A program made the position numbers and the translations under genes. Shown here one piece after another: positions 1-64,000 of a stretch of 64,000 nucleotides of DNA; positions within the stretch are counted from its first letter, which is position 1; every line of letters starts with the position of its first letter. Origin of the DNA: an uncultured Erysipelotrichaceae bacterium. Lineage in GTDB: Bacteria; Bacillota_I; Bacilli_A; Erysipelotrichales; Erysipelotrichaceae. The notes beneath the pieces are model-generated. The model ran no database searches and had not been told where the DNA came from. It worked only from the letters and a program-made list of their open reading frames with translations. Where the stretch lies: positions 14,231 through 78,230 of the forward strand of contig CACYXJ010000002.1 in NCBI GenBank assembly GCA_902778375.1. Direction: 5' to 3'.

Positions 1-2
1 AG

Positions 3-452
3 GTTGCTCTGCAGATGCTGCCGCAGATCCGTCTGGTTCAGAACAACGACACTCTGATGACAGAAAAGATCCAGAGCACACTGGTCAACACGATCCCGCT
101 GTGGAAGAACCAGATCGTTCTGTCCCTCGGTATCCAGCACTCCAAGGAAGCTCTTGAAGCAGAGCGCGAAGTCACCAACATGACCAACGACCTGCTCAAG
201 AAGAATGCCGAAACACTGCACCAGGCTACAGTTGAAACAGCCCGTGAGAGCGAAAGAGGTATCGTCGATATCGAAACTCTCCAGCATACGAACGAGCAGC
301 TGATCAGCACCCTGGACGAAGTGCTTGCCATTCAGAAGGAAGGCCACGAGAAGCGCGAAGCTGCCGAACTCGAACTGAGAAGAATCGAGAACCAGCTGAC
401 CGACAAACTTCTGGAAATCAACAACGAAAGAGACATTACCAAGAGAAAGTAA
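3..452 (+). CDS. Toxic anion resistance protein (TelA/YaaN family), 5' truncated
   Basis: Frame open from window edge; C-terminal TelA pattern 'NTIPLWKNQIVLSLG...TNDLLKKNAETLHQATVETARESERGIVDIETL'. Confidence 0.85.
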   Translation, partial: VALQMLPQIRLVQNNDTLMTEKIQSTLVNTIPLWKNQIVLSLGIQHSKEALEAEREVTNMTNDLLKKNAETLHQATVETARESERGIVDIETLQHTNEQLISTLDEVLAIQKEGHEKREAAELELRRIENQLTDKLLEINNERDITKRK

Positions 453-472
453 TCTCAAAAATTAACAGAACA

Positions 473-505
473 AAAAGCAGATCCTGTATTCCGGGATCTG
501 CTTTT
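473..505 (+). terminator. Intrinsic terminator after telA
   Basis: AAAAGCAGATCC / GGATCTGCTTTT inverted repeat with T tail. Confidence 0.75.
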
Positions 506-512
506 GCGTCTG

Positions 513-538
513 AAAAAAAACCATGACCAGAGTCATGG
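513..538 (-). terminator. Intrinsic terminator of the L,D-transpeptidase gene
   Basis: CCATGAC-caga-GTCATGG hairpin preceded by A8 (T8 on minus strand), just past the stop at 547. Confidence 0.65.
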
Positions 539-546
539 CATCATGC

Positions 547-1731
547 TTACCAGGGATTTTCCGGATCAGGATCTGTCGGATCCCAGCCGCGGTTGGGAGA
601 GTCAGGATCGATCCAGATCGAGCCGGGTTTGCCGAGCGGACCGGGAGAATCCCAGTCATCATACAGTTCGACCGTCGTGCCGATCGGACAGTTGTTGAAG
701 ATCCACATGGCATCTCTTACGCAAAGACGGATACAGCCCATCGAGGCAGCTGTTCCCAGCTTGTTGTATTCGTTGAATTCCAGGTCACCCTTGTCCTGGG
801 TATAGTAGGGAACAGAATGGAACAGGATATCGCCGACAATGTCTGTGACATACTGGCCATAGCAGGGACCGTAGAGCAGCCGCCAGTAGCTCTTGTTGAA
901 AGTGCGGTACGTGCCTAACGGTGTCGCGGCTCCGGTAGAGCAGACAAAGGCGGTATAGGGGACGGAGTAATTGCCGTCGTCGCCCTGGGTATAGACGGTC
1001 ACGGTATTCAGTGCCCGGTTGATGCGGATATAGTAAGGATAATCGGAAGATGCAGGTGTTTCTGCCGGTGTTTCGATAACCGCCGGTTTTGGCTTTTCCG
1101 CCACATAGACAGAATAGGAGGATTCACTTTCGTTGCCGTGGTTGTCACGGGCTTTGACCGTCACGGTATATTCGCCGGGAACGGAAGGGTCGAAGTCGCT
1201 GACAACCGTATAGGAACTGTCTTTGAGTTCCTCGCTTTGCGACAGATTTCCTTCCACCGGATCAGTGACTTTGGTCAGGTTGGAAAGAATATCAAAGTCA
1301 TCGCCTTCCGTCAGCTCGATCTCTTCCGATTCAAAGGAAATTTCCGGTGCTCTGGTATCTTTTACCGTAAACTGGCGGGGGAAGTCCTTCCATGCCCGCT
1401 GTCCGTATTCATCCCTTGCGGATACCCGGTAGGTAATGTCATAGACACCCGGTTCCAGGGTGTTGACCACACCGTAATAGGAAACCTTTCCGGTGCTTTC
1501 CTGTACAGGGGAAAGACGGTCCAGATTGGCTCCGTATTCCACCGTAAAGAGATCTTCATCCACCTTCAGATCCAGTGTCGCTGCCGTCTTTGCCAGGGAA
1601 GCTTCCATGGCTTCCATCCGCTTGATATTGTTGAATATCACAAAGCCGGTTACAGCCGCGACCGCAAAGAGTACAACAAACGGCACCGCCATCCAGGTAC
1701 GTGCCTTTTTTTTCAGTCTTCTTTTACCCAT
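547..1731 (-). CDS. Membrane-anchored L,D-transpeptidase (YkuD family) with two Ig-like repeats
   Basis: N-terminal TM; two 'G.Y.(I/V)T...D..GN' Ig-like repeats; YkuD catalytic motif 'LFHS...ASMGCIRL'. Confidence 0.85.
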   Translation of the reverse strand: MGKRRLKKKARTWMAVPFVVLFAVAAVTGFVIFNNIKRMEAMEASLAKTAATLDLKVDEDLFTVEYGANLDRLSPVQESTGKVSYYGVVNTLEPGVYDITYRVSARDEYGQRAWKDFPRQFTVKDTRAPEISFESEEIELTEGDDFDILSNLTKVTDPVEGNLSQSEELKDSSYTVVSDFDPSVPGEYTVTVKARDNHGNESESSYSVYVAEKPKPAVIETPAETPASSDYPYYIRINRALNTVTVYTQGDDGNYSVPYTAFVCSTGAATPLGTYRTFNKSYWRLLYGPCYGQYVTDIVGDILFHSVPYYTQDKGDLEFNEYNKLGTAASMGCIRLCVRDAMWIFNNCPIGTTVELYDDWDSPGPLGKPGSIWIDPDSPNRGWDPTDPDPENPW

Positions 1732-1789
1732 GTGTAATCATTATAGACAGAAACGTGGAAAAAAACAGTTGAAACAACATTCGTGTATA

Positions 1790-2659
1790 ATGAAAACCGT
1801 GAACAGAAAAAAGACAACAGTCAGAAAGAGAAGAAAAAGAAGAGCCGGACCGGGTACGTATCTGATCCTGGCTTTCCTTGTGTTTGCGCTGACGACCAGA
1901 GTCTATGGCTGTGTGCGCCGGGAAAGAGAAACCCGGGAAGCAGAAGCAACGACGGTCACGGTTCCGTATGTCTATCACGATTACGACTTTTCCAACCTGG
2001 ACTGGAACTGGCCTTTTGTCAGTTATGAAGATGAAAACTACACCTCCCGCCAGGGAATCGATGTCTCCATGCACCAGGAGGAAATCGACTGGGACAAGGT
2101 GGCGGAACAAGGCATAGATTTCGCCATTATCCGCTGCGGCTACCGCGGCTATATGTACGGAGATGTATGGGAGGATCCCTACTTCCATGACAACATGATG
2201 GGAGCCATCCGCAACAATATTGATATCGGCGTCTATTTCTTCTCGCAGGCAATGAATGAAGATGAAGCCAGGGAAGAAGCCGACTTTGTCATCCGCATGT
2301 TAAGGAATTACGAAATCGATCTGCCGGTTGTCTTCGACATGGAAGACTCGGTGGACGGCCATCCCGCCAGGATCGTCGAAGCAGACCGTTTCGACCGGAC
2401 AGTCGCAGCGGTAACGTTCCTGCACCATCTGCAGAATGCCGGTTACGAGGTCATGGTCTATAACAGTTCGCTGCTGTTCGATCAGATTTTCATGGCGGAA
2501 TATCTGCAGGAATTTGATACCTGGGTGGCGGATTATTCCTATGCCCCGCAATATCCCTATCAGTTCTCCATCTGGCAGTACACCAGCGAAGGCAATGTGG
2601 AAGGTATTGAAGGCGGAACCGATATGGATATCATGTTCGTGCCGAAGAACGGAAACTAA
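1790..2659 (+). CDS. GH25 family lysozyme/muramidase with N-terminal membrane anchor
   Basis: 'GIDVSMHQEEIDWDKV', 'FAIIRCGYRGY', 'VFDME' (DxE), 'WQYTSEG'. Start moved to ATG 1790 because the ORF-track extension overlaps the divergent gene. Confidence 0.85.
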   Translation: MKTVNRKKTTVRKRRKRRAGPGTYLILAFLVFALTTRVYGCVRRERETREAEATTVTVPYVYHDYDFSNLDWNWPFVSYEDENYTSRQGIDVSMHQEEIDWDKVAEQGIDFAIIRCGYRGYMYGDVWEDPYFHDNMMGAIRNNIDIGVYFFSQAMNEDEAREEADFVIRMLRNYEIDLPVVFDMEDSVDGHPARIVEADRFDRTVAAVTFLHHLQNAGYEVMVYNSSLLFDQIFMAEYLQEFDTWVADYSYAPQYPYQFSIWQYTSEGNVEGIEGGTDMDIMFVPKNGN

Positions 2660-2692
2660 AAGAGTCTTGATCGTTCTGTAATATACAGACAG

Positions 2693-3298
2693 TCAGACTC
2701 TTTTTTCGATATATACGGTTTCAATGAAGACTGCTTCGACCGTGCCTTTGGATATATTGCGGATATTCTCGGGAATGTCCTTTTTTTCTGTCGCGAAAGT
2801 ACAGGTGACTTCGCTGTCATAGCTGAGATCCTGTATTTCGGTATTGCGGCGCAGCCAGTTTTCCAGACTTCCCGACATGTCATAGGGATAGGTGACCTGC
2901 CAGATGTCCACCGGGACGGATTCGGTCTTCGGGGCATTGGCCAGAGCCGAGGCGACAGCCCCGGAGTAGGCTCTGATCAGACCGCCGGCGCCAAGCTTGA
3001 TACCGCCGAAATAACGGACGACACAGGCGACGACATCGCTGAGGCCGCTTTTGCGGATGCTCTCCAGCATCGGCACGCCGGCAGTTCCGGAAGGTTCCTT
3101 GTTGTCGGAAGAGCGCTGGATCATGTTGTTTTCGCCCAGCATGTAGGCGGTACAGACATGAGAGGCGTCAGGGTACTCCTTGCGGATCTTTTCGATATAT
3201 TCCCGTGCTTCCTCTTCGCTCAGTGCCCGGTTGACGCAGGCAATGAAGCGGGATCTGTTGATCACGGTTTCTTCCCGGTATTCTTTTTCCAGTCTCAT
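2693..3298 (-). CDS. YigZ/IMPACT family protein
   Basis: 'SRFIA', 'ASHVCTAY', 'SSDNKEPSGTAGVPML', 'RYFGGIKLGAGGLIRAY'. Confidence 0.9.
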   Translation of the reverse strand: MRLEKEYREETVINRSRFIACVNRALSEEEAREYIEKIRKEYPDASHVCTAYMLGENNMIQRSSDNKEPSGTAGVPMLESIRKSGLSDVVACVVRYFGGIKLGAGGLIRAYSGAVASALANAPKTESVPVDIWQVTYPYDMSGSLENWLRRNTEIQDLSYDSEVTCTFATEKKDIPENIRNISKGTVEAVFIETVYIEKRV

Positions 3299-3375
3299 AT
3301 ATAAAAAATAACGTACTTTGCTTCAACTGACAACTGAACCGGAAGTCGGTATAATGGAGAAACGGAGGCGGACTT

Positions 3376-6270
3376 ATGGAAATCACGCAGGGAAAAACGA
3401 TTCACGGCTTTCAGGTGACAAATGTCAGGGAACTGGAAGACTGTGACGGTGTGCTGTATGAAATGCAGCATGAAAAAACCGGAGGACAGCTTTGCTGGCT
3501 GAAGCGGGACGACCGCAACAAGACGTTCGCGATCACTTTCAAGACACTGCCGCAGGATGATACCGGAGTATTTCATATTCTGGAACATTCCGTACTGAAC
3601 GGCTCCAGGAAATATCCCGTCAGGGAACCGTTTGTGGAACTGCTCAAGGGCAGTCTGCAGACCTTCCTGAATGCTTTTACCTATCCCGATAAGACAATGT
3701 ACCCGGTTGCTTCCCGCAATGACAAGGATTTCATGAATCTGATATCCGTCTATATGGATGCGGTTTTTCATCCGGCAATCTATGAGAATCCCAATATCTT
3801 TTACCAGGAAGGCTGGCATTATGAGATCCGGGACAAGGACGAACAGCCGGTATACAAAGGTGTCGTGCTGAATGAAATGAAGGGAGCGTTCTCTTCTGTC
3901 GACGAAACGCTGGTAGATGCCTTCAACCGCAGACTGTTTCCGGACAACTGCTACCGGTTTGTTTCCGGCGGCGATCCGGCGGCGATTACCGATCTTTCCT
4001 ACGAGCAGGCGCTGGCAACACACGGCAGGTTCTACCATCCTTCCAATTCCAGGGTCTTCCTGGATGGTGATATGGATATCGAAAAGGTGCTTGCCTTTAT
4101 CGATGATGAATACTTTTCCCATTATGAAAAGGAAGACATGAACTTTGATATCGCCATGCAGAAGGAAACACCGGCTCAGAAATACGAATATGAATATGAA
4201 ATCGCGGCTGATGAAGATGAAGCGGATAAAACGCAGATCGCGATGGGCCGGATCGTGTCGACATTCGACAATTATGAGAAGAATGTTGCCTGGAGCGCTC
4301 TGGCATCAATTCTGGTGTCCAATAACGATTCGCCTTTGAAGAAAGAAATCATTGACCGCGGACTCGGTCAGGACGTGGAACTGGAACTGTTTGACGGTAT
4401 CCAGCAGCCGTGGGTCATTCTGAATGTCCGCAATACAAATACGGACCGGTATGATGAAGTCACGGAAACGATCAAACGGACCGCGAAGAAACTGGTCGAA
4501 GAAGGTCTGCCGCATGAGCAGATCACAGCTGCGCTTAACCAGATGGAATTCCGTTACCGCGAAAAGCGGGAACCGGCAGGGTTGATGTACGGCCAGCGGG
4601 CAATGGATGCCTGGCTGTATGACGGTGATCCGGCAACCTATCTGTGCCTTTCCGGAATCTTTGAAACATTGCGGCAGAAGACGGAAGAGGGATACTTTGA
4701 GGAACTTCTGAGAGAATTCCTGCTGGACGAGGAACATCTCTGCACCGTTGTCGCTGTTCCTTCCCGGACAATGGCGGAAAAACGGCTGGCGAAGGAAAGA
4801 GAAAAACTGCAGGCAGCCAGGGAAAACTGGCCGGATGTTCAGGAATATATTGATCTGAACCTTGCGCTGGATCAGTGGCAGGAAGAAGGCGACAGTGAAG
4901 AAGCGCTGGCAACACTGCCGAAGCTGACACTGAATGATCTGAATGACATGCCGGAGGATGAACCGTTTGCGGAAACAAAGATCCGCGGTGTTCCGGTGAT
5001 CGTTCATCCATCGGAAAAATCCGGCATTGTTTATATGAACCTTTATTTCAATCTGGCCGGACTCAGACGTGAAGATCTGCCGTCACTGGGACTGTATGCC
5101 GGACTGTTCATGAATCTTCCGACGAAGAGGAAAACTGTGGAACAGCTGCAGGAAGCGATCCGCCGGGATCTCGGCGGACTGAATGTGTTCCTTGATGCCT
5201 GTTCGATGAAACAGGACAACAAGCGGGTTCTTCCGATGCTTGGCGTCAGTTGTTCGGTATTGGAGAAGAATCTGGATACGGCAGTTGAACTGATTCTGGA
5301 AGTTCTGCAGGAAACGGTCTTCGACAAGGACAGGATCCTGCCGCTTCTGAAACAGGACAACGAGGATTTCCGCCAGTCCCTGATTATGAACGGCCATGCC
5401 CTCGCCATGCGCAGGGCTTCCGCTCATTACAGCGGTGAAGGTGTCTTCCGCGAATATGTCGGTGGTATTGCCTCGGGTATCCATGACCGTGATCTGGAAG
5501 CTCATTATGAAGAAAAGATCGGCGAATTCCTGAACGAATGCGATATGTACAGCGACGTACTGTTTGCCGGTGACAGGCTGACCGTCAGTATTACCGGCGA
5601 GCATGAGGACGCATTGCTGAAACTGATTGAACGGCTGCACCGTTACGACGCCAACCGGGCACTGGTGCATTATCCAATGCTGCAGGATCCGAAGGAAGCG
5701 GTTGTCATACCGGCCGGCATTTCCTACAGTGCTGTCATCGGCAATCTGCTGGACCAGGGCGGTCAATTCAAACCGCATCTGCATGTCATTTCCCAGGCGC
5801 TGACATATGACTATCTCTGGAGCGAAGTCAGAGTCAAGGGCGGAGCTTACGGAACCGGCTTCAGCACCAATCCAAACGGGAACAGCGGGGCATATTCCTA
5901 CCGCGATCCTGATCCGCTGCGCACCCTGCAGGTCTTTGCCGGCATTCCGGAATATATCCGCACCTTCGGGGAAACGCAGGATATCACCCAGCTGATCATC
6001 GGAACCATTGCGGCAACTGAACCATTGCTTTCACCGGCTGCGAAGGTCCGGGTCAAGGACATCAGATACTTCCGGCATGTGACATATGAGGAGAGACTGG
6101 AAGTCAGACGTTCGATCTGCAGTATGGATACGGAGACCTTCCGCAGTTATGCCGGCCTGTATGAGAAAGTTCTGGAACATCCCGCAGTCTGTGTGATCGG
6201 GGCAAAAGAAACGATTGACCTGCTGCCGGAGGATTTCACGGAGATCAGATTCGATGACTTTGACGAGTAA
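3376..6270 (+). CDS. Insulinase-family M16C metallopeptidase (PreP-like)
   Basis: Inverted zinc motif 'HILEH', 'FLNAFTYPDKTMYP', 'EVRVKGGAYG'; TATAAT and GGAGG upstream. Confidence 0.9.
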   Translation: MEITQGKTIHGFQVTNVRELEDCDGVLYEMQHEKTGGQLCWLKRDDRNKTFAITFKTLPQDDTGVFHILEHSVLNGSRKYPVREPFVELLKGSLQTFLNAFTYPDKTMYPVASRNDKDFMNLISVYMDAVFHPAIYENPNIFYQEGWHYEIRDKDEQPVYKGVVLNEMKGAFSSVDETLVDAFNRRLFPDNCYRFVSGGDPAAITDLSYEQALATHGRFYHPSNSRVFLDGDMDIEKVLAFIDDEYFSHYEKEDMNFDIAMQKETPAQKYEYEYEIAADEDEADKTQIAMGRIVSTFDNYEKNVAWSALASILVSNNDSPLKKEIIDRGLGQDVELELFDGIQQPWVILNVRNTNTDRYDEVTETIKRTAKKLVEEGLPHEQITAALNQMEFRYREKREPAGLMYGQRAMDAWLYDGDPATYLCLSGIFETLRQKTEEGYFEELLREFLLDEEHLCTVVAVPSRTMAEKRLAKEREKLQAARENWPDVQEYIDLNLALDQWQEEGDSEEALATLPKLTLNDLNDMPEDEPFAETKIRGVPVIVHPSEKSGIVYMNLYFNLAGLRREDLPSLGLYAGLFMNLPTKRKTVEQLQEAIRRDLGGLNVFLDACSMKQDNKRVLPMLGVSCSVLEKNLDTAVELILEVLQETVFDKDRILPLLKQDNEDFRQSLIMNGHALAMRRASAHYSGEGVFREYVGGIASGIHDRDLEAHYEEKIGEFLNECDMYSDVLFAGDRLTVSITGEHEDALLKLIERLHRYDANRALVHYPMLQDPKEAVVIPAGISYSAVIGNLLDQGGQFKPHLHVISQALTYDYLWSEVRVKGGAYGTGFSTNPNGNSGAYSYRDPDPLRTLQVFAGIPEYIRTFGETQDITQLIIGTIAATEPLLSPAAKVRVKDIRYFRHVTYEERLEVRRSICSMDTETFRSYAGLYEKVLEHPAVCVIGAKETIDLLPEDFTEIRFDDFDE

Positions 6271-6856
6271 GCTCAAAGACGGCAATGAAAACCTGATCGT
6301 TTTCATCTGCGGCGAAGAATACGAAGAACTGCTGCACAAGGGCAGAAAAGAAAGTTTTCTGATCATCAAGGCAGATGACTGGAACAGGGATCTTTCTCCC
6401 TGGCCGGCGCAGCGGGTCTTTAAAAAAGGGGAAGACTTCGCCGGCGGGGCAGATGAGACAATCGATGAGCTGCTGCGGATGCTGGAACCATACAGAAACC
6501 GGTTCCGGACAATCGCAATAACCGGCTATTCACTGGCCGGACTGTTCGCGCTCTATACCTGTACGAAAACGGAGGTCTTTGACTATTGTCTTTCGATCTC
6601 CGGATCACTGTGGTATCCGGGCTGGACCGAATACCTGAAAAACCATCCGGTACATTGCAAAAGGGTATATCTTTCCCTGGGCGATACGGAAAAGAACACC
6701 CGCAATCCGCTGATGGCCACAGTGGAAGACAATACCCGCAAAACAGAAGAAATACTGAAGGAATATACGGAAGTGATCCTGGAAATGAATCCGGGCAATC
6801 ACTTCAATGATCCGGCAGGAAGAATAATCAGGGGAATTCAGAAGCTCTTTGCTTGA
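6254..6856 (+). CDS. Alpha/beta hydrolase (putative esterase)
   Basis: Nucleophile elbow 'GYSLAG', 'SGSLWYPG', C-terminal 'GNHF'. ATG 6254 chosen, overlapping the peptidase stop. Confidence 0.75.
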   Translation: MTLTSKLKDGNENLIVFICGEEYEELLHKGRKESFLIIKADDWNRDLSPWPAQRVFKKGEDFAGGADETIDELLRMLEPYRNRFRTIAITGYSLAGLFALYTCTKTEVFDYCLSISGSLWYPGWTEYLKNHPVHCKRVYLSLGDTEKNTRNPLMATVEDNTRKTEEILKEYTEVILEMNPGNHFNDPAGRIIRGIQKLFA

Positions 6857-6880
6857 ATTCTCCTTTCTTTTCTGAAATAA

Positions 6881-6895
6881 TGAGAATGAATCTCA
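6881..6895. promoter_or_regulatory. Fur-family (Fur/Per) box, 7-1-7
   Basis: TGAGAAT-G-AATCTCA (1 mismatch from a perfect inverted repeat) immediately upstream of the fur/perR RBS. Confidence 0.55.
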
Positions 6896-6907
6896 ATAAG
6901 GAGTGCT

Positions 6908-7306
6908 ATGCAGAGAAGACATACGCGCCAGAAACAGATCATTCAGAGTATCATCGAAGGTCCGGGAAAGCACATGACAGCCGAGGAAGTGGCTGCTGTT
7001 CTGAAAGAAACGGAACCGGGAATCGGCATGGCGACTGTTTACCGGAATCTGAATGTTCTGTGCGAAGAAGGCATCATTCAGAAGATCTGTGAAAGAGGAC
7101 ACAGTTTTTATGACGGCAATCCCATGCCGCATGATCATCTGTACTGCTGCAGCTGCGGCTCTGTCTTTGACATCGACGCACCCTATGACCAGGAAGCGGA
7201 CAAAAAAACCGCGGCAGGAACAGGGGCAAGAATTATCCGCCACAGCACGGCCTTTGAAGGGATCTGTAAAAACTGTCTGAGTAAGGAGGAAAGACAATGG
7301 AATTGA
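6908..7306 (+). CDS. Fur-family transcriptional regulator (PerR-like)
   Basis: 'HMTAEEV', 'ATVYRNL', '[10 protein letters not shown]', 'CKNC'; coupled to rubrerythrin. Confidence 0.85.
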
Positions 7307-7836
7307 AAGGCTCAAAGACTGAGAAGAATCTGCAGGACGCATTTGCCGGTGAAAGCCAGGCACGCAACAAGTACACATACTTTGCTGAAAAGGCACGTGA
7401 GGAAGGTTACGAACAGATTGCGAATATCTTCCTTGAAACAGCCCGCAACGAACAGGAACATGCCAAGAAATGGTTCGAAGCTCTCCATGGCGGAGCTGTT
7501 CCGACAACAGCCGAGAATCTGCAGGCAGGTATCGACGGGGAAAACGAAGAATGGACAGACATGTACAAGAGAATGGCTGCCGAAGCACGTGAAGAAGGCT
7601 TCACCCGCATCGCTGCCCAGATGGACATGGTTGCCAAGGTGGAAAAGGATCATGAGGAAAGATACCAGAAACTGCTGGATAACCTCAAAGCTGAAAAGGT
7701 TTTCTCCAAGGATGAGGAAGTTGTCTGGATCTGCGAGATCTGCGGCTACACAATGACCGGCAAGAATGCCCCGAAGGTCTGCCCGCTGTGCGGATATAAG
7801 GGATCCTTCTTCGAAGTCAAAAAGGAAAACTACTGA
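7297..7836 (+). CDS. rbr: Rubrerythrin
   Basis: '[12 protein letters not shown]', di-iron ExxH motifs, C-terminal rubredoxin 'WICEICG...CPLCG'. Confidence 0.95.
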
Positions 7837-7848
7837 GATACGCCAGTC

Positions 7849-7883
7849 AGGCTGTGACAGTGAAAACTGACACAGCCTTTTCT
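7849..7883 (+). terminator. Terminator after rbr
   Basis: AGGCTGTG...CACAGCCT hairpin followed by TTTT. Confidence 0.65.
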
Positions 7884-7899
7884 TGTTGAAAAAACAGAT

Positions 7900-8154
7900 T
7901 CACCCGGAATCTGTTTCATTGTGATCAGGTTCTGTATCCGGAATTTCGCAGGATCCGGAATCAGATGTTTCAATTGTTTCCGCGGCTTCTGTTCCGGCAG
8001 GAGCGTTTTCTTCTGCTTTGATACCGTAGACCGTTTCCCTTTGTTTCCTTGCCGTCTCCATGACGGAGGCTGTGATATTCCTGCGCTTTTCCTCCTCTGA
8101 TACGGTCAGAAGGCGGAATCTTTTAAACAGGGCTTTTCTTTTCTTCCTGCTCAT
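7900..8154 (-). CDS. Hypothetical protein (basic N-terminus, acidic C-terminus)
   Basis: Strong RBS (AAAGGAG) on minus strand, 2 bp after the DUF885 stop. Confidence 0.55.
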   Translation of the reverse strand: MSRKKRKALFKRFRLLTVSEEEKRRNITASVMETARKQRETVYGIKAEENAPAGTEAAETIETSDSGSCEIPDTEPDHNETDSG

Positions 8155-8156
8155 GT

Positions 8157-10076
8157 TCAGTCTCCTTTATTACTCTTTCCGGTGATCTTGCGGATGATCC
8201 AGCGGATCAGCTTGAAGAGCAGCCAGAGAACAAGAACAGCAAGCAGGATAAGTGCGCCGATAATCAGCATGATGTGCTTGCTGACAAAGCTCACGATCGA
8301 GCCCATGGAGTTTTCCGTGGCTGACAGTTCAAACAGCTTGAAGTCTTTCACAAAAGTCTGTCCTTTGCCTTCCACATACTTCTGCAGGTCGCTTTCGACC
8401 ACCTCGAACGGACGGGGTCCATTGGTCAGGATCTGCAGGTGGAAGTCTTCGAGATTGAAGTCGTTGCCAAGAGAAGCGTGAACACGTTCGTTGTATTCCC
8501 ACATCTTGCACAGGCCGAATCCGTACGGCAGGATCTGGCCGGGAGCAGCAGAAACAGTATCGATAATCTCCTGGAGATCTTCTTCTTTCATTCCGCTGAA
8601 ACCGGCAGCTTCCATTGCGGCTGAGAGCTGCCTGGCATCATATCCGTAACCGTTGACCAGAATGTCGGCATATGCCTGCATTATATAGCCCAGATAGACA
8701 TTGCAGGAAAGGAACTCGCTGTCGTCAGTGCTGAGCGGGGAACGCAGCAGCATGATTCTTTCCACATACTGGGCCCAGCCCTCAGTATAACCGGTCGCGT
8801 TGATGGTATGGCGCAGGGGATTGATATCCTGACTGTAATACCAGGTAAACTGATACATATGACCGGGCAGGCCTTCATGCGCCAGCGTGTAATACAGAGT
8901 GTTGGGATCGTCATTGACGATTCCGCCGTTGATGCGGATGACATTGCTGGTAACATCATCGAGCGGGGTCGGCATGTAATATGCCATGATGGTCGGCTGG
9001 GCGACACTTGGATCCAGATAGGACGGGTAATAGACGATGTCCGGTCCTTTCGGGAAATCTTCCATATGTTCCGCCAGATAAGCCAGGTCTTCTTCCGGAT
9101 CATTGAAAGTATCGATCGTAACTCCGCCAAGGGAGTAATGGGAAATCGTGTAATCGAAAATGTCTGTCAGGCATTTGGCAAGATAATCCCTCTTTTCATC
9201 CAGGGAAATGCCGGAGGAACACTTATTGTTTGCCATTGCTTCATAGTATTCCCGGCCGTTTTCATATTCATAGACAGATCCTGTGACGCTGCGGCTTCCG
9301 CGCAGGGTCGCCAGTTCGTCTTTCGTGCTCAGGATCGCCGGATAGACGGTATTGAGAACAAGGTCACGGTTTCTTTCCTTATAAGAGGTCTTTTCTTCCT
9401 CGCTCAGGCCCGGCAGCTCATCGATTCTCTGGCTGTAGATGATGATCAGCGGGTTTTCTTCCTTCTTGTCGACGAAGTCCTGCATGGTTGTCAGCTGCTT
9501 GTCGAGCGCGGCATCCGTCATAAAGCAGCCTTTAGCCGCCTGCTGTCTGGTGAATTCCAGCATGTCTTTCAGCAGCCGCGGGAAGTCGGCTGTCAGGGTC
9601 AGATAGTCTTCGGCAGATTCCTTATCGTACAGCGTGAATTCTGTCATGTTGGTAATGACATCGCTGTATAGACCATTGTACGGACTGAAGCATTCATAAA
9701 AATCAGGATATTTATCAATGGCCAGATTGCATTGCAGATACCATTCATATGCCAGGTAGTCGTGCTGCTGTTTTTCGTTCAGGGCGTTGAAGTCGAACTG
9801 ATGCAGTCTGTCCAGCGACGCCTGAAAACGGGCAGCTTCCGCGGCGAAGGCTTCGTAGGAAGCATCCGGCAGCCGGACCGCCGGTTTTGTAAAGCCGAAC
9901 TTTTTGTAATCGATGACACCGAAATGGAATTCGGTATAATCACTGCTGTATATTTTCCGGTTCTCTTCCGTAAGGAAGGCATCGAAATCGTCTTCTGCCT
10001 TTACCGGAACGAAACATCCCAGCACCATGACAATGCTGAGCAGAAGGACGTGCAGTATACGGGTCGTTCTTTTCAT
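8157..10076 (-). CDS. DUF885 family protein (putative zinc metallopeptidase), signal peptide plus C-terminal TM anchor
   Basis: 'AHEGLPGHMYQ', 'EGWAQYVE', 'PGQILPYGFG'; RBS AGGAG. Confidence 0.8.
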   Translation of the reverse strand: MKRTTRILHVLLLSIVMVLGCFVPVKAEDDFDAFLTEENRKIYSSDYTEFHFGVIDYKKFGFTKPAVRLPDASYEAFAAEAARFQASLDRLHQFDFNALNEKQQHDYLAYEWYLQCNLAIDKYPDFYECFSPYNGLYSDVITNMTEFTLYDKESAEDYLTLTADFPRLLKDMLEFTRQQAAKGCFMTDAALDKQLTTMQDFVDKKEENPLIIIYSQRIDELPGLSEEEKTSYKERNRDLVLNTVYPAILSTKDELATLRGSRSVTGSVYEYENGREYYEAMANNKCSSGISLDEKRDYLAKCLTDIFDYTISHYSLGGVTIDTFNDPEEDLAYLAEHMEDFPKGPDIVYYPSYLDPSVAQPTIMAYYMPTPLDDVTSNVIRINGGIVNDDPNTLYYTLAHEGLPGHMYQFTWYYSQDINPLRHTINATGYTEGWAQYVERIMLLRSPLSTDDSEFLSCNVYLGYIMQAYADILVNGYGYDARQLSAAMEAAGFSGMKEEDLQEIIDTVSAAPGQILPYGFGLCKMWEYNERVHASLGNDFNLEDFHLQILTNGPRPFEVVESDLQKYVEGKGQTFVKDFKLFELSATENSMGSIVSFVSKHIMLIIGALILLAVLVLWLLFKLIRWIIRKITGKSNKGD

Positions 10077-10217
10077 ACAGGTGAATCTCCTTAAATGATC
10101 AGTAGTAGAATTCTGTTGCTGTAATTAATTATATGCCATAATAATGCTTAGTTTATTAATATAATGTCCTGCCGCCGGAAAAGAATTTCAGGACCGGCAG
10201 GCGGAAGGAGTATGCAT

Positions 10218-10616
10218 ATGCAGGCAGGCAGTTCCGTGATTTTTCTTCCCTGCAGGGATATCAGTAAGACATTGCATTTCTATCATGATGTCCTCGGTCT
10301 GAAGGTCGAACAAAAGCAGGGAGACAGCCTCTATATATTCGATACCGGATATGGCTACTGGGGATTCTGTCAGTATGGTGACGGGAGAAAACCGCTGAGC
10401 GGGGAAAAGGGAGTATGTCTTTCCCTGAACCTGGCAGATGATGCGGCAGTAAGGAAACGCTATGAGCAGCTGAAAGACTGCTGCGATGTGTTCCGCGGAC
10501 CTGAAAAGCATCCGCGGTTTCCTGTCTATTCCTTTTTTCTGAAAGATCCGGACGGATATCTGGTGGAGTATCAGAATGTCTATGGGACAGGCACAGATTC
10601 TTATGCGCAAAAATAA
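10218..10616 (+). CDS. VOC/glyoxalase family protein
   Basis: 'TLHFYHDVLGL', 'SFFLKDPDGYLVEYQ'; AAGGAG upstream of ATG 10218. Confidence 0.85.
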   Translation: MQAGSSVIFLPCRDISKTLHFYHDVLGLKVEQKQGDSLYIFDTGYGYWGFCQYGDGRKPLSGEKGVCLSLNLADDAAVRKRYEQLKDCCDVFRGPEKHPRFPVYSFFLKDPDGYLVEYQNVYGTGTDSYAQK

Positions 10617-10672
10617 ATTCCGGGAACAGAGATTGTGGTATACTCGGAAATATGTTTAAGGGGAGATAGTTT

Positions 10673-12067
10673 ATGTTCGCTGATATCATTGACAAGATAG
10701 ATTCGTTTGTCTGGGGATGGCCGCTGATTCTGCTGCTGTTCGGGACACATATCTTCATGACCGTCCGCACCGGCTTTATTCAGAAAGATATTTTCAAGGC
10801 AATCAAAATGTCGGTGACAAAAGACGAGAACGCCGAGGGAGACGTTTCCCAGTTCGGCGCTCTGACAACAGCGCTTTCCTCGACGATCGGCACCGGCAAT
10901 ATCATCGGTGTCGGAACGGCGATCGCCCTTGGCGGCCCGGGAGCCATTCTCTGGATGTGGCTGACCGGGATCTTCGGTATTGCCACCAAGTATGCCGAAA
11001 ACCTGATTGCCGTCAAATACCGTGTCCGTTCGGAAAACGGAACGATGATCGGCGGTGCCATGTATGCCCTGGACAGGGGACTGAACATGCGCTGGCTGGG
11101 CATTGTCTTCGCTCTTCTGGCATCGGTATGCGCCTTTGGCATCGGCAATATGGTGCAGGCGAATGCCGTTGTGACCAATATCACGCAAAACTTCAGCATT
11201 TCACCGCTGCCGGTGGCTATTGTTCTGACAGCGGTTGTCGCGCTTGTTATTCTCGGCGGCATCAAATCCATTACCAAAGTAGCGGAAAAACTGGTTCCGT
11301 TCATGGCCCTGTTCTATTTCCTCGGCTGTCTCTGGATCCTGTTCGTCAATGCCGATGTCCTGCCTGAGACAATTTCGCTGATTCTCACTTCGGCTTTCTC
11401 GCCAAAGGCGATTGCCGGCGGCTTTGTCGGCGTCAGTATCTCGGTTGCCTGCCGTTATGGTTTCGCCAGAGGTCTGTTCTCCAATGAAGCAGGTATGGGT
11501 TCGGCCCCGCTGGTCGGTGCTGCTGCCCAGACAGCCAATCCGAAGCGTCAGGCTCTGGTCTCCATGACCGGTGTTTTCTGGGATACAGTCGTCATCTGTC
11601 TGATGAGCGGCCTGGTCATGATTTCCAGTATTATCAAATATCCCAACATTGACGGACTGAGCGGCGACGGAGGCATTGTTGCGACCGGTGCGTTCTCCGT
11701 CATTCCCTATATCGGTGTGCCGGTACTGGTGTTCGGACTGGTTACGTTTGCCTTCTCGACGATCCTCGGCTGGTATTACTATGGTGAAAGAGCCTGCGTC
11801 TATCTGTTTGGCGAAAAGGCGATCAAACCTTATAAAATTCTGTGGGTCATCTTCGTTCTTGTCGGCTCTCTGGTGGAACTCAACGTCGTCTGGAATATCG
11901 CCGATATCCTCAACGGGCTGATGGCAATTCCGAATATCATCGCAGTACTGCTGCTGCATAAAGTTATTGCCAATGAGACAGAGAAATACAGCGGTGAACA
12001 TATCACCGATATTGATACGGAGGAAATCCCGACAATTAAGAATGCCGACAAGGGAATTCTTGCATAA
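10673..12067 (+). CDS. Alanine/glycine:cation symporter (AgcS family)
   Basis: 'SSTIGTGNIIGV', 'GGPGAILWMW', 'RGLFSNEAGMGSAP', 'NGLMAIPN'. Confidence 0.92.
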   Translation: MFADIIDKIDSFVWGWPLILLLFGTHIFMTVRTGFIQKDIFKAIKMSVTKDENAEGDVSQFGALTTALSSTIGTGNIIGVGTAIALGGPGAILWMWLTGIFGIATKYAENLIAVKYRVRSENGTMIGGAMYALDRGLNMRWLGIVFALLASVCAFGIGNMVQANAVVTNITQNFSISPLPVAIVLTAVVALVILGGIKSITKVAEKLVPFMALFYFLGCLWILFVNADVLPETISLILTSAFSPKAIAGGFVGVSISVACRYGFARGLFSNEAGMGSAPLVGAAAQTANPKRQALVSMTGVFWDTVVICLMSGLVMISSIIKYPNIDGLSGDGGIVATGAFSVIPYIGVPVLVFGLVTFAFSTILGWYYYGERACVYLFGEKAIKPYKILWVIFVLVGSLVELNVVWNIADILNGLMAIPNIIAVLLLHKVIANETEKYSGEHITDIDTEEIPTIKNADKGILA

Positions 12068-12073
12068 ACAATG

Positions 12074-12114
12074 ACGGAACATCAGGACGAACATCAGGAC
12101 GGTGTTCCGTTTTT
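12074..12114 (+). terminator. Terminator containing a 12-bp tandem duplication in its loop
   Basis: Stem ACGGAACATC/GGTGTTCCGT plus T tail; GAACATCAGGAC at 12077-12088 and 12089-12100. Confidence 0.6.
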
Positions 12115-12177
12115 CCTGCCTGCAGTGCGAAGGATGGGAATTTCGTATATAATGGATATTACGAAAAGAGAACAGCA

Positions 12178-12963
12178 ATGAAGACATATACGATTATCAG
12201 CAGAGGAGACAGTCTGTCCGAGGAACTGAGCAGGCAGACGGAGGCAGAACTGCAGGAACACGGGTATACAAGAAACGATCTGCAGCCGGACACGGTTTTT
12301 GTCATCGGCGGAGACGGTACCTATATCCGCGCCATTCATGAAGTTCTGCGCAAGGCCGGCAAATGGTTTTCAAATGTCTGTTTCTACGGCATTCATACCG
12401 GAACACTTGGGTTCTATACCGATTACCGGGACAAGGACTACCGGGAGTTCATGGACAGTTTTTTCAATAACGAACTGAGAGAAAAGAAATACCGTCTGCT
12501 GCAGATGACGGCAGATGGCATGAAACATCATGCGGTCAATGAAGTGCGGGTGGAAAATCCCTACCGCACCCAGATCATTGAAGTATATATCAACGGTGAG
12601 AAATTCGAGACCCTGCGCGGCAGCGGTGTTCTTGTCTGCACTCAGCTCGGATCTTCGGCATTCAACCGCTCGCTGGGCGGGGCAGTGATCCAGGAAGGGC
12701 TGGACTTTATCGAACTGACGGAAATGAGTGTCATTCATCACAGTCTTTTCCGCAGTCTGCAGTCACCGATCATTCTGAAACCGGAAACAGTCATCGAATT
12801 CCGTTCCAATAATTTCAGCGGTGCCGTACTGGCCTGTGATCAGGACACCTATTCCCTGGAAGGCCTGCACAGCTTTACGGTTTCTTCCGCCAAAGACATT
12901 AATGTCAGAGTACTGAGCGGCCGGGAAGTCTCTTATTTCGACCGTCTCAAAACATTGTTTTAA
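12178..12963 (+). CDS. nadK: NAD(+) kinase
   Basis: 'GGDGT', 'GTLGFY', 'AVNE', 'TQLGSSAFNRSLGG'. Confidence 0.88.
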   Translation: MKTYTIISRGDSLSEELSRQTEAELQEHGYTRNDLQPDTVFVIGGDGTYIRAIHEVLRKAGKWFSNVCFYGIHTGTLGFYTDYRDKDYREFMDSFFNNELREKKYRLLQMTADGMKHHAVNEVRVENPYRTQIIEVYINGEKFETLRGSGVLVCTQLGSSAFNRSLGGAVIQEGLDFIELTEMSVIHHSLFRSLQSPIILKPETVIEFRSNNFSGAVLACDQDTYSLEGLHSFTVSSAKDINVRVLSGREVSYFDRLKTLF

Positions 12964-12978
12964 GAATTGAGGTAATTG

Positions 12979-14538
12979 ATGCGAAACTGGCAGTCATTTT
13001 ATGAAATACTGAAATTTCCGCTCTGCGTGATTTTCTTTGCGGTCTGTCTGATTGGTCTGGGCAATCTGATCACCAATCCAGTATATGGATTCGCAGGTGT
13101 TTTCAGCGGGGATACATTGATTTCCTTCGGCGAACTGTTTATCAAAATCGGCCAGTTCCTGGTAGTCAATTTTCCGCTGCTGTTCCTGATCCGTCTGACG
13201 ACAAGACGCGGCGGTTCAGCTACCACGATCATGTCGGCTCTGTCCGGCTATGTCACATTCCTTGCCACGACTATGTACTTTGCCGATCCGGGACTGCCCT
13301 CAACTGTCTACAGCAGTATCCTTGGCTTGAGCGTCAACCGCACAAGTGTCGTCTCGCTGACCGGGGCCACGCATTATCCGCTGCAGACCGGACTGATCGG
13401 TGCGATCATTGTGACAATGATCACCCTTTGGTCCTTTAATGGTTCCCGCCGCAAGACGGAATACGGTTTCTTCTCGTTTGTTTCGAAAGAAATGTCGTGT
13501 GTATTGCGGACGGTATTCTTCAGTATCATTGCCGGCCTTGCAATGTCGTTTGTCTGGCCGTATGCGGTACAGTTTATCCAGCGCGTTGTTCACTTCATTT
13601 CGGTTGACACCAACAACCCGATCAATCTTGCTCTCTATGGAATCAGTGAGCGGCTGCTTGGCGTACTGGGACTTGGCACGGCGATCCGTCAGCCCTTCTG
13701 GTATGAAATCAGCGGTGGTTCCTGGGTCAACGCGGCCGGTATTTCGGTTTCCGGCGACGTCAATATCTGGACGGCACAGCTCGCTGCCAACGGTGTGACA
13801 GGCATGGCGGGAAGATTCTTCACGCCCTATTACATCCTGAATATCTTTGCCATGCCGGCGATGATCTGGGCGGCCTTCTCGCTCGATACCAATCCGATGG
13901 AAAAACGGCGCATGATCCTGTTGTGCATCATTGGTACCCTGGCTTCCCTGCTTTGGGGAACACTGCTGCCGCTGGAACTGATTCTTCTGATTCTCTGCCC
14001 GCTGCTGTTTGCCTTCCATGTCTCATGCACCGGCATTCTGTATATGACCCTGCAGTCACTGCATATCTATCTTGGCTATCAGTCCACGGATACGATCACT
14101 TTGACAGCAAGACCCGGTTCCCTGCCGGAGTTCATCAGTTATATTCAGTATCCGGCGCTGGCCAGAAGTCTGATCGGAGTAGCTGTTGCCGGAATTATCA
14201 CCGGGGCAATCTATTTCCTGGTTACCCGGCTGTACTTTCGGTATCTGGCAATGGATCTCTTCAAGACCGGCAGTAAGGACGAAGTGATCAGTGCTGTAAT
14301 CAAGGCGGCCGGCGGAATCGAAAACATCAAAATGACCAATTCTTCGATTGCCAAGCTGACCCTGAGTGTCTATGATCCGGGCAAGGTCGATGTGCAGAGG
14401 CTGAGGAGGCTTGGGTCGCACAGGATCTATGAAAACCGTGCCGGCTTCAATATCTGTTTCGGTGCCCCAAGCACGATGATCCGTCTCGGTATCGACAGCG
14501 CCATGCGTGATGCCGTGCGGGAAGTCAACCGGATGTAA
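12979..14538 (+). CDS. Glucose-family PTS EIICB-like membrane protein, divergent; EIIB catalytic Cys absent
   Basis: EIIC-like TM region ('ERLLGVLGLGTAIRQPFW', 'GRFFTPYY'); C-terminal EIIB-like 'GGIENIKMTNSSIAKLTLSVYD'. Confidence 0.75.
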   Translation: MRNWQSFYEILKFPLCVIFFAVCLIGLGNLITNPVYGFAGVFSGDTLISFGELFIKIGQFLVVNFPLLFLIRLTTRRGGSATTIMSALSGYVTFLATTMYFADPGLPSTVYSSILGLSVNRTSVVSLTGATHYPLQTGLIGAIIVTMITLWSFNGSRRKTEYGFFSFVSKEMSCVLRTVFFSIIAGLAMSFVWPYAVQFIQRVVHFISVDTNNPINLALYGISERLLGVLGLGTAIRQPFWYEISGGSWVNAAGISVSGDVNIWTAQLAANGVTGMAGRFFTPYYILNIFAMPAMIWAAFSLDTNPMEKRRMILLCIIGTLASLLWGTLLPLELILLILCPLLFAFHVSCTGILYMTLQSLHIYLGYQSTDTITLTARPGSLPEFISYIQYPALARSLIGVAVAGIITGAIYFLVTRLYFRYLAMDLFKTGSKDEVISAVIKAAGGIENIKMTNSSIAKLTLSVYDPGKVDVQRLRRLGSHRIYENRAGFNICFGAPSTMIRLGIDSAMRDAVREVNRM

Positions 14539-14607
14539 AAATATCAGCAGATGCATAAAAGTGCGTCTGCTTTTTCATATCTCCCTGACAAGGGATACAA
14601 TAGAAGC

Positions 14608-15204
14608 ATGATTGTTCTCAAGGATATCGATGACAGACATATACGGGAAATCGCCGGAGCATTTGCGGACTCTTTTCTTGCGGAGGAAGGTGTCGTTTCC
14701 TGGAGTCTGGATTATGACGATGCCGTGCAGTACTTTTATCATACGCTGAAGGAATTTGTCCGCTGCGGAAGACTGTTTGCGACGTCCGAGCAGGAAGAAG
14801 GATTTATTGTCTGGTACCGGAAAGGGCATGGTCTGCCGTGGTACAGGGAACTTCTGCTGACGGTGAAATACATGATGTACATGTCGCTGGAAGGCGTGCA
14901 GAAGATGATTCTGAGCAGGAACGGCTGGACGGATTATACGATGTCACATCAGTTTGACCGCGATTATGTGGATGTCTGTCTGGTCTGTGTCCGCAGAGAG
15001 TATCAGCATCAGGGTATCCTGAAGCAGCTGTTGCAGCAGCCGTTTCAGGAAGCGGATGAGAACGGACTGATCACTATCCTGGATACGGATGCCGGGATCA
15101 AGATGAAGAAGTATGAACATGAGGGAATGCAGGTAGAAAAGGATGCCGTCCTGAAAAGCGGCATCCATATGTATACTATGATCAGACGGGAGAGAAAAAT
15201 ATGA
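14608..15204 (+). CDS. GNAT-family N-acetyltransferase-like protein
   Basis: Acetyl-CoA motif-like 'VCVRREYQHQGILKQLL', 'ILDTD', 'YEHEGM'. Confidence 0.7.
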   Translation: MIVLKDIDDRHIREIAGAFADSFLAEEGVVSWSLDYDDAVQYFYHTLKEFVRCGRLFATSEQEEGFIVWYRKGHGLPWYRELLLTVKYMMYMSLEGVQKMILSRNGWTDYTMSHQFDRDYVDVCLVCVRREYQHQGILKQLLQQPFQEADENGLITILDTDAGIKMKKYEHEGMQVEKDAVLKSGIHMYTMIRRERKI

Positions 15205-15968
15205 AGAAACTGATTATCCGGGCCGATGATGTCGGCTACAGTGAAGCGGTGAATTACGGAATCTGTAAAGCGGTAAAAGACGGTATGATAAGAAGCGTGG
15301 GCGTGATGCCCAATATGCCTTTTGCCCGGCACGGACTGGATCTTCTGAAGGATTTCGATCTTGCGGTCGGCCAGCATACGAACGTCTGTCTTGGCATGCC
15401 TTGCGCTGATCCAAAGAAGATTCCCTCTTTGCTGGATGAAAACGGGGAATTCAAATCGTCAAAGCAGTACCGGGCAGCGTTTCAGAACGGGGAAGATTTT
15501 GTCGATGTCGAAGAAGCGGTCATCGAAATCGAAGCCCAGTACCGGAAATTCAGGGAGCTGACCGGACAGGAGCCGGATTATTTTGAAGCGCACGCAGTTG
15601 CCAGTATGAATCTGTTCAAGGCACTGGAAATCGTGGCGGATAAGTACTCGCTGCCACTGCAGAAACTGCGTTTTGACGGCGGTGAGACAACATTCAACAG
15701 CAAGCCAGTCAGGATCCTGCCGATGAAGTCAGGTTCGCCGGATTACGATGCCTATGAATGCCTGAAGGAAGGTGTTCTGAATGTGGCAAAGGAAGACATG
15801 CCGAGCGTCGCAGTGCTGCATCCGGGATATCTTGATGACTTTATTCTCAATCACTCTTCTTTGACTGTGAACCGGACGAAAGAGGTCGTCATGCTGTGCG
15901 ATCCGGCCATGAAAACATGGCTTGATGAACACGATGTCGAACAGATCGACTATCGGGATATCCGTTAA
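15201..15968 (+). CDS. ChbG/YdjC family carbohydrate deacetylase
   Basis: 'LIIRADDVG', 'VGQHTN', 'FEAH', 'LHPGY'. Confidence 0.88.
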   Translation: MKKLIIRADDVGYSEAVNYGICKAVKDGMIRSVGVMPNMPFARHGLDLLKDFDLAVGQHTNVCLGMPCADPKKIPSLLDENGEFKSSKQYRAAFQNGEDFVDVEEAVIEIEAQYRKFRELTGQEPDYFEAHAVASMNLFKALEIVADKYSLPLQKLRFDGGETTFNSKPVRILPMKSGSPDYDAYECLKEGVLNVAKEDMPSVAVLHPGYLDDFILNHSSLTVNRTKEVVMLCDPAMKTWLDEHDVEQIDYRDIR

Positions 15969-15971
15969 AAG

Positions 15972-16256
15972 ATGAAGAAGCGTTACGAGTATGATGCCGT
16001 TCTTCACGAGATGGAAGATAACGGCGGTGCTTATGTTGAGTTTCCCTGGGATATCAGAAAAGAGAGCCGCAAAGGACGTCTGAAAGTCCATGCGTCATTC
16101 GATGGTATTCCTTATGAAGGCAGCATCGTCAATATGGGAGTGAAGAATGACGACGGATCGATCTGCTATATCATCGGGGTATTGAAATCGATCCGGAAGA
16201 GACTGAACAAAAAAGACGGTGACACGATTCATGTCGTGATCGAGGCAGAACTATGA
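15972..16256 (+). CDS. DUF1905 domain protein
   Basis: 'GGAYVEFPWD', 'KVHASFDGIPYEGSIVNMG', 'KSIRKRLNKKDGDTIHV'. Confidence 0.8.
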   Translation: MKKRYEYDAVLHEMEDNGGAYVEFPWDIRKESRKGRLKVHASFDGIPYEGSIVNMGVKNDDGSICYIIGVLKSIRKRLNKKDGDTIHVVIEAEL

Positions 16257-16591
16257 CAATACAGGAATATATTAACTCCCAGGAGGTAAACGTCCGGGAG
16301 CGTCTCAACGCAATCTATGAAACGATCCGATCAGCGATACCGGATGCAGAAGAACGCATTTCCTGGGGCATGCCGACATTCTGGAAAGGACGCAATATCA
16401 TTCACTTCGCACCGGCAAAGAAACATATCGGTCTGTATCCGGGATCGGAAGCTGTGGAAGCTTTCCGGGAACAGCTGAAGGATTACAAAACCAGCAAAGG
16501 TGCGATCCAGCTGCCAAACAATAAGGAACTGCCGCTTTCGCTGGTTGCGGAAATCGCCCGCTGGAGTTATGAAAAGAACCGGAAAGAATGA
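16253..16591 (+). CDS. DUF1801 (YdhG-like) protein
   Basis: 'AEERISWGMPTF', 'HIGLYPG', 'YKTSKGAIQLP'. Confidence 0.85.
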   Translation: MTIQEYINSQEVNVRERLNAIYETIRSAIPDAEERISWGMPTFWKGRNIIHFAPAKKHIGLYPGSEAVEAFREQLKDYKTSKGAIQLPNNKELPLSLVAEIARWSYEKNRKE

Positions 16592-16607
16592 GTGTCGGGA
16601 AACAGAT

Positions 16608-16796
16608 ATGGAAAGAATCGAAGCTTTTGAAAAAATGCTTTCGGATCTGCAGGCACAGGCAGAATTCGAAAGGCAGAAGATGGCGGAACTGAAAGCCGCC
16701 GGCAAGGAGAAAACTGCAACCTACCGGCAGTATTTCGGAAACCGGCTGTTTTATAAAATGATGCTGGACAAATATAAGCAATACGGTCTTTTATAG
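16608..16796 (+). CDS. Small hypothetical protein (62 aa)
   Basis: Fills the gap in a co-directional gene run; helical, 'GKEKTATYRQYFGNRL'. Confidence 0.6.
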   Translation: MERIEAFEKMLSDLQAQAEFERQKMAELKAAGKEKTATYRQYFGNRLFYKMMLDKYKQYGLL

Positions 16797-16824
16797 ACAG
16801 AGTCATTTAGAAAGAGGTCGGAAT

Positions 16825-18180
16825 ATGTTCTATTGGGGCAACAGCGTATCAAGCATGCAGACAGAAGGCGGATGGAATGAAGGCGGAAAGTCACTTTCTG
16901 TCTATGACATCGTCGAACCGGCGGAAAACAGAAGCGACTGGCATTTCGCCAACGACAATTACCATCATTATGAAGAAGATCTGGATCTGATGAAGGACCT
17001 GGGGATGAATATGTACCGCATACAGATTTCCTGGTCAAGATGTGTCAAGGACGGCTGCGGTGATTTCAACGAAGAAGGGTTCGCCTATTATGACAGACTG
17101 CTTGATGCGATGATCGCACGCGGTCTGGAACCGATGGTGTGCCTGTATCATTTTGACATGCCGTTATATCTGGCTGAGAAGTACAATGGTTTCCTTTCCA
17201 GGAAAGTCGTGGATTACTTTGTCAGATTCGGCGAAGAGGTGGTCCGCAGATTTCATCATAAAGTGAAATACTGGCTGACATTCAATGAACAGAACCTGTA
17301 CTGGAATCCGGATATTGCTTTCCGTATTGCCGGCTATCTGGAAGGCGGGAAGACGGAGGACGAACTGTATCAGATCGGTCATCATGTCATGGTAGCCCAT
17401 GTGCGGATGGTGAATTATGTACATGAGCATACTGACGGAAAGATCGGCGGCATGCTGGCATATGCCGAGACTTATCCGGCAACCTGTGCTCCAAAAGACA
17501 TCCTGGCTGCCAGAAAGACTGATGAGTTCCTGAATAAAACACTGCTGGATGTCTTTGCAAGAGGAGAGTATTCCCGGGAAATGATGCAGTGGGTCAAGGT
17601 GAAAAACATCAATATGGATTTCACGGAAGAAGACGCAAAACTGTTCCGGGAACATTGCGAGGATTATCTGGCCTTCTCTTACTACAGTTCTTCCACAGTC
17701 AGTGCTGAAAAGATTCCGGAAGGAACGACTCCGAATTACTACATGCATTACGGCAAGAAGGACAATCCGTTTATCGCTACGACAGAATGGAACTGGCAGA
17801 TCGATCCGGATGGCTTCCGGGATGTGCTGAACAAGATGTATCAGACATATCATATGCCGGTATTCCCGATTGAAAACGGTGTCGGTGTTCAGGAGGAATG
17901 GGATGGTGTCAATGAGATTCAGGATGACTACCGGATCGAATATCATCGCAATCATATCCAGGCTATGAAGGATGCCATGAATATTGACGGTGTGGAAGTG
18001 CTTGGCTATCTCGGCTGGGGGCTGATCGATATTCTGTCCTCCCAGGGAGACATGCGGAAACGCTATGGAGTCGTCTATGTCAACCGCACGAATCATGATT
18101 TAAGAGACATGAAGAGAGTACCGAAAAAGAGTTATCACTGGCTGAAAAAAGTCATTGCATCAAACGGAGAAAACCTGTAA
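16825..18180 (+). CDS. GH1 6-phospho-beta-glucosidase
   Basis: 'QTEG', 'YRIQISWSR', acid/base 'TFNEQN', nucleophile 'PIENG', 'KRYGVVYV'. Confidence 0.9.
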   Translation: MFYWGNSVSSMQTEGGWNEGGKSLSVYDIVEPAENRSDWHFANDNYHHYEEDLDLMKDLGMNMYRIQISWSRCVKDGCGDFNEEGFAYYDRLLDAMIARGLEPMVCLYHFDMPLYLAEKYNGFLSRKVVDYFVRFGEEVVRRFHHKVKYWLTFNEQNLYWNPDIAFRIAGYLEGGKTEDELYQIGHHVMVAHVRMVNYVHEHTDGKIGGMLAYAETYPATCAPKDILAARKTDEFLNKTLLDVFARGEYSREMMQWVKVKNINMDFTEEDAKLFREHCEDYLAFSYYSSSTVSAEKIPEGTTPNYYMHYGKKDNPFIATTEWNWQIDPDGFRDVLNKMYQTYHMPVFPIENGVGVQEEWDGVNEIQDDYRIEYHRNHIQAMKDAMNIDGVEVLGYLGWGLIDILSSQGDMRKRYGVVYVNRTNHDLRDMKRVPKKSYHWLKKVIASNGENL

Positions 18181-18186
18181 TCAAAC

Positions 18187-18209
18187 AACCGGATGAAGAT
18201 CCGGTTTTC
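18187..18209 (+). terminator. Terminator after GH1
   Basis: AACCGGAT-gaag-ATCCGGTT then TT. Confidence 0.7.
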
Positions 18210-18229
18210 TTCTGTCTGACAGAGCCGAT

Positions 18230-18278
18230 TTGACACAAATCCATGCAGGCATTAAAATGCAACTGAAAATCAGTTGCA
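18230..18278 (+). promoter_or_regulatory. Sigma-A promoter with overlapping palindromic operator for hicB
   Basis: TTGACA (18230-35), 17 bp, TAAAAT (18253-58); perfect 9-3-9 inverted repeat TGCAACTGA-aaa-TCAGTTGCA (18258-78) over the expected TSS. Confidence 0.75.
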
Positions 18279-18292
18279 AACAGGTAAGGCTT

Positions 18293-18631
18293 ATGAATGT
18301 GCTGGAATACAAAGGATATCATGCAGTTGTTGAATATGATGTGCTGGACAAAATGCTGTATGGCAGAGTGGAAGGCGTCAACGATCCGATTCAGTTTGAG
18401 AGTACTTCTTCAAAAAACATTGAAAAGGAATTCCGCAAGGCAGTGGATGAATATCTCGATTTCTGTATGACAACAGGAAAAGAACCGGAAAAGGAATATA
18501 CCGGATCCTTTAATGTCAGGATCGGGAAAAAACTTCACAAAGAACTCGCCCTTCAGGCACTGAAATCACAGATCAGTCTGAACGCAGCAGTGATTGAAGC
18601 AATCGAAATGTATCTTGAGCATTCGCTCTGA
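18293..18631 (+). CDS. hicB: HicB-family antitoxin (RHH C-terminus), no adjacent HicA
   Basis: 'LEYKGYHAVVEY', 'AVDEYLDFC', 'PEKEYTGSFNVRI...LHKEL...ISLN'. Confidence 0.88.
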   Translation: MNVLEYKGYHAVVEYDVLDKMLYGRVEGVNDPIQFESTSSKNIEKEFRKAVDEYLDFCMTTGKEPEKEYTGSFNVRIGKKLHKELALQALKSQISLNAAVIEAIEMYLEHSL

Positions 18632-18656
18632 TCAGTAAACGCAGTAGTATAAAGAT

Positions 18657-20519
18657 ATGACTTTCTGGGACAGCGGCGGTGACCGCCTGAAAAGAGAATA
18701 TGAAATCTTCCGTTTTCTTTTGGATGAATATCGTCTGAGATACCGTCTGCATGAAACCTACCCGCGCCGGCACGATCCGGATATGGTAGCACTGTATCAG
18801 CCGGATGGACGGTGGTGCGCGGTTGGCAGACTGATTTCCTCCGAGGAAATTGCGATGGAAACGGACGAGCTTTACTATGCAATAGAGATCCCTTTTGATC
18901 CGGCAAGAATTCCGGAAATGATCATGTATGAATATTGCGCCTTGAGTTCGGAAATGGATCCGAAACAGTGGCTGATGCTGGTAATCGACGAACATGTGAA
19001 GATCGATGTATACAGAAGTCTGATGAATGAAGGATATGAATGGCTGCGGGACTCTTCCGGAAAACAGTCGGCTTCTCTGCAGGAAGGAACAGTATACCGG
19101 GATGTTTCCATTCCTTCACGGCATGAAATCAGAAGCGAAAACGTTCCGGTGCAGATCGCGGAAATGAAGAAGCTTTACCAGCCAAGAAGAAACATTCCCA
19201 ATGATGAAGTGTTCTGTTTCTGGCGGCAGGCCGTTTTCATGAAGGACTATAAGGACAGTTATCATTTCCGGGGAACATTCATGAATATTCATCCTGTCTA
19301 CCGGATGATGACAGACAGTCAGTTACGAGGATATTTCAGCTGGCGTACGGAACTGATGGAAAACGGACAGCTGAGTGATAATACACCGGTATCATTTCTG
19401 AAACTCTATGTCTATGAACTGCTGCATCTTCTCCACAGTAACGCCTGTGATACCTTTGCCCAGTTGTGTGCGATCGAGGAAATGTATTCCGGAAACGACA
19501 GACTCTTCATGCTGGAATTAAGAAGATGGATCAATGATTTTGTCATTTATTATGATCTGAATGAAATGATTCCGATGCGGTTTGAAACTGTCGATATGAC
19601 AAACTGGAAGATTCTCGATGATACGGCCAGGGATCCCGAAAGCCATGATGAAGCGGAGCTTCAGAAAGCAATCGGAATGATCGCGGCCAGAGAGATCAGC
19701 CGCTCGGCTTTCCTGCGGGAGAATCTTGCGGATGTGATGGCGGTACTGGCGAAAGCCTGGCGCATGTACTGCAGAGAATACAGGAAACAGGGACGTTCGT
19801 TTCTGGAAGCGGAAGTGTGCAGTGTTGTCAATGAACCGTACCGGATGTTTTCCTCGGCGGTTTTCTATGAAAACGAGAAACATGCGGATACAACGGTCAT
19901 GATCAATGAACAGAATATCTATTCATGCGAGAACGGCAGATGGACGAAGAAAAGTTATGTGCTGCGCAGCGAATGGTCGAAACTGATATCGGAAACCGAC
20001 CGGCTTCTGCGGATTGCGACAAGGTATGGCCGGCACATCAAGCAGCGGACCGGACTGACCTTCGATCCGGAAACCATCAAGGAAGCGATCCGGGAATATC
20101 TGAAAGAAAAGAAGGAAGCTTCGAAACCCGTCGTTAATATCGACATGGATATCCTGACCTCCATCCGAGATGATGCGGCATTGACCCGGGACTCTTTACT
20201 GGTGGAAGAAGATATTGAAGAGGAAACGGAAGAAGAACTGTTCGCTGTACCTGAAGAAGAACAGTATGAAGAAGAATTTGATGATACACTGTTTACGAAA
20301 GAGGAGAAGATCCTTTTGAAGGCTTTGCTGGAAGGAAAGGATCCCCGCTCTCTTGAGACGTTGAAGAATGTATCTCTGTCGCTGTTGTGCGATGAAATCA
20401 ATGAAAAGCTGATGGATGAGATCGGCGACACGGTCATCGAGTTCGACGGCGACGATCCAGTCCTGATCGAAGATTATATTGAAGATATCCGGGAAATGAT
20501 AAAGGAGGCAGGCAAATGA
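18657..20519 (+). CDS. TerB-N/TerB-C domain protein (Shango SngA-like) with N-terminal YjbR/MmcQ-like domain
   Basis: TerB-N 'PVYRMMTDSQLRGYFSWRT...FLKLYVYELL'; TerB-C 'CDEINEKLMDEIGDTVIEFDGDDPVLIEDY'; N-terminal 'MDPKQWLMLVID...LMNEGYEW'. Confidence 0.75.
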   Translation: MTFWDSGGDRLKREYEIFRFLLDEYRLRYRLHETYPRRHDPDMVALYQPDGRWCAVGRLISSEEIAMETDELYYAIEIPFDPARIPEMIMYEYCALSSEMDPKQWLMLVIDEHVKIDVYRSLMNEGYEWLRDSSGKQSASLQEGTVYRDVSIPSRHEIRSENVPVQIAEMKKLYQPRRNIPNDEVFCFWRQAVFMKDYKDSYHFRGTFMNIHPVYRMMTDSQLRGYFSWRTELMENGQLSDNTPVSFLKLYVYELLHLLHSNACDTFAQLCAIEEMYSGNDRLFMLELRRWINDFVIYYDLNEMIPMRFETVDMTNWKILDDTARDPESHDEAELQKAIGMIAAREISRSAFLRENLADVMAVLAKAWRMYCREYRKQGRSFLEAEVCSVVNEPYRMFSSAVFYENEKHADTTVMINEQNIYSCENGRWTKKSYVLRSEWSKLISETDRLLRIATRYGRHIKQRTGLTFDPETIKEAIREYLKEKKEASKPVVNIDMDILTSIRDDAALTRDSLLVEEDIEEETEEELFAVPEEEQYEEEFDDTLFTKEEKILLKALLEGKDPRSLETLKNVSLSLLCDEINEKLMDEIGDTVIEFDGDDPVLIEDYIEDIREMIKEAGK

Positions 20520-21844
20520 CAACTGAACGAAAAGCACCGAAGCGAATTGCGGCTTCCGTAATCAATTCCCTGAAGGGCGGTGTCGTGCCGAGAATCGGCC
20601 TGCCGTATATTACCGTCGGCCGGAAGAATGAAATCGCGGCACTTCTGAACGATGTGGATATTGTCGCAGAAGGAGGAGCTTCCTTCCGCTTTATTGTCGG
20701 CCGTTACGGCAGCGGCAAGTCTTTCATGCTGCAGACGATCCGGACTTATGTCATGGACAGAGGCTTTGTTGTCATGGATGCCGACCTGTCGCCGGAAAGA
20801 AGACTGCAGGGTACCAAGGGACAGGGCCTTGCGACCTACCGTGAACTGCTCAGAAACATGTCTACCAAAACCAGACCCGAGGGCGGTGCCATCATGCTGG
20901 TGCTGGACCGCTGGGTCAGATCGTTGAATGATGAAATCAAGGCAGCAGTCGGTGGGGATAACGAGACCGCTTTTGAAGAGGAAGCGCAGAAAAGACTGAA
21001 TACCTTGATGCATACGATGAACGAGCTGGTACACGGATATGACTTTGCCGAAGTGCTGAAAATCTATTATCTGGCGGACCGGAAACAGGACGAGGAACAG
21101 AAGGCGCTTGCCGTCAAATGGTTCCGCGGCGAATACAACACCCGAACGGAAGCCAGAAGCGAACTGGGTGTGCGCAATATCATTTCCGATGATGACTGGT
21201 ATGACTATCTGAAACTGTTTGCTGTATTCCTGAAGGAAATCGGCTACAGCGGTCTGATGGTTCTGATCGATGAGCTTGTGAATATCTACAAGATTCCCAA
21301 CAGTATCACCCGTCAATACAACTATGAAAAGATTCTGACAATGTACAACGACACGATGCAGGGAAAGGCCAGGTATCTTGGCATCCTGATGAGCGGAACA
21401 CCGCAGGCAATCGAAGACAGACGCAGAGGCATCTACAGTTATGAAGCGCTGCGTTCAAGACTTGCCGAGGGCAAATTTTCCCGTGACGGTGCAAGGGACC
21501 TTTTGGCCCCGGTCATCCGTCTGGAGCCGCTGTCGGCGGAAGAAATGCTGGTATTGGTTGGCAAACTGGCCGAACTGCACGAACGTCTTTATGACTATAC
21601 ATGCGGACTGAGCGATGAAGATCTGGCAATGTTTATCAAAATCGAATACGGCCGGATCGGTGCCGATTCCGCCATTACGCCAAGAGAAGTGATCCGTGAC
21701 TTTATCGAACTTCTGGATATTCTCTACCAGCATCCGGATATGAATATGGAACAGTTGCTGAACAGTGACGAGTTTTCCTATGCCAAAGGCAGTCTGGAGG
21801 ATGGTGAAGAAGTACCGGACGCCTTTGCGGAGTTTACGGTGTGA
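20516..21844 (+). CDS. DUF2791/BrxD-like P-loop ATPase (Shango SngB-like)
   Basis: 'SLKGGVVPRIGL', Walker A 'GRYGSGKS', Walker B 'LIDE'; 4-bp overlap with the upstream gene. Confidence 0.85.
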   Translation: MTTERKAPKRIAASVINSLKGGVVPRIGLPYITVGRKNEIAALLNDVDIVAEGGASFRFIVGRYGSGKSFMLQTIRTYVMDRGFVVMDADLSPERRLQGTKGQGLATYRELLRNMSTKTRPEGGAIMLVLDRWVRSLNDEIKAAVGGDNETAFEEEAQKRLNTLMHTMNELVHGYDFAEVLKIYYLADRKQDEEQKALAVKWFRGEYNTRTEARSELGVRNIISDDDWYDYLKLFAVFLKEIGYSGLMVLIDELVNIYKIPNSITRQYNYEKILTMYNDTMQGKARYLGILMSGTPQAIEDRRRGIYSYEALRSRLAEGKFSRDGARDLLAPVIRLEPLSAEEMLVLVGKLAELHERLYDYTCGLSDEDLAMFIKIEYGRIGADSAITPREVIRDFIELLDILYQHPDMNMEQLLNSDEFSYAKGSLEDGEEVPDAFAEFTV

Positions 21845-21855
21845 GGTGAATCAGA

Positions 21856-24180
21856 ATGGATATTTTTTCCCGATATGCACCATTTATACAGGATTATATT
21901 TACAGTCATGAATGGGAAAACCTCAGGGCTGTGCAGGTGGCTGCCGCTGATGCCATATTCAATACAGAGGATCATGTTCTTCTGACGAGTTCCACAGCAT
22001 CGGGAAAAACGGAAGCTGCCTTTTTCCCGATTCTGACACTGCTGTATGAAGATATGCCGCAATCCGTCGGGGTTCTTTATATCGGACCTTTGAAGGCTTT
22101 GATCAATGACCAGTTTATCCGCCTCAACGATCTGTGCGAGGAGGCGGGAATTCCGGTATGGCACTGGCATGGCGATGTATCTTCTTCCCATAAGGATAAG
22201 ATGCTGAAACATCCTTCCGGTATCCTGCAGATCACGCCGGAAAGTCTCGAAGCAATGCTGATGCACAAGCATTCACTAATCCCGAAACTGTTCCATGACC
22301 TGCGCTTCATCGTCATCGACGAAGTACATTCCCTGATGCGCGGTGACCGTGGGTTTCAGACATTATGCCTGCTGGAACGCTTAAGCAGACTGGCGGATGT
22401 CAGACCGCGAAGAATCGGTCTTTCTGCTACGATCGGCGATCCGGAGGCTGCCGGCGAATTTCTGGCTGCCGGGACAGGCAGAAAGACGGTGATTCCGACA
22501 ATTGCGTCTTCGAAGCAGAAATGGCGTCTGTCCATGGAACATTTTTATAAGACTGCTTTGGAGAAAAAGCAGGAAGAAGGCATCATTGACCTGCACCAGG
22601 CAACCGATACAGGAGTGTTTGCCATGGACGAGAAAAGCGATGATGCGCCGGTCGGAGCCGATCCCGGCATAGGCTATATCTTTGAACATACCGCTGATAA
22701 GAAGTGTCTGATTTTCTGCAACTCCCGCGAAGAGGCAGAAACTGTCACGGCAGTATTGCGGCAGTATTGCGAACTGAAACATGAACCGGACCGTTTCCTG
22801 ATCCATCACGGAAATCTGTCGGTATCCTACCGGCAGAGCGCGGAAGAAGTAATGAAAGACGAGGAACAGACAATTTCCACAGTGACGACTTCGACACTGG
22901 AACTGGGAATCGATATCGGCAGACTTGAAAGAGCATTCCAGATTGATGCACCGTTTACCGTTTCTTCCTTCCTGCAGAGAATGGGCAGGACAGGAAGACG
23001 CTCCCAGCCGCAGGAAATGTGGTTCGTCATCCGTGAAGAGGAACCGGAACCGCGGACAATGCTGCCGGAGACGATTTCCTGGAAGCTGCTGCAGGCAATT
23101 TCCCTGGTCCAGCTGTATCTGGAGGAGAAATGGGTCGAGCCGCCGCGCCTGGACAGAATGCCATACAACCTGCTGTACCATCAGACGATGGCAACCCTTG
23201 CCTCAGGCGGGGAAATGACACCTGCCCAGCTGGCCGCAAGAGTATTGTCTTTATCGGTATTTCACAGAATCAGCCAGGAAGATTACAAGATCCTCTTACG
23301 GCATCTTCTGGATACCGATCACATACAGAGAACAGATCAGGGAGGATTGATCCTGGGCCTTGCCGGTGAAAGAATTACCAATAACTTCCGCTTCTATGGA
23401 GTATTCGTAGATGATGAAGAGTATACTGTACGCAGCGAGGCAAATGAACTGGGAACAATCGTTGCCCCGCCGCCGGTCGGTGACAAGATTGCCATTGCCG
23501 GCAGAGTGTGGGTCGTCGAAGAAATCGACCATCCGCATCATATTGTCTACTGCACCCTGGTCAAAGGCATTATTCCGGCCTACTTCGGCAACTGCCCCGG
23601 CGATATCCACACCCGCATTCTGGAAAGAATGAAGCAGGTTCTGGACGAAGACACCTACTATCCGTATCTTCTGGGGAATGCCAGGGAAAGACTGCTGAAG
23701 GAGCGTACAGCCGCATTTGAAAGCGGCATGACAAAACATCCGCTGATTCATCTCGGCGGCAATATGTGGGCACTGTTTCCGTGGCTTGGCACTTACAGCT
23801 TCATGGCACTGGAAAGGTTCCTGAAGATCCGCTGCAAGGAGCGGCTTGGCTTAAAGGGTTTCGATTCCGGCAAGCCGTACTTCATGCAGTTTACAATGAA
23901 AGTCACACCAGAGGAATTCTTCGAAATCCTTCTGGATGAAGCGTCACAGCCGATCGAGCCGATGGAACTGGTGTATCCCAAAGAAGTACCAATCTTCGAG
24001 AAGTATGATGAATATGTGCCGGAAGAACTGGTCCGCAAAGGATTTGCCTATGGTGTTCTCGATATTCAAGGTATGATAAAGAGGATCAGGGAGTGGGCGC
24101 CGTATGCCCGGATCGGACACCGGGAAACAAAGCCTGTCGAGGCAAGGTATCTCTATGAAAAAACAAAGGAAAGCAAATAG
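21856..24180 (+). CDS. Lhr-like DEAD/DEAH-box SF2 helicase (Shango SngC-like)
   Basis: 'TASGKT', 'DEVH', 'SAT', 'TLELGIDIG', 'QRMGRTGRR'. Confidence 0.88.
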   Translation: MDIFSRYAPFIQDYIYSHEWENLRAVQVAAADAIFNTEDHVLLTSSTASGKTEAAFFPILTLLYEDMPQSVGVLYIGPLKALINDQFIRLNDLCEEAGIPVWHWHGDVSSSHKDKMLKHPSGILQITPESLEAMLMHKHSLIPKLFHDLRFIVIDEVHSLMRGDRGFQTLCLLERLSRLADVRPRRIGLSATIGDPEAAGEFLAAGTGRKTVIPTIASSKQKWRLSMEHFYKTALEKKQEEGIIDLHQATDTGVFAMDEKSDDAPVGADPGIGYIFEHTADKKCLIFCNSREEAETVTAVLRQYCELKHEPDRFLIHHGNLSVSYRQSAEEVMKDEEQTISTVTTSTLELGIDIGRLERAFQIDAPFTVSSFLQRMGRTGRRSQPQEMWFVIREEEPEPRTMLPETISWKLLQAISLVQLYLEEKWVEPPRLDRMPYNLLYHQTMATLASGGEMTPAQLAARVLSLSVFHRISQEDYKILLRHLLDTDHIQRTDQGGLILGLAGERITNNFRFYGVFVDDEEYTVRSEANELGTIVAPPPVGDKIAIAGRVWVVEEIDHPHHIVYCTLVKGIIPAYFGNCPGDIHTRILERMKQVLDEDTYYPYLLGNARERLLKERTAAFESGMTKHPLIHLGGNMWALFPWLGTYSFMALERFLKIRCKERLGLKGFDSGKPYFMQFTMKVTPEEFFEILLDEASQPIEPMELVYPKEVPIFEKYDEYVPEELVRKGFAYGVLDIQGMIKRIREWAPYARIGHRETKPVEARYLYEKTKESK

Positions 24181-24355
24181 ACTCGGCAACAGGAAACTGT
24201 ATGTCGACGAGAATGGCAAATACATTCTCTACGGCGGAAAAAAGACAGCGGAAGAACTTGCGGAAATGCGCAAGAACAGAGCCAATGTCTATGTTGACCG
24301 CAAGAAGCAGAATAAAAAATACTCCTGCCGCAGCAAATCAAAAACAACAGAATAA
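24155..24355 (+). CDS. Possible small basic protein (66 aa)
   Basis: ORF overlapping the helicase stop; weak RBS; no recognised family. Confidence 0.3.
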   Translation: MKKQRKANRLGNRKLYVDENGKYILYGGKKTAEELAEMRKNRANVYVDRKKQNKKYSCRSKSKTTE

Positions 24356-24357
24356 AA

Positions 24358-24369
24358 GGGGGGGGGGGG
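24358..24369 (+). repeat. G12 homopolymer at the prsW ribosome-binding position
   Basis: 12 consecutive G ending 5 nt before ATG 24375. Confidence 0.9.
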
Positions 24370-24374
24370 AAAAT

Positions 24375-25109
24375 ATGGTTATTGTTATTGGAGCATTTAT
24401 TGTCAGTCTGATCCCTGCAGTATTGCTGTATTTCTATCTGAAACTGAAATGCAGGGTGCCGGCGGATGAAAACTATCAGAAATCCTGCAAAGATGCATTG
24501 ATCAAAGGTGTTCTTTCGACATTTCTGGTCATACTGTTGTCGGGAATCTTTGCCCTGATCGGCAAATTCACCGGATTGACACGGGGCGCATCTGTGTTGG
24601 GCTCGGCTTACCATACATTTATTGTCCTGGCGCTGATGGAAGAATGTGCCAAAGTCTTTATGTTTACGCAGGTCCTCAAGAAAGCCGAGTTTAAGTATAC
24701 ATGGCTGGATATCACTGCTCTGATGGTCATTGTCAGTCTCGGCTTCGAGATTCTTGAGTCCTTAGTCTATGTTTTCGAATCTGGTCCGATCCAGATTCTG
24801 GTCAGAGGCATTACCGTCATGCACGGCGGGTTCGGATTCATTGAGGGCTGGTTTATTGGAAAAAGCGCGTATACCGGCAACAAGACATACGGCATAGTGG
24901 GTTTTGTGCTAGCCTGGCTGTTCCACGGCTTCTATGATTTCGGTTTAAGCGAACCGTTCCTGGCTCTGGGCGACTGGACGGCGTTCCTTTCCGTCAGTCT
25001 GGCTGTCGTCGCCTTGATCCTCTTTATTTTCATGATCATCTTCTTTGTTAAGAAGGATAAGAAGGAACAGTATCTGGTGCCGGTTGAAAAAACCACAGCA
25101 CAGAACTGA
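24375..25109 (+). CDS. PrsW-family intramembrane metalloprotease
   Basis: Multi-TM; 'ALMEECAK', 'GFEILE', 'MHGG', 'HGFYDF'. Confidence 0.85.
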   Translation: MVIVIGAFIVSLIPAVLLYFYLKLKCRVPADENYQKSCKDALIKGVLSTFLVILLSGIFALIGKFTGLTRGASVLGSAYHTFIVLALMEECAKVFMFTQVLKKAEFKYTWLDITALMVIVSLGFEILESLVYVFESGPIQILVRGITVMHGGFGFIEGWFIGKSAYTGNKTYGIVGFVLAWLFHGFYDFGLSEPFLALGDWTAFLSVSLAVVALILFIFMIIFFVKKDKKEQYLVPVEKTTAQN

Positions 25110-25149
25110 CACAAGACAGCACTTATTTACAGCATAACAGGAGAAACAA

Positions 25150-25758
25150 ATGGGTATTTTTTCAGACATTTTCCGCTTCCGGGAAGCCGGCGAACCGGTA
25201 AATATCAACAATCTGGAAGAATTCGGCGAACCGGAATACTCGCTGTTTACAAGCACGAAAGTGTTCTCGCTGCATCACAGGATCGAGATCACGGACGAGC
25301 AGGGATTTGTAAGATACAACGTCGAGACAAAGTTTCCGTCCCTGCATGACAAGACATATATTACCGATGCCCAGGGAGACGATGTGGCATATATTCACAG
25401 AAAGCTCTTTACCCTCCACGAGAGGCACTTTATCGACATGGCAGACGGTCTGTCATTCGAGATGGCGACTGAATGGTGGCATATCATCAAGGACATCATG
25501 AACATCGAAGGACTTGCCTGGCAGCTGCGCGGCAATATCCTCAGACTGAACTTTCAGCTGTATGACCAGAACGGGGAAATCGCAGCCTTGATTTCCCAGA
25601 AGGCAATCTCTCTGCATGACAAATACTGCATCGACATCTATCAGCCGGATTATGAAAAAGTCGTAGTCGCGATCCTGATCACCCTGCAGCATATGATGAG
25701 TGACAGACAGATCAATGACGCTTTATCTTCCGGCAGTTCATCAACATCCGACAACTGA
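25150..25758 (+). CDS. LURP-one-related / scramblase (Tubby-C-like) protein
   Basis: 'KVFSLHHRIEITDEQG', 'WQLRGNIL..NFQLYD', 'HDKYCIDI'. Confidence 0.75.
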   Translation: MGIFSDIFRFREAGEPVNINNLEEFGEPEYSLFTSTKVFSLHHRIEITDEQGFVRYNVETKFPSLHDKTYITDAQGDDVAYIHRKLFTLHERHFIDMADGLSFEMATEWWHIIKDIMNIEGLAWQLRGNILRLNFQLYDQNGEIAALISQKAISLHDKYCIDIYQPDYEKVVVAILITLQHMMSDRQINDALSSGSSSTSDN

Positions 25759-25763
25759 GAACC

Positions 25764-26159
25764 ATGAAACAGGAATACAAGGAACTATTGGCGGATTTTA
25801 CTTCCAACGGAAAATCAGATGCAGCAGTAAGTGAAGTCAATGACATCCCTCTGCCGCAGGAGTATCTCGACTTCATACACGACTGTAACGGCGGCGAAGG
25901 CAATCTTGGCAAAAACGCATATATACAGATCTATCCATTGGAAGAACTGGCAGAAATCAACAGGGATTATGAAATACAGGAATACCTGCCGGGATATTTT
26001 GTTTGGGGCACGGATCTAGGCGGCATGCTGTTTGGATACAGTCATAAAACAGGCATGTATTCAGCAGTGGATTCTGTCTCTTTGAACGAAGATGATCTGA
26101 TGTATGAAGAACCGTCGCTGCTGGCATTTCTCAAACGATGGGATGCGGAACTGGAGTAG
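25764..26159 (+). CDS. SMI1/KNR4 (SUKH) family protein
   Basis: 'LPQEYLDFIHDCNGGEG', 'GTDLGGMLFGY'. Confidence 0.8.
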   Translation: MKQEYKELLADFTSNGKSDAAVSEVNDIPLPQEYLDFIHDCNGGEGNLGKNAYIQIYPLEELAEINRDYEIQEYLPGYFVWGTDLGGMLFGYSHKTGMYSAVDSVSLNEDDLMYEEPSLLAFLKRWDAELE

Positions 26160-26172
26160 GAAAGACAACAAA

Positions 26173-26206
26173 AAACCAGTCGGTGCAGAATTGCACTGAC
26201 TGGTTT
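26173..26206. terminator. Bidirectional terminator between the defence island and the polysaccharide locus
   Basis: AAACCAGTCGGTGCA-gaat-TGCACTGACTGGTTT between convergent genes. Confidence 0.75.
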
Positions 26207-27329
26207 ACTTTTCTGACAGGTTTTCAAACACAGGCAGGGACAATACGTTTTCTTTAAATACCGGATAAGTAAAGGTGTTCATATAGAAATCTGCTGTATG
26301 CTGGCGCATGGAAATGTCATAATTCACAACTTGTTCATAATCAAGGGAAGGCTGGACATTGAATCCGATCTTCTCTTTTTCTGTGAACGCCCAGGTATCG
26401 GCCTTGATCGTATTGAGAATCGGCAGTCCGGAAGCGAAATAATCCAGACTTTTCATAGTAAGACCGACAACGACAGTATCTTTCATGATGTTCAGACCGT
26501 AATGGCACTGATCCATGATCTGTTTCTTTTCAACCTGATCATAAACAATACCATGGTAGAGAACAGCAGCCCCGCTGCTTTGTGCGGACTCAACCAGCAG
26601 GTCGAGGTTTTCACCGCTGCCGATAATATGCAGAGTAACAGGTTTGTACCGGGAGATATTTTCTATGACTTCCTGGATTTTCGGAATATCGATGATATTG
26701 TTGATGGCACCAAGCCAGCAGAGATAAATTCTGTCTTCCGGCAGTGCTGCAGGCAGCTGTGGTTTTTGGATATCTCTGGCAAGATAGATCGTTTTTGAAG
26801 GTGTATCCTTGATGACCGGCTTCAGGTTGTCTTCAAACAGCTGGCATTCTGTTACTACCTGATCAGCTGCATTGATGTGGTTGTTTCGCAGGTCGCGCCA
26901 ATAGGCCATAGGCCAGAGGTTTCTGGCTTTTTCTGCCGGCAGGGTTTCCGGCCAGAAATCATTGGCATCCAGCACCAGTTTGATCTGAGGATACTTTTCC
27001 TTGATTTTCGCGGCATCTTTGACAAAACTGTTGGGAGGGAAAATGACCCAGAGAACATCGATTTCATTGTGATGCTTGTCGACATAATTGAAGATTTTGC
27101 GTGACAGTCTGACATGGGAAATGATTCTGTCTATGGACAGATTTTTATAATACGGTTTCGCATGAAAAAGACGGTAGCCTTCCTTGGCTTCCACTCTTTT
27201 TACTTTTTCGAGATGTTTCCAGTCAGATGCCAGAACAATAACGGAATGGCCTGCTTCGAGAAATACTCTCTTCAGCATATCCGCTCTCTGTTCGTTGGTA
27301 TCGAAAGCTGTAATAATACAGATATTCAT
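26205..27329 (-). CDS. GT4-family glycosyltransferase
   Basis: GT-B fold; 'DANDFWPETL', 'KSLDYFASGLPILN'. Confidence 0.8.
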   Translation of the reverse strand: MNICIITAFDTNEQRADMLKRVFLEAGHSVIVLASDWKHLEKVKRVEAKEGYRLFHAKPYYKNLSIDRIISHVRLSRKIFNYVDKHHNEIDVLWVIFPPNSFVKDAAKIKEKYPQIKLVLDANDFWPETLPAEKARNLWPMAYWRDLRNNHINAADQVVTECQLFEDNLKPVIKDTPSKTIYLARDIQKPQLPAALPEDRIYLCWLGAINNIIDIPKIQEVIENISRYKPVTLHIIGSGENLDLLVESAQSSGAAVLYHGIVYDQVEKKQIMDQCHYGLNIMKDTVVVGLTMKSLDYFASGLPILNTIKADTWAFTEKEKIGFNVQPSLDYEQVVNYDISMRQHTADFYMNTFTYPVFKENVLSLPVFENLSEK

Positions 27330-28117
27330 TCTTCTTCTCCGCTTTCTGCTTTGTGAATTTCTCCTGTGCCGCCTTCAACAACACCTTCTGCTTTTGCAAC
27401 CGAAAACAGAGTGCCGAAGAAGCATTTTACATCCATCAGGAAACCGCTTCTGCTGTCTTTGCGCAGTTCCTTTACATAATCACCGTCCAGTTTTGCCTTG
27501 ACGGGAATTTCCAGTTCATCTCTGCCGTTGATCTGTGCCCAGCCGGTTAGACCGGGAACAACATCGTTGGCATCATATTTATCGCGTTCCGCAATCAGGT
27601 CGTCCTGGTTCCATAGTGCAGGTCTTGGCCCGATAATGGACAGATTGCCGGCAAAGATATCCCAGATCTGCGGCAGTTCATCCAGACTGTATTTTCTGAG
27701 GAACTTTCCGACTCTTGTAATATACTGATCCGGATTGTCGAGAAGATGCGTAGGGGTATCATGCGGTGTGGACATCTTCATTGAACGGAACTTGTGCAGT
27801 TTAAAGTGTGTCTTACCCGCACCGACTCTTTTCTGAGTGAAAAAGACTGGTCCGGGATCATCGATATAGACAGCAGCTGATATGGCCAGCAACACCGGGC
27901 TGAGAATAATCAGCCCTCCAAAGGATAATATAGTGTCCAGAATCCTTTTTCCGGTTTTTTCATAGGAAGTTCTTGCGGCTGTACTTGCAACAGGATGATT
28001 GTCATATTCCTTATCCTGCTTTTTATTCTGTATGACAGCGGCAGTTTTCAACACTGCATAGGTGCCGCAGAGAAAAGCCGCGCATCCTAATATTTTTAAT
28101 CCGGTGTTTTTTTTCAT
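27326..28117 (-). CDS. Initiating polyprenyl-phosphate sugar-1-phosphate transferase (Bac_transf)
   Basis: 'KRILD', 'FTQKRVG', 'KFRSM', 'SLDELPQIW', 'IIGPRP', 'PGLTGWAQINGR'. Confidence 0.9.
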   Translation of the reverse strand: MKKNTGLKILGCAAFLCGTYAVLKTAAVIQNKKQDKEYDNHPVASTAARTSYEKTGKRILDTILSFGGLIILSPVLLAISAAVYIDDPGPVFFTQKRVGAGKTHFKLHKFRSMKMSTPHDTPTHLLDNPDQYITRVGKFLRKYSLDELPQIWDIFAGNLSIIGPRPALWNQDDLIAERDKYDANDVVPGLTGWAQINGRDELEIPVKAKLDGDYVKELRKDSRSGFLMDVKCFFGTLFSVAKAEGVVEGGTGEIHKAESGEEE

Positions 28118-28209
28118 ATATCTGATTCACTCCGATTCAATTTTAACATTGAATAGTATAAAGAATAGCATCCGCAGGGAAAACGGAGGCTGTTATTACT
28201 ATGTCTTTC

Positions 28210-29256
28210 TCAGCGCAAAGACTGATCCATGCCTGCAATCATCCGTTCGTACAGCATCAGCAGATCCCCTGTAGGGCGCCAGCCAAGTGCTGTCAATGCG
28301 CTGATATCAAGATTCAGATAGGATGGAGCAGGATATTTTGAAGTGTCTCCGTTCTCTGCTGTACGGACAGAAATCCTGTTGCGGCCTATTTTTTCAGCAA
28401 CCATTTCTGCCATCTCATAAATAGAACAATATGTGTCCGGGTTTGCAGCGTTGTATACGGAACCGGGAACACCCTTAAGAAGCACAGTGAGAACAGCAGT
28501 GACAGCCTGGGCAGTATACAGATAGGAATGTCTGCTGTTGCCTTTTGTCTGCAGTATAATGTCTTCTTTTGCCAGCGCATTGCGAGCCATCATGGCAAAG
28601 ACTCTCTGATCATTACGGGAAATGCCCGGGCCAAAAGTCTGGGACAGCCGGACAGAACAGGCAGGGACTCTGTATTCTGTTGCGTAAGCGTGGCACATTG
28701 CCTCGCACATGCGCTTGCATTCCGGGTAGCAGCTTCTGGTTTCGGCCGGATTCAGATATCCAAGATCAGCCTCTTTTAAAGGAGCTTCGCTCAAGACGGT
28801 TCCATAGGCTTCCATGCTGGAAAGATATACAAACCCCTTCACGCATTTTTCTTTTGCAAGCCCAAGAAGGTTCATTGTTCCGAGCACACCGGCCTGAATC
28901 GTTTCGACAGGCTGATTCATGAAGAATCTGCTGGAGGTAGGGCTGGCGGCGTGAACGATATAGTCGACAGGTTCTGTTATTACCGGCAGATTTTCAACGG
29001 ACCCTTTCAGCAGAACAAGACCTTCATCCTGCCTGAGCATGGATTTTGCTTTTTCCGAGTTTCTAACGACTGCAAGTATGCGGGTATGAAACCCTCTGGT
29101 CTGGTTTGCATACAGCAAAGCATTGATCAGAGTTGAACCGATCAGTCCTGTTCCACCGCTGATCAGTACAGTTGCAGTCTGCAGATTCTCAAAAGGGATG
29201 AAATCCGACTGCAGGATGTATTCATAGTCTTCAATGTAAACAGAAGTATTACTCAT
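28210..29256 (-). CDS. NAD-dependent epimerase/dehydratase (SDR extended), likely reductase partner of the IspD-like enzyme
   Basis: 'GGTGLIG', 'HAASPTS', 'YPECKR' (YxxxK). Confidence 0.8.
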   Translation of the reverse strand: MSNTSVYIEDYEYILQSDFIPFENLQTATVLISGGTGLIGSTLINALLYANQTRGFHTRILAVVRNSEKAKSMLRQDEGLVLLKGSVENLPVITEPVDYIVHAASPTSSRFFMNQPVETIQAGVLGTMNLLGLAKEKCVKGFVYLSSMEAYGTVLSEAPLKEADLGYLNPAETRSCYPECKRMCEAMCHAYATEYRVPACSVRLSQTFGPGISRNDQRVFAMMARNALAKEDIILQTKGNSRHSYLYTAQAVTAVLTVLLKGVPGSVYNAANPDTYCSIYEMAEMVAEKIGRNRISVRTAENGDTSKYPAPSYLNLDISALTALGWRPTGDLLMLYERMIAGMDQSLR

Positions 29257-29261
29257 TATTA

Positions 29262-29984
29262 TTACTCCAGGAACTGTTTATTCTCTTTGGCATCGATCAT
29301 TGCCCGGAAAATATAGAAATCCTCAGGGGTAGTGATCTTAATATTTTCAACAGGACCGACAACAGTATAGAGGTCATGACCGTAATGCTGCATCATACTG
29401 GCAGAATCAATAAAGGAAAGGCCATCTTTAATTGCTTTCCTGTGGGCTTCAAGGATTTCGCTGAGATAAAAACACTGCGGAGCTCTTGCCAGCATGCATT
29501 TGGAGCGGTCTATGATTGTTCCGACCTTATTGTCGACAGCGTCTGTTGTGATTGTCTCGATTGCCGGTGTAACTGTAATGGCAGAGTGATACTGTCTGGT
29601 ACAGTCGATTGCCCTGAGGATGGTATCTTCATTGATCAGCGGACGCACTCCGTCATGAATCAGAACAACAGCCTCATCTGGGTATTCTTTTCCGGCGGCA
29701 CAGAGGCCGTTATAAATGGATTCCTGTCCGGAGGATCCTCCTGCCACAATCGTTTTAACCTTGGACAGTTTATAGCGCTCGACCAGTTCGTAACAATAAC
29801 CGATCCAGTCTTTCAGGCTGACCAGAACGATACCGTCAATTGCATCACAATCCTGAAATCTTTCCAGAGTATAGACCAGAATCGGTTTTTCGTGCAGCTC
29901 CAGGAATTGTTTCGGTTTTGATTTTGAGTTCATCCGCTGTCCGGTTCCACCGGCAAATATCAAAGCTATGTTTTTCATATTCAT
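29262..29984 (-). CDS. IspD/TarI-family polyol-phosphate cytidylyltransferase
   Basis: 'AGGTGQRM..KPKQFL', 'IHDGVRP', 'NIKITTPED'. Confidence 0.88.
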   Translation of the reverse strand: MNMKNIALIFAGGTGQRMNSKSKPKQFLELHEKPILVYTLERFQDCDAIDGIVLVSLKDWIGYCYELVERYKLSKVKTIVAGGSSGQESIYNGLCAAGKEYPDEAVVLIHDGVRPLINEDTILRAIDCTRQYHSAITVTPAIETITTDAVDNKVGTIIDRSKCMLARAPQCFYLSEILEAHRKAIKDGLSFIDSASMMQHYGHDLYTVVGPVENIKITTPEDFYIFRAMIDAKENKQFLE

Positions 29985-30097
29985 TTTCCGTGTCTTTATA
30001 TTATAAAGTATTATACAGCAAATACAGGTTTACTTCAGTTTATCGGTTTTTCAAGGATGTTTTAAAAAACTTTGAATAATGTAGTATTATTTATAAT

Positions 30098-32134
30098 ATG
30101 CTGCAAATCAGAGATAAAAAAGAAGATGTATACAGAAAGCACAAAACAGCATTCGCATGGCGTATTTTGTACTTCAGTGTCTGTTTCTTTTTTTTGTTTA
30201 CCGTTGAAGCAAACGCTTATATTGATCCGTCTGTCATGACCTATGCCATCCAGGCGATTGCCGGCATTGCGATTGCACTGGGTACATTTTTCAATATCTA
30301 CTGGCGCAGACTCTGGAAAAGAATAGGCTGGAACGGATTGTTTTCAACTAAATATGAAAAAACAGAATCCGATGAACTGTACTTTGATGACCCGGTGTCC
30401 CGGCAGCGAATCCAGCCGGAATACAAACCAGGAAATGACGTACAGGTTCAGAAGGAAAAAGAGCCGTTCCTTCGGAAACTGTGGAACGAGTACAAGTATG
30501 CGCTGATTCTTGCGGCGTGCGGAAGCTTCCTCATCATGATCTTCAGCCCGCTTGATCTGTATTTCAATAATATGAAGGACTTCTGGTTTGATTTTGGAAT
30601 TGTCTTCCCGATTCTGTTCAAATCATTTATAAAATGTTTCCTGACATTATCAGCGCTTTTCCTGGTATGCCTACTGCTGTTTGATGAACTGTATCATGTG
30701 GTCTATATCGGCGCTTTTGCGGCTTTTGTCTGCGCGTATATACAAGGAAACTTTCTGGCCGGAAAACTGCCGTCACTGGATGGTTCGGCGATCGACTGGT
30801 CACTTTATCACATACAGATGCTTCAGTCCAGATATCTGTGGAGCCTTTTGCCACTGGCTGTTTTATTGATTGCCCGGTTTGTCAGAATGAAGGGCTTTTA
30901 TAAGATTACAAAGTACGTGAATCTTCTGATTACGGCAATGCTTGCTGTATCCCTCCTGACAGTCGGAATCAGGAACAAAGGATTTTCGGACAAGAACTAC
31001 CGCATTGCCACATCCGATCATCTATTCGAAATGTCAGAGAAGCAGAATTTCATTATTCTGATGGTCGACGCTCTGGATGCCCGGATTTTTGGGCAGATCA
31101 TGCAGGAAAACCCTGAATACGCGGAATACTTTGAAGACTTTACATTTTTCCCGGATACTGTCGGAGCCTATACTTTTACGAGTTATGCGATGCCGCAGGT
31201 TCTGACAGGAGAATGGATGGAAAACCAGACGGATTACCAGACCTATTTTTCCGAGGCGATGGACAATTCTCCGTTGTTTGCGGATCTGAAGGAGAAGGAT
31301 TACCGGATGGGTATGTATGAAACAAACCTGTATTATGACAGCGATAATATCTATCAGTTTGAAAACATCCATGACGCAGAAGTCGACTTTAAATCAAGAG
31401 ATGAATTCATGGAGACAGAAAAAGAACTGTTTATATTCAAATACGCACCGTATCAGCTGAAAAGAGATCATGTTCCGGATATGCTCACTTTTTACCGCAC
31501 TCAGCAGATCAACGGTGATATGGACATATTCTCGGACAACAACGAGAACTTTTATAATAAGATTCACTCCGAGCCGATTGTCATGACGCAGGACAAATGT
31601 TTCAAATTCATCCATATCGAAGGTGCTCATGTGCCGTTCCGCTATAACAAGGATGTGGAGCGGATCGATACAGAAGACGGTTCTTATGAACAGAACGTAC
31701 TATGCAGCATCACGATCATGAATGCGTATCTGAGCGCTCTGAAAGAAGCAGGTGCTTATGACAATACGGCAATTATCATAATGGGAGACCATGGATTCAA
31801 TTATGACAATGATGAATACTGGGGTCGCTGGAATCCCGCACTTCTGGTCAAAGGCATTGACGAGCATCATGAGTATACTGAATCACTGGCACCGCTTTCC
31901 TTTGATGATCTGCAGGAAGCATACAGAAGACTGGAAGAAGGACAGCCAGCAGAGGCGTGTTTCGATGCTGAAGAAGGCGATATGAGAGAACGCCGGTATA
32001 TGCATTTTATCCGGGAAGCAAAAATCACCGAATACATACAGACCGGTTATGCGGCGGATGAAGAAACACTTGTTCCCACAGGAAGGGTTTTTGAAAGAGC
32101 CGTCGATTATCTGGCAGAATTCCATATCAACTGA
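30098..32134 (+). CDS. LtaS/EptA-like membrane alkaline-phosphatase-superfamily transferase, paralogue 1 (YIDPS module)
   Basis: Signal-like N-terminus, YIDPS-TM, ~5 TMs, then 'VDALD', 'FTSYAMPQVLTG', 'HIEGAHVPF', 'MGDHG'. Confidence 0.75.
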   Translation: MLQIRDKKEDVYRKHKTAFAWRILYFSVCFFFLFTVEANAYIDPSVMTYAIQAIAGIAIALGTFFNIYWRRLWKRIGWNGLFSTKYEKTESDELYFDDPVSRQRIQPEYKPGNDVQVQKEKEPFLRKLWNEYKYALILAACGSFLIMIFSPLDLYFNNMKDFWFDFGIVFPILFKSFIKCFLTLSALFLVCLLLFDELYHVVYIGAFAAFVCAYIQGNFLAGKLPSLDGSAIDWSLYHIQMLQSRYLWSLLPLAVLLIARFVRMKGFYKITKYVNLLITAMLAVSLLTVGIRNKGFSDKNYRIATSDHLFEMSEKQNFIILMVDALDARIFGQIMQENPEYAEYFEDFTFFPDTVGAYTFTSYAMPQVLTGEWMENQTDYQTYFSEAMDNSPLFADLKEKDYRMGMYETNLYYDSDNIYQFENIHDAEVDFKSRDEFMETEKELFIFKYAPYQLKRDHVPDMLTFYRTQQINGDMDIFSDNNENFYNKIHSEPIVMTQDKCFKFIHIEGAHVPFRYNKDVERIDTEDGSYEQNVLCSITIMNAYLSALKEAGAYDNTAIIIMGDHGFNYDNDEYWGRWNPALLVKGIDEHHEYTESLAPLSFDDLQEAYRRLEEGQPAEACFDAEEGDMRERRYMHFIREAKITEYIQTGYAADEETLVPTGRVFERAVDYLAEFHIN

Positions 32135-32194
32135 TATCCGGCAATATGGTCCGATAACCGGTTATCAAGATCGGAAGCAGAAAGGAGAACGCCG

Positions 32195-33091
32195 ATGAGC
32201 CTGACAAGGAAACAGTTTGATGTTCTGGAAGTATTGGCCACATCAGAAGAGACTCTGACGCAAAGAGAACTTGAGGCTGACACCGGACACAGTCTGGGAA
32301 CGGTAAACCGTATTCTCAAAGAATTGAATGAACTTGGTTATGCCGGAAACGGAAAGATCACCAATGCCGGCATGACAGCTTTGGAACCATATCGTGCGAA
32401 AAGAGCGGTTTTTATTGCGGCCGGATTTGGTTCCCGCCTTGTTCCGATTACTTTCAATACTCCCAAACCTCTGATTCGTGTTCAGGGTGTTCGCATTATT
32501 GACCGTCTGATTGATGCATGTCTGGAAGTTGATATTGATGATATTTACATTGTCCGCGGACATCTCGGAGAACAGTTCGACCAGCTTCTCTATAAATATC
32601 CGATGATCAAGTTTCTGGAAAATCCTATGTATAACGAGACAAACAATATCTCCAGTTCCTTGGTCGCGCGGTATCTGCTTTCCAACGCATATGTGTTCGA
32701 AGCAGATCTTCTGATATCCAATCCAAAGATTATCAGGAAGTATCATTACACTTCCGACTTCCTGGCAATCAAAAAGGAACGCAGCGACGACTGGTGCCTT
32801 CGGGTCAGAAACGGTGTGATCGTTGAAGAAATGGTCGGCGGAGAAGGCGACGATATCTGGCAGATGGTCGGTATATCTTACTGGAATGAAGCAGACGGCA
32901 ATATGCTTGCCCAGGATATCCAGGAGGTATATGCATCTCCCGGCGGAAAGGAACGTTATTGGGAACAGGTGCCGCTGGTATACAGAAAAGAGCGGTATGC
33001 TGTCAGGGTTCAGGAATGCTTTGAATCAGATGTCGTGGAAATCGACACCTTTACCGAACTGAAGGCAATTGATAAAACATACGACGTGTAA
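32195..33091 (+). CDS. Winged-helix + LicC-type cytidylyltransferase
   Basis: wHTH 'LTQRELEADTGHSLGTVNRILKEL'; NTase 'AAGFGSRL.P.T...PKPL', 'NNISS', 'EADL', 'DDW', 'GISYW', 'YWE', 'EIDT'. Confidence 0.85.
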   Translation: MSLTRKQFDVLEVLATSEETLTQRELEADTGHSLGTVNRILKELNELGYAGNGKITNAGMTALEPYRAKRAVFIAAGFGSRLVPITFNTPKPLIRVQGVRIIDRLIDACLEVDIDDIYIVRGHLGEQFDQLLYKYPMIKFLENPMYNETNNISSSLVARYLLSNAYVFEADLLISNPKIIRKYHYTSDFLAIKKERSDDWCLRVRNGVIVEEMVGGEGDDIWQMVGISYWNEADGNMLAQDIQEVYASPGGKERYWEQVPLVYRKERYAVRVQECFESDVVEIDTFTELKAIDKTYDV

Positions 33092-33176
33092 ACCTGGCAA
33101 TTTGTGACAGTTGACATCAGATCAAGGAACGATTGTTCAAAATTTCAAATATTTCTTCTAAAATGGAACATATATA

Positions 33177-33250
33177 TTGACGTTTATAGTTTGCGTTATT
33201 AAAATTATGTTCAGTTCTTGTTAAAAACACAGTTCAACGTGAACTGTGTT
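33177..33250 (+). promoter_or_regulatory. Sigma-A promoter of the ABC operon and downstream 11-3-11 palindrome
   Basis: TTGACG (33177-82), 17 bp, TAAAAT (33200-05); AACACAGTTCA-acg-TGAACTGTGTT (33226-50). Confidence 0.7.
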
Positions 33251-33340
33251 ATGTGTTTCTGAAAAGGATATGTATCAAAACGTGTTCAAAACAGGCGGTA
33301 AGCACAGGCAAGAAGGAAAAAAAGCAGGAGAATTAACGTT

Positions 33341-34384
33341 ATGAAAAAGAAAAACATGAGCATGGCTGCGTTTCTGTGCAGTGCGGCACTTGTACTGACA
33401 GGCTGCGGTTCTTCCAACAGTGCGTCCGGTACTGAACCGGCTTCCAGCGGCGGAAAAGACCGCGTAGTCATCTATACAGCTGCTGAAGATGAGCGGATTG
33501 AATATATTCAGCAGGAACTTGATAAGCAGTTCCCGGATACTGAAATCGTGATTCAGTCGCTTGGAACAGGCCAGCTTTTATCGAAACTGCAGGCAGAAGG
33601 TACAAACAGCGACTGTGATATCTTCTATGATCTGGAAGTTGTGAATGCGGAAATCATTCTGAACGCATCTCCGGATCTGTTCGCGGATCTTTCCGAATAT
33701 GACTTCTCTATTTACGATGCGTCTGTTACCGGCTATACTGATCGTCATCACCAGTATGCAGTCAACGGCAAGACAGCTGGTGCGTTCCTGGTCAATACCA
33801 AGGTTCTGGAAGAGAAAGGTCTTCCGGTTCCGGAAACATATGAAGACATGCTGAAGCCCGAATATGCCGGTCTGATCTCAATGCCGAGTCCCAAGTCTTC
33901 CGGAACGGGTTACAGCTACTACAACGGAATGGTTACTGTTCTTGGTGAAGAAGCAGGTATGAAGTACTTCGATGACCTGAACCCGAACATCAAGGAATAT
34001 ACAACTTCCGGTTCTGCTCCGGCAAAGGCAGCTGTCCGCGGTGACGTCGCAATTGCTTACGGTCTGCTCTGGCAGTGTGTCAACTATGCCAACGAGAATG
34101 AAGGGCTGAAAGTCATCATTCCTGAAAACGGGCTTGCCTTCGATCTGTTTACCATGGGCATGATTTCCGGTCATGAAACAAAAGGCAGCGTCAAGGAAGT
34201 GTTCACTTATCTGTATAACGAACTGAACAAGCCGCAGTGTGCGAAGTTCAATCCGGATAAGATCTACGTAGATATGCCGGCTGCTGAAATTGCAAACTAC
34301 CCGGAAAGCTATGCAGAGATTACCATGAACGGTCTGTTCGATTTCAACTATAAACAGAATCTGCTGGATCAGTGGAAATACTGA
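33341..34384 (+). CDS. ABC substrate-binding lipoprotein, Fe3+/sugar-phosphate/2-aminoethylphosphonate class
   Basis: Lipobox 'LTGC'; 'VIYTAAE', 'GLPVPETYEDMLKPEY.GLISMPSPKSSGTG', 'YTTSGSAP'. Confidence 0.82.
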   Translation: MKKKNMSMAAFLCSAALVLTGCGSSNSASGTEPASSGGKDRVVIYTAAEDERIEYIQQELDKQFPDTEIVIQSLGTGQLLSKLQAEGTNSDCDIFYDLEVVNAEIILNASPDLFADLSEYDFSIYDASVTGYTDRHHQYAVNGKTAGAFLVNTKVLEEKGLPVPETYEDMLKPEYAGLISMPSPKSSGTGYSYYNGMVTVLGEEAGMKYFDDLNPNIKEYTTSGSAPAKAAVRGDVAIAYGLLWQCVNYANENEGLKVIIPENGLAFDLFTMGMISGHETKGSVKEVFTYLYNELNKPQCAKFNPDKIYVDMPAAEIANYPESYAEITMNGLFDFNYKQNLLDQWKY

Positions 34385-34403
34385 TTTCTTAAGAAAGGCT
34401 CAG

Positions 34404-34431
34404 GAATAGCAGGGATGCCTGCTATTCTTTT
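34404..34431 (+). terminator. Hairpin/partial terminator between SBP and ATPase genes
   Basis: GAATAGCAGG-gatg-CCTGCTATTC followed by T run. Confidence 0.6.
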
Positions 34432-34470
34432 CTTAATTATGTCTTTATGAAATACCAGGAGGAAACAACA

Positions 34471-35229
34471 ATGGCAGAACCTATTATTCAGGCAGTCAAT
34501 ATAAGTAAAAAATTCAAGTCCAAAACGGTCCTGGAAGATATTTCCTTTGATATCATGCGGGGAGAATTCCTGTCCCTGCTGGGACCTTCAGGATGCGGCA
34601 AAACAACGATTCTGCGCATGCTGATCGGTATTGAACAGCCTACGGCTGGCAAGATATTGAAAGACGGCGTGGATATCACAAATGCTGCACCGAAAGACAG
34701 AAACATCGGTATCGTTTTCCAGAATTATTCTTTGTTCCCGAATATGGACGTTTACCATAATATTTCCTATGCACTCAGCGCAAAGAAAATGGGAAAGGAA
34801 GAGATTGACAAAAAGGTCAAGGAAATCATCGAAACTGTCGGACTTGAAGAACATATCTATAAAAAACCAAAACAGCTTTCCGGCGGCCAGCAGCAGAGAG
34901 TGGCTATCGCCAGAACGCTGGTTCTGAATCCGGACGTGATTCTGTTTGACGAGCCGATGTCAGCTCTTGATGCGGAAATCAAAGTCATTCTGCGTCAGCA
35001 GCTGAAAGAGATTCAGAAGAAGCTGAAAATAACGATGGTGTATGTCACTCATGACCAGGAAGAAGCGTTTGCGCTTTCCGACCGCATCATGGTACTGAAC
35101 GACATGCGGATCATACAGATGGATACACCGTATAACCTTTATCACAACCCGACCGATCCGTTCGTAAAGCGGTTTGTCGTCGATCATCTTGATTTGAAAG
35201 TCAAATCGATAGAGGACAGCATCAAATGA
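34471..35229 (+). CDS. ABC ATP-binding protein (PotA/FbpC class, no TOBE tail)
   Basis: 'GPSGCGKT', 'LSGGQQQR', 'LFDEP', 'VTHD'; GGAGG before ATG 34471. Confidence 0.9.
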   Translation: MAEPIIQAVNISKKFKSKTVLEDISFDIMRGEFLSLLGPSGCGKTTILRMLIGIEQPTAGKILKDGVDITNAAPKDRNIGIVFQNYSLFPNMDVYHNISYALSAKKMGKEEIDKKVKEIIETVGLEEHIYKKPKQLSGGQQQRVAIARTLVLNPDVILFDEPMSALDAEIKVILRQQLKEIQKKLKITMVYVTHDQEEAFALSDRIMVLNDMRIIQMDTPYNLYHNPTDPFVKRFVVDHLDLKVKSIEDSIK

Positions 35230-37796
35230 ACACGCAGATCAATCGTGCCGGCAGAATCATCAAGCATGAATACCTGAGGCTCATATCAATAGGATGTATT
35301 CTGCTGTTTGCCATTCTGCCGCTGCTGACACTGGCATTTCATGTGACCGGGGAGGACTGGAGTTATATTCTGCAGGATGCAACATTCTGGGCAGCTGTCA
35401 AAAATTCCCTGATCTATACGACTGCAGCAGCCGTGACCACCACGGTGCTTGCCCTGGTTGCGGCATATCTGCTGAATACATCAAGTCTGAAGAGGAAAAA
35501 CCTGTTTGTCATTCTTCTGACACTTGGCATGCTTGTACCGACGATTTCCGTCGGTCTTGGTCTGAGAGTGCTTTTCGGTACAAACGGGTTTATCGATCTG
35601 CTTTTCGGGGCGGAGATCGAAGTCAGAGGCTTCTCAGGGCTGATCATGGGTTCAGTAATGACCTCGTTCCCGGCAACGTTTTTGATTCTCTATGATGCCC
35701 TGAACTATGAAGACAAGGGACCTTATGATGCAGCAAGCATCATGGGCATCGGCCGGCTGAGCACTTTCTTCCGAATGACCGTTCCCTATCTCAAGATTGC
35801 CTTGATTTCAGCTTTCTTTGCCTGTTTTACGCTGATCTTTTCCGACTATGGAATGCCGATGGAAATTGCCGGTAAGGTAAGCACCTTACCGATGTATCTT
35901 TACGATCAGTTCATGAGTAGCTTTCAGTATGGAAGAGGTTCGATTGCCGGCTTTGTTCTGCTGGTGCCTTCCATTGTTTCCTTTGTATTCGATTTGATCT
36001 TCAAGGATCAGAGTGAAAGCGAAAAGCAGAAAAAACTGATCGAAGCGGAAAAGAGTTTCAATATCGGCACAGCCGTGGTCATTACGCTGCTGTGCCTGGT
36101 TCTTTTCCTGCCGCAGCTGGCATTTATCAGCCTGTCTCTGACAAGGGCATTCCCGAACGATCTGTCGTTCACCTTTGAACACATTGCAAATATCTTCTCG
36201 AACACACACGGAGTGGGCCTGACGGCGTATATCTGGAATTCCCTGTCGCTGTCACTGCTTACGGCACTGTTCGGTACCGCATTTGCCTATCTGCTCGGTT
36301 ATCTGAGTGTCAGAAAAAGCGGCAGAATGGCAAAGGTCGTCAACCTGCTGGCATTGAGTACGATTGCTATTCCCGGTCTGGTACTGGGTATCGGTTTTAT
36401 CTTCCTGTTCAAGGGGACAAACGGCTATTTCTATGGGACCGTTCTGATCCTGGTTGTCGTGAATATCTTCCATTTCCTCGGATCACCGTATCTTCTGGCA
36501 AAGAACTGTCTCAGCAAGATCAACAGTGATTATGAGATTATCGGTGAGACACTGGGGATTTCCAAGGGACAGATCATCAGAAATGTTCTGATTCCCAATT
36601 CAGTGTCCACTCTGGTTGAAATGTTCTCGTATTTCTTCCTCAACAGCATGATTACGATCTCGGCTGTTGCCTTCCTGTGCAGTTATGACAACCAGCCGCT
36701 GTCCATCCTCATCACAACATATGAGAAAAACAGCAACTACGAGATGCAGAGCGTTATTTCTCTGATCATTCTGTTCCTCAACGTTGTAGCCCGGACCGGA
36801 TTTACGGCAATTGCAAACACATTACGTAACGCTGAAGCTAAAGAAGTTGACGGCGGCATCGGTCTTGAACGCCATGAATTTGATTTCCTGACATATCTGG
36901 AGAAACAGGGCAGAGGGCAGTACAGTCTTAGAAAAATGGCTGATGATCTGACAATTTCCCTGAATAACGTACAGAAATATCTGAAAGAGCTGAACGACAG
37001 GAACTATATCAATATTTTTGCGGACGGCAGTATTGAAATCAGCGAAAAAGGACTTAAGGCGCTTGAACCGTACAGAGTCCGCAAGGCAATCATCCTGGCA
37101 GCCGGCTTCGGTTCCAGACTGGCTCCGGTCACGCTGGATACACCTAAGTCGCTGGTCAAGGTCAACGGAGAAAGAATCATCGATACATTACTTGATGCTC
37201 TGGTTGCCAAGGGTATTACCAACATCACAATTGTCAGAGGCTACAAAAAGGAACAGTTTGATGCCTTGCTGGAGAAGTATTCTACGATCCGGTTCATTGA
37301 CAATCCGGAATACAACATCACCAACAATATTTCTTCCGCTGTCTGTGCAGCTGACCTGATTGACCGTTGCTATATCTGCGAAGCTGATCTGTATATCACC
37401 AATCCGGATGTCATAAACAAATATGAATATCAGTCCAATTATCTCGGGGCAAAGGTATCCGAAACGGATGACTGGTGCTTCAAAAAGATTAACGGTGCGG
37501 TTGCGGATTATCAGATGGGCGGTACAGACTGCTATCAGGCATTCGGTATCTCATACTGGAACAGTGAGGATGCGGAAAAACTGAAAGCAGACCTCCGCAA
37601 GGTATACGCCAGCAGAGGCGGCAAGGAAAACCTCTGGGAAATCGTACCGCTGAGAATCATGAAAAAGAAGTATCATCTGGAAGTCCGCAAATGTCATAAG
37701 AGCGACATTATCGAAATCGACAACTTTATCGAACTGATAGCGGCAGACAGTTCATATGCCCATTATCCGGGATATGAAGGTTTCCGGGTAGAATGA
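35226..37796 (+). CDS. Fusion: double ABC permease + winged helix + LicC-type cytidylyltransferase
   Basis: Two EAA-like loops ('DAASIMG', 'IIGETLG'); then 'YSLRKMADDLTISLNNVQKYLKEL'; then 'AIILAAGFGSRL', 'NNISS', 'EADL', 'DDW', 'GISYW', 'EIDN'. Single uninterrupted ORF. Confidence 0.85.
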   Translation: MNTQINRAGRIIKHEYLRLISIGCILLFAILPLLTLAFHVTGEDWSYILQDATFWAAVKNSLIYTTAAAVTTTVLALVAAYLLNTSSLKRKNLFVILLTLGMLVPTISVGLGLRVLFGTNGFIDLLFGAEIEVRGFSGLIMGSVMTSFPATFLILYDALNYEDKGPYDAASIMGIGRLSTFFRMTVPYLKIALISAFFACFTLIFSDYGMPMEIAGKVSTLPMYLYDQFMSSFQYGRGSIAGFVLLVPSIVSFVFDLIFKDQSESEKQKKLIEAEKSFNIGTAVVITLLCLVLFLPQLAFISLSLTRAFPNDLSFTFEHIANIFSNTHGVGLTAYIWNSLSLSLLTALFGTAFAYLLGYLSVRKSGRMAKVVNLLALSTIAIPGLVLGIGFIFLFKGTNGYFYGTVLILVVVNIFHFLGSPYLLAKNCLSKINSDYEIIGETLGISKGQIIRNVLIPNSVSTLVEMFSYFFLNSMITISAVAFLCSYDNQPLSILITTYEKNSNYEMQSVISLIILFLNVVARTGFTAIANTLRNAEAKEVDGGIGLERHEFDFLTYLEKQGRGQYSLRKMADDLTISLNNVQKYLKELNDRNYINIFADGSIEISEKGLKALEPYRVRKAIILAAGFGSRLAPVTLDTPKSLVKVNGERIIDTLLDALVAKGITNITIVRGYKKEQFDALLEKYSTIRFIDNPEYNITNNISSAVCAADLIDRCYICEADLYITNPDVINKYEYQSNYLGAKVSETDDWCFKKINGAVADYQMGGTDCYQAFGISYWNSEDAEKLKADLRKVYASRGGKENLWEIVPLRIMKKKYHLEVRKCHKSDIIEIDNFIELIAADSSYAHYPGYEGFRVE

Positions 37797-37824
37797 CACG
37801 TCGGTTCTGTTACAAAGCATATTG

Positions 37825-37848
37825 GCCATGGTGAAAACCATGGCTTTT
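37825..37848 (+). terminator. Terminator after the ABC operon
   Basis: GCCATGGT-gaaa-ACCATGGC-TTTT. Confidence 0.7.
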
Positions 37849-37956
37849 CTGATGATTTAAGTATGTTAATAGTTTGGAAAAAAGAGTAAGTTTCGTTTAC
37901 CTTACTGCATACTGTGCGGTAAAATGAAGCGGATACAACAAAAGAAGGAGTTGAGT

Positions 37957-38658
37957 ATGACAAAAGCAATTTTAATGGCAGCAGGTCTGGGTACGAGAAT
38001 GAGACCGCTGACAGAAACGATGCCGAAGCCGATGATAGAGGTGAACGGTACACCGATGGTCGAAACTGTTGTAAAGGGACTTCTGGAAAACAATGTCGAC
38101 AAACTGTATGTTGTTGTCGGCTATCTGAAGGACAAATTCGCGCCTCTGGCGGAGAAGTATCCTGAGATTGTCCTTGTCGAAAATACCGAATATACCATCA
38201 AGAACAATATTTCTTCGATTCACGCAGCAGCAGATTACATGCATGGGGATGATTTCTTTATCTGTGAAGCAGATCTGTATGTATCGGATCCTTCTATCTT
38301 CGCAATTCCGCATAAACAGTCCTGCTATTATGGCGTCATGGTGAAAGGCCATTCCGATGACTGGGTATTTGATCAGGATGAAAACGGACGGATCATCCGT
38401 GTCGGTAAATGCGGAGATGATGTATATAACATGTGCGGTGTTTCCTGGTTCAACCAGAACGATATTGAGACTCTGCGTGACTGCATTCTGAAAGAATATG
38501 AAAATGAAGGACACGAGCAGCTTTTCTGGGATGATGTTGTTGACAGGAATCTGGATGTTCTGAATCTGACAGTATGTCCGATCGACAGAAAGCAGATCAT
38601 CGAACTGGATACTGCTGATGAACTGTATGAATTTGAAAAAACACTGAACAAGGATTAG
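37957..38658 (+). CDS. licC: LicC-type choline/ethanolamine-phosphate cytidylyltransferase
   Basis: 'KAILMAAGLGTRMRPLTETMPKP', 'GYLKDKF', 'GVSWF', 'FWDDVV', 'ELDT', closely resembling pneumococcal LicC; AAGGAG before ATG 37957. Substrate not proven. Confidence 0.75.
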   Translation: MTKAILMAAGLGTRMRPLTETMPKPMIEVNGTPMVETVVKGLLENNVDKLYVVVGYLKDKFAPLAEKYPEIVLVENTEYTIKNNISSIHAAADYMHGDDFFICEADLYVSDPSIFAIPHKQSCYYGVMVKGHSDDWVFDQDENGRIIRVGKCGDDVYNMCGVSWFNQNDIETLRDCILKEYENEGHEQLFWDDVVDRNLDVLNLTVCPIDRKQIIELDTADELYEFEKTLNKD

Positions 38659-38674
38659 ACAGAAGGCTGCTTAA

Positions 38675-40150
38675 ATGAGTACAAACAAAAATGACAAACA
38701 GCCGGGTCTGCAGAGACAGCTGAGTCCGATGCATGTATGGGCAATCGCCTTTGGATGCATTATTGGCTGGGGCTCCTTTGTAAACCCGGGCAAAAAGTTT
38801 CTTCCTAATTCCGGTGTAGCCGGAACTGCAATTGCCATGGTGCTTGGTGCACTGGTCATGATGGTCATTGCCTGCAGTTATGCCTACATGGTTCCGAAAT
38901 ATCCGAAAGCCGGCGGCGAGTTTACCTTTACCAAGGCCTGCTTCGGCAAACGGGCGGCATATGTCTGCGGCTGGTTCCTGGTTGCGGCATATCTGACCAA
39001 TGTTCCGATGAATTCCACCGCAATCGGACTGATCGTGGACGGTCTGGACGGAGCTGCGGATATTCTGAAATTCGGATTTCATTATACGATTGCCGGCTTT
39101 GACGTCTATATGGGAGAGATGCTGTTCGCAATGTCGATTCTGGTGTTGTTTGGCTGGCTGAATATTGTCGGTGTCAAAAAGGCCGGCTTTGTTCAGACCG
39201 TATTGGCTGCATTGCTGGCATTATCAGTCGGCACGCTGACCATCGCAGCAATTATCAGTTCCAAGACTAGTACTGCCAACATGGCTCCGCTCTGGGGTTT
39301 TGACAAAGCATCCGCGATTGCGGCATACAAAGCCGGAACCTATACCGGAGTGGATGAATTTGCCAATACCAATATCATGTCGGCGATTCTGGCAACCTTT
39401 GCCATTGCACCATGGGCATATGTCGGCTTCGACACGATTCCCCAGGCAGCGGAAGAGTTCAAATTTTCCTATAAAAAAGTCAGCATGATCATGGTTGTTG
39501 CCATTGTCTTCGGCTGCTTTGTCTATACGGCAAACAATACGATTACTGCAGCTGCCCTGGAGAACTGGCCGGATCTGATCGTTGAATCGTCTTCCACTCC
39601 GTGGCTGCTTCTGGCTGCGGCGGAAAGACTTCTGGGGACACCGGGCAAAATTCTTGTTGGCGTTGCTGTGTCGTGTGCAGTTCTGTCGGGTATTATGGGA
39701 TTCTATCTTGCGTCAAGCCGTCTGATGTATTCCATGAGCAGAGACGGATATCTTCCTGATTTCTTCGGAAAGATCGATGAAAAACACGGAACCCCGAAAA
39801 ATGCGATGCTGTTCTGTATCGCTGTATCCCTGACCGGACCGGTTCTCGGCCGTGAGGCACTGGGCTGGTTTGTGGATATGTCCGCGATCGGAGCATCGAT
39901 CGGCTTCATGTTCACCTGCATGTCGACAATCGTTACCATGAAGCGCAATCAGGACAGGAGTCCGTTCCTGAAATGGATGGCTGTCCTTGGTGCGACATTC
40001 TCACTGGCGTTTATTGTTCTGCAGCTGGTTCCGATTCCGGGACTGGAAGGGGTACATTTCGGCGGGGAATCCTATGTACTTCTGGTCGTCTGGATCGTAT
40101 TGGGAATTATGTTTTATATCTATCAGGTTGATGAAATCAACGCATCATAA
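38675..40150 (+). CDS. APC-family amino acid/amine permease
   Basis: 'AFGCIIGWG', 'PKAGGEF', 'WAYVGFD', 'ASSRLMYSM', ~12 TMs. Confidence 0.85.
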   Translation: MSTNKNDKQPGLQRQLSPMHVWAIAFGCIIGWGSFVNPGKKFLPNSGVAGTAIAMVLGALVMMVIACSYAYMVPKYPKAGGEFTFTKACFGKRAAYVCGWFLVAAYLTNVPMNSTAIGLIVDGLDGAADILKFGFHYTIAGFDVYMGEMLFAMSILVLFGWLNIVGVKKAGFVQTVLAALLALSVGTLTIAAIISSKTSTANMAPLWGFDKASAIAAYKAGTYTGVDEFANTNIMSAILATFAIAPWAYVGFDTIPQAAEEFKFSYKKVSMIMVVAIVFGCFVYTANNTITAAALENWPDLIVESSSTPWLLLAAAERLLGTPGKILVGVAVSCAVLSGIMGFYLASSRLMYSMSRDGYLPDFFGKIDEKHGTPKNAMLFCIAVSLTGPVLGREALGWFVDMSAIGASIGFMFTCMSTIVTMKRNQDRSPFLKWMAVLGATFSLAFIVLQLVPIPGLEGVHFGGESYVLLVVWIVLGIMFYIYQVDEINAS

Positions 40151-40160
40151 GCAGACAGTA

Positions 40161-40203
40161 AAGGCATGGATGCGCAGAAATGCGTAATAATCCATGCCTT
40201 TTT
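40161..40203 (+). terminator. Terminator after the APC permease
   Basis: AAGGCATGGAT...ATCCATGCCTT-TTT. Confidence 0.7.
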
Positions 40204-40260
40204 GAGCAATATCATATATTATATATAGGTTAGAGCATTAGTTGAAACAGGGGTATAGTT

Positions 40261-42375
40261 ATGGGCTTTTTGGGACAGATACTGGGACCGTTCATGAGTT
40301 TTTGTTACAATCTGACAAAAAACTACGGCCTGGCAATTATATTATTCACTCTGATCAGTAAGTTTATTCTGCTTCCGATTTCGGTGTGGGTGCAGAAAAA
40401 CTCGATTACCATGGTGAAGATCGAGCCGGAAGTCAACCGGATCAAGATCAAGCATTTTGGTGACAAGGATACAATTGCTGAAGAACAGCAGAAACTTTAT
40501 AAAAAGGAACATTATAATCCGCTGGCATCCCTCGTACCGCTGATCGCCCAGATTGTTTTGCTGATGGGTGTTGTCGAGGTTATTTATCATCCTCTGGATT
40601 ATGTCCTGCGGGTACCGCAGCCGGTTGCTCAGGACATGATGAAAGTGACTCTGGAGAATGTGGATTTCCTGGATGAAGAATCCAGTTCGATTCAGATCTA
40701 TACAGTAGAGGATATTCAGGCGGGAAATGAAGCCGATTATCTGCAACTGCAGGAAAAATACCCGGATACGGATCTGCAGCCTGTCATCGATTCCTGTAAG
40801 AACTTCAATATGAAATTCCTGGGAATCGATCTGGGATGGATCGCATCTGAGGTCGGCGGTATTGCCCTGATTGCTCCGCTGCTGGCGGGTCTTTCCTCCC
40901 TGCTGCTGGCAATTGCCCAGAACAAAATCAATCCGTTGCAGGCAGAGCAGTCCAACGCCAATAAATACGGCATGCTGGCATTTTCTGTTGCGCTGTCGTT
41001 ATATCTTGGCATGTTTGTTCCGGCCGGTGTCGCACTTTACTGGGTTGCCAGCAACCTGATGGCGATCATCCAGCAGTGGCTGATGAACAAAGCCATTAAT
41101 CCGGAGAAATATGTTGACTATGAAGCTTTGGAGTCGACACGCGAAGAACTGAAATCGCTGTCCGGCGGAGACAAGAAACTGAAATTCAACGATCCGCTGG
41201 CGAAACGTGCGAAAGCAGACTATAAACGTTTCTTCTCGATCGAAAACAAGCACCTTGTTTTCTATTCAGAAAGCAACGGTTTCTATAAATACTTCAAGGG
41301 TATGATCGAATATATCCTGAAGTATACGAATATTCCTGTTCATTACATCACCAGTGATCCGAACGACCAGATCTTTGAACTGGCAAAAGAGAATGATCAG
41401 ATCAAGCCGTACTTCATCGATCCAATCACACTGATCACATTGATGATGAAGATGGATGCAGATGTTGTCGTCATGACAATGCCTGACCTTGAAACGTATC
41501 AGATCAAACGTTCCTATGTCCGCAAGGATATTGAATATATCAATATTTCCCATGGAATGGGATCCCTGAATATGACTTTCCGTAAGGGTGCCCTGGATCA
41601 TTTCGACACAGTATACGCATCCGGAAAGCATCAGAAGGAAGAACTGGAGAAACAGGAAGAATTCTATCATCTCCCGAAGAAGAATATTTTCGAAGGCGGC
41701 TATCCGCTGCTCGATGACATGCGGGCCAGTTATGCTGCTTCAGAAAAGCCGGTTCATGAGAAAAAACAGATTCTGATTGCTCCGTCATGGCAAAAGGACA
41801 ATATCGTTGACAGCTGTCTGGACGAAATTCTCGAGCAGTTGAAAGGACATGGCTATCAGATCACGGTCCGTCCGCATCCGCAGCATGTACGCCATATGCC
41901 GGAAAAGATGGAAGCGCTCAAGCAGAAGTTTGCCAACGATCATGATATTGAGATCCAGACCGACTTCTCCAAAACCAGCAATGTCTTTGAGGCCGATCTG
42001 ATGATTACCGACTGGTCGGATATTTCCCACGAATTTGCCTATACGACATACAAACCGGTTCTCTTTATCGATACTCCGATGAAGGTCATGAATCCGGAAT
42101 ATCAGAATATCGATACAGTTCCGATCAACATCTGGGTAAGAGATGAAATCGGTATGGTTGTCGGACTGGATAAACTGGACGAAATACCTGAAAAGGTTGA
42201 ATACATGCTGTCGCATACAGAAGAGTATCATGAGCGCATTGATAAACTTGCGCACGAATATGTATATCACCTTGACGAAAGTGTGCCTTATGATGCCCGC
42301 TATATTATCGAGGCGGTATTCAGAAAAGTAGAAGAAAGAAACGGTGTAAAAGCAGAAAATGTACAGACTGCTTAA
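40261..42375 (+). CDS. Fusion: YidC/Oxa1 insertase + TagF-like (CDP-glycerol glycerophosphotransferase-type) domain
   Basis: YidC 'NYGLAIILFTLISKFILLP', 'EEQQKLYKKEHYNPL', 'GVALYWVASN'; TagF-like 'SHG', 'GYP.LD', 'APSW', 'RPHP', 'DLMITDWSDI'. Confidence 0.82.
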   Translation: MGFLGQILGPFMSFCYNLTKNYGLAIILFTLISKFILLPISVWVQKNSITMVKIEPEVNRIKIKHFGDKDTIAEEQQKLYKKEHYNPLASLVPLIAQIVLLMGVVEVIYHPLDYVLRVPQPVAQDMMKVTLENVDFLDEESSSIQIYTVEDIQAGNEADYLQLQEKYPDTDLQPVIDSCKNFNMKFLGIDLGWIASEVGGIALIAPLLAGLSSLLLAIAQNKINPLQAEQSNANKYGMLAFSVALSLYLGMFVPAGVALYWVASNLMAIIQQWLMNKAINPEKYVDYEALESTREELKSLSGGDKKLKFNDPLAKRAKADYKRFFSIENKHLVFYSESNGFYKYFKGMIEYILKYTNIPVHYITSDPNDQIFELAKENDQIKPYFIDPITLITLMMKMDADVVVMTMPDLETYQIKRSYVRKDIEYINISHGMGSLNMTFRKGALDHFDTVYASGKHQKEELEKQEEFYHLPKKNIFEGGYPLLDDMRASYAASEKPVHEKKQILIAPSWQKDNIVDSCLDEILEQLKGHGYQITVRPHPQHVRHMPEKMEALKQKFANDHDIEIQTDFSKTSNVFEADLMITDWSDISHEFAYTTYKPVLFIDTPMKVMNPEYQNIDTVPINIWVRDEIGMVVGLDKLDEIPEKVEYMLSHTEEYHERIDKLAHEYVYHLDESVPYDARYIIEAVFRKVEERNGVKAENVQTA

Positions 42376-44341
42376 AACGACATTCAAATATCTGTATTTC
42401 TCAGCAGCATTCCTGCTTCTTTTCACCGTTCCTGTTCAGGCTTATATCGATCCTTCGGTCATGACATATGCCATCCAGGCACTTGCCGGTATCGCGATCG
42501 CTCTGGGTACATTCTTCGGTCTTTACTGGCGTAAGATCCGTAAGCCGGTACTGAAATTCTTTAACCTGGATGAAACCGTCGGACGTGAAGAAGAATCGGA
42601 TGAACTTGTCTTTTTCGATCCCTCTGTGATGAAGGAAGAAAAACGGATCATTCTGCCGAAGACTGCCGAAGGAAAGACTTCCGAGGACAGAAAGAAAGGA
42701 AAACTGCGGGAAATTGCAGAAGATATGATACCGGCGCTGTTTATTACGCTGTCCGGTTGCTTCATGGTGTGTATCTATGCACCGCTGGATCTATTCTTCA
42801 ACAATAAGAATGAATTCTGGTTCAATGCCGGCATTCTGGTGCCGCAGCTGATCCGTATGTTCTGTATGTTTGTGCCGGCTGTGCTGCTGATATACCTGCT
42901 TTGCCGGCTGATCAGCAAAAAGGTTTATTCCGGCGCTCTGTTTATTTCCACAGCTGCATTTATCTGCTCGTACATACAGGGCAATTTCCGCATCAGGAAT
43001 CTGCCGCCGATGGACGGTTCGTCTGTTGACTGGACGATTTATGACACAGAAAATGCCATTACGGCAATAATATGGGTCATTGTGATTACTGCTCTTCTGT
43101 ATGTTTACAAGTATGTCAGGGATAAAGGATTTAAAGCTGTTGTCGAAGTGGTAAGCTGTCTGCTGCTTGTAATTCTTTCCGTTTCTCTCTTTACTTCCTA
43201 TCTGGGCTCCCGGAATATTGTGGAGAAGAGCGTGTTCGTTTCTACCAAGGACCATGAGTTTGAGGTATCCGATACAGAGAATTTCTTTATTCTGGTGGTG
43301 GATGCCGTGGATGCCGACCGATATGCTGATGTATTCAACAGTCATCCTGAATATCAGGAATGGTTCGAAGATTTCACATTCTTCCAGAATGTCACCAGTA
43401 TCTATCCGTTTACATCCAGAGCCATTCCGCAGATTCTGACCGGAGAAGTCTATGAAAACGAAATGGACTTCACGGAGTTTGTCACCCAGGCTATGGACAG
43501 GTGTCAGTTCTTTCAGACACTGGAAAATGACGGTTACCGGATGGGAATATATGAATGCGAACTGCCATATAACGGCGACAAGCTTCACCGGTTTGAAAAT
43601 ATGAAAACCGACGATGTCGATCTGAATCCGGCTGCGAAAAACACCTTCATCAAAGAACAGTTCAAACTGACACTGTTCAAGTACCTGCCGTACTACTTCA
43701 AGAAATTCATTCACTGCAACACAAACAGTTTTTCCAGCATGATCTGGCCGGAACCGTTCCTGATGGTCAACCGTGATTTCTATGAAGATCTGCTGGAAGA
43801 CAATGTCGGGCATACAGGCGATAAGGTTTTCCGTTATTACCATGTGGAAGGCGGACATGTACCGTTTGTCTATGACAAGGATGTAAATTCGATTCCTGAG
43901 GAAGAAGGTACATACCGTCAGAACGTGGAAGCCAGCATGACGATTGCCGGTGCTTTTGTAAACAAGCTGAGAGAGGCTGGGGTTTATGATAACGCGACCA
44001 TTATTATCATGGCCGACCATGGATACAGCGATGATGTCGGCGGAATTATGGACCGTTTCAATCCGCTCCTGATGATCAAGAGTTTCGGAGAGAAACATCC
44101 GTATGCAGTATCCCAGGCGCCGCTTTCCTATGTGGATCTTCCGGAAGCGTATAACCGGCTGCTGGAGCATAAAACTGCTGAAGAATGCTTTGATGCCCGG
44201 GAAGGCGACGCAAGAGTCAGAAGACTGCTGTGGCTTGAATGGCTGAAAGAAGAATACATGGTTGAATACTATCAGGACGGTTATGCATCGGATTATCAGA
44301 ATATCAAACCGACCGGTAAAGAATTCAGATTGGAGCAGTGA
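42359..44341 (+). CDS. LtaS/EptA-like membrane transferase, paralogue 2 (YIDPS module)
   Basis: 'VQA|YIDPSVMTYAIQ', 'VDAVD', 'FTSRAIPQILTG', 'HVEGGHVPF', 'MADHG'; overlaps the yidC fusion by 17 bp. Confidence 0.75.
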   Translation: MYRLLKTTFKYLYFSAAFLLLFTVPVQAYIDPSVMTYAIQALAGIAIALGTFFGLYWRKIRKPVLKFFNLDETVGREEESDELVFFDPSVMKEEKRIILPKTAEGKTSEDRKKGKLREIAEDMIPALFITLSGCFMVCIYAPLDLFFNNKNEFWFNAGILVPQLIRMFCMFVPAVLLIYLLCRLISKKVYSGALFISTAAFICSYIQGNFRIRNLPPMDGSSVDWTIYDTENAITAIIWVIVITALLYVYKYVRDKGFKAVVEVVSCLLLVILSVSLFTSYLGSRNIVEKSVFVSTKDHEFEVSDTENFFILVVDAVDADRYADVFNSHPEYQEWFEDFTFFQNVTSIYPFTSRAIPQILTGEVYENEMDFTEFVTQAMDRCQFFQTLENDGYRMGIYECELPYNGDKLHRFENMKTDDVDLNPAAKNTFIKEQFKLTLFKYLPYYFKKFIHCNTNSFSSMIWPEPFLMVNRDFYEDLLEDNVGHTGDKVFRYYHVEGGHVPFVYDKDVNSIPEEEGTYRQNVEASMTIAGAFVNKLREAGVYDNATIIIMADHGYSDDVGGIMDRFNPLLMIKSFGEKHPYAVSQAPLSYVDLPEAYNRLLEHKTAEECFDAREGDARVRRLLWLEWLKEEYMVEYYQDGYASDYQNIKPTGKEFRLEQ

Positions 44342-44350
44342 AGAAATAAC

Positions 44351-46330
44351 ATGAGAAAAATGCTGAAAAGCGGAATACGGTATGTTTATTTTTCAACAGC
44401 CTTTCTGTTTCTTTTCACAATCCAGGCAAATGCATATATTGATCCTTCTGTCATGACCTATGCAATTCAGGCGCTTGCCGGTATTGCGATTGCATTAGGC
44501 ACATTCTTCGGACTGTACTGGCGAAAGATCCGGAAACCGATTCTTCACTTCTTTAATCTGGATGAAACCGCCGGAAGAGAAACAGAATCGGATGAACTGT
44601 ATTTTTATGATGCTTCCTGTATGAAGGAAGAAAGGCGTATCACACTGTCTTTGGACAGTCCGGATAAAAAGTCTGTAAAGGATAAAGGAAAGTTCGGACA
44701 GATTCTTTCCGACCTTGTACCGGCACTGTTCATTACTCTTTCCGGATGCTTTATGCTGTGTATCTGTGCGCCGCTGGATCTGTATTTCAACAATAAGAAT
44801 GAATTCTGGTTCAATACAGACATTCTTGTTCCGCAGCTGATCCGCATGATGTGCATGATTGCACCGGTTGTGCTTCTGGTGTATCTGCTGATCCGGCTCA
44901 TCAACAAAAAAGCATATTATATTTCTCTTGTCGTTTCTGTGATTGCCTTTGTATGTTCCTATATTCAGGGAAATTTCCGCATCAAAAATCTGCCTCCGAT
45001 GGACGGCTCTTCTGCCGACTGGTCACGCTATACAGGCGAGAACATCATAACGCTGCTGATATGGATTGCTGTCGGAACAATAGTGGTATGGATTTACCGG
45101 AAGGTAAAGGACAAAGGTTTTGCGTCCGTTGCGGAAGTGGTCAGTGTGCTGATGGCGGTTATTCTTTCCATTACACTTGTAACAACTGCCATTGGATCCA
45201 GAAATGTTATCAAGAAAGCATTGTATGTAGCAACAAAGGACGGTGAATTCAAAGCCTCAAAGCAGGATAATCTGTTTATTCTGGTTCTGGATGCGCTGGA
45301 TGCGTATACCTATGATGAAGTGGCACTTGCTCATCCGGAGTATAAAGAATGGTTTGCGAATTTTACGTATTATCCGAATACGACCAGCGTGTTTCCGTTT
45401 ACGACCCGCTCCATACCGCAGATGTTGACGGGAAAGATTTTCGAAAACGAAACGGACTTTACAGAATACAGCACGGATGCACTGGACAATGCGGAATTCC
45501 TGCGGCATCTTGAAGAACGCAATTATCAGATCGGTATTTATGAAACCGAATTATCCTATAACGGAGATAAACTGTCCCGTTTTGAAAACATCCGGACAGA
45601 TGATGTTGAACTGAACATGGCTGCGAAGAACACCTTTATCAAGGAACAGTTCAAGCTTGTTCTCTTCAAATATCTCCCGTACTGTTTCAAGCAGTATGTT
45701 GACTGCAATACCAACAGTTTTATCAGTATGATCTGGCCGCCGCCGTTCCGTACGGACAACTGGGATTTTTACAATGATATCCATACAGCGGAAACCGAAT
45801 ATATCGACCAGAACAATTTCCGGTTTATTCACGTGGAAGGAGCACATGTGCCTTTCAGATATGACAAGGATATGAACTGGATTTCTGAAGACGAGGGATC
45901 ATATTACAAAAATATCGAAGCGAGCATGACGCTTGCCAATGCATATATTCAGAAACTGAAAGATGCCGGAGTGTATGATAATTCCGCAATCATTATCATG
46001 GCTGACCACGGCTCCAGAATTCTTGATGAAGAGGAAGATGAATTATACAAATTCAATCCGATCTTCATGGTCAAGGGAATCGGAGAAAATCATGAGTACC
46101 GTGTCGATCAGGCACCGCTCTCCTATGAAGATCTGATCGAATGCTATGAAAGGCTGATGGATCATAAGCCCGCATCAGAATGTTTTGACTGGAAAGAGGG
46201 AGATCACCGTGTCAGACGGCTGATCTGGTCGGCATGGCTGCAGGAAGACCACATGATCGAATATACATTGGACGGACATGCTTCAGAATTTGAAAAAATG
46301 GAACCGACAGGAAGAGAATTCAACCGATAA
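44351..46330 (+). CDS. LtaS/EptA-like membrane transferase, paralogue 3 (YIDPS module)
   Basis: 'ANA|YIDPSVMTYAIQ', 'LDALD', 'FTTRSIPQMLTG', 'HVEGAHVPF', 'MADHG'. Confidence 0.75.
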   Translation: MRKMLKSGIRYVYFSTAFLFLFTIQANAYIDPSVMTYAIQALAGIAIALGTFFGLYWRKIRKPILHFFNLDETAGRETESDELYFYDASCMKEERRITLSLDSPDKKSVKDKGKFGQILSDLVPALFITLSGCFMLCICAPLDLYFNNKNEFWFNTDILVPQLIRMMCMIAPVVLLVYLLIRLINKKAYYISLVVSVIAFVCSYIQGNFRIKNLPPMDGSSADWSRYTGENIITLLIWIAVGTIVVWIYRKVKDKGFASVAEVVSVLMAVILSITLVTTAIGSRNVIKKALYVATKDGEFKASKQDNLFILVLDALDAYTYDEVALAHPEYKEWFANFTYYPNTTSVFPFTTRSIPQMLTGKIFENETDFTEYSTDALDNAEFLRHLEERNYQIGIYETELSYNGDKLSRFENIRTDDVELNMAAKNTFIKEQFKLVLFKYLPYCFKQYVDCNTNSFISMIWPPPFRTDNWDFYNDIHTAETEYIDQNNFRFIHVEGAHVPFRYDKDMNWISEDEGSYYKNIEASMTLANAYIQKLKDAGVYDNSAIIIMADHGSRILDEEEDELYKFNPIFMVKGIGENHEYRVDQAPLSYEDLIECYERLMDHKPASECFDWKEGDHRVRRLIWSAWLQEDHMIEYTLDGHASEFEKMEPTGREFNR

Positions 46331-46338
46331 CGAAACAG

Positions 46339-46378
46339 CAGACCGCAATATGATTTTTGAATCCTGTTGCGGTCTGTT
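46339..46378 (+). terminator. Hairpin after paralogue 3
   Basis: CAGACCGCAA...TTGCGGTCTG-TT. Confidence 0.55.
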
Positions 46379-46409
46379 ATGATTAATAAGATAAACAGGA
46401 GTCTGATAT

Positions 46410-47330
46410 ATGAAGGTGTTTGTAACAGGTGTCGGCGGCCAGCTGGGTCACGATGTCATAAATGAATTGTATAAAAGAGGATATGAAGGTGTCGGCAGCG
46501 ATATTCAGCCTGCGTACAGCGGTGTACAGGATGGAACGGCTGTAACAACAGCACCGTATTTCCCGCTGGATATTACCGATCCGGAAGCAGTCGGGAAAGT
46601 AATCAGGGAAGTAAATCCGGATGTCGTCATTCATTGTGCCGCCTGGACGGCAGTGGATATGGCGGAAGATGATGACAAGGTGGAGAAAGTACGTGCGATC
46701 AACGCCGGCGGAACGCAGAACATTGCCAATGTCTGTAAGGAACTTGACTGCAAGATGGTCTATATCTCCACGGATTATGTCTTTGACGGCCAGGGAGAAA
46801 CACCATGGGATCCAGACTGTAAAGACTATAAGCCTTTGAATGTCTACGGTCAGACAAAGCTGGAAGGCGAACTTGCTGTGGCAAATACACTGGATAAATA
46901 CTTTATTGTCCGGATTGCCTGGGTATTTGGCCTGAACGGGAAGAACTTTATCAAAACCATGCTCAATGTCGGAAAGAAGTATGATACCGTGCGGGTCGTT
47001 AATGACCAGTTCGGAACGCCGACGTATACTCTGGACCTGGCCAGACTGCTTGTCGATATGATCGAAACTGAAAAATACGGGTACTATCATGCGACCAACG
47101 AAGGCGGATATATCTCCTGGTATGACTTCACCTGCGAAATCTTCAGACAGGCGGGGTATACAACAAAAGTCGTTCCGGTTACAACTGAAGAATACGGCTT
47201 AAGCAAAGCAGCCAGACCAACCAACAGCCGCCTGGATAAATCCAAGCTGGTAAAGAATGGTTTTGAACCTTTGCCGACATGGCAGGATGCGCTGGCAAGA
47301 TATTTAATACAGATAAAAGACTCTGAATGA
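46410..47330 (+). CDS. rmlD: dTDP-4-dehydrorhamnose reductase
   Basis: 'GVGGQLG', 'HCAAWTAVD', 'ISTDYVFDG', 'YGQTK', 'GTPTYT', 'AARPTNSRLD'. Confidence 0.92.
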   Translation: MKVFVTGVGGQLGHDVINELYKRGYEGVGSDIQPAYSGVQDGTAVTTAPYFPLDITDPEAVGKVIREVNPDVVIHCAAWTAVDMAEDDDKVEKVRAINAGGTQNIANVCKELDCKMVYISTDYVFDGQGETPWDPDCKDYKPLNVYGQTKLEGELAVANTLDKYFIVRIAWVFGLNGKNFIKTMLNVGKKYDTVRVVNDQFGTPTYTLDLARLLVDMIETEKYGYYHATNEGGYISWYDFTCEIFRQAGYTTKVVPVTTEEYGLSKAARPTNSRLDKSKLVKNGFEPLPTWQDALARYLIQIKDSE

Positions 47331-47346
47331 AAGGTAAGTGATGGAG

Positions 47347-48423
47347 ATGCTTAATTTTACAGTCGGACCGGTAATGAGCAACGAAGAGGTCCGTGCAATT
47401 GGCGGGGAACAGGTACCGTATTTCCGAACAGCAGAGTTTTCGGAACTGATGCTGGAAAACGAAAGACTGATGAAGAAATTCGCAAAGGCAGATGAAGGTG
47501 CGAGAGTAGTTTTCATTACCGGCTCAGGAAGTGCATCGATGGAAGCCAGCGTAATGAACAGCTTTACGCAGCAGGACAAGGTGCTGGTTGTCAATGGCGG
47601 CAGTTTCGGTGCCCGTTTTGTAAAACTGTGCTGTGATGTTCATGAGATTCCGTTCTCTGAAATCAAACTAAGACCGGGACAGAAACTGACGGAAGATCAT
47701 CTGAAACCGTATGACGGACAGGGATATACCGGTTTCCTGGTAAATGTCGATGAAACATCTACAGGTGTTTTATATGATATGGAAATGATCGGCAGATTCT
47801 GCAGAAGGAACAACCTGTTCTTGGTGGCAGACTGTGTCAGCGCGTTCCTGGCGGACCCGTTCAACATGGCAGAAATCGGCGCTGATATTATGATTACCGG
47901 CTCACAGAAGGCACTTGCCTGTCCGCCCGGCATTTCGGTAATCGTTCTGAGCAAAAGGGCGGTCGAGCGGGTCAATCAGATGCATGTCAGGTCACTCTAT
48001 TTCGACCTGAAGGATTCGTTGAAGAACGGGGAAAGAGGACAGACTCCTTTTACTCCGGCAGTATCTGTACTCCGACAGATCAATGCAAGACTCAGGGAAA
48101 TAGAAAGAAACGGCGGCGTGGATACGGAAACAGCCAAGATTGCGGCTCTTGCGGCAGATTTCAGGGAAAAGATCAAAGAACTTCCTTTTGAGTTTGTTTC
48201 CGAAAGCCCGGCCAACGGTGTTACTCCGCTGCATCCGTTGAATGTATCGGCATATGACATCTTCCTTGAACTGAAAGACAACTATAATATCTGGATCTGC
48301 CCGAATGGGGGCGAACTGAAAGATACGGTGCTCAGAGTCGGTCATCTCGGCGACCTGGCACCGGAAGACAACACAACTTTGATCAATGCACTGAAAGACA
48401 TGCAGAGCAGAGGATTGTTATGA
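47347..48423 (+). CDS. Class V PLP-dependent aminotransferase
   Basis: 'FTVGP', 'GSGSASME', 'ETSTG', 'DCVS', PLP lysine in 'GSQKAL'. Start could be 47338/47341. Confidence 0.85.
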
Positions 48424-49724
48424 CGAAAGTAATCACTTACGGAACATATGATCTGATGCATTATGGCCATGTCCGTCTGCTTGAGCGTGCAAAAGCGCTG
48501 GGAGACTATCTGATTGTCGGTGTTACCGCTGAAGATTTCGACAAGCAGCGCGGCAAGATCAATGTCAAGCAGTCGCTGGAAGAAAGAATTGCCAATGTCA
48601 GGGCGACCGGGCTTGCGGATCAGATCATTGTCGAAGAATATGAAGGTCAGAAAATAGATGACATCAAACGATATGATGTTGATATTTTTACAGTAGGATC
48701 TGACTGGGTCGGTGTGTTTGACTACCTGAATGAATACTGCAAGGTTGTATATCTTGACAGAACCCAGGGTATTTCAAGCACACAGCTGCGCCAGGAAAAC
48801 TCCGTGAAAATCGGTATTGTCGGCGCATCCAGAGTTGTCAATAAATTCGGCAATGAATGCGGATATGTGAATGGCATCGAGGTCGCCGGTGTATGTACCG
48901 ATAATACCAAGGTGCTGTCCGAAGAACTTCAGGGAGCAGAACTGACAGGCGATTTCACCCAGCTTCTGACCAAGGTTGATGCTGTTTATATCTATTCCAC
49001 GCCGGAACTTCATTATGATCAGGCAAAGCAGGCGCTGCTTGCAGGAAAACATGTATTATGTGAATCCCCGATCGCATTGAAGAAAGAGCAGTGTATTGAA
49101 CTGTTTCAGATTGCGAAAGAAAAAGGACTTGTTTTGCAGGAATCCATTAAAACAGCATATTCGCTGGCATATTCCCGGCTGGTACTGCTGGCAAAAGGCG
49201 GGAAAATAGGCAAAATCGTTTCAGTGGATACAAGCTGCACAAGTCTGAAGGATCTTCCGGAAGGCTGGGGCAGCCTGGATGACTGGGGACCGACAGCAAT
49301 GCTGCCGGTGCTTCAGCTGCTGGGCACAGATTACAGAAGCATAGAAGTTCTGTCGCAGTTCAACGAGGAAACCGGATTTGATTCATTTACAAAGGTTAAT
49401 TTCCGGTATGACCATTCAGTTGCATCTGTTAAAGTCGCAAACGGTGTTAAGTCCGAGGGAGAACTGATTGTGTCCGGTACAAAGGGATATATTTATGTTC
49501 CTGCTCCGTGGTGGAAAACAGACTATTTCGAAGTCCGGTTTGAGAATCCCGACAACAACAAACGCTATTTCTACCAGCTGGATGGAGAAGGAATCCGGTT
49601 TGCAATTGTTTCCTTCATAAAGGCGATCGAAGGAATACAAAGCACAGGATATATTGAAGAGAGCGTTTCGGAAGCCATTTCAGGCGTTATCGAGTATTCA
49701 AAGGAAAACGCAATAGTACTCTGA
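48420..49724 (+). CDS. Fusion: TagD-like cytidylyltransferase + Gfo/Idh/MocA oxidoreductase
   Basis: '[11 protein letters not shown]', 'RTQGISST'; then 'IGIVGA', 'GKHVLCESP'. Confidence 0.85.
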
Positions 49725-49747
49725 ACAGGATGAATATCACCGGAAAG

Positions 49748-49778
49748 TAAATCTGCTTTGACTGCAGATTTATTTTTT
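49748..49778 (+). terminator. Terminator
   Basis: TAAATCTGC...GCAGATTTA followed by T6. Confidence 0.65.
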
Positions 49779-49864
49779 GAGTCGTACAATCAGAAAGTCA
49801 GAATCAATACAGACAAGAATAAAATATAGGTTTAGGGTACAATAGAGGAGATAAAGAGGTAGTT

Positions 49865-50473
49865 ATGGGACAGATTGCAGTAGAAAAAAACGTAGGAGGC
49901 ATTGAAGGCCTTTGCATAATCACCCCGGCAGTACACGGAGACAGCCGCGGGTACTTTATGGAAACATACAGTCAGCGTGATATGGAAGAAGCAGGAATCA
50001 ACATCATATTTGTGCAGGACAATCAGTCGATGAGTACAAAAGGTGTTTTAAGAGGTCTTCACTTCCAGAAGAACTATCCGCAGACCAAACTTGTCAGAGT
50101 CATAAAAGGTTCTGTTTATGATGTTGCGGTCGATTTGAGGGCTGATTCCGCAACATACGGCAAATGGTTTGGCGTGGAGCTGACGGAAGAAAACAAGAAA
50201 CAGTTCCTGATTCCGCGCGGATTCGCACATGGTTTTCTGGTATTGTCCGATACAGCTGAGTTCTGCTACAAATGCGATGACTTTTATCATCCGAATGATG
50301 AAGGCGGCATGGCATGGAACGATCCGGAAATCGGTGTGGTATGGCCGCAGCTGAAAGGTGAGTATAACGGTACGGCAAGCGCTGAAGGCTATACCATGGA
50401 AGACGGAACGTTGCTGAATCTTTCAGAAAAAGACCAGAAGTGGCTGGGGCTGAAAGACACTTTCAAATTCTGA
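49865..50473 (+). CDS. rmlC: dTDP-4-dehydrorhamnose 3,5-epimerase
   Basis: 'DSRGYFME', 'QDNQS', 'GVLRGLHFQ', 'VAVDLR', 'FAHGF'. Confidence 0.93.
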   Translation: MGQIAVEKNVGGIEGLCIITPAVHGDSRGYFMETYSQRDMEEAGINIIFVQDNQSMSTKGVLRGLHFQKNYPQTKLVRVIKGSVYDVAVDLRADSATYGKWFGVELTEENKKQFLIPRGFAHGFLVLSDTAEFCYKCDDFYHPNDEGGMAWNDPEIGVVWPQLKGEYNGTASAEGYTMEDGTLLNLSEKDQKWLGLKDTFKF

Positions 50474-50481
50474 GGCAGAAG

Positions 50482-51264
50482 ATGGATCATTCGTTTGTAA
50501 TATGCGCATATAAGGAAAGCCGGTATCTTGAGGAATGTATTAAATCGTTAAAAGAGCAGGTGGAAGAATCTGTTGTTTTAATGGTTACCTCAACACCGAA
50601 TGCGTATATTTCCGGTCTGGCTGAGCAGTATGATATTCCTCTTTATATCAATGAAGGAGAATCCGGGATTACCCAGGACTGGAACTTCGGCTACAGTAAG
50701 GCAAAGACAAAATATATAACGATTGCCCATCAGGATGATATTTACTGCAGAACATACTCCAGAACGGTTCTGCAGCGGCTGCGCAGCAATCCGGATGCTC
50801 TGATTGCCTTTACGGATTACGGAGAACTTCGCGGCCAGCAGACTGTTGAAAGCAATATCAACCTGATAATCAAAAGAATTCTGTTATCCCCGCTGAAAGT
50901 AAAAGAGTTCAGGAAAGTCAATTCCATAAAGCACAGAGTGCTGTCACTGGGCAATCCAATCTGCTGTCCGGCAGTCACTTTCAATTCCGAACTGCTTCCT
51001 GAACAGGTGTTTGCAAATCATTTCCGAAGCAATGAAGACTGGGAAGCGTGGGAAAAGATTGCCCGGCGGGAAGGTTCGTTTGAATATATTCCGGAAGTTC
51101 AGATGTATCACAGAATTCATGAAGAATCAGAGACCTCAGCGATTATAGGTGATAACAGCAGGTCAAAAGAGGATTATGAAATGTTTATAAAGTTCTGGCC
51201 GGAGCTTATTGCAAAAGGACTGACAAAGCTTTATTCTCTGAGCGAGAAATCAAACCAGTTATGA
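50482..51264 (+). CDS. GT2-family glycosyltransferase
   Basis: 'VICAYKE', 'IAHQDD', 'EDWEAW', 'HRIHEESET'. Confidence 0.82.
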   Translation: MDHSFVICAYKESRYLEECIKSLKEQVEESVVLMVTSTPNAYISGLAEQYDIPLYINEGESGITQDWNFGYSKAKTKYITIAHQDDIYCRTYSRTVLQRLRSNPDALIAFTDYGELRGQQTVESNINLIIKRILLSPLKVKEFRKVNSIKHRVLSLGNPICCPAVTFNSELLPEQVFANHFRSNEDWEAWEKIARREGSFEYIPEVQMYHRIHEESETSAIIGDNSRSKEDYEMFIKFWPELIAKGLTKLYSLSEKSNQL

Positions 51265-51274
51265 GGGAACTGAT

Positions 51275-52183
51275 ATGAGTGAATATGATGAAATAACATT
51301 GAAAAGACTGCAGAGCATAGAACTGATGATCGTAAATGACCTGAAAAGGCTGTGTAAGAAACATGATCTTCAGTATTTTGGCTTTGCAGGAACCGGCATC
51401 GGAGTTCTGAGACACAAAGGTTTTATTCCCTGGGATGATGATATTGACATTGGGTTCCTCCGGCCGGATTATGAAAAATTTATCCAATATGCAAAGGAAG
51501 AACTGAACGACAAATACATTGTCATGAACGCTGAAACAGATCCGGATTATCCGCTTATGACGACCCGTCTTATGCTGAGAGGGACCAGATTCAGGGAAGA
51601 GGCTCTGAAAGATCTGAAATGTGAACTGGGTGTTTTCCTGGACCTGTATGCTTTTGATCAGGCCAGCGATGATGAAAAAGAGTTCAGAAAGCAATGCCGG
51701 GAAGCGTGGTGGTACAGTCATCTCATGATACTGAGAAGTATTCCTTTCCCGGTGCTTCCTGTGAAAGGGATAAAGGCAAAACTCGCTCATGCAGCTACTG
51801 CTGCAGTGTATGGCGGACTGACCCTTTTCCATGTATCCAAGACAAAGCTGGCACAGAAAGCCAAGGAGGCTGCCACAAGATTCAATAACGGACCAAAAAC
51901 AAAAAATGTTAATTTCTTTTTTGACACACTGCCTGATATGTGTGTGTACGGATACGATGAACTGTTTCCGCTGGTAGAACTTCCGTTTGAAAATACGACA
52001 TTATCATTCCCGAAAGAGCAGGACCGGTATCTGCGCTCCTTTTACGGCGATTACATGCAGCTGCCGCCGGCGGAGAACAGGAAAAACCACTATCCTCATG
52101 AACTGGATTTTGGTCCGTATAAAGATGTTCCGCTTGAAGAACTGAGAGATCCTGATAAGTACATCGATCCGGCAAAACTCTAA
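51275..52183 (+). CDS. LicD-family phosphotransferase
   Basis: 'GTGIGVLRHKGFIPWDDDIDIG', 'LDLY', 'YLRSFYGDYMQLPP'. Confidence 0.9.
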   Translation: MSEYDEITLKRLQSIELMIVNDLKRLCKKHDLQYFGFAGTGIGVLRHKGFIPWDDDIDIGFLRPDYEKFIQYAKEELNDKYIVMNAETDPDYPLMTTRLMLRGTRFREEALKDLKCELGVFLDLYAFDQASDDEKEFRKQCREAWWYSHLMILRSIPFPVLPVKGIKAKLAHAATAAVYGGLTLFHVSKTKLAQKAKEAATRFNNGPKTKNVNFFFDTLPDMCVYGYDELFPLVELPFENTTLSFPKEQDRYLRSFYGDYMQLPPAENRKNHYPHELDFGPYKDVPLEELRDPDKYIDPAKL

Positions 52184-52191
52184 GAATTTAT

Positions 52192-53670
52192 ATGGCTGAA
52201 AACGAAGTAAGAGTAAAAAAATCTGTTACCAGAAACGCAATGCTGAACATTATTAAAACGGTGATGTCTTTGGCATTTCCTTTAATAACGTTTCCGTATT
52301 CAGCGCGTGTTCTGGGCCTGACTGCTGTAGGCAAGTATAATTTTGCCAGTTCAATAGTAAGTTATTTTACTCTGCTTGCTGCACTTGGCTTTACGATGTA
52401 TGCAGTCCGGGAAGGCAGTAAATACCGTGACAATCAGAAAGACATTGATGAATTCAGCAGCGAAGTATTCTCGATTAATATCTATTCCATGCTGTTTGCC
52501 TGTTTACTGCTTTTAATAAGCATTCTGTTTATAGACAAACTGAAGGATTATACGATTCTGCTGCTGATCTTCGGATTCAGAATCGTATTGAACACAATCG
52601 GTGTCAACTGGGTTTTTACAATATTTGAGGATTTTACTTTTCCGGCAATTGCTTCATGTATTATGGAAGTCCTGTCGATTTCAATAATGCTTCTGTTTGT
52701 ACATTCGCCGGAGGATCTTTATATCTATGCCATCAGTTCGGTAATTGCCTATAACGGGGCGCATCTGCTGATGTTTCTGAATGTGGGGCGGTATGTAAAC
52801 CTCCGTTTTATTCCAAAACCGCCGATAAAGCATCTTAAACCGATTCTGATTATTTTTTCTCTTGAATTGGGTATGTCTATCTATGTCAATTCCGATCTGA
52901 CGATTCTTGGCTGGATGGAAGGTGATGACGCGGCAGGACTATACAGTACAGCGGCAACGATATACAGAATACTGAAGCAGATTCTCAACGCAATAATCAC
53001 GGTTGTTCTGCCCAGAATTGCCTATCATGTCAGCAAGGAAAAAGAAGCAAAGGATGCGGAAGGGTATGAAGTAAACCATAAAGAAGTGGTAGATCTGAGC
53101 AATCTGCTTGTTAATACTCTGGTCACTCTGGCACTCCCGATGATGGTCGGTATCTATGCTCTTGCCGAACCCATTGTCACATTGTTTGCAGGACCTGCAT
53201 TTCAGAACTCTGCGGAACCGCTGCAGCTGCTGTCGGTTGCAATTATATTTGCGGTACTGTCTACGTTCTTTGGAGAGAGCATATTAATGGCTTATAAACA
53301 GGAAAAGGAGTTTATGAAAGCCACTGCAATTTCGGCAGTGATCAATATTGTTCTGAATCTTCTTCTCATTCCGCATTTCCATATAAATGCCGCAGCATAT
53401 ACAACCATTGTTGCTGAAATGTTCATGCTGGTTTATACATATATAGAAGCAAGAAAACATGTAAGAACGAAAGTATCCGGTAATGTATTGATTTCAAGTG
53501 TTATCGGATGCGTTGCCATATATTTCATCTGCATGGGAGTAAAAACAATTATTGACTCTTCTGCTTTGTATATTTTGGTAAGTGTTGTTATCTCGGTGGC
53601 AGTGTACTTCGTTGTGCTGCTGCTGTTCAGGAATGATGCTCTTAGAGAACTGCTGAAGTTCAAAAATTAA
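52192..53670 (+). CDS. Wzx-type flippase
   Basis: 'LAFPLITFPYSARVLG', 'HLKPILIIF', 'GLYSTA', 'LPRIAY', ~12 TMs. Confidence 0.85.
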   Translation: MAENEVRVKKSVTRNAMLNIIKTVMSLAFPLITFPYSARVLGLTAVGKYNFASSIVSYFTLLAALGFTMYAVREGSKYRDNQKDIDEFSSEVFSINIYSMLFACLLLLISILFIDKLKDYTILLLIFGFRIVLNTIGVNWVFTIFEDFTFPAIASCIMEVLSISIMLLFVHSPEDLYIYAISSVIAYNGAHLLMFLNVGRYVNLRFIPKPPIKHLKPILIIFSLELGMSIYVNSDLTILGWMEGDDAAGLYSTAATIYRILKQILNAIITVVLPRIAYHVSKEKEAKDAEGYEVNHKEVVDLSNLLVNTLVTLALPMMVGIYALAEPIVTLFAGPAFQNSAEPLQLLSVAIIFAVLSTFFGESILMAYKQEKEFMKATAISAVINIVLNLLLIPHFHINAAAYTTIVAEMFMLVYTYIEARKHVRTKVSGNVLISSVIGCVAIYFICMGVKTIIDSSALYILVSVVISVAVYFVVLLLFRNDALRELLKFKN

Positions 53671-53695
53671 GTGCGGCAAAAAAACAGGGAGATTT

Positions 53696-54403
53696 ATGAA
53701 ACTATCTGTATGCATGGCAACCTACAACGGTGAAAAATATATACACGAACAGCTGGAATCCATTCTGAAACAGTTAAAGGAAAATGATGAAATCATCATT
53801 TCTGATGACGGATCCCTGGATGGTACGCTGAATGCTGTCCGTGCTTTTGACGATGCCCGGATACAGATCATTGAGAATCATGGTGAACACGGTTATACCA
53901 GAAATTTCGAAAACGCTCTGACTCATGCGACAGGCGATATCATCTTTATCTCTGACCAGGACGATGTCTGGATGGATAACAAGGTGGAAAGATGTCTGGA
54001 TGCTCTGAAAGATCATGAGCTGGTGATTCATGATGCCACGATGACGGATGAGAATCTGAACGTGACTGCTGTTTCCCATTTTGAGAAATATAATGTTCAG
54101 GACGGTTTCTGGAATACTCTGCTGAGAACAAGGTATACCGGCGCCTGTATGGCTTTTACAAAGAAATTTCTGGTAGAGCGGGTACTCCCGTTCCCCGAGG
54201 AACAGAAGTATTGCCCGTATGACTACTGGCTTGCCTATCTCGGCCTGTACTATAAAGAGGCTGTTGTGCTTCATGAACCGTTGATTCTGTACAGAAGACA
54301 TGAAGGAACAGCTCTGAATGCCGGTGAGTACAGCACAAGGACAGCCTGGGAAAGAATCTATACCAGAATCTACTGCATGAAGGAAGTGCTTGGAAGAAAA
54401 TGA
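53696..54403 (+). CDS. GT2-family glycosyltransferase
   Basis: 'SVCMATYNGEKYI', 'DDGSLD', 'SDQDDVW', 'YRRH'. Confidence 0.88.
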   Translation: MKLSVCMATYNGEKYIHEQLESILKQLKENDEIIISDDGSLDGTLNAVRAFDDARIQIIENHGEHGYTRNFENALTHATGDIIFISDQDDVWMDNKVERCLDALKDHELVIHDATMTDENLNVTAVSHFEKYNVQDGFWNTLLRTRYTGACMAFTKKFLVERVLPFPEEQKYCPYDYWLAYLGLYYKEAVVLHEPLILYRRHEGTALNAGEYSTRTAWERIYTRIYCMKEVLGRK

Positions 54404-56478
54404 AATATCGTTTTGAAAGTATCGTATTTAAAGACGGACAGTGTATGATCAGCGGATTTGCATTGGGAAATGATCCCGATGCCGTTTTGTCGTATACAGT
54501 CATGGATGAATATGACAATGTCATCAAAGCAGATATCAGAAAACTGGTCAGAAACGATGTCAGCAATAAATACCTTCATAGAATCACAGACAATGAATAC
54601 GGTTTTTCAGTTTCCTTTCCGGCAGACCCGGGCAGAAAATACCGCATGCTGGTTAAGGCCGGTATGGAACAGAAGATTTTCAGGATCGATCAGAACAGTG
54701 CCGCTTTCCATAATGGACTGATGAAACTGCGGAAGAATGCATTTCTCAGAAATCTGAAGGATAAAATCAGAAACGCCGGCAGCGGCGAGCTGACATATAA
54801 CGATTGGTATAACAAAACAAAAATCACAAAAGAAGAACTGAGTGAGCAGAGAAAACTGATCATTACAGATGACATGCCTCTGTTTTCAATTGTGATTCCT
54901 CTGTACTGCACAGCTGAAAAATATCTGTGCGAACTGATTGAATCGATATTGAATCAGACTTACGGAAAGTTTGAACTGTGTCTTGCGGACGGAAGCCCGG
55001 AAGACAAAAAAGTCGAACAGATCGTCAGAAAATATCCGGATGAAAGAATCAGATATACATTCATTGGTGAAAACCGCGGTATTTCCGACAATACCAATGT
55101 GGCTGTGGAAATGGCATCGGGAGATTTTATCGTCTTATGTGATCACGACGATCTACTGCCGGAAAATGCATTATATGAATTTGCCTTGGAAATCATGAAA
55201 CATCCGGAAACCGACTGCATCTATTCTGATGAAGACAAGATCAACCAGAACGGAACGGTGGTTTTTGAACCGCATTTCAAGCCGGATTTCAATATCGATA
55301 TGCTTAGAAGCAACAACTATATCTGTCATCTGTTTGCGGTCCGGAAAACTCTTGTCGATCAGTACGGCGGTTTTGACTCCGCCTATGACGGATCACAGGA
55401 CCACGACTTTATCTTCCGCATGACAGAACATGCCAGGTATGTTGCACATGTTCCGAAAGTGCTGTATCACTGGCGGACCATTGAAGGCTCTACGGCTCTG
55501 AATCCGGAAAGCAAGATGTATGCAATCGAAGCCGGAGCCCGGGCGGTACGGGCAAATTATGAACGCACTGTACCTGAAGTCAGAATTGGTGAAATCACCA
55601 AAGGAGCACATTACGGTCTGTATCATGTGCACTTTGTCTTTGACGAGTATCCGCTCGTTTCCGTCGTAATTCCGAACAAGGATCACCGGGAGGATCTGGA
55701 TAAAGCAATCCGTTCATTATTCAATATCGGCACATGGCCGAATCTGGAAGTGGTCGTTGTTGAAAACAATTCAACGGAACCGGAAACATTCACGTATTAT
55801 GAAGAGATTCAGAAAGAATATGGGAATGTCAGGGTGGTAACGTATCCGGATACCTTCAATTATTCCAAAATCAACAACTTCGGCGTAACATTTGCCAAAG
55901 GTGAATATCTGCTGTTCCTGAACAATGATGTGGAAATGATCGAACCGGAATCCATTCAGGAAATGATGGGCTACGCCCTGCGCCATGATGTCGGAGCAGT
56001 CGGCTGCCGTCTGCTGTATCCGGACAAAACCATCCAGCATGCCGGAGTTGTTGTGGGGATCGGTGTGGCAGATCATGCCTTCAAAGGAACATATTCCGGG
56101 GATGGCACATATTTCAACAGAGCCATGACACCGCAGGATGTCTCGGCGGTAACAGCCGCGGCGATGCTGACAAAGCGGAGTCTATTTGACGAGGTTGGCG
56201 GGTTTGACGAGGAACTGGCAGTTGCCTTCAACGACATCGATTACTGTCTTAAAATCAACCGGTCCGGCAGGAAGGTCGTATATAATCCATATGCCTGTTT
56301 CTATCATTACGAGTCCAGATCGAGAGGACAGGATACGACGGACGAAAAGAATGCTAGATACATGCAGGAGCTGACACTGTTTACAGAACGGTGGAAGGAA
56401 ATCTATCAGAACGGGGATCCGTATTACAATCCCAATCTATCCCTGACAAAGACGGATTATTCCCTGAAAGAACTGTAA
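54400..56478 (+). CDS. Bifunctional GT2 (two GT-A domains; rhamnan-synthase-like) with N-terminal beta-sandwich domain
   Basis: 'SIVIPLY', 'CDHDD', 'GSQDHD', 'VLYHWR'; second domain 'LNND', 'AFNDIDYC', 'HYESRSRG'. Confidence 0.85.
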   Translation: MKYRFESIVFKDGQCMISGFALGNDPDAVLSYTVMDEYDNVIKADIRKLVRNDVSNKYLHRITDNEYGFSVSFPADPGRKYRMLVKAGMEQKIFRIDQNSAAFHNGLMKLRKNAFLRNLKDKIRNAGSGELTYNDWYNKTKITKEELSEQRKLIITDDMPLFSIVIPLYCTAEKYLCELIESILNQTYGKFELCLADGSPEDKKVEQIVRKYPDERIRYTFIGENRGISDNTNVAVEMASGDFIVLCDHDDLLPENALYEFALEIMKHPETDCIYSDEDKINQNGTVVFEPHFKPDFNIDMLRSNNYICHLFAVRKTLVDQYGGFDSAYDGSQDHDFIFRMTEHARYVAHVPKVLYHWRTIEGSTALNPESKMYAIEAGARAVRANYERTVPEVRIGEITKGAHYGLYHVHFVFDEYPLVSVVIPNKDHREDLDKAIRSLFNIGTWPNLEVVVVENNSTEPETFTYYEEIQKEYGNVRVVTYPDTFNYSKINNFGVTFAKGEYLLFLNNDVEMIEPESIQEMMGYALRHDVGAVGCRLLYPDKTIQHAGVVVGIGVADHAFKGTYSGDGTYFNRAMTPQDVSAVTAAAMLTKRSLFDEVGGFDEELAVAFNDIDYCLKINRSGRKVVYNPYACFYHYESRSRGQDTTDEKNARYMQELTLFTERWKEIYQNGDPYYNPNLSLTKTDYSLKEL

Positions 56479-56507
56479 ACCGGCATATTTGGTGAATTTG
56501 CCGGTTT
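56477..56507 (+). terminator. Hairpin after the GT2
   Basis: AAACCGGCA...TGCCGGTTT. Confidence 0.5.
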
Positions 56508-56542
56508 AGTATATAATCATAGCGTTTATATAAGGTAGAACG

Positions 56543-57694
56543 ATGAATCCAGGAAATGCAATAGAAGTCAGAAATATGTATAAGAGTTTCAAGATCAGCA
56601 CCGACCGTGCCGGTACTCTGAAAGACCTGCTGGTCATCAGAGGCAGGAAGAAGGCGAAGCGTCTTGAAGTTTTGAACGATGTCAGTCTGGATATTAAAAA
56701 AGGTGAAACAGTTGCCCTGATCGGAACCAATGGTAGCGGTAAATCCACCCTTTTAAAACTGATGACACGTATTATCTATCCCAACAGCGGCACGATCGAG
56801 ACAGACGGAAAAGTCACTTCCCTTCTCGAACTCGGCGCCGGCTTCCATCAGGATTTTACCGGCCGGGAGAACATCTATTTCAATGCGGCTGTTTTCGGCC
56901 TGACGGAAAAAGAGATCAATGACCGTCTGGACGACATCATTGCCTTCTCGGAACTGGAAGAATTCATCGATGAACCGGTCAGAACCTATTCTTCCGGTAT
57001 GTATATGCGTCTTGCTTTCTCGGTTGCCATCAATGTCGAAGCAGATATTCTTCTCATCGATGAGATTCTGGCTGTCGGCGACCAGCATTTTCAGGAGAAA
57101 TGCTATGCCAAACTGTACGAACTGAAAGACCAGGGCAAGACGATTGTCTTCGTCTCCCATGATCTGGAAGTGGTCAGCGAACTGTGCACCAGAGCGGTAT
57201 GGATCTACAAGAGCCATATCAGGATGGATGGCAAACCGGATGAAGTCATTGCGGCATACAGAAAACAGATTGCCGAAGACCATAAGGTGCAGAAAGCTGA
57301 AGAAAAGGCAAAAGGTGTCAAACACGAAGGAGAGCTGTTCATAGATCTGCCGCAGGAAGGCGATCTTGTGGATATCGACGGCGATGTGGTTCTCAGAGGC
57401 TGGAAAGTCAGCGACAGTTTTGAAAACAAGATCGAGGTATATCTTGGCGACCGGCTGATAGAAACTGAGCCGGAACGCAGACAGGATGTATTCAATGTCA
57501 AGTTTGAGAAGTACGGACAGTTTATCGATGTCAACACTGTCGGCTGGACGAAAACCCTCAAAGTCAGGGATTTTGAGGACCAGATCAGCAAAATGGGCAC
57601 GCTGACCCTTCGCGTCATTCTGAAGGACGCCAACGATTTTGTCATCAGTGAAAAGGCAGTCACCTTTATGGTGTCTTCTGAGGAGGATGCTTGA
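56543..57694 (+). CDS. Polysaccharide ABC exporter ATP-binding subunit (Wzt/TagH-like) with atypical C-terminal domain
   Basis: 'GTNGSGKSTL', 'LELGAGF', 'YSSGMYMRL', 'LIDEILAVGD'. Confidence 0.9.
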   Translation: MNPGNAIEVRNMYKSFKISTDRAGTLKDLLVIRGRKKAKRLEVLNDVSLDIKKGETVALIGTNGSGKSTLLKLMTRIIYPNSGTIETDGKVTSLLELGAGFHQDFTGRENIYFNAAVFGLTEKEINDRLDDIIAFSELEEFIDEPVRTYSSGMYMRLAFSVAINVEADILLIDEILAVGDQHFQEKCYAKLYELKDQGKTIVFVSHDLEVVSELCTRAVWIYKSHIRMDGKPDEVIAAYRKQIAEDHKVQKAEEKAKGVKHEGELFIDLPQEGDLVDIDGDVVLRGWKVSDSFENKIEVYLGDRLIETEPERRQDVFNVKFEKYGQFIDVNTVGWTKTLKVRDFEDQISKMGTLTLRVILKDANDFVISEKAVTFMVSSEEDA

Positions 57695-58467
57695 TGTTTA
57701 AAGAACTATATCAGTACAGGGAACTGCTGAAGACAAGCATAAAGAAAGAGATACGGGGAAAGTACAAGGCGTCTGCGCTGGGTGTCCTCTGGTCATTTAT
57801 CAACCCGCTGCTGCAGACTCTGGTCTATGCTCTGGTATTCCCGCATATTCTGGGCAACCGGGTAGATAACTATATCGTTTATCTTGTCTGCGGTATTATT
57901 CCCTGGACATATTTCCATACAGTGCTGAATCAGTGCACCGGATGTATCCGCAATAACTACGGCATTATCAAAAAGGTATATTTCCCACGAGTGATCCTGC
58001 CGATATCCGTCATGGCAAGTGCGCTGGTCAATTTCATGATTTCATGTGTGATTATCATTGCATTCTGCCTGTTCTATGGCGTGGGTGTCAGCTGGCATAT
58101 CGTGTTTGTGCCGCTGATCGCAATTCTTGAAGGTCTGTTCGGACTGGGAATCGGCATGGCACTTGGTGCGGCGGATGCCTATTATCAGGATCTGGAATAT
58201 TTGGTAACATTCATTCTTCAGCTGATGTTCTACGGATCGCCGATCGTATATCAGCTTTCGCAGTTTGGTTCTGAGAACATTATTGTCAAGCTGATCGGGC
58301 TGAATCCGATTACCATATTTATCACCAGTTATCGAGACTGTTTCCTGTATCATCAGATGCCGGACCTTACCGCTCTTGGCTATGCCGGCCTGTTTGCTCT
58401 GGCAGTTGTGGTGATCGGCTACTTTGTGTTCAAAAAGCTGGAAAGAGGATTCGCTGAACAATTGTAA
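57694..58467 (+). CDS. Polysaccharide ABC exporter permease (Wzm/TagG-like)
   Basis: 'YKASALGVLWSFINPL', 'KKVYFPR', 'YGSPIVY', 'LNPI'. Confidence 0.9.
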   Translation: MFKELYQYRELLKTSIKKEIRGKYKASALGVLWSFINPLLQTLVYALVFPHILGNRVDNYIVYLVCGIIPWTYFHTVLNQCTGCIRNNYGIIKKVYFPRVILPISVMASALVNFMISCVIIIAFCLFYGVGVSWHIVFVPLIAILEGLFGLGIGMALGAADAYYQDLEYLVTFILQLMFYGSPIVYQLSQFGSENIIVKLIGLNPITIFITSYRDCFLYHQMPDLTALGYAGLFALAVVVIGYFVFKKLERGFAEQL

Positions 58468-58472
58468 GAATT

Positions 58473-60884
58473 ATGGATATTAAATACAGTATCGAAAAGT
58501 TCTGCATCAACCGTTTTGATGAAGAGATCTATATTTCAGTTGACGGCTATGCTGTAGATTCAGATAGCTGTTTTCCTGATATTGAATTTCATGTCAACGG
58601 TGAATCTGAAGAGTATCTGCTGAGCAGAAGGGAACGCCCTGATATTGTTGCAAAATATCGTCTGAAACCATCCGCATTAATGTGCGGATTTCATATTGTT
58701 GCAAAGCCTGCCGTCAAGGAACTGCATCAGATTGCCGTGGACTTTTTCAGCGGCGGTACCGGAAAAAAGTGGTCTGCAAATCAGGAGCAGATCGAAAAGA
58801 CGGTCGTCGATACACCGCTGCTGTATTATGTGGAACATGTGACCTATGAAGACATCGACAGCACCATCACTCTGACCGGCTGGGCAGTATCCCTGGATCA
58901 TTTGCCGGTATCGTTAAGAATACTGGATGCGGCTGGAAATAAGGTAGACGATGAACACCGCTTCTTTTACCGCAGAGACATGAGCGATCTGTACTATTCA
59001 GGCAATACGAAAGAACAATACGGATTCAGCATCAGTTTTAAAGGAGAGCGTCATAACCGCTATATTCTTGAACTGAGCACTGATAAAGCAACTGAGTCCT
59101 TCGAGGTGTTTTCCCAGGGTGTTGAAGAGGAAAATCAGGGACTGCTCAAAAGAGTCCTTGGCTTTGTCAATGCCGGCAATTTCGCGAAGGTTGGCAATTA
59201 TTTCAAAACCTACGGAGTCGGGCAGACGCTGAAGGCGGTAGTCCGCAAGATCAAAGGCAGGAATTACTATCACGAGTGGTTTAAGAAACACAGTGTCACA
59301 AAGGCGGCTTTACAGCAGCAGAGGGAAACTGTCTTTTCCTATGCGCCGAAAATCAGTCTGCTGGTTCCGGTTTTCAATACGCCGGAGCAGTATTTCCGGG
59401 AAATGGTGGAATCGGTACAGAATCAGTCATATTCCAACTGGGAACTTTGCCTTGCGGACGGCAGCCAGGAAGGACATCCCGTCAAGCAGTTGATCAGGGA
59501 ATATGCCGCATCGGACAGCCGTATCAGATACACATTCCTGGATCAGAATTACGGCATTTCCGGAAACACCAATAAGGCCCTTGAACTTGCTTCAGGGGAT
59601 TATATCGGCCTGTTCGATCATGATGATCTCCTGGAAGCTGATATTCTGTTCGAGATTGTAAAGTCACTGCAGGAAGTCCGGCATGATGCAATTTATACGG
59701 ATGAAGACAAATTTAACAGCCGTACAAAACAGTATGAAATTCCGAATTTCAAACCGGATTTCGATATCACGCTGCTGAGATCGGAAAACTATATTACGCA
59801 TTTCTTTACGGTCAAAGCAGAAATTCTTAAAGGCGTGGGCGGATTCCATTCGGAATATGACGGTTCACAGGATCTGGATGTCATTCTGCGGTGTGTGGAA
59901 AACGCACAGAGTGTACATCATATTCCAAAGCCGTTATATCACTGGCGAATGCATGCGGCTTCGACTGCGGAAGATCCCGCCAGCAAGCTGTATTGTTATC
60001 AGGCCGGTGAAAGAGCGGTGACAGACCATATGCAGAGAACAGGTCTGAAGGGATCTGCGAAATTCATGGAAGAACCGCTCTGGGGAACATATCAGGTTAC
60101 CTATAATATTGATGAAGCACCATTTTTGTCGGTGGTTCTTCTGAATGGTGATGATCAGCAGGCCTTTGAAGAGATGCTGGACAGTCTGCAGAATATCAAT
60201 GATCTGCCTGGTTACGAGATTCTTCTTTGCCAGGCGGAAACAACGGAATTCACACCGGCAGAAGAACATATCAGGATATTCCGCTATCATCAGAAGATGA
60301 AGGGGAAAGATCTGAACCGGATCATGCTGCAGACAAGAGGAGAGTACGTTCTTTTCCTTGATAATGTAACCTGCAGGGATGCTGATGCAATACGCAGAAT
60401 GCTGGGCTTCTGTATGCAGAAAGAAACTGCGGCAGTAGGCGGCAAGGTGCTTTCGGAAACCGGAGAGGTCAGAAGTTCGTTCCGGGTTATCGGTCTGGAT
60501 GATTTCAGTGCTGATGTTTTTGTCGGACTGGCCGGAAATGCAGCCGGACATCTGAACCGTTCCGTTGTTGCCTGCGAGTGTTCGGCTATCGGTCATACCT
60601 GCATCATGATGAAAAAGGAATGCATCAAAAAGAGCGATGGATTCCCTGAGGAGCTGAGTCTGGATGAAGCCATCATCGATATGTGTCTGCAGTTCAGAGA
60701 AAAGAATGAAAAAATCGTTTATCTGCCGTATTCGGTCTGGATCCGGCATAGCAGCAGAAACGAACAGGAAGATAAGGAAAGTATTGGTACCCTGAAAAAC
60801 AGATGGGCAGAAATCCTGCGGGAGGGAGACCCGTATTATAACGTAAATTTCGATTCCAAAGCAGGACCGTTTGTCTTCCGGTAA
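58473..60884 (+). CDS. GT2 with two N-terminal beta-sandwich repeats; second GT-A domain degenerate
   Basis: First domain 'FDHDD', 'GSQDLD', 'LYHWR'; second lacks the LNND-type DxD and HYES motifs. Confidence 0.8.
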   Translation: MDIKYSIEKFCINRFDEEIYISVDGYAVDSDSCFPDIEFHVNGESEEYLLSRRERPDIVAKYRLKPSALMCGFHIVAKPAVKELHQIAVDFFSGGTGKKWSANQEQIEKTVVDTPLLYYVEHVTYEDIDSTITLTGWAVSLDHLPVSLRILDAAGNKVDDEHRFFYRRDMSDLYYSGNTKEQYGFSISFKGERHNRYILELSTDKATESFEVFSQGVEEENQGLLKRVLGFVNAGNFAKVGNYFKTYGVGQTLKAVVRKIKGRNYYHEWFKKHSVTKAALQQQRETVFSYAPKISLLVPVFNTPEQYFREMVESVQNQSYSNWELCLADGSQEGHPVKQLIREYAASDSRIRYTFLDQNYGISGNTNKALELASGDYIGLFDHDDLLEADILFEIVKSLQEVRHDAIYTDEDKFNSRTKQYEIPNFKPDFDITLLRSENYITHFFTVKAEILKGVGGFHSEYDGSQDLDVILRCVENAQSVHHIPKPLYHWRMHAASTAEDPASKLYCYQAGERAVTDHMQRTGLKGSAKFMEEPLWGTYQVTYNIDEAPFLSVVLLNGDDQQAFEEMLDSLQNINDLPGYEILLCQAETTEFTPAEEHIRIFRYHQKMKGKDLNRIMLQTRGEYVLFLDNVTCRDADAIRRMLGFCMQKETAAVGGKVLSETGEVRSSFRVIGLDDFSADVFVGLAGNAAGHLNRSVVACECSAIGHTCIMMKKECIKKSDGFPEELSLDEAIIDMCLQFREKNEKIVYLPYSVWIRHSSRNEQEDKESIGTLKNRWAEILREGDPYYNVNFDSKAGPFVFR

Positions 60885-60896
60885 TGAGGTAATTCA

Positions 60897-62660
60897 ATGA
60901 CAGGAAGTATTCAGCGCCGCAATCTGATTGCTCTGCTCATTGTCAATGCCATCCTGGCAGTGATTTTCAGCAGAGGAGAAGCTTGGAACTTCAATGACGG
61001 TGTCGCCAGAGAAGTTCTGTTTTTGGCGTTTGACTGTTTCCTGGTGATTCTTCTGCCGCTGTTCTTTGTCTTTAACAGAAAAGCCATGGTATTGCTGAAT
61101 ACAGCTGTGGACAGAATTTGGGAAGCACTGCAGAAATTATGGGAACAGCGGCAGCTGATCTTGAAGAATGCTGTTGTATGTGTACTTGGAATACCGGTTT
61201 CACTGGCAGTATCATATGGCATTTCAGCAGCAATGCAGATAGAGAACAATATGATTCTGCAATGGTCGGCAGCAGCAGTCGTATATCTTGCCATAGCAGT
61301 ATATCTCTTGCGAAATATGCTCGGAAAAAGACCGGAACTGGTTTTCTTTGCGGTAACGATGATTCTTGGCATTTATATGATCGAAGTCAGGCCATGCGAA
61401 GTCGGCTATTCCTGGGATGATCAGGATCACTTTGAACGCTCAGTTTCACTGGCAACGCTGAACGGTCCATATTATGAAGCGGACGAAGCAGTTTATCTCA
61501 ATGCCTGGGAACCGGCAGGCAAAGCTTCTGAAGCAGAGCGTATAGCGCGTATGGAATTTCTGAATACATCATATGAAAACAGGATCGTGAAGGATGGCCT
61601 CAATCACGGCAACCTGCGCCATATCAGCATCGAGAGCTATTTCCCGTATGCATTCGGCATCGTATTTGGAAGGGGCCTGGGATTCAGCTATGTTTCCTCC
61701 CTGCGATGCGGTCTGTTTTTCAATCTGTTATTCTATGCCGCTGTGATGGCATGGGCAATGTCGAAGCTCAGGTTCGGCAGGATCCTGATTGCTGTAATTG
61801 CCCTGTTTCCGACAAATATGTACATGGTGACTTCCTTTTCCTATGACCCGTGGATCACGGCATGGATCACACTGGCTTTTGCATATTTCTTCTCTTATTT
61901 ACAGGAGCCGGGAAAAATACTGACAGGAAAAGATACAACGATTATTCTCTGTGCGTTTATTCTGGGCTGTCTGCCGAAGGCAATTTACTTTGTTCTGATG
62001 TTCCCGCTTCTGTTTATGCCCAGGGATCATTTTGCCGGAGAGAAACAGCACAGGAAATATCTGACAGTTGTATTTGTGACAGCTTTCTGCCTTGCCGGAA
62101 CGTTCCTGCTGCCGATGCTTGTCAAAGGAGCCGGCAGCGGAGATTCCAGAGGCGGCAGCGAAGTCGATGCGACCCAGCAGATCAAATACATTCTTTCCCA
62201 GCCGCTGGATTACGCGAAAACCCTGCTGAACTTCATGGCATCAGAATTTCTGAATATTACGCACGCTGATCAGTACATGGTCAATTACGCATATATGGGC
62301 ATGGCACATGAAATGTTCCTGCCGATATCAGCTGTGCTTCTGTTCGTGATGTTCACCAATCATAACGGCAAAACAGGGAAGACAAAACCGGTCATTGCCG
62401 CTTCGATGTTTGCACTCTTCTGCATGGCGGCACTGATAGCGACAGCAATGTATATTTCCTATACGCCGGTCGGTCTGAACACGGTGAACGGATGTCAGCC
62501 CCGTTATCTGATTCCGATGGTTTTCCCGGCATTGTATATTCACAGTTTCGACCGGTTTGAAAACAGAATGAATTCGTCGTTCTACAATCTTCTGCCGATG
62601 CTGATTATGGCAATGACGATTATCATTTCCCTGGGAAGTAGGCTTTATGCGATGTATTGA
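60897..62660 (+). CDS. DUF2142-family polytopic membrane protein (putative GT-C)
   Basis: 'WDDQDHF', 'SFSYDPW', 'KAIYF', 'GCQPRYLIP'; many TMs. Confidence 0.72.
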   Translation: MTGSIQRRNLIALLIVNAILAVIFSRGEAWNFNDGVAREVLFLAFDCFLVILLPLFFVFNRKAMVLLNTAVDRIWEALQKLWEQRQLILKNAVVCVLGIPVSLAVSYGISAAMQIENNMILQWSAAAVVYLAIAVYLLRNMLGKRPELVFFAVTMILGIYMIEVRPCEVGYSWDDQDHFERSVSLATLNGPYYEADEAVYLNAWEPAGKASEAERIARMEFLNTSYENRIVKDGLNHGNLRHISIESYFPYAFGIVFGRGLGFSYVSSLRCGLFFNLLFYAAVMAWAMSKLRFGRILIAVIALFPTNMYMVTSFSYDPWITAWITLAFAYFFSYLQEPGKILTGKDTTIILCAFILGCLPKAIYFVLMFPLLFMPRDHFAGEKQHRKYLTVVFVTAFCLAGTFLLPMLVKGAGSGDSRGGSEVDATQQIKYILSQPLDYAKTLLNFMASEFLNITHADQYMVNYAYMGMAHEMFLPISAVLLFVMFTNHNGKTGKTKPVIAASMFALFCMAALIATAMYISYTPVGLNTVNGCQPRYLIPMVFPALYIHSFDRFENRMNSSFYNLLPMLIMAMTIIISLGSRLYAMY

Positions 62661-62671
62661 TGAGGTATGTA

Positions 62672-64000
62672 ATGGAACAGCAGTCTTATAGAAGAAATGT
62701 TCTGGTCTGTCTGATCACTAATGTGATCCTGGCTTTTCTGCTGATCAGGGCAGAACATTGGAATTTCAATGACGGATATTTTCATGAAGTGGTTTACGGA
62801 GCTGTGATTGCGACTCTGGTTTTTGTCATTCCTCTCCTGTATCCCCGCTTCACATTCCTGCAGAACCTGTATCAGAAAGCAGAAAACCTGGGAACAGCTG
62901 CAGGGACATATCTGAAGGAGAATTACAGACAGATCCTGATCAATATGGCTGTTTATGCCGGTGCTGCCCTGATTGGTCTGGCAGCAGCGCTGATCATCAA
63001 CAAAAACGAAATCATCACACTCGGAATCATTTCCGGATGTCTGGCAGTCGCATCGGTCTGGGTCTGCAGATCTTCCCTGGGAGACCATCCGGAGAAACTG
63101 TTTGCGGCACTGGCTTTGATTTCCGGCATGTTTTTCATTCAGGCGGCTCCGACACAGGTCGGCATCTGCTGGGACGACAACTTCCATTATGACGGAACGA
63201 TCGCTCTGCTGACTGTCAACGGGGCATGTTACAAGTCAGATGCCGAAATCATCGATAACGTTGGTGATGTTGCTTTGGATAAGGAAGGCTATACACAGGC
63301 GGAAAGACAGACCTGGGACAGCGAACTGAATTCCCTGTATACAGAAGAACAGATGATGCCTTATAATCACCGCAACTTCGGCACAAACACCATTGCCTAT
63401 ATTCCGTATTCTCTGGGATTGTATTTCGGCCGCGGACTCGGACTTCCGTATACAGTTGTATTCAGGATGGAAAAACTGTTCAATCTGCTGTTTTATATCG
63501 GTATTTTCTGTCTGGCAATCCGCAAACTTAAATTTGGCAAGATCCTTGTGGCATGTATCGGACTGGTGCCTACCAATCTGTTCATGGCAACGAGTTTCTC
63601 TTATGACCCATGGATCATCAGTCTTTCGGTTCTTGGCTATGCCTATTTCTTCGCGGCACTGCAGGAGCGGGATAAAAAGCTGACCAACAGCGAGATTGCA
63701 ATTATGCTTGTGGCATTTGCCCTGGCCTGCATTCCCAAAGCCCTGTATGTGGTATTGATGCTTCCGCTGCTGTTCATGCCGAAGGATAAATTTGCTTCAC
63801 CAAAGCAGAGAAAAGGATATCTGATCGGCGGTTTTGCAATTGCAATCCTTCTGTCTGCATCGGTATTGCTGCCGATGTTTATCCACGGAGCAGGCGAAGG
63901 CGATACAAGAGGCGGCAGCAATGTCAATTCTGCCGAACAGCTCCGGTTTATCGCTTCCGAACCAGCAGCTTTTCTGAAAATCATTTCTTCCTTTATTCTC
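62672..64000 (+). CDS. Second DUF2142-family protein, 3' truncated by the window edge
   Basis: Not in the ORF track (no stop). Hand translation from ATG 62672 gives MEQQSYRRNVL...WNFNDG...WDDNFHY...SFSYDPW...GDTRGGS, paralogous to 60897-62660. Confidence 0.75.
   Translation, partial: MEQQSYRRNVLVCLITNVILAFLLIRAEHWNFNDGYFHEVVYGAVIATLVFVIPLLYPRFTFLQNLYQKAENLGTAAGTYLKENYRQILINMAVYAGAALIGLAAALIINKNEIITLGIISGCLAVASVWVCRSSLGDHPEKLFAALALISGMFFIQAAPTQVGICWDDNFHYDGTIALLTVNGACYKSDAEIIDNVGDVALDKEGYTQAERQTWDSELNSLYTEEQMMPYNHRNFGTNTIAYIPYSLGLYFGRGLGLPYTVVFRMEKLFNLLFYIGIFCLAIRKLKFGKILVACIGLVPTNLFMATSFSYDPWIISLSVLGYAYFFAALQERDKKLTNSEIAIMLVAFALACIPKALYVVLMLPLLFMPKDKFASPKQRKGYLIGGFAIAILLSASVLLPMFIHGAGEGDTRGGSNVNSAEQLRFIASEPAAFLKIISSFIL

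Follow-up and report, generated by a model that had tools for sequence, protein, structure and literature searches.

A widely conserved pairing of YidC-TagF fusions with LtaS-like membrane enzymes in a polysaccharide locus of a bovine-gut Erysipelotrichaceae bacterium

Background

The characterised relatives LtaS, GacH and EptA take their head groups from membrane lipids of the outer face (general knowledge; bioRxiv 10.1101/337519), while in known teichoic-acid pathways LicD1/D2 and TagF make their additions at the cytoplasmic face. Lipid scrambling has been described for YidC-family insertases (PMC11047089), and among cytidylyltransferases two positions separate the AEP (2-aminoethylphosphonate)-specific Tde-PntC from the choline-specific LicC (PMC6697681). 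Here we describe a locus of a bovine-gut Erysipelotrichaceae (Solobacterium-like) bacterium in which LicC/PntC-type, TagF-like, YidC-type, LtaS-like and LicD domains lie together at positions 30098-52183 of the window, i.e., the 64 kb stretch of DNA that was analysed.

Results

Every domain that the first-pass annotation had listed for 30098-52183 was recovered on the + strand at the coordinates below, together with RmlD, RmlC and a GT2 glycosyltransferase that were missing from its list. The features of the block and its surroundings are:

26205..29984, -, divergent four-gene unit: IspD-type cytidylyltransferase (IspD E 8e-43), SDR (Epimerase), Bac_transf initiating transferase (E 4e-52) and GT4 (Glyco_transf_4)
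30098..32134, +, sulf1, LtaS-like membrane phosphotransferase paralogue, 678 aa (Pfam Sulfatase 36.6 bits, cutoff 25)
32195..33091, +, MarR-type wHTH with LicC/PntC-type cytidylyltransferase, 298 aa (Pfam MarR_2, NTP_transferase; PDB 1JYK LicC E 7e-23)
33341..34384, +, substrate-binding protein of an organophosphate/phosphonate ABC importer (best NCBIfam PhnS2, 169 bits, below the cutoff of 392)
34447..35229, +, importer ABC ATPase (ABC_tran E 6e-38; best NCBIfam PhnT2, 332 bits, below the cutoff of 458)
35226..37796, +, double-domain ABC permease with wHTH and LicC/PntC-type cytidylyltransferase, 856 aa (two BPD_transp_1, NTP_transferase)
37924..38658, +, stand-alone LicC/PntC-type cytidylyltransferase, candidate CMP-AEP synthase (PDB LicC 8e-29, Tde-PntC 1e-18)
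38675..40150, +, APC-family permease, 491 aa, candidate importer of an amine or zwitterionic head-group precursor (AA_permease_2 E 1e-41)
40261..42375, +, YidC-TagF fusion, 704 aa (Pfam 60KD_IMP 115.6 bits, Glyphos_transf 46.3 bits)
42359..44341, +, sulf2, LtaS-like membrane phosphotransferase, 660 aa (invariant D315, D318, T352, H495, H500, D553, H554)
44351..46330, +, sulf3, LtaS-like membrane phosphotransferase paralogue, 659 aa (62% identical to sulf2; Pfam Sulfatase 28.5 bits)
46410..47330, +, RmlD, dTDP-4-dehydrorhamnose reductase, backbone sugar supply (TIGR01214 287.8 bits, above the cutoff of 224)
47338..48423, +, class V aminotransferase of the PDB 3F0H type, partner of TagD-GFO (Aminotran_5; PDB 3F0H E 5e-170)
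48420..49724, +, TagD-GFO, TagD-like cytidylyltransferase with GFO/IDH/MocA oxidoreductase, 434 aa (CTP_transf_like, GFO_IDH_MocA; PDB TarD/TagD E 3e-35)
49865..50473, +, RmlC, dTDP-4-dehydrorhamnose 3,5-epimerase (TIGR01221 232 bits, above the cutoff of 156)
50440..51264, +, GT2 glycosyltransferase (Glycos_transf_2)
51275..52183, +, LicD-family phosphotransferase of the cytoplasmic face, between GT2 and the Wzx flippase (Pfam LicD 122 bits)
52192..56478, +, Wzx-type flippase and GT2 glycosyltransferases, context beyond the block (Polysacc_synt/MurJ, Glycos_transf_2)
56543..62660, +, ABC-2 polymer exporter pair, large GT2 and DUF2142 membrane protein, rhamnan export/side-chain context (ABC_tran, ABC2_membrane, Glycos_transf_2, DUF2142)

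Several modules, each conserved on its own, make up the block as a mosaic, which rejects one fixed operon and replaces the single dedicated pathway proposed initially. One is an ABC importer resembling PhnS2T2U2, in which permease, wHTH and LicC/PntC-type cytidylyltransferase form a single protein; the others are the remaining two LicC-type enzymes with the APC permease, YidC-TagF with three LtaS-like Thr-nucleophile enzymes, the class V aminotransferase with TagD-GFO, and the rhamnan backbone genes with LicD. The same architecture is repeated in another Erysipelotrichaceae MAG (locus L081, proteins 91-99% identical), and because of this and of the adjacency of YidC-TagF and sulfatase-like genes that other species show in 70 of 80 loci, the arrangement is not due to chance. 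Several genes of the locus were matched by bovine metatranscriptome contigs.

The N-terminal part of YidC-TagF is a 5-TM YidC/Oxa1 domain that keeps the conserved core of its family, scores above the YidC model cutoffs and carries a conserved outer-face insertion of ~85 aa. In the alignment to E. coli YidC the groove arginine (R366) is replaced by K34, a lysine invariant in A1. Sequence and modelling suggest that the protein ends in a TagF-like CDP-alcohol phosphotransferase domain on the cytoplasmic side: the AF2 model (pLDDT 82) had TagF 3L7K as its best fold match, but the domain is divergent and had no sequence-level PDB match even with the family profile, so that its putative catalytic His residues were assigned from motif only. 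At least 486 GTDB species genomes encode relatives of the fusion, and among clusters formed at 50% identity, 576 matched it with E ≤ 1e-30.

The LtaS-like enzymes (hereafter Sulf) are full-length paralogues with 41-62% identity, 41% being the full-length value for sulf1 against sulf2 and sulf3, and have the N-terminal YIDPSVMTYAIQ motif in common. Sulf1 consists of a signal-like TM, the YIDP motif (at 41), six TM segments and an extracytoplasmic alkaline-phosphatase-superfamily domain with DHG at 564. The best PDB sequence matches of the family profile were LtaS and LtaP (LTA synthase and primase), and the sulf2 AF2 model (pLDDT 83) had PbgA/YejM and MCR-1 as full-length fold matches. An invariant Thr occupies the formylglycine position, the CxPxR motif is absent, and in the alignment LtaS H416 and D475/H476 are matched by the DHG metal pair and the HxP motif. 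From the positive-inside pattern, the catalytic domain is predicted to lie outside.

Sulf was the only near-universal neighbour of YidC-TagF (70 of 80 loci; 38 of the 42 loci of at least 18 kb), mostly adjacent, on the same strand and in 1-6 copies; in the window, the YidC-TagF stop overlaps the sulf2 start by 17 nt. Both proteins also occur as one natural polypeptide in 15 representative clusters, in the order YidC-TagF-Sulf (7 clusters) or Sulf-YidC-TagF (8 clusters), and either order allows TagF to lie in the cytoplasm and the catalytic domain of Sulf outside. The two form a cassette of their own in Waltera, surrounded by housekeeping genes, with no glycan locus near. Against a relay between them stand 4 of the 42 long YidC-TagF loci, where no Sulf gene lies within 10 kb (L070 and L079, which contain Ppm, are two of them), as well as Sulf homologues with stand-alone TagF and TagD and no YidC (L083) or with neither (L089).

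The gene sets found beside the pair elsewhere differ and include AEP synthesis (Ppm, Ppd, AEPT, PntC), hydroxyethylphosphonate-type and choline-P (LicA, LicC) sets. A complete AEP set above the NCBIfam cutoffs is present in L079 (PEP mutase 413/319, AEPT 467/361, Ppd 445/312 bits, score/cutoff), and homologues of all four of its genes occur in L058, L059 and L070. Ppm, AEPT and a cytidylyltransferase were found in L002, with Ppd absent within the stretch examined; L088 has a cytidylyltransferase-Ppm fusion with Fe-ADH and Ppd, L090 has LicA, LicC and choline-binding proteins beside YidC-TagF, and a cytidylyltransferase fused to a HisC/CobD-like PLP enzyme was found in ~17 loci.

In the window, the assignment of the importer to the organophosphate/phosphonate class held. 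PhnU2 was the best NCBIfam match of the permease (298 bits, below cutoff), and the nearest PDB relatives of the substrate-binding protein were AfuA (sugar-phosphate binding) and P5PA (PLP binding). Since the transporter scores lie well below the NCBIfam equivalog cutoffs, the proposed ligand stays a candidate. The gene of the binding protein is surrounded by a promoter-like site (33177-33205) and a hairpin (34402-34429), and a terminator-like hairpin (37824-37845) follows the permease fusion gene, which has relatives in >120 clusters at 79-87% identity.

The three LicC-type cytidylyltransferases, one of them permease-fused and two with a wHTH, were likewise as first described. The PDB search covered 32195-33091 and 37924-38658, both with pneumococcal LicC 1JYK as best match, and the permease-fused enzyme was assigned through the 46% identity of its C-terminal 320 aa to the whole of 32195-33091. 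The latter shares 80% identity with its L087 homologue, and 37924-38658 is 50% identical (E 1.5e-80) to the NT/PntC adjoining PEP mutase in L079. Like Tde-PntC, 32195-33091 and the permease-fused enzyme have E/E at both specificity positions; the mixed E/D of 37924-38658 speaks against the AEP reading. Choline-box Tyr85 is lost in all three. No kinase (including choline kinase), Ppm or Ppd was found in the 64 kb window, nor were LicA and LicB, whose absence excludes canonical licABCD, in agreement with the first-pass annotation; choline-binding repeat proteins were not seen in the window either. APC and LicC-type genes occur together again in L001, L005, L062 and L087. The co-occurrence across genomes that had been anticipated was found for YidC-TagF and YIDP-motif transferases and was rare for the ABC-LicC cassette, which other genomes carry by itself amid housekeeping genes and which accompanies YidC-TagF in only ~4 of 42 long loci.

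The aminotransferase reached only 149 bits against PhnW-AepZ (cutoff 361) and is 22% identical to bona fide AEPT, and TagD-GFO scored 113.7 bits against TIGR01518, below the cutoff of 165. Besides the window, seven loci have the two as a pair, with the aminotransferase first in six of the seven (L034, L046, L049, L071, L074, L076) and split around Sulf and YidC-TagF in L038. Candidate donors for LicD are CDP-ribitol, CMP-AEP or another CDP-alcohol; it may equally well use CDP-ribitol from the upstream divergent unit, where IspD and SDR resemble a CDP-ribitol-synthase pair. LicD and the Wzx flippase could complete a purely cytoplasmic decoration route within the locus, an observation that counts against a relay.

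Discussion

In the explanation that we favour, held jointly in all its parts with middling confidence, 30098-52183 would be the variable region responsible for decoration in a wall-polysaccharide locus of the rhamnose type, combining donor-supply modules with one transfer machine. The ABC importer, probably together with the APC permease, would take up a ready-made amine head-group precursor, with AEP as the leading candidate and phosphoethanolamine as a possible one, and the three cytidylyltransferases, one tethered to the permease, would convert it to a CMP/CDP conjugate without a kinase step. For the scavenged phosphorylated amine proposed by the first-pass annotation, a phosphonate (AEP) or another primary amine appears likelier than a choline-type phosphate ester. 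De novo, TagD-GFO and the aminotransferase might supply a second CDP-linked amino-alcohol, proposed to be CDP-2-aminoglycerol (CDP-serinol), from CDP-glycerol via CDP-dihydroxyacetone; to our knowledge, a CDP-linked ketone has no precedent as the substrate of a class V aminotransferase, which speaks against this route. The cytoplasmic TagF domain would then take the phospho(no)-head group off the nucleotide and attach it to a carrier anchored in the membrane. The YidC-type domain fused to it, which has a hydrophilic groove and the invariant Lys, would let the polar head cross the bilayer, and outside, the LtaS-like enzymes would accept it on their Thr nucleophile, to be passed to the wall glycan or a lipid-anchored polymer. 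Domain identities, conserved catalytic residues, co-occurrence and natural fusions are observed; the relay itself, with the identity of the head groups, the nature of the carrier, flipping by YidC and the last acceptor, is what we infer. We found no description of such a step in the searchable literature.

It is somewhat unlikely that there is no relay, i.e., that the TagF domain and LicD decorate an undecaprenyl-linked glycan at the cytoplasmic face, in the manner of LicD1/D2 and teichoic-acid TagF, that Wzx or ABC-2 exports the product, and that outside, independently of this, the LtaS-like enzymes draw on bulk phosphatidylglycerol/phosphatidylethanolamine as donor, as do GacH, LtaS and EptA, the YidC domain being a membrane anchor or else a private insertase/chaperone for these polytopic partners. 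All characterised family members work so (general knowledge; bioRxiv 10.1101/337519), and the co-presence of Wzx, ABC-2 and LicD, the YidC-free Sulf homologues and the retained YidC core all fit. However, three-part polypeptides in both orders and near-universal adjacency exceed the needs of an anchor or a generic donor, and the pair tracks very different donor sets (AEP, HEP-type, choline-P, amino-alcohols), which is hard to square with the use of bulk lipid only; the exchange of the groove Arg for an invariant Lys and the conserved insertion also weigh against it.

More doubtful is an end product other than the wall rhamnan, namely a membrane lipid or lipoteichoic-acid-like polymer, for which YidC-TagF would make a phosphono- or amino-alcohol-phospho-glycolipid that the LtaS-like paralogues prime and extend outside, the position in the rhamnan locus being incidental. 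In its favour are the stand-alone Waltera cassette, the kinship of Sulf with LTA synthase and primase, the multiple paralogues typical of LtaS systems, and the Selenomonas ppm clusters with 'multiple sulfatases', earlier assigned to phosphonolipids (PMC8942020, citing Yu 2013). Against it, glycan genes flank the cassette in the window and in many other loci, L081 and L003 included, it is coupled to choline-binding wall proteins in L090, and a glycolipid-anchor synthase was not seen next to it. A phosphocholine (lic-type) system, in which imported phosphocholine/glycerophosphocholine would be turned into CDP-choline by the LicC homologues and placed on the glycan by LicD, is improbable despite the LicC matches, the LicD gene and the LicA, LicC and choline-binding proteins of the related L090, given the missing LicA, LicB and choline-binding repeats, the Asp105 to Glu exchange in all three cytidylyltransferases and Asp192 to Glu in two, the lost Tyr85 and the PntC-like 37924-38658.

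The core of the system is the pair of YidC-TagF and LtaS-like enzymes, which is uncharacterised and widely conserved and probably carries small phosphate or phosphonate groups bearing an amine through the membrane, to be attached to the cell surface.

Organization and setting of the locus

The interval 30098-52183 holds sixteen genes, all in the same direction, and every domain that the first-pass annotation had named there was recovered by Pfam, NCBIfam and PDB sequence searches. The genes of this block and its flanks are as follows:

30098-32134, g01 (sulf1), sulfatase-family membrane protein, full-length paralogue of g09 and g10
32195-33091, g02, MarR-type winged helix (wHTH) followed by a LicC-type cytidylyltransferase (NT)
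35226-37796, g05, two-domain ABC permease with a g02-like winged helix and an NT
37924-38658, g06, LicC-type NT without other domain
40261-42375, g08, YidC fused to a TagF-type domain
42359-44341, g09 (sulf2), sulfatase-family membrane protein, full-length paralogue of g01 and g10
44351-46330, g10 (sulf3), sulfatase-family membrane protein, full-length paralogue of g01 and g09
within 30098-52183, substrate-binding protein (SBP, g03) and ATPase of the importer and an APC permease, likewise named in the first-pass annotation
within 30098-52183, g12, class V aminotransferase; g13, fusion of TagD with a GFO/IDH/MocA oxidoreductase; g16, LicD
interspersed within 30098-52183, RmlD, RmlC and one GT2
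upstream, minus strand, IspD-type cytidylyltransferase and SDR (a CDP-ribitol-synthase-like pair), Bac_transf initiating transferase, GT4
downstream, Wzx flippase, GT2s, ABC-2 exporter pair, large GT2, DUF2142 protein

Since glycan genes lie within the block and on both sides of it, its setting is a rhamnose-type wall-polysaccharide locus. The LicD protein g16 covers the full PF04991 profile (122 bits vs. a gathering score of 22.6), had no match in the PDB, and may belong to a CDP-ribitol branch. Judged by g08, the closest genomes are Solobacterium sp. RGIG2362 (95%) and Erysipelotrichaceae NK3D112 (91%), and the same locus is carried by an Erysipelotrichaceae MAG (L081). The DNA of the window is present in bovine gut metagenomes; coverage by metatranscriptome contigs was sparse and insufficient for operon definition. 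No family was matched in an Rfam search of the entire window, hence no known riboswitch before the importer.

Directly upstream of the glycan locus lies a defence-island-like block (18657-25758, plus strand) with a TerB_N/TerB_C protein (620 aa), a BrxC/BrxD-type ATPase (PF10923, E 2e-167), a DEAD/Helicase_C protein (774 aa), a 302-aa ORF without Pfam match and a LURP-one-related protein. At its left end (547-2659) the window encodes, on the minus strand, a YkuD-type L,D-transpeptidase that carries Ig-like repeats and, on the plus strand, a protein of the GH25 lysozyme family.

The YidC-TagF fusion protein

The YidC part of g08 scores above the cutoffs of both models (PF02096, 115.6 bits vs. 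35; TIGR03592, 110.9 vs. 84.3) and shares with YidC/Oxa1 insertases the 5-TM core, the cytoplasmic hairpin, the conserved core residues and the positive charge of the groove. This charge is kept although the residue has changed, as the groove Arg of the first core TM (R366 in E. coli) is replaced by Lys34, which is invariant in 12 homologues. Besides this substitution, g08 differs from the insertases in an insertion of ~85 residues between TM2 and TM3, in having no lipoprotein signal, and in a C-terminal tail that is replaced by an enzyme.

This C-terminal domain (residues 326-607) matches PF04464 (Glyphos_transf; 46.3 bits vs. a cutoff of 22.1), and its top Foldseek match is the GT-B fold of TagF 3L7K (E 2.8e-9, probability 1.0). 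A profile of the domain run against PDB sequences gave chance matches only and no TagF alignment, the domain being too divergent. Putative counterparts of the catalytic His pair of S. epidermidis TagF (H444 and H584) were picked by motif: three His residues are invariant in the g08 family, namely His431, whose motif is PHG in the consensus and SHG in g08 itself, and the two of an RPHPQH motif, His539 and His545. Like TagF/TarF/TagB and the TagF-like capsule polymerases, g08 has a Glyphos_transf match, TagF 3L7K as top fold, and a cytoplasmic, membrane-adjacent position; unlike the TagF/TarF/TagB enzymes, which are anchored by amphipathic helices and linked to CDP-glycerol/CDP-ribitol alone, it is anchored by a complete YidC domain and accompanied by donor genes that point to CMP-2-aminoethylphosphonate (CMP-AEP), CDP-choline or CDP-amino-alcohols. 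The source annotations read 'membrane protein insertase YidC', 'sulfatase-like hydrolase/transferase' and 'ABC transporter permease subunit'.

The LtaS-like membrane enzymes

The three sulfatase-family membrane proteins (hereafter Sulf) have a mutual identity of 41-62% over their full length. Their N-terminal module, which no Pfam model covers, consists of a signal-like TM, the YIDPSVMTYAIQ motif common to all three directly after this signal-peptide-like segment, and 6 TM segments. The first hydrophobic segment (30098-30230, 42359-42460, 44351-44450) ends AxA-like before the motif (...VQA/YIDPS, ...ANA/YIDPS). The mature protein may thus begin with the YIDP motif, outside the membrane; where Sulf follows YidC-TagF in a natural fusion, this first segment must instead be an uncleaved TM.

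A single-sequence search with sulf2 found no match in the PDB, while a 28-sequence Sulf profile had lipoteichoic acid synthases and a primase as best solved relatives (LtaS at about 1e-6) and aligned the HxPF and DHG motifs to LtaS H416 and D475/H476. Invariant in the 28-sequence alignment are D315, D318, T352, H495, H500, D553, and H554. T352 lies 9 residues before the LTG motif at the exact position of the formylglycine Cys of sulfatases, and the CxPxR (formylglycine) motif is absent around it. The AF2 model of sulf2 (pLDDT 83) gave PbgA/YejM and MCR-1 as full-length fold matches, and the hydropathy of the N-terminal TM domain agrees with the AF2 helices. The positive-inside count (K+R of 16, 2, and 2 in predicted inner loops vs. 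0, 1, and 2 in outer loops) places the catalytic domain outside. Judged by sequence and fold, the Sulf family is a group of predicted Thr-nucleophile phospho-group transferases of the LtaS/EptA kind with its own N-terminal module.

Sulf shares with LtaS/LtaP, GacH/SccH and EptA/MCR-1 an N-terminal TM bundle followed by an extracytoplasmic catalytic domain, the Thr nucleophile, the DHG metal pair, the HxP motif and the presence of several paralogues in one locus, and GacH also sits in a rhamnan locus. What sets Sulf apart is its N-terminal module, a reach to LtaS in the PDB by family profile only, and its near-universal pairing, sometimes as a fusion, with a cytoplasmic CDP-alcohol transferase. 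LtaS, GacH and EptA draw the head group from an outer-face membrane lipid (bioRxiv 10.1101/337519; established knowledge); given its pairing and fusion with a CDP-alcohol transferase, the donor of Sulf is probably not bulk phospholipid. Between the window (42359-44341) and the near-identical L081 (8009-9991), sulf2 is only 91% identical while neighbouring proteins reach 98-99%, as if this one surface-exposed enzyme had diversified or recombined locally.

Coupling of YidC-TagF with Sulf

Homologues of YidC-TagF (576 clusters at 50% identity, E ≤ 1e-30) occur in at least 486 GTDB species-representative genomes, from Erysipelotrichaceae, Lachnospiraceae, Oscillospiraceae, uncultured Bacilli, and one Saccharibacteria bin. 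The neighbourhoods of 80 loci with 10 kb flanks were compared using the window proteins as queries together with unbiased all-against-all clustering. Sulf was the only near-universal neighbour (70 of 80 loci; 38 of the 42 loci of ≥ 18 kb), present in 1-6 copies, which mostly adjoin YidC-TagF in the same orientation. In the window, g09 starts before the stop codon of g08 so that the two genes overlap, and in Waltera YidC-TagF and three Sulf copies form a four-gene cassette amid housekeeping genes.

Single polypeptides with all three parts (1168-1545 residues) were found in 15 separate clusters among the best representatives, ordered YidC-TagF-Sulf in seven and Sulf-YidC-TagF in eight. A single topology accommodates both orders: the N-terminus of YidC and the catalytic domain of Sulf are outside, and TagF is inside. 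Gene-calling artefacts were judged an unlikely source of these long representatives, as they are continuous, fall in 15 separate clusters and two orders, and have a coherent topology. Natural fusions in both orders are classical fusion evidence that YidC-TagF and Sulf act together, and the coupling of YidC-TagF with YIDP-motif enzymes proposed in the first-pass annotation is thus borne out both by neighbourhood and by fusion.

In two YidC-TagF homologues (P0363 and P0368) the N-terminus is extended differently, by about 210 and 320 residues that are not Sulf-like. A 653-aa protein upstream of the PEP mutase (Ppm) gene in the comparison locus L079 was considered as a divergent Sulf and rejected (hhalign probability 0.4%).

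Donor genes at other loci of the pair

At five loci (L002, L058, L059, L070, L079) YidC-TagF lies amid AEP biosynthesis genes. All of these except L002 carry a PEP mutase-cytidylyltransferase-like fusion, phosphonopyruvate decarboxylase (Ppd), AEP transaminase (AEPT) and a PntC-type NT, and in L079 the mutase, decarboxylase and transaminase are all above NCBIfam cutoffs; L002 has the same set except the decarboxylase, which was not found within the stretch fetched. In L088, an NT-cytidylyltransferase-Ppm triple fusion, an Fe-ADH and Ppd come directly after YidC-TagF and Sulf, a gene set that would be expected for hydroxyethylphosphonate (HEP). The triple fusion (L088, 10059-12080) is one 673-aa protein with NTP_transf_3, CTP_transf_like and PEP_mutase domains. 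A further locus (L090, 1236-17326) encodes choline kinase, LicC, IspD, YidC-TagF, two Sulf copies, Gtf3 and LicD, followed by two choline-binding-repeat proteins, which links the pair to the classical choline-P surface.

An NT fused to a HisC/CobD-like PLP enzyme was seen at about 17 loci, and a class V aminotransferase with TagD-GFO at eight, including the window architecture, in six of them directly after YidC-TagF. The donor type tracks the YidC-TagF tree in part. By gene content, then, the YidC-TagF/Sulf pair is associated with CMP/CDP-activated small polar head groups, mostly amines and several of them phosphonates.

Proposed head-group supply in the window

The last 320 residues of g05 are 46% identical to the entire g02. 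All three NTs match Pfam NTP_transferase and NTP_transf_3, in keeping with the nucleotidyltransferase fold and its N-terminal GxGxR signature; LicC (PDB 1JYK) was matched by g06 (residues 7-242, E 8e-29) and g02 (residues 67-293, E 7e-23), and the L079 NT encoded next to PEP mutase shares 50% identity with g06 (E 1.5e-80). Choline-specific LicC has D105 and D192 and an aromatic box of Tyr85/Trp136/Tyr190, while AEP-specific Tde-PntC has E104 and E196 and a smaller pocket (Rice et al. 2019, PMC6697681). Read in the order 105, 192, 85, 136, 190, the sequence is E, E, T, W, Y for g02; E, E, T, W, L for g05; and E, D, K, W, F for g06. None of the three keeps the choline-box residue Tyr85. The specificity residues seem to lean to PntC, although Ari-PntC reportedly retains the aromatic box (PMC6697681).

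The block had been described as unlike the canonical licABCD, and indeed neither a Choline_kinase/APH domain (LicA) nor an EamA/LicB-type protein was present in the ORFs scanned across the 64 kb window; kinase, Ppm and Ppd were likewise absent among them. The simplest reading would be scavenging of an already phosphorylated or phosphonylated amine, with AEP as first candidate and phosphoethanolamine possible, the scavenged precursor being activated directly and partly at the transporter itself. For the scavenged head group proposed earlier, a phosphonate or a primary amine is likelier than a choline-type ester. The window NTs resemble LicC of S. pneumoniae and PntC of T. denticola and A. rimae (PMC6697681) in fold and full-length alignment, in the predicted direct CTP activation of the head group and in wall-glycan genes nearby. 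Unlike in those systems, one NT is fused to an ABC permease via a wHTH that a second NT also carries, supply would be by import rather than by Ppm/Ppd/AEPT and there is no kinase, and the downstream transferases are YidC-TagF and LtaS-like enzymes, not LicD alone.

The best NCBIfam families of the importer are those of the putative AEP system PhnS2/PhnT2/PhnU2, all below the curated equivalog cutoffs (TIGR03261, 169 vs. 392.75; TIGR03265, 332 vs. 457.7; TIGR03262, 298 vs. 593.25, respectively), and the nearest solved SBPs to g03 bind sugar phosphates and PLP. A promoter-like site and terminator-like hairpins flank the SBP-ATPase-(permease-wHTH-NT) cassette. At 79-87% protein identity it is found in > 120 clusters from Lachnospiraceae, Oscillospiraceae and others, which the sources name only 'ABC transporter permease subunit'. 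It stands alone amid housekeeping genes in L085 and L086, and the copy in the close relative L003 lies in inverted orientation and resembles that of the window no more than the Lachnospiraceae copies do, so that the cassette behaves as an exchangeable unit; with protein identity of about 80-86% kept between different bacterial families, it looks like all three genes have been exchanged horizontally together. In L087 it is accompanied by a g02-like wHTH-NT (80% identity), an APC permease (71%) and, between these two (5327-6220), a PF01663 protein of the type I phosphodiesterase/phosphonoacetate-hydrolase family, which may free the head-group precursor from a larger molecule. The co-occurrence predicted across genomes thus holds for YidC-TagF with the YIDP enzymes and not for the permease-wHTH-NT cassette, and the idea of an import-activate-transfer module holds up well, whereas that of one dedicated pathway does not: the modules of the block are conserved independently of one another and form a mosaic.

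The aminotransferase g12 was rejected as an AEP transaminase, as it scores below the cutoff of TIGR03301 (PhnW/AepZ; 149 bits vs. 360.8) and is 22% identical to the AEPT of L079 (467 bits); with the uncharacterised PDB entry 3F0H as a close homologue, it falls in a different class V subfamily. Its partner g13 does not reach the cutoff of TIGR01518 (TagD/TarD; 113.7 bits vs. 165.4), and its best PDB matches are TarD/TagD (E 3e-35). The aminotransferase is conserved adjoining TagD-GFO. Dehydrogenase-aminotransferase pairs turn CH-OH into CH-NH2 on activated sugars (e.g., WbpB/WbpE, GnnA/GnnB), and by analogy g12 and TagD-GFO could convert CDP-glycerol via CDP-dihydroxyacetone to CDP-2-aminoglycerol.

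A candidate transmembrane relay

The fusion of TagF to YidC, the coupling to an outside LtaS-type enzyme and the unusual donor sets would together be best explained by an inside-flip-outside relay, a hypothesis that proposes a carrier, a flipping function for YidC and an acceptor. The CDP/CMP-alcohol transferase (TagF domain) would load a lipid carrier inside, the YidC-fold domain, re-purposed from protein insertion, would carry the polar head group across the bilayer, and the LtaS-type enzyme would install it outside; in the window, the relay would be supplied by a transporter to which the activating enzyme is physically fused. YidC/Oxa1-type insertases have been reported to scramble lipids (PMC11047089). 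The main rival is that the parts act independently, TagF and LicD on the cytoplasmic face and the LtaS-like enzymes on bulk lipid, with YidC as an anchor or private insertase, and it is favoured by Sulf homologues without YidC (L083, L089) and by YidC-TagF loci that have no Sulf within 10 kb. The donor sets that accompany the ensemble, however, are for head groups not found on ordinary Firmicute phospholipids, which points to the relay. We put forward tentatively, with somewhat less than even confidence, that YidC-TagF and the LtaS-like enzyme represent a previously unrecognised, widespread class of transmembrane head-group relay, which would supply the missing transferase step in the decoration of Gram-positive surfaces with phosphonates (AEP, HEP), choline-P and amino-alcohol-P.

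The proposed relay resembles GtrA/GtrB/GtrC and CsbB/GtcA/YfhO (PMC8035078) in the inside loading of a lipid carrier, the flip and the outside transfer. It differs in its cargo, a phospho(no)-alcohol head group and not a sugar, in the inside enzyme (TagF with GT-B fold vs. GT2), the presumed flippase (YidC/Oxa1 domain vs. GtrA) and the outside enzyme (AP superfamily vs. GT-C), and in the fusion of its parts. The GCF 400 ppm clusters of Selenomonas also have AEP genes beside sulfatase-family genes in anaerobic Firmicutes-type bacteria; these clusters, classed as 'Group 4 phosphonolipids', 'encode multiple sulfatases' (Li and Horsman 2022, PMC8942020), but only the association is noted there, with mention of neither YidC nor a TagF-type transferase. 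Full-text literature searches found no paper describing a YidC-TagF fusion, a YidC-TagF/Sulf pairing or such a system, nor did these searches turn up such a description in work on serinol phosphate with cytidylyltransferase or on AEP with teichoic acid. All parts come from known families, while their combination and the proposed mechanism are new, and there is a substantial chance that this is a new class of surface-decoration system.

Implications

About half of the gene clusters for phosphonates in bacteria are believed to serve the decoration of cell surfaces, and the steps after nucleotidyl activation have been described as enigmatic (PMC6697681, PMC8942020). The YidC-TagF/Sulf pair, lying inside AEP, HEP-type and choline-P gene sets and spread over hundreds of Firmicutes species from gut and rumen, offers a concrete candidate for these post-activation steps. 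If true, the YidC-fold domain would gain a role in an enzymatic pathway beyond protein insertion, which fits the reports of lipid scrambling by insertases. Cultured carriers exist (Waltera species, Erysipelotrichaceae NK3D112), making the question directly testable. Zwitterionic head groups at the surface influence how phages adsorb, how antimicrobial peptides are resisted and how antibodies recognise the cell. AEP was originally discovered in rumen ciliates, and a route for its scavenging would tie these bacteria to the AEP producers of the same habitat.

Follow-up and report, generated by a model that had tools for sequence, protein, structure and literature searches.

YIDP, a conserved small membrane protein module genetically linked to a YidC–TagF fusion gene

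Several described systems share features with the locus analyzed here, in which a small membrane protein segment, the YIDP module, occurs with a YidC–TagF fusion gene and LtaS-like enzymes. M13 procoat and Pf3 coat are, like the module, small proteins in which a leader with an AxA sequence (the leader missing in Pf3) precedes a short acidic stretch that is translocated, a single transmembrane helix, and a basic C-side, and the module sequence follows the same order with YIDPS, the helix, and RKxKKK. Both coats are YidC-only substrates, and genetic linkage connects the module to a YidC domain that has kept a positive groove residue. They have no sequence relationship to the module, however: the coats are structural proteins of phages that engage YidC transiently, whereas the module is cellular, invariant in sequence, equipped with a conserved cytoplasmic tail, and co-inherited with one YidC fusion. 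DltX (~45 aa, with a C-terminal Tyr motif, in the dltABCD operon) is likewise a small single-pass protein of a teichoic-acid modification operon, with a conserved motif whose invariant Tyr lies near the outer face. The DltX motif is C-terminal, its partner is the MBOAT protein DltB, and it carries an acyl ester, whereas the module has an N-terminal motif and YidC–TagF as its partner, and any adduct would be a phosphodiester; the module has no Pfam DltX match at E ≤ 10, and its neighbors are YidC–TagF, LicC-like, and LtaS-like genes.

MifM and YidD are also small proteins that adjoin a yidC gene, but both are encoded upstream of it; MifM is an arrest peptide with little conservation, and YidD (PF01809) is amphipathic and contains Cys. 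The module lies downstream of, or is fused after, the yidC fusion gene and matches neither in Pfam or NCBIfam. The module-bearing enzymes resemble the LtaS/GacH/EptA-type phosphotransferases and PbgA/YejM in having five transmembrane helices and an outside alkaline-phosphatase-superfamily domain, and they have an invariant Thr and a putative D..DH metal set, but they bear very little sequence similarity to members of known structure (no PDB match below E 0.05). We know of no LtaS/GacH/EptA/PbgA enzyme with this N-terminal module or with linkage to a YidC fusion. A logic like that considered below is found in GtrA/GtrB/GtrC, where a membrane carrier is loaded by a transferase in the cytoplasm and crosses with the aid of a small membrane component, and an outside enzyme performs the transfer to the polymer, but all parts differ, the counterparts here being a TagF-like phosphotransferase, a YidC domain with the YIDP protein, and an LtaS-like enzyme.

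A conserved segment in three LtaS-like paralogs

The window, the whole 64,000-nucleotide stretch analyzed, comes from an uncultured Erysipelotrichaceae bacterium and contains the following features.

30098..32134, + strand: paralog A, 678 aa (ORF; Pfam PF00884, E 4e-9; alignment), laid out as leader, module, linker, five transmembrane helices, and outside alkaline-phosphatase/sulfatase-fold domain
30098..30217, + strand: signal-peptide-like leader of paralog A, ending EANA
30218..30295, + strand: module core, copy A, YIDPSVMTYAIQAIAGIAIALGTFFN
30365..30385, + strand: tail motif ESDELYF, copy A (alignment), with E90, S91, D92, E93, L94, and F96 invariant
32195..40150, + strand: head-group supply genes between paralog A and YidC–TagF, among them genes for an HTH–LicC-like nucleotidyltransferase and for an ABC solute-binding protein and ATPase; further ones encode an ABC permease–LicC-like domain fusion, a third LicC-like protein, and an APC-family permease
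40261..42375, + strand: YidC–TagF-like CDP-alcohol phosphotransferase fusion, 704 aa; YidC part with five transmembrane helices and invariant K34
42359..44341, + strand: paralog B, 660 aa, filling the slot of the free-standing small gene of other genomes
42359..42442, + strand: leader of paralog B, ending PVQA
42443..42520, + strand: module core, copy B, YIDPSVMTYAIQALAGIAIALGTFFG
42593..42613, + strand: tail motif ESDELVF, copy B, within residues 77–86 (EEESDELVFF)
44351..46330, + strand: paralog C, 659 aa
44351..44434, + strand: leader of paralog C, ending QANA
44435..44512, + strand: module core, copy C, YIDPSVMTYAIQALAGIAIALGTFFG
44585..44605, + strand: tail motif ESDELYF, copy C

Paralogs A, B, and C are LtaS-like proteins of the sulfatase fold, and all begin with a leader ending in AxA, followed by YIDPSVMTYAIQAxAGIAIALGTFF, WRK, and, further on, ESDEL.F. 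The first-pass annotation had described these elements, and its AxA leader endings (EANA, PVQA, QANA), the basic stop after the module (YWRRLWKR and YWRKIRK in the translations), and the linker (TESDELYF, EESDELVF, and TESDELYF) were all recovered; its claim of 26 residues identical except for one I/L exchange holds for a 25-residue core, whereas residue 26 also differs (N vs G). Paralog A is 43% identical to B and 41% to C in a MAFFT alignment, and in a codon comparison outside the N-terminal region A shares 38–40% identity with B or C, and B shares 59% with C. The window holds no free-standing copy of the module.

Beyond the module come five hydrophobic transmembrane helices, bundled in the N-terminal part of the enzyme, and then the outside catalytic domain, which matches PF00884 at 28.5–36.6 bits (cut-off 25), an architecture of the LtaS/EptA type. 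The best full-length fold matches of the enzyme were PbgA/YejM. Residues D315, T352, H495, H500, D553, and H554 are invariant in 59 LtaS-like family sequences, and they are candidates for the LtaS catalytic positions (Thr nucleophile, metal ligands Asp/Glu, Asp-His).

Conservation of the segment is far above chance: its best 25-column window has 24 columns identical across the three proteins, compared to 15 in the best window elsewhere and a maximum of 19 in 20,000 column shuffles. A plain membrane anchor copied recently by duplication or gene conversion would be in line with the nucleotide identity among the three copies, which is 84–88% in the segment and 53–66% elsewhere. Identical residues are nonetheless encoded by different codons in 29–44% of cases inside the segment and 43–47% in the gene remainder, and since synonymous sites have diverged as much within the segment as outside it, gene conversion and recent copying are excluded, as the original suggestion of purifying selection on the peptide had held. 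The same peptide is moreover retained in hundreds of species of two phyla and in conserved fused homologs, leaving the copying explanation with negligible probability.

The YIDP module as a protein family

The segment forms the transmembrane core of a small, conserved membrane protein, here named the YIDP module. It consists of an optional type I leader ending in AxA, the sequence Y-[IVL]-D-P-S-V-M-T-Y-x-I-Q-A-x-A-G, a small-residue-rich helix, R-K-x-K-K, and, as its acidic tail, E-x-E-S-D-[ED]-[IL]-x-[FVI]. We found no Pfam or NCBIfam model and no paper for the family, and both the YIDP protein and the YidC–TagF fusion gene are undescribed so far. A profile search (E ≤ 1e-3) yielded 728 clusters at 50% identity, with the module occurring as a free-standing protein of 60–100 aa, which is its commonest form, or as an N-terminal fusion to LtaS-like or sulfatase-type enzymes; there are also two independent triple fusions of YidC+TagF+module+Sulfatase (P0208 and P0299). 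The N-terminal 96 aa used as a query matched only short proteins, in leader and leaderless forms, so that the standalone YIDP-type proteins envisaged in the annotation do exist.

The module is retained by over 100 fused homologs, some with as little as 33% overall identity, and unfused orthologs of the enzymes (548–577 aa) start exactly at the end of the module and linker. In the Solobacterium/Erysipelotrichaceae lineage of the window, the small gene first became fused with the LtaS-like transferase gene downstream of it and was later duplicated. The motif is kept in homologues across hundreds of species and two phyla, and the module, which had alternatively been read as a targeting tag, is more than a tag on these transferases, being a protein in its own right with wide conservation. 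Since it exists without an enzyme attached, it must do something as a subunit.

Among 181 module representatives with mutual identity below 80%, positions V6 (.94), T8 (.94), Y9 (.93), Q12 (.97), A15 (.93), G16 (.97), and R30 (.92) are conserved. Values for Y1 (.99), D3 (1.0), P4 (.99), and S5 (.98) are high as well, but the sequences were selected by a pattern that biases positions 1–5, so only positions from 6 onward are unbiased. From position 6 to 16 every helix face is fixed except the more variable 10 and 14, as expected for a helix buried in protein. The cytoplasmic tail of the free forms is conserved as strongly as the helix, and Y9 and Q12 are absent from divergent members. Conservation of Y1, D3, P4, and S5 goes beyond the usual needs of docking, which hints at chemistry or substrate contact.

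The leaders of all three window copies combine a basic n-region with a hydrophobic h-region and carry small residues at −3 and −1, and across the leader forms of the family position −1 is Ala in 49 of 49, with V, A, G, S, or I at −3. Of 41 leader-type loci, 11 have a Peptidase_S26 gene, against none of 35 leaderless ones (Fisher p = 6e-4, shared ancestry ignored), and in one locus (L005) the S26 gene lies directly 3′ of the small module gene. Leaderless forms start 2–16 residues upstream of the Tyr. These observations lend indirect support to the prediction of a cleavable type I signal peptide.

Linkage to the YidC–TagF gene

The fusion gene at 40261–42375 encodes a YidC/Oxa1 core with five transmembrane helices and a positive residue in the first core helix (K34, invariant across 79 YidC–TagF family members). 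It scores 115.6 bits for PF02096 (cut-off 35) and 110.9 for TIGR03592 (cut-off 84.3) and matches YidC entries of the PDB down to E 3e-13. The other part belongs to the TagF/TagB family of CDP-glycerol glycerophosphotransferases by its PF04464 profile (46.3 bits, cut-off 22.1) and its TagF-type GT-B fold; a PDB sequence search with this domain gave no match, and its best Foldseek PDB match was TagF 3l7k_D (E 6e-8). It has an invariant RPHPQ plus a TDWS motif.

Linkage between module and fusion gene, which the first-pass annotation had proposed to check, is tight. The module is present in 76 of 80 YidC–TagF loci of different species, nearly always as the next ORF downstream, and the 76 genomes span Bacillota and Ca. 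Saccharibacteria; two of the four misses have a contig end at or just after YidC–TagF, and a third has ~480 nt left downstream. Conversely, YidC–TagF ends ≤400 nt upstream of a free-standing module in 61 of 70 testable cases and lies within ~3.2 kb in 67. None of the 80 loci has both a free and a fused module. Module genes follow YidC–TagF in hundreds of gut and rumen bacteria, and the genes after the small module gene vary or are absent. In the window, paralog B begins inside the YidC–TagF gene, 17 nt ahead of its stop, and the stop codon overlaps the paralog B start. LtaS-like genes were found within 8 kb in only 57 of the 80 loci; therefore, tethering of an LtaS-like enzyme cannot be the module's only role.

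Proposed role of the module

We propose that the module is probably a cleaved N-out/C-in adaptor subunit that ties an outer LtaS-like transferase to YidC–TagF, based on gene order, gene fusions, and one indirect AlphaFold2 confidence signal, and that it is most likely fused to the three cell-wall-decorating enzymes for docking to the YidC–TagF protein. The leader–module hairpin would insert in the manner of M13 procoat, and leaderless forms in that of Pf3 coat, after which signal peptidase I would cut between AxA and Y. The mature module would then be N-out/C-in, with YIDPS and a polar stripe of S5, T8, Y9, and Q12 in the outer membrane half and the basic stretch and acidic tail on the cytoplasmic side. 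It would remain bound to YidC–TagF, with its helix on the YidC domain (D3 possibly paired with K34, the invariant lysine of the groove) and its acidic tail on the cytoplasmic part. Such binding would couple the LtaS-like transferase outside (putative Thr nucleophile and metal site) to its TagF-like partner in the cytoplasm, which may use CDP/CMP-activated head groups such as phosphocholine and aminoethylphosphonate, and paralogs A, B, and C would serve as interchangeable outer modules for one YidC–TagF core.

In an AlphaFold2 model of paralog B alone, pLDDT exceeded 90 for residues 115–660, whereas the module helix reached 63–73 and the tail was below 60 (47 and 59 in blocks 71–80 and 81–90); these low values indicate that the module is not packed confidently on its own enzyme. 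When YidC–TagF and residues 1–112 of paralog B were joined in one chain (shallow, unpaired alignment), block 77–86 rose to a mean pLDDT of 85, a weak hint from modeling that the acidic tail may dock on YidC–TagF; the module helix, at 39–55, was not confidently placed.

The earlier annotation had raised the idea of a tyrosine shuttle by analogy with DltX; in such a scheme the hydroxyl of Y1 (or S5/T8) would hold a phospho-head group as a phosphodiester for the outside LtaS-like domain. Tyrosine would be a good leaving group for a Thr nucleophile, the module's neighborhood includes a CDP-alcohol phosphotransferase as well as an outside phosphotransferase, and Y1, D3, P4, and S5 are near-invariant across phyla, albeit by a measure biased by sequence picking; the YidC–TagF and module pair is also constant whichever head-group pathway accompanies it, and is found even without an LtaS-like gene nearby. 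The TagF-like domain is cytoplasmic, however, and the motif would be on the outer face after insertion, with no evident recharge route, so each peptide would deliver one group. The mature N-terminus of leader forms would arise only outside the cell, and the invariant Tyr is internal in leaderless forms (MxxL/G-Y), which shows that a free N-terminal Tyr is not required. With Y9 and Q12 lost in divergent members and no similarity to DltX in Pfam, the shuttle is not supported, and we consider it improbable.

The procoat/Pf3-like anatomy (short acidic translocated stretch, one transmembrane helix, basic C-side) and the groove lysine kept by the adjoining YidC domain would also suit a hairpin that is only a handle for insertion of the enzyme by that domain, with no later role. 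This explanation is decidedly improbable given that cargo-less, free-standing modules are the commonest form and a signal without cargo is senseless, that unfused orthologs of the same enzymes manage without it, and that the tail of free forms is as conserved as the helix; to our knowledge, YidC substrates are not normally this conserved in sequence. The module's small size, predicted N-out topology, position beside a yidC paralog, and conserved acidic motif at the C-terminus also recall MifM, and the small ORF might be a nascent-chain sensor of YidC activity whose tail is an arrest sequence for downstream genes. We regard this as very improbable: the module gene lies downstream of the yidC gene, not upstream, the genes that follow are variable or absent, invariance extends to the helix and not to the tail alone, and the motif is kept in frame inside 650-aa enzymes. 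The helix-to-motif spacing of ~30 residues is also short for force sensing, judged by MifM and SecM.

An extension of the adaptor proposal, possible though unlikely, is that YidC–TagF, YIDP, and the LtaS-like enzyme form a three-part machine that decorates polymers with zwitterionic head groups, with YidC re-purposed as a flippase. Oxa1-family insertases, E. coli YidC included, scramble lipids in vitro (PMC11047089). The TagF-like domain would load a membrane carrier from a CDP/CMP-activated head group, the cytoplasm-facing hydrophilic groove of YidC would be extended over the outer leaflet by the module's invariant polar stripe of Y1, D3, S5, T8, Y9, and Q12, and the LtaS-like enzyme, held by the module, would pass the head group to the wall. 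If so, this would be an unrecognized machine that decorates envelope polymers of Gram-positive bacteria and Saccharibacteria with phosphocholine, phosphoethanolamine-like groups, or aminoethylphosphonate.

LicC, choline kinase, and PEP mutase genes, together with LtaS-like genes, are often found near module loci. One related locus has LicC together with choline kinase, and that of Roseburia inulinivorans has a cytidylyltransferase–PEP mutase fusion, a phosphonopyruvate-decarboxylase-like gene, and a PhnW-like gene.

A conserved module on three divergent enzymes

The three LtaS-like paralogs of the window, A, B and C, share a Sulfatase fold and carry at their N-termini the YIDP module, which comprises a leader ending in AxA, a helix beginning YIDPSVMTY, a basic stretch and an acidic ESDEL tail. 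The PF00884 matches were weak yet above threshold in all three.

30098–32134, paralog A, PF00884 Sulfatase domain in the C-terminal half
42359–44341, paralog B, PF00884 Sulfatase domain in the C-terminal half
44351–46330, paralog C, PF00884 Sulfatase domain in the C-terminal half

A first-pass annotation had described a near-invariant segment of 26 residues in these proteins. The three stretches translate exactly as it reported, as do the leader endings (EANA, PVQA and QANA), the YWR[RK] stop and the ESDEL[YV]F motif, and the near-invariance holds for a 25-residue core, residue 26 (N versus G) being a further difference. In a MAFFT alignment A was 43% identical to B and 41% to C, and a codon comparison gave identities outside the N-terminal region of 38–40% for A versus B or C and 59% for B versus C, while every pair matched at 24–25 of the 25 core residues. 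The best 25-column window of the alignment had 24 columns identical across the three proteins; the best elsewhere had 15, and 20,000 column shuffles reached a maximum of 19. The fraction of identical residues encoded by differing codons was 0.29–0.44 in the core and 0.43–0.47 outside it, indicating that the module copies are as old as the genes and that the peptide is under selection. This synonymous divergence rules out gene conversion or recent copying of the segment and bears out the earlier suggestion of purifying selection on the peptide.

A small protein family paired with YidC–TagF

With the first 96 residues of B as query, all matches were short (56–165 aa), and many were complete free-standing genes on long contigs. 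These genes occur in a leader form, with MKK, a hydrophobic stretch and AxA followed by YIDPSVMTYAIQAIAGIAIALGA..RKAKKKI..KLGIDENKNKEVESDEIV, and in a leaderless form that begins M-x(1-3)-[LAG]-YIDPSVMTY. A module profile searched against 1.84 billion representative proteins recovered 728 clusters (50% identity) at E ≤ 1e-3 and 418 at E ≤ 1e-10. Among the best 150 of the 728, about half were shorter than 200 aa, ~36 were proteins of 600–840 aa with the module N-terminal to a Sulfatase-type enzyme, and two, P0208 (1326 aa) and the high-GC P0299 (1361 aa), combined YidC, a TagF-like domain, the leader-AxA-module and Sulfatase in a single chain. The leader and AxA site are retained within both chains (residues 640–760 of P0208 and 650–760 of P0299), so that in these independent fusions signal peptidase would split one polypeptide into two partners. 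More than 100 full-length B homologs, down to 33% identity, retain Y[IVL]DPSVMTYAIQA.AG.AIALG after AxA, and unfused enzyme orthologs (548–577 aa) start just ahead of the first helix of the enzyme body.

Neither Pfam nor NCBIfam contains a model for the module; assignment to a known family was rejected, the matches in both being sub-threshold and to generic membrane families only. The exact-motif matches listed included none from Erysipelothrix. Divergent modules, lacking at least one of P4, S5, Y9 and Q12 (counted from the Tyr after AxA) and retaining Y1-x-D3 and the basic/acidic tail, were seen at loci L066–L070, L082, L087, L089 and L090; examples are YVDPATLTYVVQIIAG after AWA in Roseburia, and AYIDAATMSMVFAAVAG and YLDPSVITIAFSAIAG in Oscillospiraceae and Ruminococcus.

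Every free-standing module that we looked up adjoins a gene for a 677–709 aa YidC (PF02096) with a TagF-like (PF04464) C-terminal half, usually abutting its stop codon. This YidC–TagF fusion forms ~7,500 clusters at 90% identity and is annotated publicly only as 'membrane protein insertase YidC'. A scan of the YidC–TagF alignment against one genome per species found relatives in at least 490 species, the 80 best loci belonging to Erysipelotrichaceae/Solobacterium, Lachnospiraceae (including Roseburia inulinivorans DSM 16841), Oscillospiraceae, Ruminococcus, gut 'Bacilli' and Ca. Saccharibacteria. The module was present at 76 of these 80 loci, nearly always as the next same-strand ORF; of the remaining four, two lie on contigs that end at or just after YidC–TagF and a third has ~480 nt downstream. 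Free and fused modules occurred together in none of the 80. Among 70 testable free modules at loci found by the DNA motif alone, YidC–TagF ended ≤400 nt upstream in 61 and lay within ~3.2 kb upstream in 67. The window ORFs included neither a free-standing module nor a Peptidase_S26 gene, and B starts 17 nt before the stop codon of the window's YidC–TagF gene (40261–42375, + strand), the slot taken by the small gene elsewhere. Most simply, the small gene would first have been joined to the LtaS-like gene downstream, and duplication of the fused gene would have produced C and A.

Among the carriers are bacteria abundant in the human gut and the rumen (Lachnospira eligens, Roseburia inulinivorans, Solobacterium and Oscillospiraceae); the window itself comes from a bovine gut metagenome, and the named genomes closest to it are Erysipelotrichaceae bacterium NK3D112 and Solobacterium MAGs. 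YidC–TagF with a leaderless module, MNxxxxFG-YIDPSVMTYAIQAGAG..., was also seen in Ca. Saccharibacteria/Nanosyncoccus (L041, L046, L057, L060, L063–L065, L071, L078 and L080), which are episymbionts with very small genomes. That these episymbionts possess the pair points either to horizontal transfer between bacteria of the gut and rumen or to an essential part in the envelope. Contigs from rumen metatranscriptomes, at word depths of up to 15.5, matched window positions 42443–42480 and 44429–44482, but only over 38–54 nt of the motif core, with unlike sequence beyond; they are transcripts of other organisms' modules, which means that the motif is conserved even at the DNA level and expressed in vivo. 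Metatranscriptome coverage of the window locus itself was sparse.

Processing, topology and predicted structure

In leader-type modules the residue at −1 was Ala in 49 of 49 and that at −3 was V, A, G, S or I. Peptidase_S26 genes were present at 11 of 41 leader-type loci versus 0 of 35 leaderless ones (Fisher P = 6e-4, ignoring shared ancestry), at one locus (L005) directly after the small gene, and leaderless modules start 2–16 residues ahead of the Tyr. Taken together, the −1/−3 pattern, the S26 distribution and the leaderless starts argue that the mature module would begin at YIDPS, or just ahead of it, on the outer face. The tail would be kept in the cytoplasm by the basic residues after the helix, and in the predicted topology of the fused enzymes five more helices bring the catalytic domain to the outside, an arrangement shared with LtaS and PbgA. 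D315, T352, H495, H500, D553 and H554 are invariant in the LtaS-like enzyme family, a pattern which, from LtaS and EptA, we take to mark a phosphotransferase that depends on metal and uses a Thr nucleophile.

In a set of 181 module representatives with pairwise identities below 80%, Y1, D3, P4 and S5 were essentially invariant, these positions being partly fixed by the pattern used to collect the set; V6, T8, Y9, Q12, A15, G16 and R30, for which the measure is unbiased, were 92–97% conserved. Every face of helix residues 6–16 is fixed except at the more variable positions 10 and 14, which fits a helix that would be enclosed by protein rather than lipid. A polar stripe (S5, T8/Y9 and Q12) would lie in the outer half of the membrane and is followed by a small-residue face (A15/G16, A20, G22/A23 and G26). 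The YidC domain has the canonical five helices, with an invariant lysine, K34, where the groove arginine sits, and its long outside loop (residues 113–185) is unconserved.

AlphaFold2 modelled B alone with an enzyme body at pLDDT >90, a module helix at 63–73 and a linker below 60. We also modelled the window YidC–TagF joined to B residues 1–112, after the natural triple fusions, using an alignment of reduced YidC rows and two such fusions. The YidC–TagF part of this chain was well modelled (pLDDT 80–95; best PDB match in a fold search, TagF 3l7k), and the module helix was without confident docking (39–55). The sole module part to gain confidence was the EEESDELVFF block, in strand conformation with a mean pLDDT of 85, compared with 47 and 59 for blocks 71–80 and 81–90 of B alone; docking of the conserved acidic tail on the cytoplasmic part of YidC–TagF is thereby no more than hinted at. 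A PDB sequence search returned no useful match for the LtaS-like enzyme body or the TagF-like domain, and full-length TM-scores in the fold search of both were low (~0.3).

Proposed role and head-group supply

The family, its architectures, its linkage to YidC–TagF and its signal-peptide pattern are demonstrated here, and from there we infer how the module may be cleaved, bind and function. The best-supported explanation is that it is an obligate small subunit of YidC–TagF and an adaptor to outside LtaS-like transferases. It would be inserted in a procoat-like or Pf3 coat-like manner, trimmed by signal peptidase I in leader-type forms, and would couple the outside transferases to the cytoplasmic TagF-like enzyme, in this lineage through covalent fusion. 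The first-pass annotation had proposed that the Tyr could carry the head group in the manner of DltX, and this is possible, given that the invariance of Y1-x-D-P-S goes beyond usual docking needs, but such a carrier would be without a recharging route and the module has no homology to DltX. The many free-standing forms contradict a pure insertion tag, and the gene order and the helix invariance both contradict a MifM-like sensor. Compatible with published YidC scramblase activity (PMC11047089) is a more ambitious reading, in which the YidC groove might act with the polar stripe of the module as the flippase of a lipid-linked head-group intermediate; if true, the system would be a Gtr-like three-part decoration system.

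The enzyme domains are all of known superfamilies. Pfam, NCBIfam and the literature searched do not describe the small protein family, its obligate pairing with YidC–TagF or the machine that they imply, and neither the module nor the fusion was found in that literature. We know of no described envelope pathway that joins an insertase–teichoic-acid-type phosphotransferase fusion to a near-invariant partner of 60–100 aa, common though the combination is, and we rate the whole system, with the function that we infer for it, as new in kind. The YidC/Oxa1 fold would here have acquired a further, new use, and the small proteins that are essential to envelope machines would gain a new example. Host recognition of bacteria is shaped by surface decorations of the phosphocholine and phosphonate types, and the locus, a concrete and testable gene set, bears on how Gram-positive bacteria deliver such groups without LicD-type cytoplasmic transfer.

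Within 8 kb of YidC–TagF, LtaS-like genes were found at 57 of the 80 loci, LicC-like nucleotidyltransferases at ~42 and Peptidase_S26 at 11. The head-group pathway genes differ among loci: LicC with choline kinase and a nucleotidyltransferase–aminotransferase fusion are among them, and the locus of Roseburia inulinivorans has a PhnW-like gene, a cytidylyltransferase–PEP mutase fusion and a phosphonopyruvate-decarboxylase-like gene, a set that points to a 2-aminoethylphosphonate head group (for comparison, see PMC6697681). In the window, three LicC-like domains, an ABC importer and an APC-family permease lie between A and YidC–TagF, and the downstream part holds LicD, a Wzx-type flippase, rhamnose-synthesis genes and many GT2 genes.

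32195–33091, + strand, LicC-like nucleotidyltransferase with an N-terminal MarR/IclR-type winged helix-turn-helix (HTH)
35226–37796, + strand, ABC importer permease (two BPD_transp_1 units) with a C-terminal LicC-like nucleotidyltransferase, 856 aa
47338–49724, + strand, class-V aminotransferase (PhnW-like), then a fusion of cytidylyltransferase-like and GFO/IDH/MocA oxidoreductase domains
51275–52183, + strand, LicD-family phosphotransferase in the same glycopolymer region

Through the permease–LicC fusion, uptake of a head-group precursor would be physically linked to its activation with CTP, and the HTH–LicC-like protein could be an enzyme that doubles as a regulator of the locus; the joining region of the former resembles the N-terminus of the latter. 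The pair at 47338–49724 may be a further way of making an activated head group of the amino-alcohol or phosphonate type, and no PEP mutase was seen among the scanned window ORFs. Because LicD lies in the glycopolymer region, the source organism seems equipped for the classical LicD route in the cytoplasm as well as for the YidC–TagF/LtaS-like one. At a single locus elsewhere (L008, 1412–2830) a gene of the MBOAT family (PF03062), to which DltB belongs, lies ~4 kb upstream of YidC–TagF beside two Sulfatase-type genes. Just upstream of the glycopolymer region of the window is what looks like a phage-defence cassette:

18657–24180, + strand, TerB-N/TerB-C protein, BrxC/BrxD-like ATPase (PF10923, E = 2e-167) and DEAD/Helicase_C protein in succession

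Follow-up and report, generated by a model that had tools for sequence, protein, structure and literature searches.

A conserved permease-cytidylyltransferase fusion suggests a kinase-free import-and-activation cassette in gut and rumen Firmicutes

We analysed a 64,000-nucleotide stretch of DNA from an uncultured Erysipelotrichaceae bacterium (the window) and found an operon in which genes for a binding-protein (SBP) lipoprotein and an ABC ATPase are followed by a single open reading frame joining an ABC permease, a winged helix and a LicC-type cytidylyltransferase. The explanation that we favour, with a probability only slightly above one half (roughly 55%), is that these genes form a conserved, self-contained and horizontally mobile cassette, which would import a head group and activate it for cell-surface decoration without a kinase.

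Results

Three LicC-type cytidylyltransferase domains

A preliminary description of this DNA had proposed three LicC-type domains, and all three were recovered as full-length LicC-like cytidylyltransferase domains by their matches to the structure of LicC (PDB: 1JYK):

32195..33091, + strand: wHTH-LicC protein of 298 aa, with a MarR-like winged helix (aa 1-~60) and a LicC/PntC-type cytidylyltransferase domain (aa ~68-298)
37074..37760 (start approximate), + strand: LicC/PntC-type cytidylyltransferase domain, C-terminal part of the fusion protein encoded at 35226-37796; 1JYK E=3.8e-25
37924..38658, + strand: stand-alone LicC-like cytidylyltransferase, which could also start at 37957; matches to 1JYK (E=7.7e-29) and 6PD1 (1.2e-18)

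The first of these proteins aligned with residues 25-247 of the 1JYK chain, the full domain (E=6.8e-23), and for the three together homology to LicC extended over ~220-235 residues (E=7e-23 to 8e-29), with the LicC homologues showing 28-31% identity to Spn-LicC. The G-loop (GGRK), the PK motif and the metal ligands D107, E216 and D218 are intact in all three domains. Across more than 50 LicC-type domains the G-loop, the lysine and the same three acidic residues were conserved throughout, and the catalytic residues and pocket signature of the fused domain were kept in 26 of 28 fused homologues. Two of the three paralogues, the 32195 protein and the fused domain, carry an N-terminal winged helix; in the former, Pfam identified MarR_2 (35.5 bits, cut-off 27) together with NTP_transferase.

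Pocket residues shared with PntC

The 'DDW' and '(Y/L/F)W(E/D)' motifs, which had been likened to the choline pocket of LicC, are real: DDW corresponds to LicC W136, and YWE, LWE and FWD to Y190-W191-D192. The full signatures read E105/DDW/YWE in the 32195 protein, E105/DDW/LWE in the fused domain and E105/DDW/FWD in the stand-alone enzyme. W136 and W191 of the LicC choline box are retained in all three domains. D105, however, is replaced by Glu in all three and D192 by Glu in two, while Y85, F88 and Y89 are not conserved, their places being taken by T/K, I and S. The combination of Asp at 105 and 192 with a composite aromatic box, formed by what we take to be the relevant LicC residues, was therefore not found in these domains. 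In the AEP-specific Tde-PntC, E104 and E196 are the two positions that differ from LicC (PMC6697681). Glu occupies both equivalent positions in the 32195 protein and the fused domain (E/E) and one of the two in the stand-alone enzyme (E/D).

At these positions the pockets appear to resemble phosphonate-specific PntC more than LicC, and such PntC-like residues would favour 2-aminoethylphosphonate (AEP) or phosphoethanolamine over phosphocholine as the head group. Phosphocholine nevertheless keeps some probability, since the domains are nearer to Spn-LicC than to Tde-PntC in overall sequence and have kept W136 and W191. A cationic head group is suggested by the acidic and aromatic character of the pocket. 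The paralogues carry subfamily-specific pocket signatures, and it is plausible that different paralogues use different substrates.

An organophosph(on)ate-type importer fused to a cytidylyltransferase

The components of the importer, and the winged helix that follows the permease, are encoded as follows:

33341..34384, + strand: SBP lipoprotein of the AfuA/P5PA/PhnS2 organophosphate clade (PDB and NCBIfam matches), with a signal sequence and the lipobox LTGC
34447..35229, + strand: PhnT2/PotA-like ABC ATPase, 260 aa (Pfam, NCBIfam)
35226..36830, + strand: PhnU2-like permease part of the fusion protein, with two BPD_transp_1 domains (Pfam) and about 11-12 TM helices (hydropathy)
36858..37061, + strand: winged helix within the fusion protein, which aligns with the homologous N-terminal region of the 32195 protein

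The resemblance of the SBP to the AfuA/PhnS2 class, already noted from its motifs, was borne out: the closest solved structures were AfuA (8X1A, 3.6e-23; 4R72, 1.3e-21) and the PLP-binding P5PA (6WCE, 1.5e-19), and the best NCBIfam model was TIGR03261 PhnS2 (169 bits, under its cut-off of 392.75). T76 and T189 (in an SSGT motif) align with the phosphate-coordinating S37 and T150 of AfuA and are invariant in the family, whereas the sugar-coordinating H205, D206 and E229 of AfuA are replaced by W244, Q245 and D268 (PMC4546632). A structure prediction for the SBP reached a pLDDT of 39.7, at which the pocket is not readable. The ATPase, whose stop codon overlaps the start of the permease gene, aligns with the PhnT2 model (353 positions) from position 4 to 244 and has no C-terminal regulatory domain. 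The permease scored 297.8 bits against TIGR03262 PhnU2, compared with at most 75 bits for the next best transporter model. Although PhnS2, PhnT2 and PhnU2 are the best models for the three components, all of these scores lie below the equivalog cut-offs (169 vs 393, 332 vs 458 and 298 vs 593), so that AEP specificity cannot be transferred by homology.

As the closest solved SBPs bind hexose or heptose phosphates or PLP, and most of the NTP_transferase superfamily are sugar-1-phosphate enzymes, we considered whether a sugar phosphate or other AfuA/P5PA-type ligand might be imported, with the LicC-like domains making an NDP-sugar or something similar. This seems very improbable. H205 and D206, essential for sugar binding in AfuA, are W and Q here, invariantly across the SBP family, and the ligands of AfuA are sugar-6-phosphates, which are not nucleotidyltransferase substrates. 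Furthermore, the LicC-type domains align over their full length with LicC only, sugar-1-phosphate enzymes matching just the N-terminal G-loop region, and their acidic and aromatic pocket residues suggest a cationic head group.

The fusion itself, an 856-aa ORF (35226-37796) consisting of PhnU2-like permease, winged helix and LicC domain, is widespread. A search for homologues gave 675 matches at E<=1e-5; among the matches listed, all 120 were full length (843-875 aa, 79-100% identity), and the same architecture was also found at 53% and at 29% identity. For its winged-helix segment, HTH Pfam matches were obtained in two homologues (P0009 and P0295). The fusion was found in 34 loci from gut and rumen Firmicute MAGs, where the conserved block consists of SBP, ATPase and fusion only, usually accompanied by a second LicC paralogue.

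No linked kinase, LicB transporter or PEP mutase

The preliminary description had reported no choline kinase domain and no LicB/EamA transporter in the window, as our searches confirmed. The Pfam models Choline_kinase, APH and EamA matched none of the 50 ORFs scanned, which comprised all 38 non-nested ORFs of >=150 aa in addition to some that were shorter and some that were nested; when the window was translated in six frames, an HMM derived from related LicC-kinase fusions had no match at E<=10; and regular expressions for the Ppm motif and a choline-kinase-like motif were negative in the window. The ~9 kb beyond its 3' end likewise held no kinase, EamA transporter or PEP mutase, so that LicC-type linkage to licA and licB was absent from the window and the ~9 kb downstream. 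Across the 34 fusion loci the kinase HMM had a match within 10 kb in one. In this exception (L029) a wHTH-LicC-choline kinase-wHTH-LicC protein, a choline/ethanolamine-kinase fusion, adjoins the cassette; a Pfam Choline_kinase domain was confirmed in a protein of wHTH-LicC-kinase-wHTH-LicC architecture (P0315). The Ppm motif EDKxxxxxNS had no credible match in the window or in 40 loci, its one hit being a chance match in a membrane ORF of L024. For a class-V aminotransferase at 47338 the best model was PhnW-AepZ (149 bits, cut-off 361), and a gene of this type was never linked to the cassette among related loci. Neither of the partners known for PntC, PEP mutase and AEP transaminase, was thus seen linked or fused.

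These results bear on whether a classical Lic pathway operates here, in which the ABC and/or an APC permease would import free choline or ethanolamine, an unlinked LicA-type kinase would phosphorylate it and the LicC paralogues would act as usual. Such a pathway could draw on the kinase-containing wHTH-LicC protein of L029, with its domain identity confirmed by P0315, and on the APC permease found beside a LicC in the window, as the APC family includes ethanolamine permeases; in addition, the kinase searches cover the window, ~9 kb downstream and 10 kb around related loci, which leaves room for a kinase encoded elsewhere. We nonetheless judge it unlikely. The SBP, permease and ATPase are nearest to organophosph(on)ate systems rather than to choline binders of the ProX, ChoX or OpuB type; the SBP retains the phosphate-contact residues of AfuA; and 33 of the 34 loci have no kinase within 10 kb, even though LicA normally clusters or fuses with LicC. 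Finally, with an enzyme fused to the permease, the imported molecule is most sensibly that enzyme's own substrate.

Cell-wall polysaccharide neighbours

The genes around the cassette include the following:

30098..32134, + strand: Sulfatase-superfamily membrane protein, LtaS/GacH-like, with about 6 TM helices and a presumed external Sulfatase-superfamily domain
42359-44341 and 44351-46330: Sulfatase-superfamily paralogues of the 30098-32134 protein
38675..40150, + strand: APC-superfamily permease (Pfam AA_permease_2, 1.3e-41), 17 nt 3' of the stand-alone LicC gene
40261..42375, + strand: YidC-like membrane domain fused to a TagF-type CDP-glycerol/ribitol phosphotransferase
51275..52183, + strand: LicD-family phosphotransferase (Pfam LicD, 5.3e-35)

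The proposal that the three LicC paralogues match three transferases is not supported, because the proteins in question look like extracellular LtaS/GacH-type enzymes and are neighbours of the cassette in no more than about 3 of the 34 loci. All are above the Pfam Sulfatase cut-off, with the domain following about 6 predicted N-terminal TM helices; comparison of their sequences with those of solved structures gave no match. Extracellular lipid donors, rather than CDP donors, are the presumed substrates of LtaS/GacH-type enzymes (PMC9574508), and the 30098-32134 protein is probably not part of the cassette.

In this locus the LicD protein is the likeliest user of a CDP- or CMP-activated head group, with the YidC-TagF protein as another candidate for using CDP donors. 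Five related loci have a LicD gene no further than 3.5 kb from the cassette. Flanking genes are mostly concerned with cell-wall polysaccharide, with enrichment for LicD, flippases, TagF, RmlD and LytR-CpsA-Psr, and no transferase was consistently linked to the cassette among the loci compared. Of 29 informative loci, 21 have a LicC paralogue next to the cassette, which is of the winged-helix type in 17; in four (L023-L025, L030) a stand-alone LicC takes its place. The APC permease, which scored 66 bits against the ethanolamine permease model TIGR00908, has homologues between the wHTH-LicC and SBP genes in three loci (L004, L006 and L009). The preliminary description had missed or understated this permease and the LicD gene, as well as the permease fusion, the two N-terminal winged helices and the altered pocket residues.

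The hosts of the cassette are ruminant-gut bacteria, and metatranscriptome contigs from bovine samples cover parts of the operon (98-100% identity over 178-257 nt). AEP has been reported from rumen bacteria as well as from ciliates (PMC4659874).

Candidate operators flanking a promoter

Upstream of the SBP gene, and within and after the operon, we identified the following elements:

33135..33169, + strand: operator-like inverted repeat O1, GTTCA-N25-GGAAC, with one mismatch, ending 7 nt 5' of the -35 hexamer
33177..33205, + strand: near-consensus sigma-70-type promoter-like site, TTGACG-N17-TAAAAT
33209..33244, + strand: operator-like inverted repeat O2, GTTCA-N26-TGAAC, exact, beginning 3 nt past the -10 hexamer
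34402..34429, + strand: stem-loop 3' of the SBP gene, with a stem of 12 bp (pattern match only)
37824..37845, + strand: terminator-like stem-loop closing the ABC operon (pattern match only)

Most related loci have an equivalent promoter (TTGACA-N17-TATAAT), and the position of O1 is conserved across loci. Exact operator matches numbered 43 in 40 loci, compared with 7.2±2.1 in shuffles; about 33 of the 43 are intergenic and next to cassette genes. They sit at SBP and wHTH-LicC promoters, also where the SBP is only 46-63% identical. The stem-loop after the SBP gene is possibly an intra-operon attenuator or RNA stabiliser. Candidate operators on both sides of the promoter suggest autoregulation of the cassette by its own winged-helix domains. 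The 32195 protein may be a MarR-like transcription factor, given its Pfam score and these candidate operators, but for MarR proteins a spacing of 25-26 nt would be unusual.

One could instead regard the winged-helix-LicC modules as mainly sensors or regulators, with the LicC fold as the effector-binding domain of a transcription factor and the ABC system obtaining P or N from scavenged organophosphonates or organophosphates instead of serving surface decoration. The conserved operators around the promoter, the MarR-type domain above the Pfam cut-off and the very diverse contexts of the cassette, with many loci lacking an adjacent transferase, would all suit such a role, which we consider doubtful on the following grounds. 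Every catalytic residue has been retained across more than 50 domains, as would not be expected of a pure sensor; no phnW, phnX, phnA or phosphatase gene was found linked to the cassette among its neighbours, which are enriched instead for cell-wall polysaccharide genes including LicD; and a bifunctional "trigger enzyme" accounts for both the operators and the catalytic residues.

Discussion

The suggestion that an ABC system imports an already phosphorylated or phosphonate head group, making LicA dispensable, gains from the permease-LicC fusion, its presence in 34 loci of which one has a kinase within 10 kb, the absence of a Ppm motif nearby, and an SBP in which the phosphate contacts of AfuA are kept and its sugar contacts replaced; the identity of the substrate is something we infer. 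On our preferred reading, the SBP lipoprotein would capture a small aminoalkyl-phosphonate or -phosphate, the likeliest being AEP and/or phosphoethanolamine, with phosphocholine less likely. A PhnT2/PhnU2-like ABC importer would carry it across the membrane, and at the transporter exit the LicC/PntC-type domain on the cytoplasmic C-terminus of the permease would join it with CTP to give a CMP- or CDP-activated head group. LicA kinase, LicB transporter and PEP mutase would all be unnecessary. The second, soluble paralogue (winged-helix-LicC, or plain LicC with an APC permease) may provide parallel or complementary activation, and the activated donor would be used by LicD-type, possibly TagF-type, transferases of the surrounding cell-wall polysaccharide locus. 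The winged-helix domains would be the likely binders of the two GTTCA-N25/26-TGAAC operators flanking the strong promoter, probably as autoregulators.

More speculatively, and with little probability of being right in full, the 856-aa protein may be permease, cytidylyltransferase and membrane-tethered transcription factor in one. Its winged helix, by itself or in a heterodimer formed with free wHTH-LicC, would bind the half-sites, transport flux or substrate/CTP occupancy would set operon transcription, and Ppm-less rumen bacteria would salvage protozoan AEP for wall decoration.

How does the cassette relate to known systems? The putative 2-AEP transporter PhnS2T2U2 (TIGR03261/03265/03262) and AfuABC/P5PA supply the best NCBIfam models and the closest SBP structures, and the phosphate-contact Ser/Thr residues are kept. 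Scores here fall below the cut-offs, however, the phnW/phnX catabolic genes are missing from the surroundings, the ATPase is without the C-terminal regulatory domain, the permease bears a wHTH-cytidylyltransferase extension and the sugar-binding residues of AfuA are replaced.

NadR combines a wHTH with an NMN adenylyltransferase and works with the PnuC transporter, and BirA is likewise a bifunctional enzyme-repressor. The resemblance is one of logic only, with no sequence relationship: a winged helix is joined to a nucleotidyltransferase that would act on an imported metabolite, and its likely targets are the uptake operon's own operators. Unlike NadR and BirA, one copy here is tethered to a transporter, and an unusually long spacer of 25-26 nt separates the half-sites.

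We infer from these comparisons a variant of the Lic/Pnt pathway. In the Lic pathway of Streptococcus pneumoniae and Haemophilus influenzae, the LicB importer, LicA kinase, LicC and LicD transferases act together; the present locus shares LicC homologues, a LicD gene, a cell-wall polysaccharide setting and the logic of import, cytidylyl activation and transfer. In contrast, it has neither LicA nor LicB/EamA, import would depend on an SBP and an ABC system from the organophosph(on)ate clade, one of the LicC domains is fused to a permease, two carry a winged helix and the choline pocket is altered. With the Pnt pathway (PntC Tde1415 and Ari1348; Rice et al. 2019, PMC6697681) it has in common a LicC-family enzyme, a presumed substrate for which no kinase is needed, linked LicD-like transferases, surface decoration as the presumed outcome and, as in Tde-PntC, Glu at both LicC positions 105 and 192. 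Known PntCs have PEP mutase or the AEP transaminase as their linked or fused partner, a route of de novo synthesis, whereas here no Ppm lies nearby and the partner is an importer. If this importer-partnered reading is true, the cassette would represent a salvage version of the Pnt pathway.

Gene organisation of the window

The window sequence derives from a bovine gut metagenome, and Pfam and NCBIfam scans revealed a same-strand gene run (30098-46330) lying within a large cell-wall polysaccharide region.

Genes of the run (Pfam/NCBIfam) and of its surroundings, in window positions
26205-29984, minus strand: TarI-like and SDR genes, a Bac_transf gene and a glycosyltransferase
30098-32134: Sulfatase-superfamily membrane protein
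32195-33091: winged helix and LicC-like nucleotidyltransferase, 298 aa
33341-34384: solute-binding lipoprotein (SBP)
34447-35229: ABC ATPase
35226-37796: 856-aa protein with two BPD_transp_1 permease domains, a winged-helix segment and a LicC-like domain
37924-38658: stand-alone LicC-like protein
38675-40150: APC-family permease
40261-42375, plus strand: YidC-TagF fusion
42359-44341 and 44351-46330: two further Sulfatase-superfamily membrane proteins
51275-52183: LicD, among downstream wall-polymer genes

The downstream genes also include rmlD, a class-V aminotransferase, a TagD-GFO fusion, rmlC, GT2s, a flippase, a TagGH-like ABC-2 exporter pair (56543-58467) and DUF2142 membrane proteins, of which one is encoded at 60897-62660 and three more past the 3' end of the window on the same contig (locus L041); rmlA and rmlB lie just outside the window. 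Taken together, the exporter pair, the four DUF2142 proteins, the GT2s and rmlA/rmlB make the wider region look like a locus for an ABC-exporter-dependent, rhamnose-containing wall polysaccharide. The class-V aminotransferase scored as nearly identical to PDB 3F0H (E=5e-170), with PhnW-AepZ as its best NCBIfam model at a score far under the cut-off; its gene overlaps that of the TagD-like cytidylyltransferase fused to a GFO/IDH/MocA oxidoreductase (47338-49724, plus strand). Together the two might yield a CDP-glycerol derivative that is both oxidised and aminated, for example CDP-serinol; they were rejected as part of the system described below, as they do not co-occur with it in other loci. 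Just upstream of the polysaccharide region (18657-24180, plus strand) lies a complete three-gene SngABC defence system in the naming of PADLOC-DB, which we take to be the system known as Shango; it comprises SngA (TerB_N/TerB_C, 3e-55), SngB (BrxC/D-like ATPase, 1e-186) and SngC (DEAD helicase, 3e-277). A search of positions 26000-53000 for riboswitches and other RNA elements returned only two sub-threshold chance matches.

Three LicC-type domains with distinct pocket signatures

The preliminary description had recognised three LicC-type domains with "DDW" and "(Y/L/F)W(E/D)" residues, and this was borne out by both PDB searches and alignment. The top PDB match of all three was Spn-LicC (1JYK), aligned over essentially the whole domain (E=6.8e-23 for the 32195 protein, 3.8e-25 for the fused domain and 7.7e-29 for the 37924 protein), followed each time by the PntC domain of Treponema denticola Tde1415 (6PD1), while matches to sugar-1-phosphate enzymes were limited to the N-terminal G-loop. 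On alignment to LicC by MAFFT, "DDW" corresponds to N134-E135-W136 and "(Y/L/F)W(E/D)" to Y190-W191-D192, and the G-loop, PK motif, D107, E216 and D218 are kept in all three domains; LicC Y85, F88 and Y89 are conserved in none of them. What had been under-used was that the second domain forms the cytoplasmic C-terminus of an ABC permease. When 60 LicC domains from the window and the fetched genome loci were surveyed, pocket signatures differed by subfamily.

Pocket signatures (positions 105; 134-136; 190-192)
Permease-fused type: E; DDW; LWE (26/28)
Free winged-helix type: E; DDW; YWE
Plain 37924 type: E; DDW; (Y/F)WD
Kinase-fused N-terminal domains: S/C/P; no W136; (F/Y)WE
Spn-LicC: D; NEW; YWD

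A conserved permease-LicC cassette

The fusion is not an assembly artefact, as shown by full-length homologues, its presence in 34 genome loci and the recurrence of the permease, winged-helix and NTP_transferase architecture at 53% and 29% identity in a library clustered at 50% identity. There were 675 homologues at E<=1e-5, and the 120 matches listed were all full length (843-875 aa, 79-100% identity), the closest named ones among them coming from Lachnospiraceae metagenome-assembled genomes (MAGs); the few homologues with a source name are annotated merely as "ABC transporter permease subunit". The 34 loci come chiefly from ruminant MAGs, labelled Lachnospiraceae, Oscillospiraceae, Erysipelotrichaceae/Solobacterium, Bacilli and "Mollicutes". 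Four PhnU2-like double permeases in the homologue library carry other C-terminal extensions (P0292, P0296, P0340 and P0389), one with a weak LicD-like segment (E=7e-5) and three with a fused SBP_bac_6 domain.

Across 40 fetched loci, SBP, ATPase and fusion were the sole conserved block. A second LicC paralogue adjoins it in 21 of the 29 loci with sufficient flank, being of the winged-helix type in 17 and of the plain 37924 type alone in four, with both types present in L008. Because cassette proteins share about 80% identity between MAGs placed in different families (Lachnospiraceae, Oscillospiraceae/Ruminococcaceae, Solobacterium/Erysipelotrichaceae and one 'Prevotella' bin) while the flanks of L001-L034 are unrelated to those of the window, the cassette behaves as a mobile module, and this sharing suggests horizontal transfer or, alternatively, some binning errors. 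Families recurring among 119 ORFs scanned within 3.5 kb of the cassette were Epimerase/RmlD, LicD (5), Polysacc_synt flippases (5), Glyphos_transf (3), AA_permease (3) and LytR_cpsA_psr (2). The cassette occurs abundantly in gut metagenomes, both from ruminants and from other hosts. Parts of the operon, among them the junction of ATPase and permease genes and the LicC-encoding portion of the fusion, are also covered by bovine metatranscriptome contigs (98-100% identity over 178-257 nt), for which DNA carry-over is possible and contig depth is a poor measure.

Absence of a linked kinase or PEP mutase

The absence of a choline kinase and of an EamA transporter from the window, also claimed at the outset, agreed with a Pfam scan in which 50 window ORFs, including all 38 non-nested ORFs of at least 150 aa, gave no match to Choline_kinase, APH or EamA. 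A kinase HMM built from the kinase domains of related winged-helix-LicC-kinase fusions in other loci gave no match when run against all six translated frames of the window, even with a threshold of E<=10; regular expressions for choline-kinase-like and PEP mutase (Ppm) motifs were likewise negative there, and no kinase was found in the ~9 kb past the 3' end. Neither a kinase nor a PEP mutase was among the 25 most frequent families of the 119 flanking ORFs.

The kinase HMM matched one of the 34 fusion loci, L029, in which an 895-aa winged-helix-LicC-kinase-winged-helix-LicC protein adjoins the cassette; Pfam confirmed the Choline_kinase domain within this architecture in the library homologue P0315. 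Such proteins measure ~850-895 aa, and those consisting of winged helix, LicC and choline/ethanolamine kinase ~600 aa.

Multi-domain kinase fusions
L029: 13499-16186, minus strand
L035: 11147-12982
L036: 2691-4472
L038: 1614-3449
P0315: library homologue

The N-terminal LicC domains of these proteins lack E105 and W136 and so form a pocket subfamily separate from that of the ABC-linked enzymes.

An SBP with a putative phosphate anchor

The SBP had been likened to the AfuA/AepX(PhnS2) class, and its best solved relatives fit this assignment: 8X1A, the hexose/heptose-phosphate binder AfuA (4R72-4R75) and the PLP binder P5PA (6WCE), with marginal matches at most to Fe3+-binding FbpA/HitA. The best NCBIfam models of the transporter parts were PhnS2, PhnT2 and PhnU2, all scoring under the equivalog cut-offs that define strict PhnS2T2U2 membership. 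In AfuA, phosphate is bound by Ser37 and Thr150, and the sugar by the essential ligands His205 and Asp206 and also by Glu229 (PMC4546632). In the PDB-search alignment, Ser37 and Thr150 correspond to T76 and T189 (SSGT motif) of the SBP, both invariant in the family, and the sugar ligands to W244, Q245 and D268, so the SBP probably retains a phosphate or phosphonate anchor alongside a different specificity pocket. The family profile matched the putative 2-aminoethylphosphonate (AEP)-binding PhnS (4R6Y) marginally (E=0.11) and thus lends no structural support to AEP specificity. Modelling the SBP with AlphaFold2 on 18 aligned close homologues gave an unusable structure (mean pLDDT 39.7). The ATPase matches positions 4-244 of the 353-position PhnT2 model, so the regulatory domain normally found at the C-terminus is missing; the stop codon of the ATPase gene overlaps the start of the permease gene.

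Substrate of the ABC-linked enzymes

The preliminary description had proposed import of a phospho- or phosphono-substrate independent of a kinase. Architecture and comparative genomics back this proposal and stop short of proof: the ABC system would import a ready-made phosph(on)o-head group that needs no kinase. As to its identity, AEP-specific Tde-PntC and phosphocholine-specific LicC owe their selectivity mainly to steric effects, since the smaller Tde-PntC pocket has E104 and E196 at the sites of the smaller LicC residues D105 and D192 (Rice et al., PMC6697681). Both glutamates are common to PntC and the two cassette enzymes (permease-fused and free winged-helix), a pattern that speaks for a small head group with a primary amine, for instance AEP or phosphoethanolamine. 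However, the window domains are more similar overall to LicC than to PntC and retain W136 and W191, and the LicC-like pocket of Ari-PntC is able to prefer AEP (PMC6697681), so residue logic alone cannot settle the substrate. As a rough estimate, we give AEP or phosphoethanolamine a probability of about 60%; phosphocholine seems less likely, and other compounds share what is left.

An APC permease is paired with LicC, again with no kinase, in the window, L004, L006 and L009, a pairing most easily understood if the permease, too, carries a substrate that requires no phosphorylation; AEP would fit, being a zwitterion that resembles an amino acid. Rumen ciliates, for which AEP serves as a marker, contain it in abundance, and it has been reported in rumen bacteria too (PMC4659874), an occurrence that the proposed ABC import and activation route, if right, could account for.

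A conserved promoter and candidate operators

Alignment of SBP-gene upstream sequences from 22 sources showed few elements conserved at >=80%, namely a near-consensus promoter (TTGACA-N17-TATAAT) and GTTCA/GAAC blocks. The promoter-anchored layout is fixed: GTTCA-N25-TGAAC, the -35 and -10 hexamers, then a second GTTCA-N25/26-TGAAC. The first pair ends 9-10 nt upstream of -35 in most loci and 7 nt in the window, and the second begins 2-3 nt after -10 in most loci.

Elements upstream of the window SBP gene
33135-33169: O1, first operator-like repeat, one mismatch
33177-33205: promoter, between O1 and O2
33209-33244: O2, second GTTCA/TGAAC pair

Exact GTTCA-N19-31-TGAAC occurred 43 times in 628 kb of loci versus 7.2±2.1 in shuffles, and about 33 of the 43 matches are intergenic beside cassette genes, nearly all with a 25-26-nt spacer. 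Sites lie directly upstream of SBP genes, even where the SBP is just 46-63% identical, and also upstream of winged-helix-LicC genes (L004, where the APC permease gene follows, L008 and L018) and of the L029 winged-helix-LicC-kinase gene; loci without the ABC cassette (L035-L039) gave no operator matches. A palindrome inside O2 (33226-33250; perfect 11-bp arms, AACACAGTTCA-ACG-TGAACTGTGTT) was rejected as a conserved operator, being locus-specific and absent from related loci, where the widely spaced GTTCA/TGAAC pairs are the conserved signal.

The winged helix encoded by the cassette itself is the obvious candidate to bind the operators. Its free and tethered forms have similar putative recognition helices (SLGTVNRILKEL and SLNNVQKYLKEL, MAFFT alignment with LicC), and the distance of ~30 bp between half-sites would fit DNA-binding domains that an enzyme dimer keeps apart. 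Since operators also occur in loci where the permease-tethered winged helix is the sole cassette-encoded one, a membrane-tethered regulator may exist among the cassette proteins. The conserved operator and promoter make this a directly testable regulatory hypothesis.

Possible users of the LicC products

It had further been suggested that the three LicC paralogues match three transferases, the Sulfatase-superfamily proteins. This pairing found no support, given their LtaS/GacH layout (about six N-terminal TM helices, then a catalytic domain) and their presence with the cassette in only ~3 of 34 loci (L008, L033 and the window). A PDB sequence search with a Sulfatase-family protein gave no match. 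GacH works outside the cell, where it decorates rhamnose polysaccharide with glycerol phosphate that most likely stems from phosphatidylglycerol (PMC9574508), and by analogy LtaS/GacH-type enzymes would not consume cytoplasmic CDP donors. The LicC products are more plausibly used by LicD at 51275, or possibly by the TagF-type domain at 40261; the cassette of L029 is directly adjoined by two LicD genes. The 40261 protein consists of an insertase domain of the YidC/Oxa1 type (aa 1-~280) followed by a CDP-glycerol/ribitol phosphotransferase domain of the TagF type (aa ~326-607), a fusion conserved at 95% identity in L008 and ~45% in L016, L033 and L037, usually beside Sulfatase-family membrane proteins.

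Comparison with known systems

Searches of the literature for a permease fused to LicC, for ABC import of phosphocholine or for salvage of AEP into glycans returned nothing relevant, and the literature searched yielded no comparable fusion of an enzyme to the membrane domain of an ABC importer. The window enzymes lack the defining choline pocket and the licA/licB linkage of strict LicC members, and the Ppm linkage of strict PntC members. We propose that the system works like a Lic/Pnt pathway in which the first steps would be replaced by direct import of a phosph(on)o-head group, ABC import of this ready-made compound being physically coupled to its cytidylyl activation. Known routes to Lic/Pnt-type surface decorations are choline import followed by a kinase (Lic) and de novo phosphonate synthesis (Ppm/Pnt). 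If the proposal is right, the cassette would represent a third bacterial route to such decorations, and its permease-enzyme fusion a clean example of metabolite channelling from a transporter.
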